From positions 10,168,001-10,232,000 of the forward strand of contig NC_047028.1 of the NCBI RefSeq assembly GCF_902652985.1: a DNA stretch of 64,000 nucleotides. Reading direction: 5' to 3'. The first letter of the stretch is position 1. Every line of letters begins with the position of its first letter. Positions 1 to 64,000 of this stretch are shown here, one piece after another. The notes beneath the pieces are model-generated. The model ran no database searches, had not been told where the DNA came from, and saw nothing but the letters and a program-made list of their open reading frames with translations. The position numbers were made by a program, and so were the translations under genes. The DNA is from Pecten maximus. Taxonomy: Eukaryota.

Positions 1-2625
1 CAAGGAGAGTAAGATCAGGTGGTCAATGAAAATAGGATCAGGTGGTCCAGGAGAGTAAGATCGGGTGGTCAAGGAGTTTAATATAAGGTGGTTGAGGAGA
101 TTAAGATCAGGTGGTCTAGGAAATTAAGATCACGGGTCCAGGAGAGTAAGATCGGGTAGTCAATGAGAGTAAGATCAGGTGGTCAAGGAGAGTAAGATCG
201 GGTGGTCAATGAGAGCAAGATCAGGTGGTTAAGGAGAGTAAAATCAGGTGGTCAAGGAGAGTAAGATCGGGTGGTCAAGGGGAGTAAGATCAGGTGGTCA
301 AGGAGAGTAAGATCAGGTGGTCCAGGAGAGTAAGCTCAGGTGGTCCAGGAGATTAAGATCAGGTGGTCAATGAAAATAGGATCAGGTGGTCCAGGAGAGT
401 AAGATAAGATGGTCAAGGAGAGTAAGATCAGGTGGTCAATGAAAATAGGATCAGGTGGTCCAGGAGAGTAAGATCGGGTGGTCAAGGAGTTTAATATAAG
501 GTGGTTGAGGAGATTAAGATCAGGTGGTCTAGGAAATTAAGATCACGGGTCCAGGAGAGTAAGATCGGGTAGTCAATGAGAGTAAGATCAGGTGGTCAAG
601 GAGAATAAAAGCAGGTGGTCAAGGAGAGTAAGATCGGGTGGTCAAGGAGAGTAAGATCAGGTGGTCAAGGAGAGTAAGATCGGGTGGTCAATGAGAGCAA
701 GATCAGGTGGTTAAGGAGAGTAAAATCAGGTGGTCAAGGAGAGTAAGATCGGGTGGTCAAGGAGAGTAAGATCAGGTGGTCCAGGAGAGTAAGATCAGGT
801 GGTCCAGGAGAGTAAGATAAGATGGTCAAGGAGAGTAAGATCAGGTGGTCAATGAAAATAGGATCAGGTGGTTCAGGAGAGTAAGATCGGGTGGTCAAGG
901 AGTTTAATATAAGGTGGTTGAGGAGATTAAGATCAGGTGGTCTAGGAAATTAAGATCACGGGTCCAGGAGAGTAAGATCGGGTAGTCTGTTTACGTATCG
1001 TTATATAGCACAAAAAGAACAAAGAATAACACAATAATCATAATTCAAACTCAAAATCGATTCAAACGATATCAAAAATCGATAAATAGATCTGTATGGA
1101 GACTGAAAATGCAGAAGGAGAGTAAGATCAGGTGGTCTAGGAGAGTAAGATCGGGTGGTCCAGGAGAGTAAGCTCAGGTGGTCAATGAAAATAGGATCAG
1201 GTGGTCAAGGAGAGTAAGATCAGGTGGTCCAGGAGAGTAAGCTCAGGTGGTCCAGGAGATTAAGATTAGGTGGTCAATGAAAATAGGATCAGGTGGTCCA
1301 GGAGAGTAAGATAAGATGGTCAAGGAGAGTAAGATCAGGTGGTCAATGAAAATAGGATCAGGTGGTCCAGGAGAGTAAGATCGGGTGGTCAAGGAGTTTA
1401 ATATAAGGTGGTTGAGGAGATTAAGATCAGGTGGTCTAGGAAATTAAGATCACGGGTCCAGGAGAGTAAGATCGGGTAGTCAATGAGAGTAAGATCAGGT
1501 GGTCAAGGAGAATAAAAGCAGGTGGTCAAGGAGAGTAAGATCGGGTGGTCAAGGAGAGTAAGATCAGGTGGTCAAGGAGAGTAAGATCGGTTGGTCAATG
1601 AGAGCAAGATCAGGTGGTTAAGGAGAGTAAAATCAGGTGGTCAAGGAGAGTAAGATCGGGTGGTCAAGGGGAGTAAGATCAGGTGGTCCAGGAGAGTAAG
1701 ATCAGGTGGTCCAGGAGAGTAAGATAAGATGGTCAAGGAGAGTAAGATCAGGTGGTCAATGAAAATAGGATCAGGTGGTTCAGGAGAGTAAGATCGGGTG
1801 GTCAAGGAGTTTAATATAAGGTGGTTGAGGAGATTAAGATCAGGTGGTCTAGGAAATTAAGATCACGGGTCCAGGAGAGTAAGATCGGGTAGTCAATGAG
1901 AGTAAGATCAGGTGGTCAAGGAGAATAAAAGCAGGTGGTCAAGGAGAGTAAGATCGGGTGGTCAAGGAGAGTAAGATCAGGTGGTCAAGGAGAGTAAGAT
2001 CGGGTGGTCAATGAGAGCAAGATCAGGTGGTTAAGGAGAGTAAAATCAGGTGGTCAAGGAGAGTAAGATCGGGTGGTCCAGGAGAGTAAGATCAGGTGGT
2101 CCAGGAAAGTAAGATCGGGTGGTCAAGGAGAGTAAGATCGGGTGGTCAAGGAAAGTAAGATCAGGTGGTCCAGGAGAGTAAGATCAGGTGGTCAGTGAGA
2201 GTAAGATCAGGTGGTCAAGGAGAGTAAGATCGGGTGGTCAAGGAGAGTAAGATCAGGTGGTCCTGGAGAGTAAGATCGGGTGGTCAATGAGAGTAAGATC
2301 AGGTGGTCAAGGAGAGTAAGATCGGGTGGTCAATGAGAGTAAGATCAGGTGGTCCAGGAGAGTAAGATCGGGTGGTCAATGAGAGTAAGATCAGGTGGTC
2401 CAGGAGAGTAAGATCGGGTGGTCAATGAGAGTAAGATCAGGTGGTCCAGGAGAGTAAGATCAGGTGGTCCAGGAGAGTAAGATCAGGTGGTCCTGGAGAG
2501 TAAGATCAGGTGGACCAGGAGAGTAAGATCGGGTGGTCAAGGAGAGTAAGATCAGGTGGTCAAGGAGATTAAGATCAGGTGGTCAAGGAGATTAAGATCA
2601 GGTGGTCCTGGAGAGTAAGATCAGG
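1..2625. repeat. 23-bp minisatellite (consensus CAAGGAGAGTAAGATCAGGTGGT) with higher-order blocks, runs off the window start
   Basis: Tandem unit visible directly. The variant series (…TTTAATATAAGGTGGTTGAGG…TCTAGGAAATTAAGATCACGGG…) recurs at ~75, ~490, ~900, ~1395 and ~1810. The array is interrupted by a non-repeat insert at ~987-1115. Confidence 0.97.
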
Positions 2626-3831
2626 AGTTTTAGGAGAATAAAGTGAAAATTTGCAAACAAAAGAAAAAAAAACAAAAAAACAAAAAACAAAAACAAAAAA
2701 CAAAACATATCTATATGTTTTTAAAATACTGAAATAATAGATCGAATTATGAAAGAAAACCGTATATTAATACAGTTTTTTTTCTGTTTTTCTTTCTCTG
2801 GCACAAGTCGGTGATGTTATAGCGAGGTAGTCCGGATAGATACTCGATTTTAAATCGAATTGAATCTGAATAAATGTTGTAATTTTGAGTGATAGATGCA
2901 TTATACCAGAATATAGCTCTAGGTCATGATTTTGTAATAAAAAGATTGTTAAAGAACACTCTGAACCGATACCAATATTTATCAGAGATTCAACGCAGTC
3001 AGAATCAACTTAAAAATAAAATATAGATTTACTTATTTACGTAAACTTTTATAGGTCATCCTCGTTGGATCGGATAAAAGCACGCGAGTGGTTTTAATGT
3101 GGACGGAGAATCGTAAAAAAAAAACAATGTGGCCGGGCCGGTGTTACGTCCACCTGGCCGCGGAAGCCTCTTGACCATCATTGTAATGATAAACCATGGT
3201 TTTGCAGAAAAAATAGCAATTAGCGAGCTTAGGTAAACTAAACAAGATAAATGGACCATGTTTTAGGCACATTGACTGTATTGAGTTTAGATACACCCCC
3301 TACTTTTCGAGTAAGCAACTCGAGCAGTATGCGTGGTGACTTAGCATGTTAAAGTTATATCAAAGTCTGGCCGGGTATTTCTGGAGTATTTACCGACTCT
3401 CCCTGGGAGGTAAAACAAACACCATGTCAGAATTATACACGCATATTGTCCTCTCGTCTCTGTCTTGTAAACAATATATACATTTGTATATATATATATG
3501 TAAACCATGTAAGCCTAACAATGTAAAGCGTCTGAAGATTTAATGAAAGTGCTAATGTTTCACAGATTATATGATATAAGTAGTTTCCACATACATTTAG
3601 ATATCTTTAATGATGAATCATACCGTATGAAGTCGTAACTAGCATTATAAACTAATAACGAAGGACATCAGCGCTGTCTCAAACATCATTGTAATTTTCA
3701 ACTTGGTTTATGCATAAACCGTACCGACAAAGGTTTTCCTGACAACTAAACAAATCATTTCTTTCTACAATTATTAATTGCACTGGCACGTTTAATTAAA
3801 CACAAATTTCTGATTAAATCAACCAGTTTAA

Positions 3832-4140
3832 TCTGACACTACGTACCACTCAATATACTGGTGGTGTTAACCTACCTAATCTGTTACTATGTAACACTCG
3901 ACATACTGGTGATACCAACCTGTCTAGTCCGACACCACGTGACACTCAATATACTGGTGGTGTTAACCTACCTAATATGTTACTATGTAACATTCGACAT
4001 ACTGGTGATACCAACCTGTCTAGTCCGACACCACGTGACACTCAATATACTGGTGATGCTCATCTACCAAATATGTTACCTTTTAACACTCAACAAACTA
4101 ATGGTGGAAAATGTCTAATCTGACACAATGTGACACGCAA
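3832..4140. repeat. Degenerate tandem repeat, 48-bp subunit in a 96-bp dimer
   Basis: GTGGTGTTAACCTACCTAAT occurs at 3861 and 3957. ORF 3861..4118 is just the repeat translated. Confidence 0.85.
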
Positions 4141-4532
4141 AATAATGATGACATTTACCTGTAGTACCCGACTTCTTGGATAACACAGGTTAGTTATATC
4201 ACCCTGTACATACACCCAATAATGTAAACAATATCATCATGCAAATAATAAATTTGAATGACAGGATTTCATACAAACAAACAATAATTAGTTATTTTAT
4301 ATATTGTCCTGTTTAGGGGTTCAAAATTCGCACACGCGAAATAATCCAGATGGAAATACTAAGAAGTTGGCAACTATGTAAATATTAGCCCCTTAGCTAC
4401 TGTGCTGTACTCTACAGAACATGTATTTATACTACCCCAATGTAAGCGGGTATACCCAAACAAAAAGGTAACTGCACTTGTCCCGACGCACGTTTTCACT
4501 CAATAAACCCACTTACGTATCTGTGTAGGAGG

Positions 4533-5095
4533 CCTGTGTAGTAATCATACCACGATATTACCTGTGTAGTAATCATACCACGATATTACCTGTGTAGTAA
4601 TCATACCACGCTATTACCTGTGTAGTAATCATACCACGATATTACCTGTGTAGTAATCATACCACGCTATTACCTGTGTAGTAATCATACCACGATATTA
4701 CCTGTGTAGTAATCATACCACGATATTACCTGGGTAGTAATCATACCACGATATTACCTGTGTAGTAATCATACCACGATATTACCTGTGTAGCAATCAT
4801 ACCACGATATTACCTGTGTAGTAATCATACCACGCTATTACCTGTGTAGTAATCATACCACGCTATTACCTGTGTAGTAATCATACCACGTTATTACCTG
4901 TGTAGTAATCATACCACGATATTACCTGTGTAGTAATCATACCACGCTATTACCTGTGTAGTAATCATACCACGATATTACCTGTGTAGTAATCATACCA
5001 CGTTATTACCTGTGTAGTAATCATACCACGATATTACCTGTGTAGTAATCATACCACGATATTACCTGTGTAGTAATCATACCACGATATTACCT
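4533..5095. repeat. 28-bp minisatellite (CCTGTGTAGTAATCATACCACGATATTA), about 20 copies
   Basis: Near-perfect direct tandem copies with no spacers. Confidence 0.97.
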
Positions 5096-7416
5096 GAGAA
5101 GTTTCAGGTGAGAATGCGCTTGATCATGATGTCATTTTCTAAGAACTTCACTACAAATTCACGGATAATATCATCGTCTCCGTGATATAAAAGTTTACTG
5201 TTTACTGCTTTATTCGCGGTGTGATTATGAAGCATGTCTTAAACATTTGGGGAAATTACATCGACTAAGACAGTGATTTAATTATAATCTCAAACAGTCA
5301 CGATAACATCCGGATCTACATCTGTATATAACGTCAAAATCGGTATTAAATGAATAAAAATCCAAATTAAACTGAAATTTCACTGTATAACATCGTAATA
5401 AAATTAATATGACCTTGTTTGAACGTACGAATTCCAGTAGGGTGGAACAACAACAGACGTTTTACTTGAGCTATTTGAATGTTCTTATTTGCATTATCAA
5501 TATACTAATTGTAGGTAAAATATGATCATATCATGGTTGAATTTAAGAATATTTTACGGTCGGATTAAAGTTGTCCTAATAGGACTTACTGTTTGTTCAC
5601 AGGTAAAACGTAATGTTTATGTCGGCTTTAAACTATGAGTCATACTGGGTTACTATTAATACCAATTTGATATCTTATAACTACACGCGTACTCTTATAC
5701 CTATCGTATATGAATATGTCACCGTCGACACCATAACCAGACACAAAACACCGACAGAGTGTAAGGTCCATACAACCTCACACGGATGTTGTTTACATAC
5801 ATTCTATATCTTATACGTTATGGCACTGTGCTGTCTATATTAAATGTTCTGGGAGGTAAACATTAAGCGTGATTACCCCAGAGAGGTGATTAATTATTAT
5901 TGTTACGATTTTTGCTAGTTTAACTTTTTCAGCGAGGTAGTTGTTAAGCGTTGTTTTAGCTACTCATTCCTTAGATCCATAGTACCACTGGTAGAAACGA
6001 AATCGTAATTATAACTAAAGATCGGTAATACCGACATAATATCAAAACCCTTATTATTACTCAAAGTCAATAACATTAGAGCAGAAGACGAACAAACTAT
6101 TGATTTGAGTCGTGAGACTCGTTTCAACAACAGTGAAAATAATACCAGATGTCCCTAAAGAGTAAACGCCCCGATTCTTCCTCTGTGTTAAGTCATATCA
6201 ACCACTACTGTGAACATATCAACACACATCACATATGACATCAAATTTGTCAATGTCGATCAGGTATTGAAATACCTTACAATATCAGGCATTTTTCAAT
6301 GTTAACTCCAACATTCACGGATTTGTAGCGGCTACAGATATGTTATATATATATAGTTGCCTTTACCCATGAACCTTCATAAATGGTATGGGTACACAAT
6401 GAGATCTTATATTCACTCAATAGTAGATGTTTAGATTTATGAAGCAATACCTGAATATTCTTTGTAATCGTAATTAATAATATGTTTTACTCCATTATAT
6501 CTGCCATTGAGGAATACATTCTAATACTTTTCCTTACATAATAAGTAATAGTATGAAGTGTTTTGTTTTATCTTGGGTGTTCAACACTCGCAATAACCAG
6601 ACTTATATAAGGAGGCTAGTCAAGGGGACACCCACCGAGAAAAACAATGTCCAGAAGAACAGCTGGGAGGAAAATGTATAATGGGAGCAGAGGATCTATT
6701 TTGGTTTGTTCAATGTCCCCTAAAGAGCAACCACAAAGGAAATAATCAGAACACAAAGGAGAAACGATCCCTGAACCTGCATGGGCCCCTCGATTTGTCG
6801 CCTGTTACGCCATGCAGTTAGATATGGCAGGCGTTTAGTTATCGAAATTGAACTGGTATATTTGTACATTGATGTCAGTAACTGGATGAAAACATGTGAT
6901 ACTGTAATACACCGAGAGGTTCTTTGTATTGATATTTAATCTAACCTTTCACCCAACTCGAGTTATAAATACACTTACATGTATATTGTAAGTTCAGGTA
7001 CACAATGTATAGCATTTCCAAATAAGTAAACATCATTTGTATATATATTAACATAGTTTTATATGTTTCATATATGTTTAAATAACTTGATATGTTACTT
7101 TTCCAAACTGTTTGCGAAACAGTGGCAATAAACTAAAAATGACATGACTTTTTTTAGTGCTAGTCTGTAACTGGCTGAACGTGACTGTGTTATAAGTGGC
7201 GACCTTGAAGTAGACTGTAGTTTATATACTGTGTGTTATTTGTAGAGACGCGTGGCGATATCGAACTGGGTCACACGAGACCAGATGTAAACATTGAAAA
7301 CTAGACCATAACAATGTCATTTAACGTGATTTAAGAAGACTGGACATATTTGTGATTTCTGCTGATTTTAATTTGGAACAGCCATTTTCCAATCGTATCT
7401 AGATCTGTATTCATAG

Positions 7417-7678
7417 GGGGAAAACTGCAGGCAGGATTTCCAAGGATCTGTGACGTCAGTGTGTTGGCCAGGTTTGAGTACAGAAAAACACACACGGGGT
7501 ATCAACATAGCGTCAACCTGGTCCATATATTTGCTCGTGAGTATGGTTAAATGACTTCATTATATCAATATATATGTCTCTGAATTAATCCTTATCGAAA
7601 TATTATAGATCTTAAGTTTTCGAATATTTTGTAAGTTTTAGAAAAAAACAAATATGTTTAAATTGAGAAACCGAAAGT
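7417..7678 (+). promoter_or_regulatory. Putative immune-inducible promoter/enhancer of gene A: kB-like, CRE and ISRE-like motifs
   Basis: GGGGAAAACT at 7417, AGGATTTCC at 7433-7441, perfect CRE TGACGTCA at 7451-7458, and GAAACCGAAAGT (IRF-E/ISRE-like) at 7667-7678. The same kB+CRE pairing occurs upstream of paralog B. Confidence 0.5.
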
Positions 7679-8072
7679 AATACGAATGTTAACCTCTCTA
7701 TCTATAGTTGTCGACAAACTGTCATTTTACTACATGAATGCTTATGATTTGTTATCGTTTAGTCAACAAGAAAGAAAACGTGATATAACATACCTGTATA
7801 ATCTTTGTAAACCCAATAATCAATTTATATCCTAATTAATGTTTTTCGTATGTGAGGGTGTGTCTTTTTTTTTTTAATCTTTGTAAATCCAACAATCAAT
7901 TGATATCCTAATTAATGTTTTTCGTGTGTGAGGTTTTTTCTTCTTCTTAACAATTGGGACATTTTGATAAATTGTGCTATATATATGCATTTCGAACTTT
8001 TTAAACTTCCTGCTTATGAAATATCAATATTTATTTTTCAAGTTTGACCAAAACGATGCCGTGTACGTTCCG

Positions 8073-10015
8073 ATGATTACAACAATGGCACATCAACCAC
8101 GTAAATATGCTAATGTAGCACCCAAACTACCTGGAAGAGAGCGAAAACCTTCAGCTTGTGAATCTTGTAAATGTACTAACTGTAATGATTACGAATCCTG
8201 TAACAGTTGTTCTGTGGTAAACGATGGTTACCTTAGAACAGTCCACGACGAAAAACCACCAGTTCCATGTCGACAAAGGAGATTCACAGACGATTTTTCT
8301 CCAGAGGTATGTTTTAGGGAATCTATGATACAAGAGGATACACCAAAACACGACACTAAACGAATGAAGGAGCTTGATATTCAACTACCATTGCCAAATA
8401 TACCTATTGATTTTCAAAAGCCTGAGCCATTTCAGCATAAGGTCCGGAAACCTTCTGACACCCTTCCCATTCCTAATGCAACAGCAACACCCCAGCCCCC
8501 GCTACACACACAAAGGGCTGATGTGGAACCCGAACATGTCACAACGAACAAAGTGGAACAGGGTCGGCTGGCACAGGTGGATATAACATTACCTAGAAGA
8601 AAAAGTGAGTCTAGAAAAAGAAGAACACGCCAACCTAGGAAAGTACATGTATGGATGAAATTTGGGACCATCGTTTCTATAGTTTTACTTATCGGATTGT
8701 CATATATGATCTTTAAAAGTATTAGAGATATTTGCTTTGCACCGTATCACTATAAAAGCACTTCTTCTCGTCATAAATGGAATTATTCTGAACCAAACGA
8801 ATCTAGACTCGATACAACTATATGTTTTTCATGTGACATAATTGATAAATTTAAAGGAGAGCAGAGTAGATTCGATTTATATGGCTTCAAATCTACCGGT
8901 AACAGACGGCATTGCTGTTTGGACCAACTTGGACATATGAAATGGCTCGTTAGTATGGTAAGTTGGGATGTGACCTTATCTCTGTGTATGTAAACGCATG
9001 TGAATGGGAGGTAACTCTATGAAACAAACTTTTGAATGAATAGATACATCTGATAATTTAAAGGCATAGTATGCTACAGGGTAAAACGTTCATATACTAT
9101 AACAAATTATAATTAGTGAATTTCCCTTAGTATGATTTCATTAGGAATAATTCAATGATTTCATTAGGAATAATTCAATCCCTTAGTATAATTTCATTAG
9201 GAATAATTCAATCTTTGCATTTTTATTCATTTTTTCATGTCTACTTATATAGTGTATTGGATTCAAACTGTAAAACAAACTTTAAAGAAAAAAAATATTT
9301 ATTTGTTTCAGATGAAAACGAATGAAATTTTGCAAGATGAAGTGAGGGACAATTCTTCGACTACAGTATGCCCAGTGAAGGCTACACTTGTGCCAATCCA
9401 AAATGGAAGTAAGTCTCTTATAAACATTTACCCTCTTACTCCTTCAGAAAATAACAACGGTATAATATACAATATATATATACCCATATGTATTGCGTAT
9501 TTTATTAAGAAAATCAATTTAATAAGACAGATCGTTGAAAAAAATGGTAATGTATATTTATGTATGTGGCATGTATCTTAAATTAATTATTATAATATTG
9601 TATAATTTCAGACAAGACCGATTTAAAACTGAACAATACGGCTTTGCAAACACACTGTAGAGGAGCTTCGATAAATGTGACAAAGGACGCCCTAGTGACC
9701 AGAAAGGACGGATTGTATATTGTGTACATGACTATGTCAGTAAAACTAGCTTCAAGACAAACAGAAGGGAACGGACAACATGGAAACATTGCATTGAAAG
9801 CATATCTTTTTTGCAGTAAATCTAAAAGGGGAAAATGTATTGAAATGGAGACATTTAACAAAACCATAACGTATAGTGACCAAAATTTTCATGTGTTTAA
9901 TTTGTACACCGTGAAAAAATTTACAAATGGAGAACACTTTTACCCAGTGCTGTCCGAGCCGGGATATCTATACACAACGACAAAGGGTAACTTTATCGGT
10001 GTTGTGGAACTTTGA
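8073..10015 (+). CDS. Gene A: divergent TNF-superfamily ligand-like type II membrane protein with a long cytoplasmic tail, ~461 aa. Coding exons 8073-8957, 9312-9408, 9612-10015
   Basis: Acceptor at 8041-42 precedes ATG 8073. Donors ATG|GTAAGT (8958, phase 0) and GGAA|GTAAGT (9409, phase 1) and acceptors TTTCAG (9311, 9611) join in frame. TM FGTIVSIVLLIGLSYMIF follows a polybasic stretch, and the stalk has CFSC…HCCL. The last exon has the THD motifs LVTRKDGLYIVY and GNFIGVVEL*. Confidence 0.82.
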
Positions 10016-10020
10016 ATTTG

Positions 10021-10024
<4 letters not shown>

Positions 10025-10074
<50 letters not shown>
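10025..10074. repeat. (GA)n microsatellite immediately 3' of the gene A stop
   Basis: Seen directly. Confidence 0.97.
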
Positions 10075-10077
<3 letters not shown>

Positions 10078-13019
10078 GCGTCAGTTAAAAATAGGATGAG
10101 TGTAAAGAGGAGCCTATCTGTGTTCGAGAATTACACATACAAAAAATATATGTTAAAGCAATGTGATAGGAATAATTTGTGCCAATATTGACAGTAACTT
10201 CATAACCTTGACCATATGTACCTACTTGTGTAAAGGTTGCATTTCATATTAATTAAAAAATCATTACATTTGTCAATATTTCACCTGAACAGTAAAAATA
10301 ACCCTTAATTTAATATATCGTCGTGGCGTTCATCTGACGACGACATTATCAATTATACATAACAATTAATGAACGTATGCTATTATTTATTTAAACAATT
10401 ACGTTTACTTACACAATCTGCATTATCATTAAAGCGATCTTAAATCACTAGTCAGTACTAGCCATTTATTTTTTCCGAAATACTATTTTGAATGTCACAA
10501 CATACTTATACAAGTCCTGCGACTGATATCCAAGGGATGACTCGCTCTGCCTTGTTTATAAACAATGATCACGACAATTATACCGCTTTAGTGACTTATA
10601 AACAAATATTGTAAATAAAATAAAATGTATGTTTTAAATGCAAAATAAAATAATCTTTTTACAACTTTTGTTTGACTTTTTCTTTTCTTTTCCGTTTGAG
10701 TGTATACTGCTAATGCTACATAAATAGTAATATCATAAGTAAAACAAGAACTGTATAAGCCAGGTAAGATATAGATTGATGTTATTGATTTTACGTTGAG
10801 ACAAGACCACAAGACTAGATATTTCAAATGGTCAGCAAAAGCCAATCACGAATTAAGCTATTGTGTATTTTCAGTATTACTTAGGTTTGAAGTATGAAAA
10901 AGATACATTAATGCAAATAATGAATACAACCATTTATCTAAGAACGATAAATGTACAAATAATGAATAGGACAGTTTATTTAAAAAAAATCATCATATGA
11001 ACAATTAATACATGTACATGCTTTTATCTAACAAAGACACAGCAGAAAAATAATGAATACACACACTCATCTAACAAATATATATTTTACTAATAATGAA
11101 TACAATTATTTATATAATACGATACAATATACAAAAAATGAATACAGAAATTAATATAACAAAGATACACTATGCAAAATGAATACACAGATTCATCTGA
11201 AAAACATTTTTAAAAATACTTTAAAAATAATTAATACAATTATTCGTCTAAAAGGTGTCTCGTTCGTATAAAATACACCATTAATGTTTTAATATTTTGA
11301 TGTATAATGATGCAACGATTATTGAGATTTTTCAATTAAGATACACATTTTCTTTTGGAAAAAATACGTTAAGAATGGAGGACCTGCAAATGTTTATCCC
11401 GGGCTAATGTCCAAAATAGATATCTTGCCTGACTTGGGTAAACCCCCTTGCGGGGCCTCTACTTTATTGAATGTTTTTATCTTATTTCACACAGTTACAT
11501 ATGTAACAGTAATGTATATCCAGATACTCCTCGCAGCAGTCTGGTTGCACGTACATATACGTATGCGAGTTCTGCATTAACACTCGAACAAGCACTGGAT
11601 TTCCATAGGATTTACTGGACAAGTTCTAAATTAAATATAGCCTTAATCTAAATCAAACACTGTTTACTTCTCAAGTTGTAAATCTATAATGCATAATATC
11701 ACAACAGTGTGTCGGCTTAAAACGTCTGACAAAGTGAGATCAAACAAATATAATAGCTCTATTTTTGTCTGTGTGGTGAACGACATATAACAATACGAAC
11801 TTATTTTGTGTGCGCATTGCTTGACAACCATATGCAGTTCTTTAAGTAAGCAGAACACTTGAGATCAGTAGACTCGGCCAACATGACGTTTAGGCCGCGA
11901 TAATGAGTTCTGAGAAACTCCGATTATCACTTTCGTTTATGCAAGACCCCAATGTGAACTTAAATAGGCAAGCTACGTTATGTAGACTGTTTACTCTCAA
12001 CTATATAACAATGTTAGTTTTAATTTGCATAAATGTTGATATAATAGGTTTTGGTAGAATTAACTTGACAAAATTTTATGAAACTACAATACTCGTCAGT
12101 CTCTTTCTATCTTCCTATTTTAAAGAATACACACATTCAGGTTTTGAAGTAAAGGTGTGTTTTTTAATTGTTTTAGGTTAAGGAAAACAAACAGGATATT
12201 AGTATTCGGTAAAAGTTACTGGCTAATGATTCTGTAACAAGCACAAAAGTGAGTTACACATCGATATATGATTTTAACAGAATATTATAATATTTTAAAA
12301 GAATATATATAGAGGAAATTCAATGGTTTGCCGTTTAATATCAAATTATTTAAATCGTAAGGCAGATGTTTTTTCCCCTATTTTCACGCGTGCGTTGCAA
12401 GCTATTGGGAAATATGGACATCATTCAACAAATACGACCCGACCAGATTATCCTATGACTATCTTGTAATATAACCGGGAATAGTTAATACTTCTCCTCC
12501 AGACTACAAAAGACACAAACACGCACATTTCCAAACGAACTTGAGGGAGTGGGATAAAGTAGAGGAAACACGAGTTAAACTTCGTGGTACATCTTATTTT
12601 AGATTTATTTTTTATCTCTGATAGAAGACCTACTCTGTAAATCATCTGTTTCTTTGTGTTTTATCTAAGGTCAAACAGTATACTATCATTTTGTTTTATG
12701 GCGCGGTAAATAAAAAAATAAAGTGTATATCATATGAAGCGATACCTCGAAACGAACAAATTGACTTAACATCAATTTATTTATAGCTATGTTTCACTAT
12801 TTGTCAGATCCTCTGGTAAAGTAGCTATGTTTCACTGTTTGTCAGTTTCTCTGGTAAGGTAGCTATGTTTCACTGTGATATATAACACATACTAAATATG
12901 CCTTTCTGTAATGAATCGGCAATGATGAAAATTGTAAATGAAATATGATATACTTTATAACGAATACAATACAAATTATATCAATCACTTCCGCAGGCCT
13001 GTATGGAAACGTTTAAAAG

Positions 13020-13140
13020 GTCCAGCTGGACTACCCGGAGAAAACCCACGTGGACAGACAGGTGACTCAAATCAAACCACGGCCGCCTAGGCGAAAGTCT
13101 GACCATCCAAAAGTGCTGCCAAACAGTGCCAGTCAAGCTC
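13020..13140 (-). mobile_element. SINE-like fragment
   Basis: The reverse strand reads GTGGGTTTTCTCCGGGTAGTCCAG, which resembles the conserved central domain of invertebrate tRNA-SINEs. Recognised from memory only. Confidence 0.35.
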
Positions 13141-13724
13141 TGATATTCCCGATCGGTTATTCCTTGGCAAACAGCTTTACCGGAATTTTTATTCAGTTTA
13201 AACATTTTTTTCCAAATGAAAGATCGCATCATCATCTTTCTTTTTATTTAAAGATAATTGAATGGTTTGAGTGATTTAATGACAAAAATAGCACAGGAAG
13301 GTCTCAAAAATGAAATTTTACACATTCAAACGAAACAGTCATTTCAACTCAAAATCGAAAAAACGAAAGCAGATTAAAAAAAAAAAAATAGATAAAAAAT
13401 TTAAAAAAAAAGAAAAAGAAAAAAACATCTGCATGGAGACCATTTATAAAAATATAAGGAGAATAAGTTCATGTGTTCCCGATGGTTACGCGTCTTCATC
13501 AATAACATGTGGCGTCTTCTTGACCTGCTAGATTTTACCTGACGACAGGTGTGAACAGATCTTTTGGATCAATAAAGGTATACTACGATAGTATATACAT
13601 GTACATGTGTGATATACATACTGATTCGTGTGTGTATGTCAGGTAGAATGATGTCAGCTTGTAGCGCTCTTTAGTGTTTAGTAGTAGGCAGGTGTAATTC
13701 ACCTCTGACACAAAAATATTTACC

Positions 13725-13790
13725 GGGGAATCCAGTGACGTCAGACAACTACCTGGTGAGGAAGGCCTTATGATTGTGCATGGGGAAAGT
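13725..13790 (+). promoter_or_regulatory. kB-like + CRE module upstream of gene B
   Basis: GGGGAATCC at 13725-13733, TGACGTCA at 13736-13743 and GGGGAAAGT at ~13782. The CRE is ~620-650 bp upstream of the ATG in both A and B. Confidence 0.5.
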
Positions 13791-14390
13791 TTAATGATTT
13801 TGTGAGTATGAATAAACAAAACATGAATTGTGACAAGCTTAAATATTTATAATAAGACATTGTCTTTCTATCTAGTGTCTCTATAAACAATAAACGTGTG
13901 CAACATATATGTTGTCTTATCGATATATGTATGTGGGTGATTTCATGAATGATTACATGTTTCTCACTAAAGATATGCACTGCATGTGTGACCTGGGAGG
14001 GATGAATGCGCTATATATTTCTTGAAATTTCATATTTCCTCTGGACAATATTATCTACTCTTGGTGTATAGATATAAATCATTAATAAACAGATCTACAT
14101 GTGGTTCCGTAATAGCGTATAATGATATATGTGCATTTAACTAGATGTATATCACTAGGTAACATATTCTGATTCGTAGTCGTAAATAGTATCACTTTGA
14201 AGATGACATTTATTATAACAATGATGTTATTGTACTAATTTCAATTGATTTGTGACCGAAATCTTAATTTAATATTACATACGATAGTAGTTATTGAAAG
14301 GCATATCGCAGTATAAAGTATTTCAACTTTTAACTGTTTTTCTTTTTTTTTTTTTTGCAGAAAATCATAGATCAATGGTATCAGCCGATA

Positions 14391-15251
14391 ATGGCTGATC
14401 TGGTCGAACAATATTCAAGTCTGGAAACACTGTCAACTGACACGCTAAACATATGTAGATGTACTCACTGCTGTGAAAGTTACTCCAGTAACGATTCCTT
14501 TGGATACCTCGATGTTACCCCAGCTAAATTACCTATACCTTGTCCACAGAACCAACTCCCCGATTCCTTTTCTCCTGAGAAAAACTTTGTTGAAAGAACG
14601 AGAGTGAGTGAAGAACGCGAGTTAGATGGGAGACAAACAAACAAACGATGGCAAACTTCTTTTCCGTTTCAACAAGATGTCTTTCAGTTGGAGGGCAATT
14701 TGATTGAAAAATCAATTAGAAATGACAGCCAGGTGAAACAAAATGGTTCATGTCGACAAAATCAGTTACATGAAAAGTTTCAGACGGATATCAGTTGTGT
14801 GCCAACCACAAGTTGGGAAAATAATATAACAACGGCACGTGAGAGCCTTAGTCCAATGGCAAATGGTATTGAAATCCGAATGACTGTTGATGATCGGGTG
14901 ACTGGAAGGGGCAATCAACCATCAAATTTCACCTCTGCTCTCTTACCAGAACACGTCCGTCAACAACAGCATGCAGCGAGTTACAAATTTGTTCGATGTT
15001 ATCCTTTAGACGTATCTTCTCAGAATTCGCTTAAAGTACTTTCTTCTCGATGCTGGTATAGTCAACCATCATCTGGCGAATTACCTGATTCAAGTTCGGG
15101 GGGAATGATTCAGCCTCTGGTTTCTGGATGCAATATCAATCATAAACGAGGACAGAGCTGGATGCATGTGCAACGAAAAATCGGAATATTTTTCCCCGTC
15201 ATTATTTTCATTTGGTTAGTCTATATGCTCATTGAGAGTGTCTTTGAATAA
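14391..15251 (+). CDS. Gene B: paralog of gene A exon 1 (cytoplasmic tail + TM), 286 aa, ending just after the TM with no TNF domain. Either a truncated gene or a pseudogene
   Basis: Strong acceptor (T)nGCAG at 14359-60, ATG at 14391. CRCTHC…GYL…LPIPC…DSFSPE aligns with A's CKCTNC…GYL…PPVPC…DDFSPE. TM IGIFFPVIIFIWLVYMLIES aligns with A's FGTIVSIVLLIGLSYMIFKS. TAA at 15249. Confidence 0.65.
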   Translation: MADLVEQYSSLETLSTDTLNICRCTHCCESYSSNDSFGYLDVTPAKLPIPCPQNQLPDSFSPEKNFVERTRVSEERELDGRQTNKRWQTSFPFQQDVFQLEGNLIEKSIRNDSQVKQNGSCRQNQLHEKFQTDISCVPTTSWENNITTARESLSPMANGIEIRMTVDDRVTGRGNQPSNFTSALLPEHVRQQQHAASYKFVRCYPLDVSSQNSLKVLSSRCWYSQPSSGELPDSSSGGMIQPLVSGCNINHKRGQSWMHVQRKIGIFFPVIIFIWLVYMLIESVFE

Positions 15252-16256
15252 CCATGTGTATGTCATCGTTTTCATGTCTCTCAGAGACTATCAACCGCTA
15301 TTATGTATTCTTAAGTGTAACCTTTAACGACCGAAAATGAGATTCACACAACTTGACAATGCAAAGTCGGGTACTGTAGACAAGATACCGTGGATTATGT
15401 AGACTACAGCGAATATTTTTAATGGGACTAAAATTCTAGCTTACAATCAATTCATATGTAAGAATGATATCGTCAAGGACACAATACATGTGAATCAATC
15501 TTTAACAGGGTTAAATCAACACGGTATCCCGTGAAGCGATAAACGATAGGCACATGAACGAACACCGGGCATCCTATGCCTTTTTTGGATGTTATCATGA
15601 TCTTGGAAATATTCTATTTCCGTATGCAATATGAAGTCAGACGTTTTTGATGCCTGTTGATATACCCAATGGTTCCATTGTCACCACCCTAATTCACATG
15701 GAACACATCCGATTTTATGTCTCACAAGAATATATTTCCCCTAACGATATTATGACCTGCATCAATCCTTAGTACCCGAAACCATAAGTTCTTTTTGTAA
15801 GTGTTTCGTCGGTAGTCGAGATCTTTCGGAGTAAATGTGATATTCTTGAAATATCACGCGTTGAAACCCGGTGTTTTAATTTTCCATCTCGGCCAACATA
15901 TTGACATTCTAAGAAAGAATACTTATAATGTGTATTTTTGAACCATAACTCTTTACTTAAATTGAAACAACTGCAGTTTGTGAAAATGAAAGATCGTTTG
16001 ATATCTCAATCGTAGTATATACATACTTTACTAATCCTAATGTTTCATATACAAATGATAGGAAAAGATATTTCAACTGTTGATTCTGAGACGAATGCAT
16101 TGTATATTACATTGTTTCAAAAAGTATTTTAATTGATCTGTCCAATGGTATCAATCATGCAGATTTTGTAAGTTTAGTTGACCTGAACCAAAATCGTTGT
16201 TTACATTAGCTTGATAAACACCACCACTCTTTTACCATAATAATTAATTTGAATTA

Positions 16257-17590
16257 CAAACTCGAAATGTTGTATCATCAAAATTATAAATGTTTCCTCT
16301 TGGGACATTTCAATTACAGGTACAAATTAGATTCAGTCAACCAGACACTTCATTCAATGCTTACATCGGCGTCAGTTTACAAGCGTTTGGCTGAGACAGT
16401 GACATGTAATGCACAGCATTTATGACTTTTTATGACTCGCTTTTGTTAAAAATAATCTAATTCTCGGAATTTATATTGATTCGTCACTGGGGATTCCAAT
16501 CTTTCTAAGTACCCGACGAGTCATGATATGTCTATCATTAGACGATACCGTATCCTCGTTAGTAACAGACAACCGTCGGGTATTTTTTCAGCATTCATAT
16601 ACGTAAATGCTGAAATAATCATGCATCCATCCGTCTCACCATCTTTATTGTATTATTATATATTTTGTCCTGGTATTGCGCTGTTGTTTGCTTCCGGGTT
16701 TCTATTGTATTTGCAGCATTATAATCGGTCATAGCTCCTTTTTTAGGCAGCAGAAAAGGGTGACTTATTTGGAAGTCAGTCGCCGTACTTCGGACGTTGC
16801 AAGAGAAATCTGTGAAATGGAACTTATGTTGAAGACAGTGGATATTTTCGATATCCATGTCCACATGACGGATGTCGCTACTTCTCAGGAAATCAGTATT
16901 ATAATTGATGAAGTTTCCATGACTGATGATTCGAAACAATTAGTTTATTGAAGTTCCCTTGATTGGTGATAGAAAACAGACATAACATTGAACTTACTGA
17001 GATCAGAGGATGTCTGTACCGAGGATCCTCTATATCGCATTGAACTGTTGTCAAACTTATTGACTCGACATCAGAGGATGTCTGTACCCAGGATCCTCTA
17101 TATCGCATTGAACTGTTGTCAAACTTATTGACTCGACATCAGAGGATGTCTGTTCCCAGGATTATCTTAGTGCCTTTATAATGTATTGTATGGTAAGCGA
17201 ATTACGGTGTACGTTTGCATTAATTATTGTTTATTAAAAAGTGGCCAAGATCTTCCAATTATGCATTTGTTGAATTATTTCTTTAATATTGTCCATGTCA
17301 TTGATGTATGATAATTTGTATCACTAACTCGAAATGGTGTATCACCAAAATATGAAATGTTTCCTGTGGGGACTTTTCAATTACAGATACCAATTGGATG
17401 CAGTCAACCAAACACTAGTCGATCCGATGCTTTCATCGGCGTCAGTTTACAAGCGTTTGGCTGAGACAGTGTACATGTAATGCACAGCATTTATGACTTT
17501 TTATGACCCGCTTTTGTTAAAAATAGTCTCTTATTCTCGGAATTCATATTGATGCGTCACTGGAGACTCCAATCTTTCTAAGTACCCGAA
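16257..17590. repeat. Pair of ~265-bp direct repeats (16257-16520, 17325-17590) flanking ~800 bp that includes a 68-bp tandem repeat (17002-17160)
   Basis: AACTCGAAATG…CATCGGCGTCAGTTTACAAGCGTTTGGCTGAGACAGT…CCAATCTTTCTAAGTACCCGA is present twice. Confidence 0.9.
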
Positions 17591-18999
17591 GAATCCCCAG
17601 TTATTTTTTATTTTTTATTTTTGTGTGTGTGTGTGTGTGTGTGTGTCCACAACTTACAATAAGTGTATACATAGTGTCACACACTTATAAAGTATTGTTG
17701 ATAAACGTTTGACGTCATGTGAGAATGATATCTCGTGCGATTTGCGGACCATCACCCAGATGAGAATAAAAGGAAGCTAGCGCCGAAAACGTCCCATAAA
17801 CATAACGAAGGCGTATAAAAGTATAAATAATGTCAGACACTTTAAAAAGTATCAACCCGTCGTAACATTAAAAAAAAATTGGAATAACTATTGAAGCAAG
17901 CATATATCGAATAATAGATTAAATGACGATGTCTAAATATCGTTGTATCAAAATGATTTGCTTTGAATCATTATTTCTTAACAAATGAAACAATCTTAAC
18001 GGGAAATGTTTGTCATCTTCTTCACAAGACATGCCTGCTGATGCCAATCGTGAAATGGTGTTGAGGCATTCTATTATGTTCTAATATAAAGGAACACAGC
18101 TTACCACGCCAGACATGTGTTACAATTATCTTATATATTATCACAAAATCCTAAATGGACAGCGGTTAGAAATCGAAAACGAAAAAAGATAACTGATGAA
18201 GAGTTAGTATTGAAACAACAGCGGGTAGTTCTCCTAAAATTGCTCTAACACCTCCAGGATTAAACAGTTATGTGACGTAACTGTCTGATTTATGCTTTTT
18301 ATATTAATCTCAATCTGCATTTTCTTACCGGTAAAGGTATTTATTAATACTTATGTTGCAAAGTAATGTCAATATATTATTCTAGAGTGTATGGTCATGC
18401 CTAGAATTCTGATGACAATTATGTACTTGAGGAAGTAGTCAAACTGGAACCTGTCACATGTAACAGGTATGGTACGAGTTCCTGAACAAAGTTAAGCAAA
18501 CTAGATTTACCTCCCTTGGTGGGTCACATGTTTAAGCAGTCACTAGCGAAGAAGAAGACGCTTAACGCGGTTTATTTGAGAACAACTTTGAGAGGGGATT
18601 GCAAGCGGTATATTAAACTCCAACTAACTAAAGAATATATTTTGTTATCATAAACGATAATGAATTGGTATCATATAAAAGTGTAGCGGATTAAATATTT
18701 TATTCTGATGAACATAATGTTACATAAAATTGATATAATTTATAAAATGTATATTGCTTTTTTGATATTGTGGTTTCTGGATGGAAATTGACATTGTTAT
18801 TCGAACTGCTCACCTTCAAATTTACTAAATCTATGCATTAAGAAGTTTTATAAGTACTAAAATCTCCCTCCCAATCGCCCTCCCTCCAGCCCATTAACCG
18901 CCGGCCTTCTGGTAGATCCATCAACTCATCTACCTGTCTGTCTACCTACTTTCTCATCCGTCCATCTATCTATCTACATGTATATATGTTAGCCTGCCC

Positions 19000-19415
19000 T
19001 GTAGGACGTTCCTGCTGCTACATGATCGTAAAAGGCGACTAAAGTTGGGATCTTATCTTTTCTCTATTTTTAAAGTTACTTTTGTCGTCCTTGTGTCTCT
19101 CTTGACGTTGACCTACTTTTGACCTGTAGGAAGGCTTTGTCTACTGGCCGAGCCATATACTCCTGAAGCTTTGGGAGTGAGACGACTGGTCCGCCCGTTG
19201 TCGGTATAATGTAATTTGGTGGAGTGTACTGCTGGATGTCTTCGGAAGTATACTCCATTGAGGTAGCACTATAGAGTCGGCATCATTTCCAAGTATTTCA
19301 CAAGGAGACAGGTACGAACATAAAGCACACACAATTCACTACACGCATGCACCTCGCACACAAGGAAGATGGCATTAGCTGTTGATAGGGCGTTAACAAT
19401 ACACAACCAAACAAA
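19000..19415 (+). mobile_element. SINE-like interspersed repeat
   Basis: CGTAAAAGGCGACTAAA motif and a 3' tail GCTGTTGATAGGGCGTTAA…CAACCAAACAAAA resembling invertebrate SINE ends. Not verified. Confidence 0.4.
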
Positions 19416-19915
19416 ATCTACATTAGCCGCTTTACCGTTCTATCCACCCGTGTACATTAATGGTACATGTATACCATATTTTTTTGTTCCTAACAAACTA
19501 CCAACGCCACCATGTAAGGATACTTTTTTTCTAAACAACCGGTCATTTTTGTTTATCTGGCCTATTAAAACAAACACAACAAAAATAATGACATAATAAT
19601 GAAACAATATAAACAAAAGTCACTGTAAGCTTTTGATATATCGACACCTCATGCCTGTGAGGGATTTATGTTTCCTTAATTAGTTCAAGAGTAATTTCCA
19701 GTTTAGATATGCCAATTGGAAGGCATGATATAATGTTGTATTTATACAGCCATTTGGATTTCCACATAAATAGGTCATGTGTTATCGCCTTACCAGGAAA
19801 TTATATTTTTCACCATACACGCGTTTATCAAAGTACTTGTTTCGTATCTCGCTGTGCAGACCTTTGGCGCACACTGCGATGTAATGTTCCTGGTTGATTA
19901 AAACCTTACCGTAGT

Positions 19916-22161
19916 ATGTCTAACTCTGTTCACTGTCAATTGAAACGCTTGATTCAAGCGAGTGTAGTTGGGAACGTTCTTTTGCTTGCTGCGCTAGTGA
20001 TCCTATATATAGTACATAAGACACTACAGGACCAGTCCCCAAACATCACACCAACACCAAGTGTGGACGCCCTGACAGACAATGCAGGACAGGTCTGTCT
20101 CCCCTGTGACTTTCAGGGACAACAATCGGGCGATACTTTGTACGAGTTCATATTGAAGACTGACAACAACAAAACACTTTGCTGTCTGCAACGCGATGAT
20201 GTTCTCCAGGATCTGATTCTTGAGGTGAGTCGTTTGTTTTATCGATTTATTGATTTATTCATTAAACCAGTGTCCTAATAATTCTGATGTTTGTTTAACG
20301 TTTTCATGTTTTTTGTTTTTGTTATTGCAGCTGGAAGAAGAGAACGGGAAAAGATTGCAAACAAACAGTGGAAAACGTAAGTCTTTTGTTATTACACTAC
20401 TTACAGTCAAACCTGTCATATGTGACCTTCCAAGACAATATAAAGGTCACATATGACATAAGCTCTCTTAATCCAGGTTCGGGAAACTAGTGTGGTAAAT
20501 AACATTTGGAGTGAAAACTTCGGCCACATATTAGAAGGAGACACTTAATTCAAGTGGTCACTTAACAGGTTTATTGTGTTTTGAAAACGTACCTTGAACC
20601 AAACGATATACCGCATTCAGGAGTTAGCATCACGTTGCCCTTTTACTTTTTACTGGTGCCACATCCAAACCTGTCTCATTACTACATCTTATATAAATCA
20701 GCGCTCACAAGGACTTCTAGGATTATTAGCACTGGACATCATCTATTAATGCCCCGTATCCCCTACCGTCCCAGCTTCTGTATCATCAGGAATCAGTTAA
20801 TCTAATCTGTTTCATTAACATTAATCGGACAGTCCCCGCATTATACCTACTTGATTACATGTTATTCGTAGGAGGTTACTAAGAGCGTTCCCCGGGGAAT
20901 AAGGAGTTTGTTCCGCGTCTGTATAAGTTAAATTATAATGATCTGGTGTAATGAAACACATATTGTAATAAGGTTAAGTATTGTTTAACGTGTTGCAAAC
21001 TTTTAAGAAATTTCTTCTGCTCAGACTAGTTTGATGTAATGAAAAAACGCGCACTGGTATGATATACACAGTATTACCACTATGTGAGATACCCTCTTTG
21101 AACTGAAGCCGCTTCCGCACTACAGAGATGATATGAAGTTACTATTATCCGTCATGTATATCTGAAATTATGCTGTAATGATTATTTTTTTACAAGTAAG
21201 GATTTAGAATGACATCTGTCTAACTTCTGCTATCTTACAGCCATACCAAAGACACTACGTTGGTGGACGGAGAGAAATCACGCCGCACATCTCTACGCTA
21301 GTGACATTCGAATTGGTCAAAGTAAGACATTTTCTCATTAGAAATCATTATAAACTGTAATATATCGTTTTGAAAACTTAATATGAAAATACACAAGGTT
21401 GCGAAATAAGTTATATCGGAAAGCATTACATTCATCCTCAGTACTTCCCTGTGCAATATGAAGGTTAATGTGTAAAATGAAAGGGAAAAGAAGCTCACCC
21501 TACCAGTAAGGAAATTCCATACCGTAAAATTTCCTATAGTAAAGCATTGGAAACATGCCTATTAAGGAACACCCTTGGCCTTGTACTTTATATGTTTCAA
21601 TGATAATTGTAGAATGTAGAATTAAGATATCATAAGCATGTTAATATACTCTATTTGTCTCTGTTAAATATATAAATGAACATCAATTACCGTTTATCTA
21701 TGTAAATTCTTTCACTCGTTTCGATAGATTTATCCTGGAAACAACGTGGCATCAGAACATCATTTATACGGAATCTGACGTTGAGTGATGACGGGAGGCA
21801 GTTGGCTGTTAACACGATGCCTGGTGCAGGATTGTATTTCGTTTATGCTCTATATACGTTTGACTTCACCAATGCAGCGACCAACAGACAATCACCAATG
21901 GGTATCCATAACATCTACAAACACCGACCGGCTATCATCAACAGTGAAAAAGAGAGACTTTGGACGGCGAAGTTTGGAGGCACCAACTCGGCGAAAAGAC
22001 AGACAAGCTTCCTTTGTGGAATCGTAAATATGAATATGTTGGACACAATAGAATCTGAGGCCATTTCCTATGTGGCAGGAGAAGAATGCACAACCAGATA
22101 TATAGACAGATCGCCATATTCTAATTATTTTGGCATGTTCAAACTAATTGATTTGTCGTGA
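19916..22161 (+). CDS. Gene C: TNF-superfamily ligand-like type II membrane protein, 289 aa. Exons 19916-20224, 20331-20376, 21241-21321, 21728-22161
   Basis: All introns are GT-AG with phases 0/1/1, and the 870 nt read in frame. TM VVGNVLLLAALVILYIV, stalk CLPC…LCCL, then RWWTERNHAAHLY, LSW, GAGLYFVY, TSFLCG, NYFGMFKL. AATAAA at 22237. Confidence 0.9.
20402..20578. mobile_element. Small MITE-like element in gene C intron 2
   Basis: Imperfect terminal inverted repeats TACAGTCAAACCTGT … ACAGGTTTATTGTG, which resemble Tc1/mariner-type ends. Confidence 0.5.
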
Positions 22162-23339
22162 CTACATTTACTGTTACTTACGGAATCATTGCACATGTAC
22201 TGCTATGTCTGTTCAGTGTTGACAACTGTTAAAACTAATAAAAGATATGGTGTTGCGAGATTTAGTTCTTTTTGCATGATACAATTTGACAATAGAGGGA
22301 ATATCCCGTTTGATGACTTTGATGTATACTTTCTCTAGACCGTAATTTTGCTGAATGGATTAGATCATTGCAGATGTAAGTCGTTTTAGCATTAAAATAA
22401 TCAGAATGGATAGAAAAAGATAAAATTGAACTGACACAATTTTAATGACTGCTTTATATAGATAATGGATTGAGGAAATGACAATTTAAAAACTTATATT
22501 TGGTCTGAGAATCGATTAAACTATTGCAAACACAAACCAAACAATATGTTTAATGATATATTTCCTTTAAAACGTACATGTAGAATAAGATCAGATAATA
22601 AAAAGACTTGACATATGAATATATTCAGTATAGACTATATGGTAGAATATTACCATTATACATGACAAAATAGCAATCCATCAGCCCCTTTTTGAAATTT
22701 GAGCTCGAATGAGCTTTTATAAGCATTTCTTTGATTAAAAAAAGAAAAGAAAAGAAAAAAGAGCATTTTTTATACAAGTGTTCTCCGTCATCAACTAAGC
22801 CGCTGATAAAATATAAATGGAAATTTGGCAATGTGATGTCAAAAATAATTCGCGATTGATAAATTCTGTTCTTAAGAAATACTCCAAATGTTTGTTCCTA
22901 CATACGTATTATAATTTTTTTATGTATTGATATGGTAAAATTTACTAGATTACTATATGTACTATGCCCATTTAAGCGATTTGATAAGTTTATTTGCTTT
23001 ACACACACAGCCCATACAAATAATCTGGTATTTTTACGGAATACCCAAACACATAATATGTAATCGTCCCTTGATAATAATAATGGGACAATCAAATACT
23101 GAGAAATGTATACTGTACACTATAACTGGTTCAAAACAATATCCTCAATCTAACCTGTTGTCACATTTAATCTCATCAAAAACCAAAGGGAACTGAACGT
23201 TAAATAAACAATGAAAGTTCTCTGCTATTTATGAAATAATCCCTATAACTTTGTTTTTACTGACTATACATGTATTTGTGATTGTTCTAGAGAATCATAC
23301 AAGTCTTGGTACTATAATATATCAGAGAACACTCGTTGT

Positions 23340-24930
23340 GAGGAGTTCATGACCAATCAGGCATTTATAAAGAAACTCTTTATCATTACATGATTACATA
23401 TAAGATCATACAAAACATCAGTCTGGCTTTACACCTGAAGATTCCACTGTAAATCAATTATTATCTATTTTCCATACCATTGTTAATTGCCTACATCAAA
23501 ATAAAGAAATCAGATTTATATTCTGTGACATAAGCAAGGCTTTTGATAGAGTTTGGCATAATGGACTGCTCTACAAGTTAGAATCATATGGTGTTAAAGG
23601 TAATCAACTAAAGTGGTTTCAAAACTTTTTATCAAATAGAAAACAGAGAGTTCTAACTGAAGGTCATGCTTCAGTATTTGACCACCCTGATCAGGCAGGG
23701 GTTCCAGAAGGCTCGGTCCTCTGCCCATTATTGTTTTTAATATATATCAATGATGTTGTTTACTGTGTCTCTAGTAAAAATAAATTATTTTCAGATGACA
23801 CTTCTCTTTATGGTACATGTAATGGTAATCCCATTAAATTGGCACAAACTCTTTCAGATGACTAATATTAAGCATTGGGCCACTAAATGGGACATCAAAT
23901 TAAATCCTTCCAAAACTGAATCTATTATCTTTTCAAGAAAAACTGACAAGAGTCACCCTATCATTACTTTTTATGGTGAACCTATTACACTTAGTGACGG
24001 TGCTAAATGGAACCAACACATATCTAGAATTTATGATAAAGCATTTAAAAGAATAAATATTCTAAGATTAATAAAAAAGAAAGTTGATAGAAAATCTCTG
24101 ACTATTATATATATACATCCTACATAAGACCAATTATTGAATACGCAGATGTTGTTTGGGACAACTGTACACTTAGCTCAAAAAATCTATTAGACACTAC
24201 ACAATTAGAAGCTGGGAGATTAATAACAGGTTTACGCAGAGGAACACTACATGATAAATTATACAAAGAATTAGTATGGGAATCTTTAAGTTGCAGAAGA
24301 AAGAATCATAAACTTATCATGCTGTATAGAATAATGAACAATGAAACTTCAGATTGTCTTCGAGATATTATTCAACCATATTTTCATGATGAAACTCTCG
24401 ACAGATATCACCTCCGAATAAATAGAATATTTGATCCCCCATTATATCGTACTGTAAGTTATTTTGAAAGTTTTTTCCATCCATGTTTAATGAAATTAAT
24501 AGACTTGATCCAGATTTTAGTAAAATGCAGTCTACGCCACAGCTTAAAAGGCTACTAAATAAAAGTCAATTTATAAGTCTGAATCAAATGATATTTTCAA
24601 ATTTTGTGGAAATCGAAATTTAAATATCATTCTATGCCAGTTAAGAAATAATACTAGTAATTTAAACTATGATCGTTACAAAGATCATTTAATTGAATGT
24701 GAATGCAATCAATCTTTTGAAACTGCATTACTTTATTTTTCAGAATGTAACAAATATGATAATATTCGTCAGATTCTCCAACAAAAAATTAAATCATTAC
24801 TCTCTTAATCATCGATGCATCAATGTCCTTTTACATGGTTGTAATAGTTGTAATAATACACAGAATAAAGATATATTATCACATATATCAAGCTATATAT
24901 CGCAATCAAATAGATTTCATAAATATTAAC
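23340..24930 (+). mobile_element. 5'-truncated, degenerate CR1/L2-type non-LTR retrotransposon (RT domain and 3' end of ORF2)
   Basis: Translation gives QSGF…STVNQL…FCDISKAFDRVWH…LSNRKQRV…GVPEGSVLCPLLFLIYIND…LFSDDT, then WDIKLNPSKT and IRPIIEYADVVW, with frameshifts. Confidence 0.92.
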
Positions 24931-26149
24931 AAATATTTTTAATTAAATAATAATTATAATTTTCTTCTTTTAGTTTTTTTTTTTACATTGATAAGCTTTA
25001 TATATATATTAACATCAATTCTTGATTAAATTATGCTATCTACTTAGTCAACCCTCTGGTGCACCTTACTTTAATGATGAAGTAGTACACAGTATACCTG
25101 GATTATCCACCTGGTAAGCACATTATTCCACATTTGTTAAATGTTGGGTAAATTTAATTTAATTACAGCACTTGTTGAATATCTACTGGATGGGTTTGGT
25201 TTTGAGCAGATTTGAACTTGCAATTAATATGTTTTCTTCTCTCTCTCTCTCTCTCTCTCTCTGGTAGGCGAGGTACAATTATGTTACCATTGTACCAAGG
25301 TAGACACAGCCCTCTGGTAAGTGTTGTGCACTTATTTCTCTTTGGTAGCAAGGTTATGGTTATAAACCTTTGGTAGGCGAGGTACAATTCTTTCGCCTAA
25401 CAACATTATTATGTACAACCCTCAGGTTGATGAGATGCATTTTTCACTTTGGTAACAAGGTTATTAGCATAAATTGTGGACAACCAAGTAACAGATTAAA
25501 TAAACACCATGCTGCTTATTTCAAATGAATACTGTTTCATGATATTTACATAGCTGAAATAACAACCGGAAATAAATACATATTTTCAACAGTTTCTATA
25601 AATTGACAACAACGTGCATTAGTACTTCCCATCATTGCTAATGTTGGCAGTCGTATACATATCGGAGGTATACTACTTCTATGCTCAATGCTAAAACTTC
25701 GTGTAATAACTCCTGTACGTCTATGACCTTAACAGGTTTACTAATTTAAATGAAATGAGTATGACTAACTCACCGTTTTATAGATGCATACAATTCCTAA
25801 GGTTACGATGTGAAACTTTAAAATGTTTCACATAGGAAATAGAGTTGAAAATGCTTAGCTCGTTTGAAACAGGTGTGCAGCTGGCAAGAAAGAATATCAT
25901 TGTTACGTTGTAATAACTAAAGAGTACGCAAGCTGAATAATGACGACAGGACAGTCGATTTATAAGGTCGTTCTTAATTGTGTCGACCATTGATGCCTCA
26001 TCGATTGAATTATACATATAGATAAAAGTATTGGAAGAAGGCCAACGATAACGTCCAGTTAAAGAATCGGTATATCGGAGAGGTTAGAGTGTTTCTCGGA
26101 TATATAGGTGTTGAGGATGATGCTTTACAACATTAACGCGAATTTATTT

Positions 26150-26510
26150 ATGCCATTGAGTTGCCGCCTTACGACTTAAATATGTCGACATATTTCTGGG
26201 AAGATGTCGACATTATCAAAACATATGCCGACATAAACCGACAAATACGTCGACTTAATACTTTACCTACTGAAATATAATTGCCGTGGTAATCTAGGAA
26301 TTCGATGGCAGCAATATGCCACCGGAGTAGAAACGTACGGTACTGTACGGTATAAAGCCGAGTTTCCGACTTTCTAGATAATTATCACAGCGTTATTATC
26401 TCGGCAATTAAGCTAATACATCGCCATATTTTCCCCACTATGCCGACATATTTGTTTATGTCGACATATATAGGTCGTAAGTCGGCAAATCGATAGCAGA
26501 AATATGCCAC
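26150..26510. mobile_element. MITE-like element with ~40-bp imperfect inverted repeats
   Basis: GCCATTGAGTTGCCGCCTTACGACTTAAATATGTCGACATA (~26152) matches the reverse complement of TATGTCGACATATATAGGTCGTAAGTCGGCAAATCGATAGC (~26457). Confidence 0.65.
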
Positions 26511-27740
26511 TATATAAATTCTTATAACCTAATCGAAGTAAGGTTTTATTCTGCTCAGTTCCCAGAGATCTTCATGGACACTTTAATGAAAGGATTTATA
26601 TTAGAGATCTCCAATTGATTATCGCTGATATCTTTTGTATACATTGCATCACAGTCGGACTGGAGATATCAGCAATAACACTTATTCAGGCTCCATCGAC
26701 GAATTCTTGTAGAAAAGTGGTAAGACATTTGAAAATATTAAAATAGCACATAATATATAATTAAATATCCGCTTCTTTTACATTGGCACTATCTATTTAG
26801 ATTGGCTGCTGAGGATTTTTAAACGGTGATTTCGAATTGCATCCGTTCCAATATATTATTGAATATATGTTGAAATTATTATCTGCATATACTATGTTGT
26901 GTCTTTTGTACAGTAATTATTCGAAAGAAAGTACACTTAAACTTTTGATACAAATAATGCATATTGTTGTATATAGTTTTTACTTTACAATAATGTTCTA
27001 ATACTAATGTGTTCAATATATTTATCTAAAAGGATCAACTTTAACAACTGATTTTTGATATGTTAATTTGTTTCTGACGGAAATATAGGCATCCATAGAT
27101 AGAACAGTATAACGTCATTATCTTAGCATCTGATAATTAACGTCATTATCTTAGCATCTGATAATTATATGCTTTGATACACTGGTCTATATCGTTTTCA
27201 TTTCCAGTTCTAGAATTTAATTGGATCGAATAACAAAGAAATTCTCTAAATTCTCTCCTAAGAGTTTTTAGTAAGGGGCGTTGTAAAAGTACTGATTTAA
27301 TTGATCATTTTTAACAGTATAGATTATACAACAAATCAAGGTAGGTAACTCGCTCGTACTAACATTGCTGTCATGTCAAGTAGTTATTGACAGTTGTTGG
27401 CGGTAGTACATAGTGGTATGCTATCATATAATGTGTGTTAGCTGTACAGGACTTAAATTATTTTCCAGTAATAATTGATTTTCTTTAAAATAACATCTTT
27501 GTGAAATGAAAAATAAAATAGTTCTACAGCCGTCCGCTTATGTTCAGACAACACCTATGTAGTATGTTTCTGATTATAGACTTCTGTATTTCCTCGAAAG
27601 ATATAAAAATAACTATTCCTGGTAAATGACCAAGCGTTGTATTCGTTTTCATGATAGCATGTCGTTAGGTTGGATGTTATAATTTGCTGTGGCTATGATA
27701 GTGTGCAAGCGGAGAATATCATTGCTGACATTTACAAGTT

Positions 27741-30700
27741 ATGGGTAGGATATTATGTACCTCGAAACAACCAGGCTACCTTGAAAACCTGAGGCGGGCA
27801 TTTCATTTCAGTGTTGCAGTAAACGTTGTATTGGTCACAATATTAGTGATTCTATTTGTTGTTCGTCAGACGCTTCGTAACAAAGACATTCCAGCTACTG
27901 CTACCCCGACAACAGAGCCCTTTCACAGATGATACAGCCGGACAGATATGTCTGCCTTGTGACTTCCAAGGACAGGAAACGGTCGATACTCTGTATGCGT
28001 TCATGCTGAAGACTGACAACAACAACACCCTTTGTTGTCTTAAGCATGATGATGATCTACAGAGCCTGGTTCTTGCGGTGAGCAGATTTACCGAATCAAC
28101 ATAAGATGTTTTAAACAATTGTTACATTGTTTTTTTTTTATTTATTTCTATTAGTTATTTTATTTTGTATTTCAGCTAGAAGAGGAAAACCGGAATAACA
28201 GACACTCCAGGCAGGGGACAGGTTTGTAGTATCAGTGTACTGCTTTTACTGTTTTCTACGAAAAGCACACATTATAATTTGTCTCTGGCAGGCCATGCTA
28301 CATTTAACGGAGGTATCGGGTGTCATCATGGTGTTGTGTCCCTTCAGTTAGTAGCTTGGAATTGGTGACTTCGCAGTAGTTAATTTCGGTTTGCCTTTTC
28401 AAAGCCAAAAATAGGAACTTATCATATATTTTCAAATGAATTAGCCCACTTCTCACATTGGATTGCCTTCTAGGCAGGCAAAGTTGAAAATATTTTTGAA
28501 ATTGACTTATTCACCTGATTTTTTGTTAAAGGACTTAGGCTCGGAAATCGTGAAAACATTATTTATATCAAATCCCTAACTCTCGTCGCCAAACAAATAC
28601 AACGTGTAAAATATAAGTAACCACAGACTGGTTAGAATATTAAGGGCTTGAATATATCGCAGCCCATTATTTCAAATGGTAAGGAAATATTGAAGTCTTT
28701 CAATAAAACTTCAGGGGATTTCGAGTAAAATTGCACTTTTATTTTACAAGATAAATTGCGATGGTGGACGGAGAGAAATCACGCCGCACACCTATACGCA
28801 AGTGACCATTCCGCTGGTTCAGGTGAGTAAACAATTTGACCAAAAAAGCAGTCCATATTTTACTGTTAAAACTGAAAAATAGCGTCGATTCATCAAGGGT
28901 TTGTACTGGATGGACTCCCGTCAATGTGTCATTGCAAAAACAAAAAAAAAAAAAAAAGGATTTCTAACCTTGTTACGAATTCCGGTTAACGTTGTAGTTA
29001 GATTTCCCTCACGAATAATAATAAAAAGGGGGGAAAAAAATCTGTGTTTAATCTTGTAACCAGGAAGTTATGTTTGAAGTATCTGCTGACCCATACTTGG
29101 TCAGAAAATTCACCTATATAAACGAAGCGTGTTGCATATCTATCATCATTCTCTAACGAAGGTCTATTATTCTAAACGTACTAGTAAATATAATACAGTG
29201 TATTAATATATACATTTTAAGCAACCTGGAAATGTAACCTTTATTTTTATTATTACCTTGATTACCTGCTTTACTGGCCCGTTGTGCTCAAAGACTCCTT
29301 ATATATACATGAAATAAATTTCATGTTTCAATTCAACTAGATATGTCCCTTAATCAGCTATATATTCATATATAATTAAAAGTAGATAATGTCCTTGTGA
29401 TGGATATACATTGTAATAATAATAATAAAAAAAACACAAACCAGATAATCACAAGCGCTTTCACAGGCTTTGAATGACAATGACCAAAAGTATACAAAAA
29501 TATAAAATTGATGACGTCAAAATAAAAATATATACAATTGAAAATTATATAAAGGAAAACAACTGTTTTTACAGTAATATTGATTTGGAACTAAGCAGAA
29601 CTACATGAATCAAGACTTGGTTTAAATAGATTAATAAACATATTTTCTTTTGATTCCCTTTCTATAGCATCTGAGCTAGACATTTGGTATATAGAACATC
29701 GGTACATATGTTTACTAACTGTTAAAAATCTTAGATGGTCTGTTCCTATTTGCTGTTAATGTACTGTCATACGTTTTATAATTTCGTTGTCAGTCTGGCC
29801 AATGTAAAATTCTGAACAATTTTTGCAAATCATAGCATAGATAACAATTTTAAATATACAATTCATATTTGCTTTGATTTGAAATTTAGATCCGTTTTTG
29901 AACGTATAACTGGAACATTCTATAATACTTTTAAATGTACCACATCTAGGCCTACCACATTTAGATATACATGGAATTTGCTGTTCAGAATCAGATTTTG
30001 AACGGCATAATAAACGTTTCAAATTTCTTGGTTGTCGCTTACAATTTGTGATTTTATTTCTGTCTAATACCTTTTTCATCTTGTCACTATTCTTAAGAAA
30101 ATCTTCACAACTTCTAATGATTGGAAAGATATTAAAATCTAAATAATTGTGTGAATCTGTTGGTTTACAATATAGATCAGTAGTAATAATGTTGTCTTTC
30201 AATTCTACTAAATCATCAAGAAATGGTGAATGTATAAAAAAAAAAAAATAACGAAAAAACAAGACTTTGCCGCGCTGGCCTTTCAGCCCTCTCAGGCTTC
30301 TGCAGGCGGACTGAACATATAGGAGTAACGATTAAAGTACTTGTCTTATTTTGAAATAATGTGTTGTCTTCATTGTCTATACAAATGTAATTTATTCTGC
30401 TATGTTATAAAAGGTTTATCCTGGAACCATCGTGAAAGCAGGACGTCACTTTTACGGAATTTGACGTTAAGTGATGACGGGAGACAGCTGGCTGTTCACA
30501 CGATGCGAGGAGCAGGAAGTTACTTCGTCTATGCCTTATATACGTTTGACTTCAGCAACGCAACGTGGGACAGAAAATCACCAATAGGCGTCCACAACAT
30601 CTACAGACACCGCCCGACTATCATCAACGCCGAAAAACAAAGACTGTGGACGGCGAAGTTTCGTGGCGAAAAAAACGACGAAAAGACAGACGAGTTTCCT

Positions 30701-30848
30701 TTGTGGAATCGTTAACATGAACATTCATGACACTTTAGAATCCGAGGCCATTTCGTATGTAGCAGGAGAGGAGTGCACGTCCAAATGCATTGACGGATCG
30801 CCATATTCCAACTTTTTTGGCATGTTCAAACTTATCGAGTTTACCTGA
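27741..30848 (+). pseudogene. Gene D: closest paralog of gene C, with two +1 frameshifts (pseudogene or assembly indel errors). Exons 27741-28077, 28176-28221, 28751-28822, 30414-30848
   Basis: Same exon phases and motifs as C (CLPC…LCCL, RWWTERNHAAHLY, GAGSYFVY, TSFLCG, NFFGMFKL). There is an extra T in TTT at 27921-23 and an extra A in A7 at 30669-75. Splice sites are intact and I saw no other stops. Confidence 0.85.
29620..30235 (-). mobile_element. Penelope-like retroelement fragment (RT C-terminus + GIY-YIG endonuclease) in gene D intron 3
   Basis: ORF 29756..30262 contains TDLYCKPTDSHNYLDF, RQPRNLKRLL, CGRPRCGT and NC…VIYAMICKNCSEFYIGQT. Confidence 0.85.
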
Positions 30849-31599
30849 CTAAACTTCTGATGCAACAAAGTTATTGTTCTGGTATTATTGCTCAGTAAAA
30901 AAGATCAAATAAAACAAGGAACTGTTTTCTGTTCTGCAAATGATTTTCCTTCAATGACACCAATAAACAATAGACTCGTACGACAATAATTTATGTCTAG
31001 ATAAAGTATCACCATTTAAGATGGTTTTATCCGATCATCAAATATTGAAAATATAAAAAGTGCAATATATATATGAATATGCTATGGATAAAACACGCGT
31101 GAAACGGGAACATATATTAAGAAGCGAAATTTTCTAGTAAGAGACTGGGCAGCCCGATATCCTGACATGATCATAGCAAAACAGCGTCTATAAGATTATA
31201 TGAATACCTGGATGGCAAGGTGATATGCATGCACCAGTGAGAATTGTACACAAATAACATATATTTCAAATCCTTAATTTCAACAGAACAGAGTGAATAT
31301 GATATATTGTGTAAATGATTAGATATACAACGTAGTAAAACAAATGAGGAAGGAAGATGAATGTTTGATTCCTACCCAGACCAGGCCTGGTATACGTAAA
31401 TATCTACACTTAATATGAAATACAAATGTAGAAACATTAACAGCATAATTTACTTGTAAACAATGCATACACTAGGAAACACACAAGTACATGACCGGAC
31501 AACAGAAAGAAAGCCAATATATAGGACTTGATAAATCCACAACAAATGTGTATGTAAAATTAGCCATCTAAGAAGGAGTGAACTTGTTACATAGTTGAA

Positions 31600-34500
31600 C
31601 GGTAGAGAATTGAAAAGATGGTACAAACATAGAACAGTAGAATATTGACAAAGTTGGTACAAACATAGAACAGTAGAGTATTGATAAAGTTGGTACAAAC
31701 ATGGACAGTAGAGTATTGACAAAGTTGATACAAACATAGAACAGTAGAGTATTGACAAAGTTGATACAAACATAGAACAGTAGAGTATTGACAAAGTTGA
31801 TACAAACATAGAACAGTAGAGAATTGACAAAGTTTGTACAAACATAGAACAGTAGAATATTGACAAAGTTGGTACAAACATAGAACAGTTAAGTATTGAC
31901 AAAGTTGGTACAAACATAGAACAGTAGAGTATTGACACAGTTGGTACAAACATGGACAGTAGAATATTGACACAGTTGGTACAAACATGGACAGTAGAAT
32001 ATTGACAAAGTTGGTACAGACATAGAACAGTAGAGAATTGACAAAGTTGGTACAAACATGGACAGTAGAGTATTGATAAAGTTGGTACAAACATGGACAG
32101 TAAAGTATTGACAAAGTTGGAACAAACATGGACAGTAGATTATTGACAAAGTTGGTACAAAAATAGAACAGTAGAGTATTGACAAAGTTGGTACAAACAT
32201 GGACAGTAGATTATTGACAAAGTTGGTAAAAAACATAAAACAGTAGAATATTGACAAAGTTGGTACAAACATGGACAGTAGAGAATTGACAAAGTTGGTA
32301 CAAACATGGACAGTAGAGTATTGACAAAATTGGTACAAACATGGACAGTAGATTATTGATAAAGTTGGTACAAACATGGACAGTAGATTATTGATAAAGT
32401 TGGTACAAACATGGACAGTAGAGAATTGACAAAGTTGGTACAAACATACAACAGTAGAGAATTGACAAAGTAGTACAAACATAGAACAGTAGAGTATTGA
32501 CAAAGTTGATACAAACATAGAACAGTAGAGTATTGACAAAGTTGGTACAAACATGGACAGTAGAGTATTGATAAAGTTGGTACAAACATGGACAGTAAAG
32601 TATTGACAAAGTTGGAACAAACATGGACAGTAGATTATTGACAAAGTTGGTACAAAAATAGAACAGTAGAGTATTGACAAAGTTGGTACAAACATGGACA
32701 GTAGATTATTGACAAAGTTGGTAAAAAACATAAAACAGTAGAATATTGACAAAGTTGGTACAAACATGGACAGTAGAGAATTGACAAAGTTGGTACAAAC
32801 ATGGACAGTAGAGTATTGACAAAATTGGTACAAACATGGACAGTAGATTATTGATAAAGTTGGTACAAACATGGACAGTAGATTATTGATAAAGTTGGTA
32901 CAAACATGGACAGTAGAGAATTGACAAAGTTGGTACAAACATACAACAGTAGAGAATTGACAAAGTAGTACAAACATAGAACAGTAGAGTATTGACAAAG
33001 TTGATACAAACATAGAACAGTAGAGTATTGACAAAGTTGGTACAAACATGGACAGTAGAGTATTGACAAAGTTGGTACAAACATAGAACAGTAGAGAATT
33101 GACAAAGTTGGTACAAACATGGACAGTAGAGTATTGACAAAGTTGGTGCAAACATAGAACAGTAGAGTATTGTCAAAGTTGGTACAAACATAGAACAGTA
33201 GAGTATTGACAAAGTTGATACAAACATAGAACAGTAGAGAATTGACAAAGTTGGTACAAACATAGAACAGTAGAGAATTGACAAAGTTTGTACAAACATA
33301 AAACAGTAGAATATTGACAACGCTGGTACAAACATAGAACAGTTAAGTATTGACAAAGTTGGTACAAACATAGAACAGTAGAGTATTGACAAAGTTGGTA
33401 CAAACATGGACAGTAGAATATTGACAAAGTTGGTACAGACATAGAACAGTAGAGAATTGACAAAGTTGGTACAAACATGGACAGTAGAGTATTGATAAAG
33501 TTGGTACAAACATGGACAGTAAAGTATTGACAAAGTTGGAACAAACATGGACAGTAGATTATTGACAAAGTTGGTACAAACATAGAACAGTAGAGTATTG
33601 ACAAAGTTGGTACAAACATGGAACTGTAGATTATTGACAAAGTTGGTAAAAAACATAAAACAGTAGAGTATTTAAAGTTGGTACAAACATGGACAGTAGA
33701 GTATTGACAAAGTTGGTACAAACATAGAACAGTAGAGAATTGACAAAGTTGGTACAAACCTGGACAGTAGAGTATTGACAAAGTTGGTACAAACATAGAA
33801 CAGTAAAGTATTGACAAAGTTGGTACAAACATGGACAGTAGAGAATTGACAAAGTTGGTACAACCATGGACAGTAGAGTATTTTTAAAGTTGGTACAAAC
33901 ATGGACAGTAGAGTATTGACAAGTTGGTACAAACATTGAACAGTAAAGTATTGACAAAGTTGGTACAAACATCGACAGTAGAGTATTGACAAAGATGGTA
34001 CAAACATAGAACAGTAGCGAATTGACAAAGTTGGTACAAACATGGACAGTAGAGTATTTATCAAGTTGGTACAAACATGGACAGTAGATTATTGACAAAA
34101 TTGGTACAAACACGGACGGTAGAGTATTTTTAAAGTTGGTACAAACATGGACAGTAGAGTATTGACAAAGTTGGTACAAACATAGAACGGTAGAGAATTG
34201 ACAAAGTTGGTACAAACATGGACAGTAGATTATTGATAAAGTTGGTACAAACATGGACAGTAGAGAATTGACAAAGTTGGTACAAACATAGAACAGTAAA
34301 GTATTGACAAAGTTGGTACAAGCATGGACAGTAGATTATTGATAAAGTTGGTACACATATAGAACCGTAAAGTAATGACAAAATTGGTACAAACATGGAC
34401 AGTAGATTATTGATAAAGTTGGTACAAACATGGACAGTAGAGAATTGACAAAGTTGGTACAAACATAGAACAGTAGAGTATTTTTAAAGTTGGTACAAAC

Positions 34501-37500
34501 ATGGACAGTAGAGTATTGACAAAGTTGGTACAAACATAGAACAGTAGAGAATTGACAAAGTTGGTACAAACATGGACAGTAGATTATTGATAAAGTTGGT
34601 ACAAACATGGAGAGTAGAGAATTGACAAAGTTGGTACAAACATAGAACAGTAAAGTATTGACAAAGTTGGTACAAGCATTGACAGTAGATTATTGATAAA
34701 GTTGGTACAAACATGGACAGTAGAGTATTGACAACGTTGGTACAAACATGGACAGTAGAGTATTTTTAAAGTTGGTACAAACATGGACAGTAGAGAATTG
34801 ACAAAGTTGGTACAAACATGGACAGTAAAGTATTGACAAAGTTGGTACAAACATAGAACAGTATAGTATTGACAACGTTGGTACAAACATGGACAGTAGA
34901 TTATTGATAAAGTTGGTACAAACATAGAACAGTATAGTATTGACAACGTTGGTACAAACATAGAACAGTAAAGTATTGACAAAGTTGGTACAAACATGGA
35001 CAGTAGAGTATTTTTAAAGTTGGTACAAACATGGACAGTAGAGTATTGATAAAGTTGATACAAACATAGAACAGTAGAGAATTGACAAAGTTTGTACAAA
35101 CATAGAACAGTAGAATATTGACAAAGTTGGTACAAACATAGAACAGTAGAGAATTGACAAAGTTGGTACAAACATAGAACAGTAGAGTATTGACAAAGTT
35201 TGTACAAACATGGACAGTAGAGTATTGACAAAGTTGGTACAAACATGGACAGTAGAGTATCGACAAAGTTGGTACAAACATAGAACAGTAGAGTATTGAC
35301 AAAGTTGGTACAAACATAGAACAGTAAAGTATTGACAAAGTTGGTACAACTATGGACAGTAGAGTATTGACAAAGTTGGTACAAACATGGACAGTAGATT
35401 ATTGACAAAGTTGGTACAAACATGGACAGTAGAGTATTGACAAAGTTGGTACAAACATGGACAGTAGAGAATTGACAAAGTTGGTACAAACATGGACAGT
35501 AGAGTATTGACAAAGTTGGTACAAACATAGAACAGTAAAGTATTGACAAAGTTGGTACAAACATGGACAGTAGATAATTGACAAAGTTGGTACAAACATG
35601 GACAGTAGAGTATTGACAAGTTGGTACAAACATTGAACAGTAGCGAATTGACAAAGTTGGTACAAACATGGACAGTAGAGAATTGACAAAGTTGGTACAA
35701 ACATAGAACAGTAAAGTATTGACAAAGTTGGTACAAGCATTGACAGTAGATTATTGATAAAGTTGGTACAAACATGGACAGTAGAGTATTGACAACGTTG
35801 GTACAAACATGGACAGTGGAGTATTTTTAAAGTTGGTACAAACATGGACAGTAGAGTATTGACAAAGTTGGTACAAACATAGACAGTTGATTATTGATAA
35901 AGTTGGTACCAACATAGAACAGTAGAGTATTGACAAAGTTGGTACAAACGTGGACAGTAGATTATTGATAAAGTTGGTTCAAACATGGACAGTAGAGAAT
36001 TGACAAAGTTGGTACAAACATAGAACAGTAGATTATTGACAAAGTTGGTACAAACATGGACAGTAGATTATTGATAAAGTTGGTACAAACATAGAACAGT
36101 AGATTATTGACAAAGTTGGTACAAACATAGAACAGTTAAGTATTGACAAAATTGGTACAAACATGGAAAGTCGATTATTGATAAAGTTGGTACAAACATA
36201 GAACAGTAAAGTATTGACAAAGTTGGTACCAACATAGAACTGTAGATTATTGACAAAGTTGGTACAAACATGGACAGTTGAGAATTGACAAAGTTGGTAC
36301 AAACATAGAACTGTAGAGTATTTTTAAAGTTGGTACAAACATGGACAGTAGAGTATTGACAAAGTTGGTACAAACATAGACAGTTGATTATTGACAAAGT
36401 TGGTACAAACATGGACAGTTGATTATTGACAAAGTTGGTACAAACATAGAACAGTTAAGTATTGACAAAGTTGGTACAAACATAGAACTGTAGATTATTG
36501 ACAAAGTTGGTACAATCATGGACAGTAGAGAATTGAGAAAGTTGGTACCAACATAGAACTGTAGATTATTGATACAGTTGGTACAAACATGGACAGTAGA
36601 GTATTGACAACGTTGGTACAAACATGGACAGTAGAGAATTGACAAAGTTGGTACAAACATAGAACTGTAGAGTATTTTTAAAGTTGGTACAAACATGGAC
36701 AGTAGAGTATTGACAAAGTTGGTACAAACATAGAACTGTAGAGTATTGACAAAGTTGGTACAAACATCGACTGTAGAGTATTGACAAAGATGGTACAAAC
36801 ATAGAACAGTAGATAATTGACAAAGTTGGTACAAACATAGAACAGTTAAGTATTGACAAAGTTGGTACCAACATAGAACTGTAGATTATTGACAACGTTG
36901 GTACAAACATGGACAGTAGAGAATTGACAAAGTTGGTACAAACATAGAACTGTAGAGTATTTTTAAAGTTGGTACAAACATGGACAGTAGAGTATTGACA
37001 AAGTTGGTACAAACATAGAACTGTAGAGTATTGACAAAGTTGGTACAAACATCGACTGTAGAGTATTGACAAAGATGGTACAAACATAGAACAGTAGATA
37101 ATTGACAAAGTTGGTACAAACATAGAACAGTTAAGTATTGACAAAGTTGGTACCAACATAGAACTGTAGATTATTGACAACGTTGGTACAAACATGGACA
37201 GTAGAGACTTGACAAAGTTGGTACAAACATAGAACTGTAGAGTATTTTTAAAGTTGGTACAAACATGGACAGTAGAGTATTGACAAAGTTGGTACAAACA
37301 TAGACAGTTGATTATTGATAAAGTTGGTACCAACATAGAACAGTAGAGTATTGACAAAGTTGGTACAAACGTGGACAGTAGATTATTGATAAAGTTGGTT
37401 CAAACATGGACAGTAGAGAATTGACAAAGTTGGTACAATCATAGAACAGTTGAATATTGACAACGTTGGTACAAACATAGAACAATAGAGTTTTGATAAA

Positions 37501-38150
37501 ATCGGTACAAATATAGAAAAGTAAAGTATTTACAAAGTTGGTACAAACATAAAACAGTAGAGAATTGACAAAGTGGTACAAACATGGACAGTAAGAGTAT
37601 TGACAAAGTTAGTACAAACATAGAACAGTAGAGTATTTTTAAAGTTGGTACAAACATAGAACAGTAGAGAATTGACAAAGTTGATACAAACATAGAACAG
37701 TAGAATATTGACAAAGTTGGTACAAACATAGAACTGTAGAGAATTGACAAAGTTGGTACAAACATGGACAGTAGAGTATTGATAAAGTTGGTACAAACAT
37801 AGAACAATAGATTATTGACAAAGTTGGTACAAACATGGACAGTAGATTATTGACAAAGTACGTACAATCATGGACAGTAGAGTATTGACAAATTTGGTAC
37901 AAACATAGAACAGTAGAGAATTGACAAAGTTGGAACAAACATAGAACAGTAGAGTATTTTTAAAGTTGGTACAAACATGGACAGTAGATTATTGACAAAG
38001 TTGGTACAAACATAGAACAGTAGAGAATTGACAAAGTTGATACAAACATAGAACAGTAGAGTATTGACAAAGTTGGTACAATTATAGAACAGTAGAGAAT
38101 TGACAAAATTGGTACAAATATAGAACAGTAGAAAGGAAGTTGGTACAAAA
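31600..38150. repeat. ~6.5-kb minisatellite of mixed 35/36-bp units (GTACAAACAT[AGA/GG]ACAGTAGAGTATTGACAAAGTTG), roughly 185 copies
   Basis: Direct tandem array. All minus-strand ORFs here are translations of the repeat. Higher-order periods of ~495 bp (32060-33050) and ~285 bp (36630-37250). Confidence 0.98.
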
Positions 38151-38449
38151 TATAATTTTAATTGGATAGCAAGCAATGGCTTAATAAATATTCTGTGTGA
38201 ATACCTTAAGTACATAACATGTACTTCATTATTTACGTAGGATAAATCATTTTTGTTCATATATATATGTTTAATTCATTCTTTTCATAATACTAGCAAA
38301 ACTGCCTTACTATTTGGTCTCAGATAAGATATCACAAAATAGCTAAATAGCCCTAACCCTTTACAAAAGTACTCCGAACATGTATTCATGTGTTACGTCT
38401 CTTTCCAAGAAAGTTATGACATAACTGTTATTCCAGGGACTCTAATCTT

Positions 38450-38595
38450 AAATGAAAGCGGAAGTTACATTGGTCAACACGCAACTTATCGTTAGCTTAA
38501 TAATATGTTTTACTGTGTTGGGGATTTCCAAAAAGGATGACGTGTAGTCCATATCAGTGTTATCAGATTATACGTGACTAAAAATATATAAACAT
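38450..38595 (+). promoter_or_regulatory. Orphan promoter-like module: IRF/ETS-like, canonical kB, CRE half-site, TATA-like
   Basis: GAAAGCGGAAGT at ~38454, GGGGATTTCC at 38520-38529, TGACGT at 38538-38543 and TATATAAA at ~38585. Confidence 0.4.
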
Positions 38596-38691
38596 TAAAG
38601 CGCGATCCTACCTCGGGTGTGTTAGTGACCTTAACTTTAAGGCCCAAGCAGGGGGCAAGATGGAACAGCCAAACCGTGCCCAATAATTAAT

Positions 38692-38716
38692 GGGGGGGGG
38701 GGGGGGGGGGGGGGGG
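38692..38716. repeat. Poly-G run (~25 nt)
   Basis: Seen directly. Confidence 0.95.
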
Positions 38717-39354
38717 TTCAGAGAGGCAAATTCATTAGCCGCTTCTGAACTATTTGATTCAATAAAAAAAGAAAGTTTTAACAATAAGCAATATGAATTG
38801 TTTTCCATCACTATTCTTTTATTTTTCACTGGGAAAAGTTCAAAGTGTATCTTTCATATCTCTCAGTAACAGAAACTATATTCATCGGCACATTGATTTT
38901 ATTCAGGGATTAAAGGTCAGCTTCCTGCCACCAACGCCATGACAAGCCAAATGGAATTTTCTTTTTCTCCCACTACAACACTACAACTGCTTGTCTAGTT
39001 TGTTCATCTACGAGTCCATACGTTTTAAACAATCGTTTGACTTTACCTTTTATTTTTCATTTTTACCACAGACAGTTTCTCTGTTACAGGTACTTGTCTT
39101 AAGATATTCACCATTCCCCAAACCCTACCGAGTACCGACTCTCATTTTTGTGGAGTTGTTTTTTGGCCGTCTTTAAGAAATGACTATTAAAGCCAAAGTG
39201 GAGTTTCTATGCATTAATAGAAAAATAAAACGATTTCCGGTTCTTTAACAGAAACGCATGTATTTTAGTTGAATTAATGCTGGATTTATTACCATGTGCA
39301 GAGCAAAGGTTGTTTCAGATAGGTTATCCTTGATATAGCTAATTGCTAGCTCAG

Positions 39355-40095
39355 TGAATACAAGAGGCCTGTCGCATATCATCTAAAGACATCTGAGTAA
39401 AGTGCCTTGCCCGAGGACAAGACCACCACAGCAATAGACTGTTTTGAACCGAGTAGATACCCAACTCTCATTTTGGATTTCACCTGATACAACATTTTCT
39501 GATGTTTTACCAACTGATCTACCACATCGAAATAAAGTTTGTCTTGAAAGATATTAAAACCGTAACAAGTAAATAAAATGTAGGTCGCATAGGCCTACAT
39601 AATCAATTCACTCTAGTATTCCTTTGCCGTTGGCTCCAGTGCCACTAAATGGGGTAGTTTAGACTTGAAGCTATGCAGCTTTTGTTTAATAAATAATTTA
39701 TTAAATTGGTTAATATTATCTCTCCAGTTTGTATCTGTATTACACAGTTTAAATTCCTCCATGGAAGTATTAGTATGTAGTTAAACGTCCATTTCTACCC
39801 ACAGATAATGTGTACATAGTGTATAATTGAGGATTTGTAAACAATTAATTTGTCATGCATTCGTTGATGTATTTATAAAGCGTATTTACCAACTATTTTC
39901 CGCATAGATATCTTTAGTACAGCAGTACATTTGGAAGAATGAATACTTAAAAGTTCAGTACAAGCAATTCATCTTGCTAATAACAGCCAAAAAGATCAAA
40001 TAATACGAATAACTTACATAAATGTTATCCTATGATTTTTTAAGTACGCAATTTTATTGATTATTTGTGGAAGGAAAATCATAAATAAAACTCCT
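39355..40095 (+). repeat. Dispersed duplicate block, second copy at ~46826-47540
   Basis: AATACAAGAGGCCTGTCGCATATCATCTAAAGACAT…TCATAAATAAAACTCCT is shared by both copies. Confidence 0.9.
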
Positions 40096-53779: not shown

Positions 53780-54003
53780 ATTGAATCTGACAATGATTCG
53801 TTATTGGATAAACATGTTTCCCGACTCGATGCGATTGTTTATCATTGTTATCCGACTCTTGTTAGTTAATTATCTAATTTTGAAAGGACACTCGCTAAAG
53901 CTCGGGACTTTCCAAAATTAGAAAATTAAACAACTCGAGTTGGATAAAAATGTTAAACAATATCCACTCGTTGCGGAACCTCATTCATATGATTTTATTT
54001 ATA
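53780..54003. mobile_element. Fold-back/MITE-like palindromic element
   Basis: ~53-bp imperfect arms (53834-53886 and ~53907-53960) flank a central CTCGCTAAAGCTCG loop. Confidence 0.7.
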
Positions 54004-54234
54004 CACTCTTGAATAAATCCCTGTACGAATGAAACACTCAGCATTCACTATTGTGTCTCAGGTAATTCTACAGATAACATCTTATGCTGATTAGATATAA
54101 ACTTAATTTTAGGAAAATACACAAGTTAAAATTCTTATAATCAAGATTCTTGGAGAATGCCCCAATTTTGTCTGTGTTCTCAATCTTAGCATTACTTAAT
54201 TACATACACACAGAAGCTACACTCTCATTGGCTT

Positions 54235-54838
54235 ACCTCCGCTCTTCCTGACTCCTCCAGCTCTCCTCACATACAGTGATTGATCAATACTGACTCATTC
54301 AGCTCTCCTCACATACAGTGATTGATCAACCCTGACTCCTCCAGCTCTCCTCACATACAGTGATTGATCAACCCTCACTCCTCCAGCTCTCCTCACATAC
54401 AGTGATTGATCAACCATAACTCCCCCAGCTCTCCTCACATACAGTGATTGATCAACACTGACTCCTCCAGCTCTCCTCACATACAGTGATTGCTCAACCA
54501 TAACTCCTCCAGCTCTCCTCACATACAGTAATTGATCAACCATAACTCCTCCAGCTCTCCTCACATACAGTGATTGATCAACCATAACTCCTCCAGCTCT
54601 CCTCACATACAGTAATTGATCAACCATAACTCCTCCAGCTCTCCTCACATACAGTGATTGATCAACCCTGACTCCTCCAGCTCTCCTCACATACAGTAAT
54701 TGATCAACCATAACTCCTCCAGCTCTCCTCACATACAGTGATTGATCAACCCTGACTCCTCCAGCTCTCCTCACATACAGTGATTGATCAACCGTGACTC
54801 CTCCAGCTCTCCTCACATACAGTGATTGATCAACCCCG
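54235..54838. repeat. 42-bp minisatellite (CTCCTCCAGCTCTCCTCACATACAGTGATTGATCAACCCTGA), about 14 copies
   Basis: Direct tandem array. ORF 54295..54816 is its translation. Confidence 0.97.
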
Positions 54839-55607
54839 GTTCCTTTGACTCTTTATTCTCTATAATTGGTTATATGCTAGTTTTAGTATCATGTTACTAT
54901 AGTTTTTAACTATAAATATTTAAAAGAATAATCTTAAAATCTTAAAATTGAAAATATAATATGTATTTTCTAAATGCGATCCGTAATGAGCAACTGAACA
55001 AGTAGTCTTGATATTGAATGATGATATAGTATATGTCAATGCAATATAATATAATAAAACACATTTTTTAAGATCTTTGTCCTTCAACTTCCTTAAAATA
55101 TATTAGTAAACAATATTAAACGATTAGCGTGTAGGCATACAGTGTTAGTATTATTCCACTTGAAAAACATACGAGAAGGGAAAATTTTTTTGTATGTGTT
55201 TACCTCATCCACACATTAGAGGCAAACCACATGATACATATAATTTATTATCAAGTGGACCAATATATTCTTAAACATGAACGAGACAAGTAAAATAGCA
55301 CATGCTATTATACAGTAATAAGGTCCCGCGTACCTTAAAATGGCATATCATTACAGTTATACAAACATAGGTAAATCGGACGCATATGCTTACGAACATA
55401 TGCATCTTATTTCAAAAAAGGAAACAATAATTCACCAGAGACAATTTTTTCTTGTAAGCTTTATCGAAACACTAAAGTTAGTGTCATATTAGCATATAAA
55501 TGTAGATCGGAGATCCGTCATACCGTACAAAATGTATACACATATATTGAGTTAGAGCATATGTTAAAATTAGAAACACGCACAGCAAATTTTTGTGAAC
55601 AAACACA

Positions 55608-55677
55608 TGACGTCACCGTTATCTCCCTTATACATTTACTCCGAAATAACTATTTTTAGAACTCGGTGGGAATACCC
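55608..55677 (+). promoter_or_regulatory. CRE + kB-like sites upstream of gene G
   Basis: TGACGTCA at 55608-55615 and GGGAATACCC at 55668-55677, about 60-130 bp before the ATG. Confidence 0.55.
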
Positions 55678-55737
55678 AATACGTTTAGAAATGACCTGTT
55701 TAAAGAAATCAGAGTTTAGACCCAACCACCAGGAGGA

Positions 55738-57914
55738 ATGGAAAATACCGACTTTAGTCGCTGTAGAAAAACAGCCATCTATCATAGCATGAAAAACGTC
55801 TTAAAAGTGAGCGCTCTAGGAAATATCATACTTTTACTGATATTGTTGTGTTTGAAATCTTTGTTACCGTGGGCTGATGTAGCCTTACCACCGCCTACCA
55901 CTGCCTATCGAGGCGCTCAAACAGAAACAACCAACGTTGGAAGCGGAGCAGTTTGCATAGCATGTAGTTTCTATGGCAAAGACTTTCGGACCACTCTCTA
56001 TGATAATATCATCACAACAAACAGCAATGTCACCTTATGTTGTTTGGATAATGACACCTTTATACAGGATGTCATCTTAGAGGTATGTGACAGAAACAGA
56101 CAATTAAATAATTATCTGGGTTATCCATCCATTTGAATTGTTTTCATAAATTAACACGGTTAAAATGTTTAATACATTTGCCACAATTATCATCTAATTT
56201 CATATTATTTTAAGGCAACGACCGAGTAGGCCCGATGATTTAAGTGTTGTTAGGTGTTTCGTTTGAGACTCATTGATTTTTGATGACTTTTGTAGCTGAT
56301 TGAAAGCGTGTCAGTTTATAAAGAATTTTATTTGAAAAGACTGAATCTTAAACATTTGAATTATCTGTATTAAACAGAATTTAAAGAAATAAGTTACTTT
56401 ATAAAGATTTCATGAAATAGTGATATGCATTGAAAGATAAAGCGGCACATTTGAGCGTTTTTTTTATCTGACTATCTTTTATAATGAATGGCTGGAAAAT
56501 TGATGGAAAGCTTTGTGTATGGTTGTGTATATCTCAAAAGAGAAAAAAACAACTTGTACAGAAACCATTCTGTTATTACAGTTGGCTGACTCACCGGGTA
56601 ACCAATATGTCTATGAAGGACGTAAGTTTGTGATTCTATTTTACTACTGTTGGTGATTTGTTCATAAATATTAGCGCTTCATGAAAAAAATATACTCTGG
56701 CTCATATACAATATCGCTATCTAGGGTAAAAAGGGCGAGCGAGTTTTATGTTACATATCCATACTGATTATTCAGCAGATACAAATGTACAATATCTATC
56801 GACCATCAACCATGCTAATGTAGTAAAATGATTATATCCATTTGCATTAATATTTGCTCTAATATAATTTCCTTCCAGAATCAGTTCACAAACTAAATTG
56901 GTGGACTGAACGAAATTATGCTGCACATCTTTATGCTGACTACCGTTCCGATGACAGAAGTATGTATTTACTTCAAATTAACGTTATGGTTGATGTTAGT
57001 GGTAACTTGGTTTATTGAGCTTCAAATCATACAATGTTGAAGTTACTGTGATCGGTGACCTGATTTATGGAGCTTCAAATTATACAATGTTTTGGTTGAT
57101 GTGATTGGTGAACTGGTTTATGGAGCTTCAAATCTTTGACACAACTATGCACAATTATCAAATATCAACGTACATGTAGAACTATCGGTTGGGAATAATT
57201 TATGGGGCAAATGTTTTGTTTGTTTGTTGTTTTTTTTTCTTCTTCATTTCATTGATTTCGTTTCATCAAATCACATTCAGATATTAAATAAGAAGTATCG
57301 TTGATAGGCCTTATATTCTATTAATGAGAACAGATATTTGTGTGTGTTGTTATTTTGAGGTGAAGTTATCCAATCTAGTTTTCAAACTATCAGAAACATC
57401 AGAATAGAAACGTATTACATTGTAATCATCCTTAACAGGTATAACATCATATCGTATTTGTCTCTGTTTCAAAGCTTTAACATGGACCACCACAAGACAC
57501 AGTACGTCATTCCTACGAAACCTAAAACTGTCTACTGACGACAAGAGGAAACTGACCGTCCCTGATACAGCTGGCGCAGGCAATTACTTCGTATATTCCA
57601 TGATCACTTTTGATTTCCTTAACGAAGCAATCATTAAACACAAACAGATAATCACACACATCATTCATAAATCTAACAATCCACTAGGAAACTATGAAGG
57701 AAGAGATAATTGGCTTTGGCATTCGACATTCGGAGATGAGGATATGTCTACACGACAGACATCTTATCTCAGTGGTGTTATAAGTCTAAGCCCGTCGGAC
57801 ACCATTTGGGTAGAAGCATTCTCATTCTCCCGAATAGAACGTGATTCATCAGCAAAATATATCGATGTCTCCTCGCTATACAATAACTTTTTTGGAATGT
57901 TTAAACTAGATTAA
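55738..57914 (+). CDS. Gene G: TNF-superfamily ligand-like protein, 301 aa. Exons 55738-56082, 56582-56621, 56879-56959, 57475-57914
   Basis: GT-AG introns with phases 0/1/1, 906 nt in frame. TM ALGNIILLLILLCL, CIAC…LCCL, NWWTERNYAAHLY, LTW, GAGNYFVYS, TSYLSG, NFFGMFKL. Confidence 0.9.
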
Positions 57915-58955
57915 ACAAATTGAAGTTTTATTAAAATCACAGACATTCGAAATGTTACCTACTTCCACCAATGATGCAAGTAAATTTCATATTTTGTCTA
58001 TTGTATACTTGTATACATAATTGCAATATATCTTTCTCCTGCTAACGTTAATTTATATTACTGGTTTATATAGACGAAACATCAGTGTTGGTGGTGTTGC
58101 TCTATTTGCCTGTATGAATATGTGCAGTGGGGAAGAAAATATTTCAATGGTTAAAGATAAAAACAACTAATTTTCTTTTTTTAATTTAACTTGTAAGGGA
58201 AAATGCGTATCATAAACGTATGTATTTCAAAGATATTACAGTTTTTAACTAACATTTTAATTGCATATTGAAATCCAACAAGGCAATACATATGAGATAT
58301 TAAAACTCCAAATGAAAAATTAGACGCGATTGTGTTTGATCAAATGACTTGTTTTAAATCACTTCACCTTATTTACCTTACAATTTAGAATTTTATTAGA
58401 TAACAATAAAACAATGTGTAGTTATCAAGGTAAAATTGATTTACAAATGCTAGTCTATGCTTAAAATAAAGCTAAAAATATTAGTTTGTAATTACCAATG
58501 ATAATTAAAACCAATCCTTACAGTAACATACAGAAAATATACAAATAATAATATAGGCATTGATAAATAATATTTGCTAATTCTATATTTTATCTTCCTT
58601 GTAACCCCAATAAATATAATTACATAACAGTAACATACACAACATACACAAAAGATTAGATAGGACTTGATTTTTATGGGCACTGTAATATTTTTTTGCC
58701 CAAGATCTCCCTATATCTGACTGGTACATATAAAATAAAATTGTACAACTGTCCACAGCGGTGTCTGTGTAGTGTAAAACACCAACGTGACCTGGATTTG
58801 CTCACCACACCTCAGCAGGTTTGGTTTTCCCATTTAATCTATTTTTAGCGTGTGTGAAAACCAAATGTATTAGGCAGTCGTCATATCCAGTGTTATCCGC
58901 TGTCGATTCGACTCATCACACTATTGTTGTATATATGACTGTACAATGTTAAGTC

Positions 58956-61900
58956 ATGGAGGACGTTACCAAGAGTAAGTGTTATATTAGGTTAAAACTG
59001 GCATATAAGGTGTCCATGGTACTCAATGTTGTGATTGTTATGGCACTGATTTGTCTGTATCTAACACGACAATTTTATGACCGTAATCTGCAGGACACTA
59101 CACTTTTACAGCAGTCACATGTAGATACAATACCCGACACAATATGTCTGTCCTGTTCTTATTTCGGTGAAGCGATTCAGACCGAGGAAAATGTTTTATA
59201 TGACAACATATTTAAGACACAAGGAGGCCATCTGTGCTGTTTCCACGATGAACATGGAATTCAAGATATGTTTTTAAAGGTAAGTTGGTTATTTCATCTT
59301 TTCTGGTAGATCTATAAAGCTGTGCATACAAATGTTGATAAAAATAAAAATCTGTTCCAAATCGCAAATGTATTGCCGATTGTTGTTGAAAAAAAATATT
59401 ATAGTATGCCTATTTCTAGATAATCAAGCGTTCTATGATAATGTATAGAACAGATAGAGTTTCGGGAAAATTCTATCAACATTTTATATCATTTTTCCTA
59501 GCAAGGTAAATGAGCTGTTCCTAGTACTGTAATTATTTTCGCCTGTAGTACCATTCAGCTATAATATTCATATATAATATCGAATTTAATCTTTACTTAA
59601 CGAAATAATGCTTCAATAACTAATGTTAACATGTTCATGTATTTCTATATAAAAATCTTATACAGAATTTAATGGATGATACGTTTTGTCAGTTTGATGG
59701 ATGATGGGCGAAATCATATTTTTTTAGTTTGAAATATATTGCTAGTAATATTTACCCATTTTGACAGATGCTGAACGAAGAAAACATGAATGAATCATCA
59801 TCTTCATCAGATGAAGGTATGTGCAAAGCCATTTAAGAATGATAGTATTTTGTCATTTGAATGATATCATTATGAAATATAACTTTGAATATTATCTTGT
59901 TCCAAATTAATTAATTTTCCTGTATATTGTCAGGGTAATTATGCAATACCAAATCGTGTGAAACTATTTGCTGAGTACCTTGTAGATATAAAATAAGATA
60001 CACACCCTGAAAAACAGCGTGGAAATGTCATCAAGAATCATGAGAACATTTCATTTCAGTGTTCTTTCAGAAAGTTTTATGTTTTAATCAAAGTATTTTT
60101 ATAATATTTCCATTCGATAAGGGGTGACCCGAAGGATGCAATGGTGGCGAAACCGGGATTTCTCTGCTCATTTATACCGTGAATCTACCAATATACCTGG
60201 TAGGTATTTTATTTATACGGTTACTCTATCAATATACCAGGTCAGTATAACATTTAAATCGTTACTCTATCAATATACCAGGTCAGTATAACATTTATAC
60301 CGTTACTCTATCAATATATCAGGTAAATATAACATTTATACCGTTACTCTATCAATATATCAGGTAGGTATAACATTTAAATGGTTACTCTATCAATATA
60401 TCAGGTAAATATAACATTTATACCGTGCTTCTATCAATGTAGCAAGTAAGTATAACATTCATAGAGTAAGTTTATCGGTGTAACAAGTAAGTATAACATT
60501 TATATAGTGAGTCTATTGATGTAGCAAGTAAGTATTACATTGATATAGTGACTTTATCGATGCAAAAAGTAATTATAACATTCATACAATGTCTCTATCG
60601 AGGTACCAAGTAAGTATAACATTCATACAATGTCTCTATCGAGACACCAAGTAAGTATAACATTCATACAATGTCTCTATCGAGGTAACAAGTAAGTATA
60701 ACATTCATACAATGTCTCTATCGAGGTAACAAGTAAGTATAACATTCATACAATGTCTCTATCGAGGTAACAAGTAAGTATAACATTCATACAATGTCTC
60801 TATCGAGGTAACAAGTAAGTATAACATTCATACAATGTCTCTACCGAGGTAACAAGTAATTATAACATTCATACAATGTCTCTATCGATGTAACAAGTAA
60901 TTATAACATTTAAATAATGTCTCTACCGAGGTAATAAGTAATTATAACATTCATACAATGTCTCTACCGAGGTAACAAGTAATTATAACATTCATACAAT
61001 GTCTCTATCGATGTAACAAGTAATTATAACATTCATACAATGTCTCTATCGAGGTAACAAGTAATTATAACATCCATACAATGTCTCTATCGTGGTAACA
61101 AGTAATTATAACATTCATACAATGTCTCTATCGAGGCACCAAGTAAGTATAACATTCATACAATGTCTCTATCGTGGTAACAAGTAATTATAACATTCAT
61201 ACAATGTCTCTATCGTGGTAACAAGTAGTTATAACATCCATACAATGTCTCTATCGAGGTACCAAGTAAGTATAACATTCATACAATGTCTCTATCGTGG
61301 TAACAAGTAGTTATAACATTCATACAATGTCTCTATCGAGGCACCAAGTAAGTATAACATTCATACAATGTCTCTATCGAGGTAACAAGTAGTTATAACA
61401 TCCATACAATGTCTCTATCGAGGCACCAAGTAAGTATAACATTCATACAATGTCTCTATCGAGGTAACAAGTAGTTATAACATCCATACAATGTCTCTAT
61501 CGAGGTACCAAGTAAGTATAACATTCATACAATGTCTCTATCGTGGTAACAAGTAGTTATAACATTCATACAATGTCTCTATCGAGGCACCAAGTAAGTA
61601 TAACATTCATACAATGTCTCTATCGTGGTAACAAGTAATTATAACATGCATACAATGTCTCTATCGAGATACCAAGTAAGTATAACATTTATATAATGTC
61701 CTTATCGATGTAAACGCGTAACGTTTTGCAGATATTTCATGCACATGCAACTCAACCTCGGGACATGGATTAATACAAACTACATAAACAATTCTTATAA
61801 TACAGTCGTAGAAATCATGAGAATGTGTCCTTGCAAACTGATCAATGAATATGGTATGTGATAATTTCCAAAAGAAATGTGCGTGTGAGTGGTGTAAAAT

Positions 61901-62670
61901 ATTGTGCGTTTGAGTGGTATTGTATATTTCCATAAGCTATACACAATCGTCTATTACAACCATTTGACCATTTGAGATTCAATTTTATCTTTTACATTAA
62001 AAAGAATTAAATAAATTACATCCGGAAGGAACTGTCATACTCAACTCAATATTGACTTTTAATTTGTAATTTTCGATCTGATATGCCATCATTTTGGGAC
62101 ACTGTTATTATTGTTGTTCTTTTTATAATTTGTAGGTTTTTTGTTGGTGTTGATATTCTTGTAAACATTCCATTTTAAGCAGTTTTGTGGCAAATAGTGT
62201 GTACACTCTCGGCGGTATACATGTAGCGTGTTGATACAATGTCATTATATTTTGCAGGAAGTGATATGACGTGGACTTCTAAGGATTTTTTAGGAACTGG
62301 CTTCATCAGAAATTTAACATTGTCCGAAAAGTCAAAAATCCAATTGGACGACGGACTGGGAGCAGGAATGTATTTTATATATTCTTTGATCACAGTGACA
62401 TCTAACAATCCCTCAAGGCGTCTCCCAGAGGGTGCTCATATTATAAACAAATCTAATAAGGAAGTGTTAAATAATATCCCATCCAGTCTGGCATTCAGAC
62501 GTTTTGGTGGAAATAACAATGAGAAAAATGACTCTTACACTAGTTTTCTGTGTCTAACGGAGTATCTGAATATAGGTGACGAAATTGAAACAAAGCTAAC
62601 AATAAAAAATGTGTCAAATTATGGAAACGGTGGAATGTTCTCAAATTACTTCGGAATGTTCAAACTATAA
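58956..62670 (+). CDS. Gene H: TNF-superfamily ligand-like protein, 287 aa. Exons 58956-59279, 59768-59816, 60122-60199, 62258-62670
   Basis: GT-AG introns with phases 0/1/1, 864 nt in frame. TM VSMVLNVVIVMALICLYL, CLSC…LCCF, QWWRNRDFSAHLY, MTW, GAGMYFIYS, TSFLC, NYFGMFKL*. Confidence 0.88.
60169..61710 (+). repeat. 41-bp minisatellite (~37 copies) starting inside gene H exon 3 and filling most of intron 3
   Basis: Units start at 60169, 60210, 60251, 60292 and so on. Later units read CATTCATACAATGTCTCTATCGAGGTAACAAGTAAGTATAA. Confidence 0.95.
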
Positions 62671-63714
62671 TATTGCAAATCGTGATACTTTAATACGCAA
62701 GGAGAGTCAATCTCGAATTGAAAGCCCATGAGGTTATTTGTTTGATATCAATGGTACCCATTTCCGTTGACTATATAGAATGACCAAATCACATACATTA
62801 TATATCACTTAAACGACATGCCCATATTGCTGACTAGTTGGACATAATGGCGTCATTCATATGACAGCTATACGGTCGGAGATTGAGTTGGAAAATTTCG
62901 ATGCTATTTTGTGTTAATGCTGGGATGACTTTAAATTGTATGAAACGAAGCGAAATAAAATACTGCACAAACATATCTGGGCAATTGAGGTCATCTTCCA
63001 TGCATTGTGAATCACTGTTGAATTGTTTTATGTGTCTCACATTCGAGGATTGTTCCCAGTTGTAAGCTTCTTAAGTCCATGTACTATACATGGGTGAGCT
63101 TGTCTATTCTCTGGTACGCATCACATGCCTTAATCACATTGCTTTTCGTGTAAAGTCACATGAATCACAAGAACAATTTTGATAAGACACATAATATTGA
63201 CGAAACCCCTATCTGATTAATCATGGAATATAGACGGTTCCCCTATTTGATAAGACACAGAATATATACGTACCCCTTTTTGATAAGACAGAGATTATAA
63301 ACCGATTATAACAACCCATCCCAACCCCACCCCACCCCAAAGTCAGGACATATGAAACCAGGTGTTCTTGAATAATATACATAACAATATATAACTATTG
63401 TTATATAACTACAGCCTTTACTAGAGTTAAACAAAATGATACTCCAAATTACCTTTAATGGTGTCCAGCATTTGACTTAGCGTGTCATTTCTCGTGATAA
63501 ACATAGAACTACTTAGTAATATATCTTTCTCTATATCTTCACGGAATGCCATTGCATTTTGGTTCAAACAAACGTATACAGAAAAACAATACTCGCAGCA
63601 CAGACAAACACTTTGTCGAAACAGTCAGTGATTCTAATAAAGAAAATGCCATACTTTTACATTGCATAGGTAAAATAATATATATATATGGTAATATGCC
63701 AACAAAACTTTTAT

Positions 63715-64000
63715 TATGGTATGTGAGGGTGTGGTATGTGAGGATGTGTGGTATGCTTTGTTGTGTGGTATGTGAGGGTGTGTGGTATGTGAGGATGTGT
63801 TGTGTGTGAGGGTGTGTGGTATGTGAGGGTGTGTGGTATGTGAGGGTGTGTGGTATGTGAGTGTGTGTGTGTTATGTGAGGGTGTGTGTTATGTGAGGGT
63901 GTGTGTTATGTGAGGGTGTGTGGTGTGTGTGGTATGTGAAGGTGTGTGGTATGTGAGGGTGTGTGTTATGTGAGGGTGTATGTTATGTGAGGGTGTGTGG
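63715..64000. repeat. GT-rich ~20-bp tandem repeat (GTGTGTGGTATGTGAGG variants), runs off the window end
   Basis: Seen directly. Confidence 0.93.

What the first reader, a model, noticed from the sequence alone, without database searches (positions are those of the whole stretch)
8073..62670. Tandem array of eight TNF-ligand-like loci caught in birth-and-death evolution
Seen: eight co-oriented loci in 55 kb. Five are intact (A, C, F, G, H), one is frameshifted (D), one lacks the ectodomain (B) and one is an exon-1 relic (E). C/D/F/G/H share a 4-exon, phase 0/1/1 structure but span close (C-D) to very distant (G, H) divergence. C-vs-D substitutions appear to cluster in inter-strand loops (TNAATNRQ vs SNATWDRK; GGTNSA vs RGEKTT). 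Established: AAHL, xxW, GxYxxY and FGxFxL are THD hallmarks, and TNF ligand expansions are known in molluscs. Inference: a lineage-specific, diversifying cytokine cluster whose members standard annotation may miss because the THD is split by micro-exons and is divergent (the usual YSQV glutamine is absent in all copies).
Basis: partly seen in the sequence, partly recalled or inferred. Interest (0 to 1): 0.85.

Follow-up and report, generated by a model that had tools for sequence, protein, structure and literature searches.

The report
Scallop TNF-ligand gene cluster
This stretch of the king scallop (Pecten maximus) genome carries a real tandem row of TNF-family cytokine genes with one dead copy and one fragment, but most of them already have gene models in the public annotation, the row is shared with other scallops, and it fits the known expansion of this family in molluscs.

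Summary
Eight co-oriented loci lie at 8073-62670 on the + strand. My spliced models of A, C, F and H equal RefSeq proteins of Pecten maximus letter for letter. G is a full open model. D has two +1 frameshifts. E is a piece of exon 1. B is an ORF that stops five codons after its membrane anchor.

RNA contigs from four studies show the four exons of C with GT..AG introns and phases 0/1/1. Pfam TNF passes its cut-off for C, F, G and part of D; H and A fall below it. AlphaFold models of C and A match solved TNF ligands (LIGHT, FasL, CD40L, TNF-alpha, RANKL), not C1q. A C-head trimer scores 0.85 against 0.07 for the best control.

The same gene order is seen in Mizuhopecten for A, a B-like gene, then F, G, H and a ninth gene I. 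F, G and H have supported orthologues in other scallop genera. So the expansion dates to the scallop family, not to Pecten. C-D gives dN/dS 0.23, and the loop bias of changes is the same between orthologues, so diversifying selection is not shown. The annotation did not miss five of the genes. Mollusc TNF expansions are published. This is an ordinary new member of a known kind.

The parts
8073..10015 (+). Gene A (LOC117342692, 461 aa). Coding exons 8073-8957, 9312-9408, 9612-10015. It has a cytoplasmic tail of about 198 aa, a membrane anchor at 199-217, a four-cysteine stalk and a divergent TNF head.
   Evidence: The spliced model equals P0071. Pfam TNF scores 15-19 bits, below the cut-off of 23. 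The Mizuhopecten orthologue P0072 scores 23.4 bits. The AlphaFold head matches TNF-alpha, RANKL and FasL at TM 0.65-0.77.
14391..15251 (+). Locus B. A 286-codon ORF with an A-like cytoplasmic region and a C-terminal hydrophobic anchor, then a stop. No ectodomain was found.
   Evidence: It is 42% identical to the A tail over 52 aa. It is 37% identical over 79 aa to the start of a 423-aa gene next to A in Mizuhopecten. No stalk or THD hit in 15100-19900. No database protein of 157-500 aa matched.
19828..22181 (+). Gene C (LOC117342352, 289 aa). Coding exons 19916-20224, 20331-20376, 21241-21321, 21728-22161. The transcript as seen spans 19828-22181.
   Evidence: RNA contigs of runs X1, X2, X3 and X15 carry all three GT..AG joints. 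The model equals P0066. Pfam TNF 34-37 bits. Predicted fold and trimer.
27741..30848 (+). Locus D, a pseudogene of the C lineage. Exons 27741-28077, 28176-28221, 28751-28822, 30414-30848. One extra base in exon 1 gives an in-frame TGA at 27930-27932. One extra base sits at the A-run 30669-30675 in exon 4.
   Evidence: Alignment to C and exon lengths of 337 and 435 nt. RefSeq models only a 164-aa truncated product, P0006. C-D dS 1.0, dN/dS 0.23.
31597..38132 (.). A 6.5-kb satellite (35/71-nt unit) that separates the A-D half of the row from the E-H half.
   Evidence: Tandem Repeats Finder: 184 copies, 87% matches.
44720..45218 (+). Locus E. A relic of the 5' flank and the first ~57 codons of F's exon 1 (ORF part 45045-45215). 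It breaks off where a 1.6-kb repeat begins; that repeat also lies upstream of F.
   Evidence: 79% protein identity to F exon 1. DNA homology 44720-45218 to 50032-50566, and 45229-46822 to 48666-50309. dS 0.18 over 56 codons.
50396..51915 (+). Gene F (LOC117342642, 285 aa). Exons 50396-50704, 50828-50876, 51243-51305, 51479-51915.
   Evidence: The model equals P0069. Pfam TNF 30-32 bits.
55738..57914 (+). Gene G (301-aa model). Exons 55738-56082, 56582-56621, 56879-56959, 57475-57914.
   Evidence: Open spliced frame with canonical sites. Pfam TNF 36 bits on exon 4. 56% identical over its length to Mizuhopecten P0003, and in a clade with it at 100/100.
58956..62670 (+). Gene H (LOC117342223 isoform X2, 287 aa). 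Exons 58956-59279, 59768-59816, 60122-60199, 62258-62670. Strand A reads SAHLY.
   Evidence: The model equals P0002. Pfam TNF 17-19.5 bits, below the cut-off. In a clade with Mizuhopecten P0007 at 100/99.
60169..61713 (+). A 41-nt minisatellite (about 35 units) in H's intron 3. It is seeded from the last 31 nt of exon 3 plus the splice donor.

Best explanation
The window is Pecten maximus chromosome contig C14:10168001-10232000. It carries a tandem cluster of TNF-superfamily ligand genes.

Each intact member (A, C, F, G, H) encodes a type II membrane protein. The parts, in order, are a cytoplasmic tail, one membrane anchor, a stalk with four invariant cysteines (CxxC...CC), a short linker encoded by a micro-exon, and a C-terminal TNF homology domain. 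That domain folds as a jelly roll and is predicted to form a homotrimer.

By analogy with characterised TNF ligands, the trimer would bind cysteine-rich TNF receptors in the grooves between its subunits, either on the membrane or after shedding. It would then drive TRAF/NF-kB, JNK or apoptotic responses. This last step is inferred, not shown.

The cluster arose by tandem duplication in the scallop lineage, before Pecten, Mizuhopecten and Argopecten split. Since then it has lost one copy to frameshifts (D), kept a partial duplicate of F (E), and holds a tail-plus-anchor ORF without a head (B).
For: Organism and gene identity: my spliced models equal RefSeq proteins of Pecten maximus.

Expression and exon structure of C: RNA contigs of four studies carry three GT..AG joints.

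Family:
- Pfam PF00229 passes its cut-off for C (36.7 bits), G (36.0), F (32.3) and D part 1 (23.3). No C1q hit appeared at E up to 10.
- AlphaFold model of C: pLDDT 79.9 overall and about 90 in the head. The top solved matches are LIGHT, FasL, CD40L, TNF-alpha and TRAIL at TM 0.73-0.83.
- The model of A matches TNF-alpha, RANKL and FasL.
- Each protein has one strongly hydrophobic 19-aa segment ahead of the ectodomain.
- Trimer of C residues 128-289: score 0.85, best of 3 controls 0.07, runs agree in at least 92% of contacts, partner pLDDT at least 78. The mark was reached by 21 of 30 solved homomers and 0 of 23 single chains.

Age of the cluster:
- Trees give scallop-only clades for H (100/99), G (100/100) and F (97/98), and for C-H as a whole (98/95).
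- The Mizuhopecten scaffold NEDP02000871.1 shows the same order and strand for the genes seen there.
- C-D dS is about 1. All other pairs are saturated.
Against: - H and A fall below the Pfam cut-off.
- The model of A was built with an alignment made mostly of C-type sequences, which may pull it towards the TNF fold.
- The trimer score may come from the model's memory of solved TNF trimers. The calibration used two copies, not three.
- No receptor, ligand binding, shedding or immune induction was tested.
- RNA evidence was obtained for C only.
- D's second break lies in a run of seven A, where long-read assemblies make errors.
Confidence: 0.9

Rival explanations
1. One reading: a young, Pecten-specific cytokine cluster under diversifying selection, whose members the annotation overlooks.
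For: A pseudogene and a relic are present. The E-F pair is fairly young, with dS 0.18. C-D differences are enriched outside strands. The gene names are only 'uncharacterized protein'.
Against: Orthologues and the same gene order exist in other scallop genera. C-D dN/dS is 0.23 and dS about 1. The same loop bias is seen in orthologue pairs, with odds ratios 2.6-3.7. RefSeq models exist for A, C, D, F and H.
Confidence: 0.08
2. D is an intact gene, and its two frameshifts are assembly errors.
For: The exon-4 break sits in a run of seven A. All D splice sites are kept. C-D dN/dS of 0.23 shows long constraint.
Against: There are two independent breaks in one gene, and the exon-1 break is not in a long homopolymer. 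RefSeq models a truncated 164-aa product rather than a corrected full-length one.
Confidence: 0.15
3. The heads are C1q-like or some other jelly-roll domain, not TNF ligands.
For: C1q and TNF share a fold. H and A fall below the Pfam TNF cut-off.
Against: No C1q hit appeared even at E 10. All listed Foldseek matches (ranks 1-50 for C, 1-47 for A) are TNF-family ligand entries. The proteins are type II membrane proteins without a signal peptide or collagen stalk. H and A group or align with C-type TNF genes and share the stalk motif.
Confidence: 0.02

Closest known systems
Molluscan TNF-superfamily ligands. The expansion in Crassostrea gigas was described by Gao et al. 2015 (Dev Comp Immunol 51:251), cited here from the reference list of PMC12843592. 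A preprint reports up to 27 paralogs in one mollusc (bioRxiv 10.1101/2024.07.27.603686). Single genes characterised include MgTNF-3 (PMC11869874) and PmTNF (PMC12367993).
   Same: Type II anchor plus C-terminal THD, many paralogs, tandem arrangement and low identity to vertebrate ligands. Relatives of C-H occur in Pinctada, Mytilus, Saccostrea, unionid mussels and Haliotis.
   Different: This particular scallop cluster has not, as far as I found, been described as a unit. I saw the four-cysteine stalk shared by A and C-H mentioned in none of the papers read.
Vertebrate TNFSF ligands LIGHT (TNFSF14), FasL, CD40L, TNF-alpha and TRAIL
   Same: Predicted head fold (TM 0.73-0.83 to solved chains), predicted homotrimer, AAHL-type strand A and a C-terminal FGxF motif.
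   Different: Only 18-24% identity. The Gln of the YSQV motif is absent. There is an extra cysteine stalk module and a conserved WW(R/T)ER motif before strand A. No one-to-one orthology.
The orthologous cluster of Mizuhopecten yessoensis on scaffold NEDP02000871.1 (OWF54838-54840, LOC110467418, LOC110467401)
   Same: Same order and strand for the genes seen there: A, a B-like gene, then F-lineage, G, H and I. The C-like P0070 lies on the same scaffold, position not seen. UniProt already labels three of them 'THD domain-containing' or 'TNF family profile domain-containing'.
   Different: No E-like relic lies in the 10 kb upstream of the F-lineage gene. The B-like gene is annotated at 423 aa, against a 286-codon ORF in Pecten. 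The 42 kb between it and the F-lineage gene could not be fetched.

Membership tests
TNF superfamily ligand (TNFSF) | TNF homology domain recognised by the sequence profile (Pfam PF00229, cut-off 23 bits) | tested here: met
   Met for C (36.7 / 34.1 bits), G (36.0), F (32.3 / 30.2) and the first piece of D (23.3). Not met for H (19.5 / 17.2) or A (18.8 / 15.1). A's Mizuhopecten orthologue scores 23.4.
TNF superfamily ligand (TNFSF) | Jelly-roll head whose closest structures are TNF ligands rather than C1q | tested here: met
   Predicted models only. C matches LIGHT, FasL, CD40L, TNF-alpha and TRAIL at TM 0.73-0.83. A matches TNF-alpha, RANKL and FasL at TM 0.65-0.77.
TNF superfamily ligand (TNFSF) | Type II membrane topology: N-terminal tail, a single anchor and a C-terminal head | tested here: met
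   Each protein has one 19-aa window of mean hydropathy 2.0-3.0 ahead of the ectodomain. The C model has a long helix at residues 3-39. Topology itself is inferred.
TNF superfamily ligand (TNFSF) | Homotrimer through the head | tested here: met
   Prediction for C only: score 0.85, best control 0.07. The pass may come from memory of solved TNF trimers. Not measured.
TNF superfamily ligand (TNFSF) | Binds a TNFR-type cysteine-rich receptor and signals | not testable with these tools
   No receptor was identified or tested.
C1q domain proteins | C1q profile match, with a signal peptide and often a collagen stalk | tested here: not met
   No PF00386 hit at E up to 10. The proteins have an N-terminal anchor rather than a signal peptide. 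No C1q among the listed structural matches.

The most novel reading that the evidence does not exclude
The stalk between anchor and head is not a plain spacer. It may be a small folded, disulfide-bonded module (CxxC...TLY(D/E)...CC) that defines a mollusc-wide TNF-ligand subfamily and takes part in trimer stabilisation or receptor or co-receptor contact.

Its four cysteines are invariant in 32 bivalve and gastropod sequences, and also in the very divergent gene A. That makes them as conserved as the core residues of the head.
Probability: 0.3. Interest if true: 0.45.

Novelty: new member of a known kind. Interest (0 to 1): 0.27.

Why it matters
The result gives a checked, exon-level map of one TNF-ligand cluster in the king scallop. 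It includes a pseudogene, a gene fragment and a headless ORF, and it shows that the cluster is older than the split of the main scallop genera. That is useful for annotation, since these genes are still named 'uncharacterized protein'. It is also useful for choosing candidates in scallop immunity work. It does not change what is known about TNF evolution in molluscs.

Tried and rejected
- C1q reading: rejected.
- A hidden ectodomain for B: tblastn with the ectodomains of A, its Mizuhopecten orthologue and C against 15100-19900 gave nothing below E 0.2. A database search with the B ORF found nothing at 157-500 aa.
- The Mizuhopecten 423-aa B-like protein could not be fetched. Only its first 153 residues lie in L002.
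- P0070's locus could not be fetched, because only the longest product of a gene is on record.
- Own-genome records are withheld from the look-up of encoding contigs.
- Whether D is sister to C alone could not be settled. The free tree puts D outside the C orthologues with weak support, and a C+D clade is not rejected (p-AU 0.25).
- Site-wise dN/dS was not attempted, because silent sites are saturated in every pair except C-D and E-F.
- Searching the stalk module alone by features found no usable hit. By structure it matched only a mollusc THD cluster, plus noise.
- Joined models: the spliced G model and the D read-through (X at both breaks) were built and used only in local scripts for alignment, trees and substitution counts. 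They were not sent to any search or folding tool. Searches used exons by reference, or database proteins that equal the spliced models.
Full report
**What is there**

The long open frames carrying GxYxxY...FGxFxL hit Pfam TNF (PF00229, cut-off 23 bits), and nothing else of note appeared at E up to 10:

| Locus | Bits |
|---|---|
| C | 36.7 |
| G | 36.0 |
| F | 32.3 |
| D, first piece | 23.3 |
| H | 19.5 |
| A | 18.8 |

A tblastn of all pieces against the window showed three things. C, D, F, G and H are paralogous in both the first and the last exon. The 45018-45305 frame (E) matches only the start of F's exon 1, at 79%. The A and B first exons share a weak match (42% over 52 aa).

**Gene models**

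RNA contigs from four runs of four studies lie on C as 19828..20222(4) / 20329(31)-20376 / 21241-21321 / 21728-22181. All three joints are GT..AG and the introns have almost no cover. This gives four coding exons with intron phases 0/1/1 and a 289-aa product.

A profile of the four last exons was searched against 1.84 billion representative proteins. It found only 57 relatives at E up to 0.001.

The source names identify the organism as Pecten maximus. My spliced models of C, F, H and A equal RefSeq proteins exactly:

| Locus | Protein id | RefSeq gene |
|---|---|---|
| C | P0066 | LOC117342352 |
| F | P0069 | LOC117342642 |
| H | P0002 | LOC117342223 isoform X2 |
| A | P0071 | LOC117342692 |

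G has a full open model with canonical splice sites. A has three coding exons, with phases 0/1.

The micro-exon (46, 46, 49, 40 and 49 nt in C, D, F, G and H) encodes the linker before the head. The next short exon carries strand A (AAHLY; SAHLY in H).

**The broken copies**

- D keeps all its splice sites. Its exon 1 is 337 nt and its exon 4 is 435 nt, each one base too many. The first break gives a TGA at 27930-27932. The second lies in the A-run 30669-30675. RefSeq models only a 164-aa product, from an internal Met to the second break (P0006).
- E is the 5' flank plus about 57 codons of F's exon 1. It ends where a 1.6-kb repeat begins, and that repeat also lies upstream of F.
- B is a 286-codon ORF. 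Its N-terminal part resembles the cytoplasmic tail of A, and it stops five codons after a hydrophobic segment. No stalk or head exon was found in the 4.8 kb before C. No database protein of 157-500 aa matches it.

**Family membership**

- The AlphaFold model of C, built with an alignment of 32 sequences, has mean pLDDT 79.9 and about 90 in the head. Its best solved matches are LIGHT, FasL, CD40L, TNF-alpha and TRAIL at TM 0.73-0.83 by target. No C1q chain is among the listed matches.
- The model of A has a head at 318-461 with pLDDT 65-92. It matches TNF-alpha, RANKL and FasL. Its alignment was mostly C-type sequences, which is a caveat.
- Every protein has one strongly hydrophobic segment ahead of the ectodomain.
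- Three copies of C residues 128-289 gave a score of 0.85 against 0.07 for the best of three controls. The runs agree in at least 92% of contacts and the partner pLDDT is at least 78. The mark was reached by 21 of 30 solved homomers and 0 of 23 single chains. The calibration used two copies, and the pass may come from memory of solved TNF trimers.
- Receptor binding and signalling are inferred from the family, not shown.

**Age and mode of evolution**

In the protein trees the scallop sequences form one clade against Pinctada, Mytilus and other bivalve relatives (98/95). Within it:

| Clade | Support |
|---|---|
| H with Mizuhopecten P0007 | 100/99 |
| G with Mizuhopecten P0003 and Argopecten P0062 | 100/100 |
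| F with Argopecten P0004 | 97/98 |

C, D, P0070, P0067, P0068 and P0001 are not resolved. A C+D clade is not rejected (p-AU 0.25).

The Mizuhopecten scaffold NEDP02000871.1 shows, on one strand, A (P0072), a B-like 423-aa gene, then P0001, G, H and a further TNF gene. The C-like P0070 lies on the same scaffold, but its position was not seen.

Nei-Gojobori estimates:
- C-D: dS 1.0, dN 0.235, dN/dS 0.23.
- All other pairs: silent sites saturated.
- E-F: dS 0.18 over 56 codons.

C-D amino-acid differences are commoner outside strands (odds ratio 2.75, p 0.014). The same holds for C against its Argopecten orthologue (2.6), its Ylistrum orthologue (3.7) and F (4.2). So the bias is the usual behaviour of a beta sandwich, not a sign of diversifying selection.

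The cluster is therefore a scallop-family expansion that predates the split of these genera, with later decay of D and a later partial copy, E.

**Beyond the window**

- A ninth TNF gene (I) lies about 3-5.5 kb past the window's end (last exon 38.3 bits). Its orthologue follows H in Mizuhopecten.
- A broken copy (J), nearer to Pinctada P0010, lies about 29-36 kb past the end.
- All 15 Pfam TNF matches in the genome are on contig C14, apart from one unplaced contig that duplicates a C14 hit.

**What is known already**

TNF-ligand expansion in molluscs is published. Gao et al. 2015 on Crassostrea gigas is cited in PMC12843592. A preprint reports up to 27 paralogs in one mollusc and notes that Mizuhopecten paralogs group with oyster ones (10.1101/2024.07.27.603686). 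Single mollusc TNFs have been shown to respond to LPS or bacteria (PMC11869874, PMC12367993). I found no paper describing this scallop cluster as such.

The genes are annotated but named 'uncharacterized protein'. UniProt labels the Mizuhopecten orthologues 'THD domain-containing' or 'TNF family profile domain-containing'.

- The joined G model and the D read-through (X at each break) were used only in local scripts.

Noticed in passing
window 20096-20185 (C residues 61-90); the same motif in A, D, F, G and H: Four cysteines in the stalk (CxxC ... TLY(D/E) ... CC) are invariant in 32 bivalve and gastropod TNF ligands, and also in the divergent gene A. AlphaFold gives a small strand-plus-helix module there (pLDDT 68-78). 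Pfam has no model for it, and the only sensible structural match is a cluster of 140 mollusc THD proteins.
   Followed up: partly
L003 2865-5441 (66865-69441 if window numbering is continued; beyond the window): A ninth TNF-ligand gene (I) of another subtype lies on the same strand about 4 kb after H. Its last exon scores Pfam TNF 38.3 bits. Its orthologue (283 aa) follows H in Mizuhopecten.
   Followed up: partly
L005 9024-9209 and L006 5667-6081 (about 93.0-100.1 kb if window numbering is continued): A further TNF-like copy (J), closer to Pinctada P0010 than to C-H. It has a frame change inside the last exon, and the genome search reports one TGA. It is probably another pseudogene.
   Followed up: partly
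G000 contig C14 (whole chromosome): All 15 Pfam TNF matches in the 918-Mb genome lie on this one chromosome contig, at about 10.2, 18.0, 19.65-19.71, 25.4, 27.4, 36.1 and 36.9 Mb. The one exception is an unplaced contig that scores the same as a C14 hit. The count is a lower bound.
   Followed up: partly
window 60169-61713: The 41-nt minisatellite in H's intron 3 starts inside exon 3. Its unit is a copy of the last 31 nt of exon 3 plus the splice donor, so the intron carries about 35 tandem donor-like sites (CAG|GTAAGT-like). RefSeq lists H as 'isoform X2', so alternative donors may be in use.
   Followed up: partly
window 8073-8666 (A residues 1-198) and 14391-15180 (B): A and B share a long cytoplasmic region with a cysteine cluster (C-x-C-x2-C...) and a P-V-P-C-R-Q ... 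F-S-P-E motif. The motif is conserved in the Mizuhopecten A orthologue and in the B-like gene. The model of this part is of low confidence.
   Followed up: partly
window 31597-38132, 1-2625, 4533-5096, 54247-54836: Large tandem arrays: a 6.5-kb satellite (35/71-nt unit) between D and E, a 23-nt minisatellite of 115 copies at the window's start, and 28-nt and 42-nt arrays.
   Followed up: no
window 23404-24926 (+); L003 5573-6339 (-): Reverse-transcriptase-like open frames of a non-LTR retroelement lie between C and D. A near-identical piece lies just after gene I.
   Followed up: no

Follow-up and report, generated by a model that had tools for sequence, protein, structure and literature searches.

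Reverse signaling by TNF ligands is established in vertebrates, where it rests on short tails of 22 to 80 residues. TNF is cleaved by signal-peptide-peptidase-like proteases, and the released intracellular domain signals in the nucleus. Short cysteine motifs are known from the zinc clasp between CD4 or CD8 (CxC) and Lck (CxxC) and from the palmitoylated cysteine cluster of SNAP-25. The long tail among vertebrate TNF superfamily members is that of FasL (about 80 amino acids [aa]), to which SH3 adaptors (Grb2, Fyn, and PI3K) bind and which serves in both sorting and reverse signaling (PMC6389649). TNF ligands are documented to have expanded in molluscs, in a preprint on the TNF superfamily of invertebrates that does not discuss cytoplasmic tails (bioRxiv 10.1101/2024.07.27.603686), and our literature searches returned no account of a mollusc TNF ligand with a long cytoplasmic tail. 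Mollusc expansions are usually catalogued by ectodomain alone, and the genes considered here are annotated merely as "uncharacterized."

Within a 64,000-nucleotide (nt) window of the Pecten maximus genome, gene A resembles FasL (TNFSF6) in being a type II TNF-fold ligand with a long, conserved, proline-containing tail that carries short candidate docking motifs. The two tails differ in length (about 190 aa in A and 155 to 300 aa in its relatives, versus about 80 aa in FasL) and have no sequence homology, and a FasL-like polyproline run is missing from the scallop tails, with the exception of the Mizuhopecten ortholog. FasL is not known to have the CxCxxC...C set, the two invariant tyrosines, or the FSPExxF block of the scallop tail. 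Gene A shares with membrane TNF-alpha the type II topology, a basic juxtamembrane stretch (a putative nuclear localization signal after release), and serine sites in the tail, but the TNF-alpha tail, with its casein-kinase site, is far shorter (about 30 aa). The likeness to the zinc clasp and SNAP-25 lies in short CxC or CxxC motifs within an otherwise unstructured cytoplasmic segment; there is no homology, and about 150 residues separate the scallop cysteine cluster from the membrane. The scallop tail is two to four times the length of that of FasL, with a core constrained at least as strongly as the cytokine domain, which argues that selection can have a main target on the intracellular side of a TNF ligand. 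The elaborated cytoplasmic side of this TNF ligand is real: it is expressed, conserved, and restricted to one lineage, and a function for it is plausible.

Structure and transcription of gene A

Gene A corresponds to P. maximus LOC117342692, a protein of 461 aa annotated by NCBI as "uncharacterized" (P0001). The 885-nt coding part at positions 8073 to 8957, when translated, matches residues 1 to 295 of P0001 with 100% identity. RNA contigs from four runs, originating from four studies, were placed on positions 6000 to 10800 and, together with the genomic sequence, give the following features.

7210 to 7536, + strand: noncoding 5' leader exon (joint 7536/8043 in 4/4 runs; the exon begins at least as far upstream as 7210)
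8043 to 8957, + strand: exon 2, with 30 nt of 5' untranslated region (UTR), the tail, the transmembrane (TM) helix, and the extracellular cysteine stalk (joints 7536/8043 and 8957/9312)
8056 to 8076, + strand: six-codon upstream open reading frame, its TGA and the first in-frame ATG sharing letters (ATGA), as the sequence shows
8073 to 8660, + strand: cytoplasmic tail of 196 aa (192 aa from the ATG at 8085), read from the sequence, with M1 at 8073
8661 to 8714, + strand: single TM helix (type II signal anchor), residues 197 to 214 from the sequence (helix 194 to 221 in the AlphaFold2 model)
8715 to 8957, + strand: extracellular stalk, CxxC...CC, with C251, C254, C281, and C282 invariant
9312 to 9408, + strand: exon 3, strand A of the TNF domain with VKATL (joints 8957/9312 and 9408/9612, 4/4 runs)
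9612 to 10015, + strand: exon 4, the remainder of the TNF homology domain (THD) and the stop codon (RNA contigs)
10016 to 10590, + strand: 3' UTR, with a (GA)n run at about 10021 to 10076 (contigs on 10083 to 10590)

All joints of gene A (7536/8043, 8957/9312, and 9408/9612) are of the GT..AG type and were recovered in 4/4 runs. Contigs of 1,728 and 1,778 nt, from two studies, span the leader, tail, TM helix, stalk, TNF domain, and stop codon at 10015; these long contigs begin within the leader exon, at 7260 and 7210. In the two further studies, overlapping contigs join the leader exon, tail, TM helix, THD, and stop codon. The RNA contigs define four exons, of which exon 2 bears the tail, and their pattern agrees exactly with the NCBI model (295 + 32 + 1 + 133 = 461 aa); full-length analyses of gene A were run on the database protein P0001, whose exon pattern is this RNA-supported one. 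The contigs of the four runs are continuous over positions 8043 to 8956, with no internal joint, and none of the contigs from the four studies represents a transcript beginning directly upstream of the TM helix. The long tail had been proposed from the sequence alone, and its presence in the message is borne out by single spliced contigs that contain the leader exon, the complete tail, the TM helix, and the TNF domain.

The first in-frame ATG of gene A is at 8073 and the second at 8085. The latter has the better Kozak context (A at -3 and G at +4) and, in the alignments, coincides with the "MA" at which most relatives begin. The leader exon contains upstream ATGs at 7285 and 7314, and in the coding frame it has a stop at 7411 to 7413 with no later ATG, which rules out an in-frame extension of the protein into the leader. 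A same-phase donor at 9459/9460 was likewise ruled out, all four runs using 9408/9409.

Gene A is predicted to be a type II protein with a cytoplasmic tail, on the basis of its one TM helix, the basic flank on the tail side of this helix, and the cysteine stalk that follows; KSIRD directly succeeds the helix. Against a gathering cutoff of 23 bits for the Pfam TNF family (PF00229), P0001 scores 15.1 bits and the frame at 9644 to 10012 of the last exon scores 18.9 bits, and its Mizuhopecten yessoensis ortholog, P0002, surpasses this cutoff (23.4 bits). With eight family members as input, AlphaFold2 models residues 318 to 460 as entirely beta (block-mean pLDDT, about 50 to 88). The best Foldseek matches to the modeled ectodomain are TNF-alpha, FasL, RANKL, and LIGHT (E, about 1e-8 to 1e-7; target TM-score, 0.55 to 0.73; for the first three, E of 1e-8 and TM-score of about 0.7), and in these predictions the ectodomain is a TNF jelly-roll beta-sandwich. 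Exon 3 does have VKATL where the other genes have AAHL, as the sequence-only reading had stated.

Composition and conservation of the tail

The motifs of the tail are distributed over its length as follows.

8106 to 8117, + strand: Y12-A-N-V (YxN site), residues 12 to 15, kept in 6/7 A-type proteins
8157 to 8210, + strand: cysteine cluster C29 to C46, six cysteines, of which C32, C34, and C37 are invariant
8226 to 8270, + strand: G-Y53-L, then (K/R)(P/L)P-x-(P/Q)-C66, with Y53 invariant in alignment A5 and P63 and C66 invariant in all alignments
8289 to 8321, + strand: DDFSPEvcFrE block, residues 73 to 83, with F75, S76, P77, E78, and F81 invariant
8373 to 8396, + strand: LDIQLPLP, residues 101 to 108, conserved in A-type and degenerate in B-type proteins
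8445 to 8477, + strand: RKPSDtLPiPN, residues 125 to 135, conserved among pectinid A orthologs
8595 to 8642, + strand: polybasic juxtamembrane stretch, residues 175 to 190, including RRKS (sequence and alignment)

Every motif that the sequence-only reading had listed (YANV, the cysteine cluster, GYL, the PxxP set, and the polybasic stretch) lies where that reading placed it. GYL comprises residues 52 to 54 of P0001; the PxxP motifs are PKLP at residue 17, PPVP at 62, PLPNIP at 106, and PQPP at 140; and 11 of the last 26 tail residues are lysine or arginine. The reading frame of the tail is not accidental, because 196 stop-free codons have a chance of only about 5e-7 at 35% G+C, with a stop frequency of about 0.07 per codon. 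The motif counts by themselves are not beyond chance: there are four PxxP motifs versus about 2.7 expected from 23 prolines in 195 aa, and one YxN versus about 0.12 expected. It is conservation that gives the motifs their weight.

Conservation was first apparent in the Mizuhopecten ortholog P0002 (496 aa), which was found in the first search. A profile built from three tails (those of A, of the Mizuhopecten ortholog as taken from locus L001, and of a paralog within the window, B) recovered six proteins (P0001 to P0006), and no other, among 1.84 billion representative proteins. P0003 is from Ylistrum balloti, P0005 comes from a further, B-type gene of Mizuhopecten, and P0004 and P0006 are proteins from transcriptome assemblies. 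Two more members, P0011 (Argopecten irradians, 567 aa) and its close relative P0012, came from an alignment-based search. A word-index search with residues 1 to 110 of P0001 matched only the query; the relatives surfaced in the profile and alignment searches. All of the tail relatives are type II proteins that share the stalk and the TNF domain, and only two genes of the P. maximus genome, A and B, contain the tail module. As far as these searches indicate, the tail subfamily is confined to scallops and two transcriptomes.

Mizuhopecten, Ylistrum, Argopecten, and three transcriptome proteins all retain the motif block. The sequence-only reading had proposed its conservation in orthologs as a check, and CxCxxC...Y(L/I)...PxPC...FSPE is kept in every relative found. 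Ten residues (C32, C34, C37, P63, C66, F75, S76, P77, E78, and F81) are invariant among seven sequences of both A and B types, and Y53 occurs in every sequence of alignment A5. The cysteine cluster follows the pattern CxCxxC, next H, N, or C, and then D or E (alignments A3, A4, and A5). Six of the seven A-type proteins have the YxN site (YANV in four, and YVNV and YENT in one each); P0006 has YQVV in its place, and B-type proteins are without it. The A-type proteins are further distinguished by LPLP, RKPSD-LP-PN, and TLPR(R/K)KS. Among the proline motifs, PPVP(C) and LPLP are conserved, and PKLP and PQPP are not. P0005 and the aligned A-type proteins share the basic character of the juxtamembrane stretch, but Pecten B has only four lysines and arginines there.

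The tails range in length from about 155 aa (P0005) to about 300 aa (Argopecten, in which a tandem-repeat insertion lies between YANV and the cysteine cluster), and the frame is open in all relatives, large indels notwithstanding. The strength of constraint was assessed by Nei-Gojobori counts on single-exon codon alignments of Pecten and Mizuhopecten, between which synonymous sites are saturated, such that dN/dS is rough, although the ordering of regions is still clear.

Tail N-block, residues 5 to 110: pN 0.18, pS 0.70, aa identity 68%
Juxtamembrane part of the tail: pN 0.20, pS 0.65, aa identity 65%
Stalk: pN 0.25, pS 0.62, aa identity 56%
TNF-domain exon: pN 0.31, pS 0.61, aa identity 49%
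Tail middle, residues 111 to 170: pN 0.38, pS 0.75, aa identity 42%

Mean pairwise identity in the tail core (residues 29 to 83) exceeds that in the TNF domain in all three comparison sets (0.63 versus 0.51, 0.52 versus 0.46, and 0.38 versus 0.35). By the ordering of pN/pS and the higher pairwise identity, constraint on the tail core therefore matches or exceeds that on the receptor-binding domain, and in these alignments purifying selection on the tail block is no weaker than on the TNF domain. The tail middle (residues 111 to 170) is poorly conserved and contains many indels. Because spliced transcripts carry the tail and its block is conserved under purifying selection, a functional cytoplasmic tail on this TNF-fold type II protein is supported.

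The tail is predicted to be an intrinsically disordered region with short linear motifs, in which conserved islands stand amid an indel-rich background. AlphaFold2 assigns residues 1 to 190 a pLDDT of 24 to 34 and no secondary structure, and the N-block folded alone (6 sequences, with no metal in the model) reaches a pLDDT of 55 and a pTM of 0.14; the alignments supplied were shallow (6 to 8 sequences), making these models weak evidence that there is no fold. Pfam searches with the tail, the N-block, and all family members returned only DUF7358 (E, 0.15) across the TM helix, taken as a chance match, and an NCBIfam search of the tail returned no match. PDB sequence searches with full-length and N-block profiles yielded either nothing or glypican-3 at an E of 0.12, again taken as chance. 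The ESM Atlas offered no usable match, and structural neighbors had TM-scores of at most 0.31, which are meaningless for a disordered model. Nor, among the 1.84 billion representatives, did the tail profile match the intracellular domain of FasL or the tail of any other known protein outside the family.

The paralog whose tail entered the profile lies downstream of A.

14391 to 15251, + strand: paralog B, with a homologous long tail and a TM helix and without an ectodomain (sequence)

A had been regarded as the sole long-tailed gene among its neighbors, a view that the shared tail of B overturns. The B tail is about 263 to 275 aa, and a stop follows five codons past the TM helix; no remnant of a stalk or THD was found downstream, and an exact-product look-up returned no protein on record. 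The Mizuhopecten B-type gene, P0005, is intact and retains its ectodomain. The B tail evolves faster than that of A (pN of 0.30 in the N-block; pN of 0.48 versus pS of 0.66 in the remainder), and B may be either decaying or a tail-only regulator. With its discrete motifs, invariant residues, and natural tail-only paralog in one species matched by an intact gene in another, the family is a tractable case.

The YxN site, with valine at +3, fits the Grb2 SH2 preference. R-K-x-S in RKPSDtLPiPN fits a basophilic-kinase-type site, and the S-P within FSPE could be a candidate proline-directed site. Consensus sequences for TRAF2, TRAF6, ITIM, and ITSM were checked by eye in the tail, and none fits the conserved positions. 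As separate observations, both RKxS and RRKS in the tail fit basophilic kinase sites, and in pectinid A-type proteins with FTDDF, F-x-D-x-F directly precedes FSPE, although not in all members. F-x-D-x-F in this position resembles AP-2 appendage ligands.

Possible roles of the tail

On its sequence features, the tail probably docks intracellular partners. The explanation that we favor overall, and in which we place moderate confidence, is that the tail is a docking scaffold on a scallop TNF ligand that serves reverse signaling and/or sorting; this is the most economical reading, and the FasL tail is its nearest analogue. A subfamily of TNF ligands would have expanded its N-terminal cytoplasmic tail to 155 to 300 residues, and this tail would act as a short-linear-motif scaffold linking the membrane-bound ligand to cytoplasmic partners, e.g., SH2/SH3 adaptors and kinases. 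Coupling to such partners would lead to outside-in ("reverse") signaling, to regulated sorting toward the cell surface, or to both. The four invariant cysteines (C32, C34, C37, and C66) may bind metal, possibly between chains or together with a partner; alternatively, they may be S-acylated, pinning the N-terminal block to the membrane. Their number would suit either S-acylation or a tetrahedral metal site, perhaps shared within a trimer. It is from motif resemblance that we infer Grb2/SH3 docking, acylation or zinc binding by the cysteines, a nuclear localization signal, and intramembrane release. The positive-inside rule predicts a polybasic juxtamembrane stretch for any type II protein, and the stretch in A may be just such a positive-inside signal.

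A rival in which the long N-terminal region reflects an error of annotation (an untranslated leader) or a functionless translated spacer is largely refuted, and we regard it as highly improbable. Such a region could match no known domain, be predicted to be disordered, and have a poorly conserved, indel-rich portion at residues 111 to 170, all of which hold for this tail, and the upstream open reading frames of the leader could reduce translation from the first ATG. However, both the N-block and the juxtamembrane part have a pN far under their pS, motifs are invariant over four scallop genera and two paralog types, the frame stays open in all relatives despite large indels, and the region is included in spliced mRNAs. 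In another rival, the motifs would govern trafficking, endocytosis, or storage only, with no signal upon engagement of the ectodomain, for example by binding adaptors or SH3 proteins or through membrane pinning by acylated cysteines. F-x-D-x-F before FSPE in some A-type proteins, with its likeness to AP-2 ligands, accords with a tail devoted to sorting or retention. Targeting to secretory lysosomes is, moreover, a documented role of the proline-rich tail of FasL (PMC6389649). We nonetheless consider a sorting tail alone unlikely: it leaves the two invariant tyrosines and several basophilic serine sites unexplained, and trafficking signals are usually few and short, in contrast to the approximately 80 constrained residues here.

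The balance of constraint between the two sides of the membrane also bears on whether A is primarily a type II receptor or coreceptor, in which a divergent TNF domain would sense, the tail would be the sole output, and B would regulate the cytoplasmic partners of A or act as a decoy for them. The tail core is conserved at least as well as the THD, which is itself divergent (a Pfam score of 15 bits versus a cutoff of 23, and VKATL for AAHL), and B retains the tail block without any ectodomain, as this arrangement would entail. But the B protein is absent from the records, the faster evolution of its tail is compatible with decay, and the Mizuhopecten B-type protein has an ectodomain, and we judge a primary receptor role to be distinctly unlikely. 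A bolder version, which we advance tentatively and consider doubtful, is that scallop A is a two-way receptor whose cysteine set and two tyrosines would recruit a kinase or adaptor upon ectodomain engagement, with P. maximus B as a "headless" modulator. If true, this would be the most elaborate reverse-signaling apparatus known for a TNF ligand, evolved independently of that of FasL.

The short-tailed neighbors

The sequence-only reading had given the tails of the neighbors of A as about 15 to 25 aa; this stands for the short-tailed paralogs at 19916, 50396, 55738, and 58956 and fails for B, with its homologous long tail. The short-tailed P. maximus paralogs share with A the three-coding-exon layout, the CxxC...CC stalk, the strand, and the tandem cluster, but their tails (13 to 28 aa) have no similarity to that of A, and they keep the AAHL and tryptophan motifs. 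Three coding exons, which had been counted among the peculiarities of A, are instead the layout of the family, the short-tailed paralogs likewise having a middle coding exon. Gene A has a fourth exon, which is noncoding and 5'. Two neighboring paralogs match the Pfam TNF family at 25.8 and 26.5 bits, and the WW..ERN.AAHLY motif of the middle coding exon of the other paralogs occurs at 21282, 28783, 51272, 56920, and 60163.

Initiation and transcript structure of gene A

Three features upstream of, or overlapping, the first in-frame ATG (8073) bear on start choice in gene A (LOC117342692):

8056-8076, six-codon upstream ORF, its TGA overlapping the first in-frame ATG (ATGA)
7285, upstream ATG within the leader exon
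7314, upstream ATG within the leader exon

Because the upstream ORF and upstream ATGs accompany a weak context at ATG 8073, the sequence suggests that initiation on this mRNA may be regulated or leaky, with ATG 8085 perhaps being favoured. An alternative GT donor of the same phase, at 9459-9461, lies 51 nt downstream of the used donor (9408/9409) and was used in 0 of the 4 RNA runs. In the 3' UTR, a (GA)n microsatellite (~10021-10076) starts <10 bases past the stop codon, and RNA contigs break there.

Tail variation and the tail-plus-TM paralog B

In the Argopecten irradians ortholog of gene A (P0011) and the similar protein P0012, the tail reaches ~300 aa through insertion of a ~20-residue tandem repeat (type ERERKTSACEQK..), which occupies tail residues ~25-95. 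This insertion sits between YANV and the Cys cluster, leaving the conserved blocks undisturbed. The same linker, which is poorly conserved, contains both substitutions (K11E and E23Q) that would result from changes in the gene A tail (A>G at 8103 and G>C at 8139) in a single low-depth RNA contig from run X7.

Paralog B (14391-15251), the long-tail homologue, comprises tail and TM helix only, with a stop five codons past the helix. No stalk or TNF remnant was found downstream, and its product has no record in the protein collection. The full ectodomain is retained in its Mizuhopecten counterpart (P0005, locus L007).

Other TNF copies and repeats in the window

Each short-tail TNF paralog carries one small middle exon with the WW..ERN.AAHLY motif, indicating that a single three-coding-exon layout is common to the TNF cluster:

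21282, small middle exon
28783, small middle exon
51272, small middle exon
56920, small middle exon
60163, small middle exon

Another TNF-domain copy ends prematurely:

30341-30715; 23750-24127; 29756-30262 (-), truncated TNF-domain copy and retroelement-like ORF fragments

One adjoining ORF fragment is reverse-transcriptase-like and one is GIY-YIG-like. These fragments look like parts of retroelements. Insertions have probably broken up the TNF-domain copy, leaving a pseudogene.

The window also contains large minisatellites:

1-2625, large minisatellite at the window start, 2.6 kb, 23-bp unit
4533-5096; 54247-54836; 60285-61713, arrays with 28-, 42- and 41-bp units
31597-38132, large minisatellite, 6.5 kb, 35/71-bp unit, strong GC skew

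Follow-up and report, generated by a model that had tools for sequence, protein, structure and literature searches.

The 64-kb stretch of Pecten maximus DNA analysed in this work (the window, contig positions 10168001–10232000, which contains no N stretches) raises the question of whether a TNF-ligand gene whose reading frame closes just after its transmembrane segment (TM) is a gene remnant, a full-length gene with missed exons, or a retained gene with a product of its own. The window holds a same-strand tandem array of TNF-ligand genes, A–G, within which long cytoplasmic tails are confined to A and B. In genes C–G the tail is short and is followed by the TM and then by a CxxC...CC stalk. The long ORF of gene A matched Pecten maximus LOC117342692 (461 aa) with 98% identity across the queried part, and gene A was represented by its public protein together with single exons, with no joined model. 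The genes to which gene B is compared are as follows.

8073–10012, + strand: gene A, LOC117342692, the complete paralog used as reference; public protein P0001, 461 aa
8073 to ~8960, + strand: gene A exon for tail, TM and stalk
inside 9207–9578, + strand: gene A small exon
inside 9596–10012, + strand: gene A THD exon, matched by Pfam TNF (E 0.0017, below the gathering score)
19910–20227 plus 21706–22158, + strand: gene C
27913–28080 plus a THD in two frames, 30329–30845, + strand: gene D

The THD of gene D is broken by a frameshift into overlapping frames (30329–30712 and 30588–30845), and gene D is therefore probably a pseudogene. Its intron holds a 168-aa minus-strand ORF (29756–30262) with a GIY-YIG-like ending, which may be a mobile-element fragment.

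Transcript and reading frame of gene B

Stretches of gene B are contained in 19 public RNA runs from eight studies. RNA contigs of four of these runs, each from a different study (X1, X2, X5 and X15), were mapped on 13500–19499. Such contigs tell neither strand nor exact ends, and rare isoforms can drop out of them; the strand of the transcript is known because the splice gives it. The features of the locus are listed here.

13725–13743, + strand: putative B promoter module, a kB-like site GGGGAATCC, then ag, then the CRE palindrome TGACGTCA
13756–13801, + strand: B exon 1, 5' UTR, from the X15 contig; the 5' limit is a minimum
13802–14360, + strand: B intron 1, 559 nt, GTGAGT...poly-T...CAG
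14361–17241, + strand: B exon 2, the last exon, with a short leader, the coding sequence and a ~2-kb 3' UTR; the 3' limit is approximate
14391–15251, + strand: B coding sequence, 286 codons plus TAA; ATG context ataATGg
14454–14588, + strand: cytoplasmic block CxCxxC...P..C...DxFSPExxF, residues 22–66, conserved with respect to A
15111–15125, + strand: B-lineage juxtamembrane motif QPLVS, residues 241–245, found in Pecten, Argopecten and Mizuhopecten B
15180–15233, + strand: B transmembrane segment, residues 264–281, followed by the five residues ESVFE and the stop
15252–17241, + strand: B 3' UTR, transcribed, with no recognisable stalk or THD relic
16245–16522 and 17312–17595: direct repeat of ~280 nt, copies 85–96% identical and 1070 nt apart
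16999–17134: 68-nt tandem pair in the B 3' UTR

The X15 contig (record 9) maps to 13756–13801 and then to 14365–15197, and joins 13801 to 14361 across an intron with GTGAGT...AG ends. The splice acceptor named in the first-pass annotation, which had been made from the DNA letters alone, is thus real. Contigs of X1 and X2 start at 14365, preceded by 39–51 letters that were not placed; exon 1 has depth in both runs. Overlapping contigs from the four runs are continuous from 14365 across the stop to 17051, 17119 or 17241, and RNA cover over 17300–18900 was zero in all four. An ATTAAA at 17233–17238 lies near the 3' end of the transcript, which seems to end just ahead of the second copy of the direct repeat. 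The B mRNA consists of two exons, of which the second contains the stop and a 3' UTR of ~2 kb, so that no exon junction lies downstream of the stop. Its leader includes three out-of-frame upstream ATGs (13770, 13780 and 13794) that open short uORFs. RNA data, proposed at the outset as a check of expression and of the 3' end, show that the gene is transcribed and spliced, with cover to ~17120–17241.

Two minor features of the RNA mapping were also recorded. In run X2, and in that run only, a contig skips 16448–16890; the corresponding joint (16447>16891) was rejected as a splice, having AA..GA ends and lying in the 3' UTR, much of which consists of the first copy of the direct repeat and the 68-nt tandem pair. 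A low-depth X1 contig covers 13438–13588 and ends exactly at 13588, between aaag and the GT of gtatac; it may be noise or mark another first exon of B further upstream.

The kB-like and CRE elements are motif matches that form a putative promoter module, which ends 13 nt ahead of the earliest base covered by RNA. Retention of a kB and CRE module had been claimed, and a kB-like GGGGAATCC with a perfect TGACGTCA does lie upstream of B exon 1. The gene A promoter carries GGATTTCC, a 9-nt gap and TGACGTCA at 7434–7458, and the Argopecten B promoter carries GGGAATACC-a-TGACGTCA at the corresponding place (locus 9929–9946). The comparison between the A and B promoters is one of short motifs only, because blastn finds no DNA similarity between the A and B regions. 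Five copies of the palindrome TGACGTCA are present in the window (7451, 13736, 17710, 29512 and 55608), where 0.8 are expected; the copies at 7451 and 13736 are those of the A and B promoters, and that at 55608 lies 130 nt before the ATG of gene F.

The B frame (14391–15248) comprises 286 sense codons and closes with TAA at 15249–15251, in surrounding DNA of ~0.37 GC, which agrees with the 858-nt open frame in AT-rich DNA first reported. Measured from stop to start, the ORF of 298 aa is the second longest non-repeat ORF within the window. The TAA is unchanged in contigs of X15, X2 and X5, which come from three independent studies; indels in the B ORF were absent from the RNA contigs.

Similarity of B to A is confined to two regions. 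In BLASTP, 22/52 residues of the Cys block are identical (42%, E 1e-6), as are 9/27 of the TM region (E 1e-3), with no alignment outside the two. In an alignment of nine A and B proteins from Pecten, Argopecten and Mizuhopecten, CxCxxC, P..C and DxFSPExxF are invariant. The conserved block originally described therefore stands for these three motifs and for the TM, which align with A, but not for GYL, which P. maximus B alone among the B proteins has in common with the A proteins. The TM of B is homologous to those of A and of Mizuhopecten B.

Residues 264–281 form an 18-residue hydrophobic stretch, and the frame closes five residues later, consistent with the earlier description of a stop a few codons after the TM. 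The remainder of the protein is hydrophilic and predicted to be disordered. AlphaFold2 gave a confident helix at 256–284 (pLDDT 65–91) and a disordered remainder with a mean pLDDT of 41. This TM is the only one in B, lies near the C-terminus as in tail-anchored proteins, and is accompanied by no signal peptide. By the homology of its TM, B would have a type II orientation, with an N-terminal cytoplasmic tail and a single TM, and it is predicted to be a tail-anchored membrane protein.

The exact 286-aa product was absent from protein collections of 5.8 billion and 1.84 billion entries. Gene A of the same P. maximus assembly is on record as a protein, unlike B, which the P. maximus annotation apparently skips; B has probably not been called as a protein there. 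A word-index protein search with B alone returned no match, and when the query was the aligned B proteins of all three scallops, the same search returned Mizuhopecten B only. The best score for B in the ESM Atlas was 0.83, under the useful range, and a Pfam search of the B protein found no domain.

Orthologs of gene B and the absent ectodomain

In Mizuhopecten yessoensis, the A ortholog is followed by the start of a gene that carries the CRCTHCC motif of B. Its product (P0004, LOC110467236, 423 aa) is encoded in three coding exons and possesses the tail, TM, CxxC...CC stalk and THD. In Argopecten irradians the B protein is P0005 (XP_069104991, 344 aa), with isoforms of 345 and 335 aa, and a 1251-nt Logan contig of the transcript yields a 334-aa product (P0008). 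Both the 335–345 aa models and the transcript contig stop ~10 residues past the TM. The Argopecten locus reads full-length A, B stub (ORF 10801–11907) and a C ortholog with a THD, and the 4.1 kb between the stub and C contain no THD-like ORF of at least 40 aa. A profile of B and the Mizuhopecten N-terminus, searched against 1.84 billion representatives, retrieved just two proteins, P0004 and P0005.

The A-B-C gene order is common to Pecten, Argopecten and Mizuhopecten. This shared order, together with the CRCTHCC and QPLVS motifs, places B by descent among the TNFSF genes, as a paralog of A and the positional ortholog of the complete Mizuhopecten ligand. The A/B duplication is older than the scallop radiation. 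A literature search for a survey of scallop TNFSF genes found none that was relevant. As a side observation, the Argopecten A ortholog (locus 2545–3783) has extra N-terminal repeats of 'ERKTSACEQKFNPP' before the CxCxxC block, so that tail length in this lineage shifts by internal repeats.

The intact THD exons of genes C, E, F and G, four in all, served to build an HMM of the domain. It recovered all five copies in C–G, including both frame-shifted pieces of D, and gave no match in 10100–19900. When full-length Mizuhopecten B was searched in six frames against the whole 918-Mb P. maximus genome (E up to 10), the matches were A exon 1, the THD of A and the N-terminus of B only, with no relic after B. 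The C-terminal THD of TNF superfamily ligands (PF00229) was thus not found in B by Pfam, by the HMM, by the six-frame search or in the exons of the mRNA. The first-pass annotation had seen no THD exons before gene C and had suggested a search for them downstream of B; HMM, Pfam and the Mizuhopecten B query all came back empty. Its description of a decayed ectodomain was not upheld, as the DNA after the stop is without detectable relic and is partly repeat element. Its picture of a tail-anchored, ligand-less B fits the predicted topology and the missing THD, and Mizuhopecten keeps the full ligand.

Over the last 86 residues, P. maximus B and Argopecten B are 35% identical and 60% similar (E 9e-15). 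QPLVS is present in both stubs and in Mizuhopecten B; the tail segment VRC...QPLVS is lengthened in Pecten and Argopecten, and Mizuhopecten is without this lengthening. The two stops are offset by four codons, with the Pecten TAA over an Argopecten AAG and the Argopecten TGA over a Pecten TGT, so either one of them is secondary or the truncations were independent. Argopecten is sister to Amusium plus Pecten in Pectininae, and Mizuhopecten lies on the Chlamydinae side (PMC11354973). Because the sister lines of Argopecten and Pecten carry the same stub, the loss probably predates their split; with two Pectininae species compared, a single truncation in the ancestor that Pecten and Argopecten share is the simplest and most parsimonious history and the probable one. 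That no THD relic can be detected indicates that the truncation of B is old.

Constraint on the frame and rival readings

Constraint on the DNA was assessed from MAFFT pairs, with identical columns counted by hand from the invariant-column lists.

Pecten versus Argopecten B, last 86 codons: 143 of 258 columns identical (55%), one in-frame 6-nt gap
Pecten versus Argopecten B, first 258 nt after the stops: 105 of 288 columns identical (36%), several gaps
Unrelated control DNA: 98 of 316 columns identical (31%), several gaps

The DNA after the stops is therefore at chance level between the two species. All 18 TM positions are hydrophobic in both Pecten and Argopecten B, and the middle ~150 residues cannot be aligned between species. 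Among the P. maximus contigs, two sites vary in the 861-nt B ORF, and 20 sites vary in ~1800 nt of the B 3' UTR, together with three indels. Both ORF polymorphisms, as read from the contigs, are non-synonymous changes at second codon positions (C136F and V189G). Taken together, these comparisons are suggestive of constraint on the B frame since the truncation.

Gene B is probably a retained protein-coding derivative of a TNF ligand, without stalk and THD, that is predicted to form a tail-anchored stub and was truncated in the stem of Argopecten and Pecten. The first-pass view that it is not a dead pseudogene is supported by its transcription and splicing, by the Argopecten stub, and by coding DNA that is conserved where post-stop DNA is not. 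A reading that we regard as unlikely, without dismissing it, is that B is transcribed as a unitary pseudogene or lncRNA, in which the frame and motifs are leftovers and an intact promoter drives transcription. The lack of a Pfam domain, the absence of B from the public protein sets searched, the uORFs in its leader, the non-synonymous nature of both ORF SNPs and the fast evolution of its central region are in keeping with this, and the frameshifted THD of gene D demonstrates that array genes do decay. A unitary pseudogene is nevertheless hard to reconcile with a frame that is intact in two genera and a gene that is expressed and spliced. Keeping 286 codons open at a stop frequency of ~7% per codon has a chance of ~1e-9 (a base-composition estimate), and the same architecture is open in Argopecten over 335–345 codons. 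The motifs are invariant and the TM hydrophobic while the 3' UTR DNA is at chance level, and the loss of any THD relic marks the truncation as old, yet the ORF is intact. That B is really full-length, its stalk and THD exons having been missed through assembly error, divergence or an internal donor onto gene C exons, is very improbable. A donor-like GTTAGT does occur in the TM codons (TTG followed by GTTAGT, ~15214) and contigs lose rare variants, but the contigs of four runs read straight through ~15214 to the stop. They contain no joint from the B ORF onto other exons, which also speaks against the internal-donor route that had been raised at the outset, and transcript cover is lost over 17300–18900. 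Neither the HMM nor the Mizuhopecten B query located a THD-like ORF before C, and in Argopecten both the NCBI models and the transcript contig end at the equivalent stop.

The retained-gene reading includes a single truncation in the stem lineage. Independent and convergent truncations in Pecten and Argopecten, each possibly fairly recent, would explain why the stop codons differ in position by four codons and why the post-stop DNA cannot be aligned, but we consider such a history decidedly unlikely. Two stops falling within four codons of each other in an ectodomain of ~240 codons would not be expected unless selected, the THD relic is undetectable in both species, and both share the lengthened VRC...QPLVS segment that Mizuhopecten is without. 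Convergence, moreover, would itself favour selection of the stub.

Possible roles of a ligand tail without an ectodomain

As a retained stub, B would be transcribed from the kB-like and CRE promoter as a two-exon mRNA, and its product would comprise ~263 disordered cytoplasmic residues carrying the invariant Cys/FSPE block, one TM helix at the C-terminal end and then five lumenal residues. TNF ligands assemble through the THD. B had initially been proposed as an adaptor or a dominant-negative partner of A. The adaptor role is conjectural; as B is without the domain that mediates assembly, classical co-trimerisation with A is unlikely and was set aside. The product would be expected neither to bind receptors nor to co-trimerise with A, so that any action would lie inside the cell, via the conserved tail motifs. 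One option is that B engages or titrates the cytoplasmic partners of the tail of A, either as a ligand-independent 'reverse-signalling' module or as a competitor. It is plausible, and likelier than a co-trimer, that B competes for partners of this common motif block or recruits them.

A second option is that B, similar to the N-terminal remnant of a shed ligand, could be cleaved constitutively by intramembrane proteases of the SPP/SPPL family, with release of the tail. PMC10509304 describes cleavage by SPPL2a/b of tail-anchored proteins and of N-terminal fragments of type II proteins. The predicted shape of B, type II or tail-anchored with a 5-residue lumenal stub, corresponds to that of an SPP/SPPL2 substrate as outlined there, and the P. 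maximus genome contains at least three SPP/SPPL loci. Processing of B as a ready-made stub by SPP/SPPL is, by analogy, plausible. A more specific and speculative proposal, which we hold to be possible but doubtful, is that B is a genetically encoded 'pre-shed' stub, inducible through kB/CRE, that is constitutively cleaved by SPP/SPPL or docks partners of the A tail, in either case producing ligand-independent reverse signalling via the Cys/FSPE block, and that has been kept since before the Pecten/Argopecten split.

With the type II TNF ligands (PF00229; P. maximus LOC117342692 and M. yessoensis LOC110467236), B shares descent, an N-in tail, the Cys/FSPE block and the position of the TM, and it differs from them in having neither the CxxC...CC stalk nor the THD and in placing its TM at the extreme C-terminus. 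Scallop gene A has a like promoter module and the same layout of a 5'-UTR exon plus acceptor. Like clients of GET/TRC40, B has one TM within its last 25 residues and a predicted cytosolic N-terminal bulk; unlike them, it has its origin in a type II signal-anchor protein whose insertion is co-translational. The N-terminal fragments of TNF-alpha and FasL that remain after shedding are described as SPPL2a/b substrates in PMC7366577 and PMC10509304. The predicted B product has the same shape as these shed stubs, a ligand tail, a TM and only a few lumenal residues, but its stub is encoded directly by the gene and would require no sheddase. The tails of vertebrate TNF and FasL have no detectable sequence similarity to the scallop tail.

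Vertebrate TNFSF genes also give rise to THD-defective splice isoforms, such as delta-BAFF, a non-ligand product with a proposed regulatory role. Isoforms of this type keep part of the THD, act by co-assembly and come from an intact gene, whereas B is a separate locus, its THD is gone from the genome, and the stub occurs in at least two genera. An autonomous function of TNF-family ligand tails, by 'reverse signalling' or release of the intracellular domain, is disputed and has been studied mostly in vertebrate cell culture. B seems to be a natural deletion experiment in this respect, the ectodomain having been lost and the tail motifs, anchor, promoter and expression kept in two genera, and the sister subfamily in Mizuhopecten, which retains the complete ligand, provides the contrast. 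It offers a clean system for the tail-only function of TNF ligands, with the invariant CxCxxC...P..C...DxFSPExxF block as a handle for a partner search, in a gene that the protein annotation of P. maximus apparently omits. Were the pre-shed proposal true, B would represent a natural uncoupling of tail function from receptor binding in a TNF ligand; if B were untranslated, it would be a well-documented old, transcribed gene remnant.

Several features of the window lie outside gene B. Very deep RNA contig cover (to ~1200 in X1) falls on ~45 nt at 19021–19065, with unrelated flanks, and is probably due to a short repeat common to abundant transcripts elsewhere, outside B and C. A minisatellite of ~6.8 kb (31450–38260, minus strand) has strong GC and AT skew and yields long artefactual ORFs with MFVPTLSILYC-like repeat units, and a second protein-like tandem repeat is located at 54295–54816.
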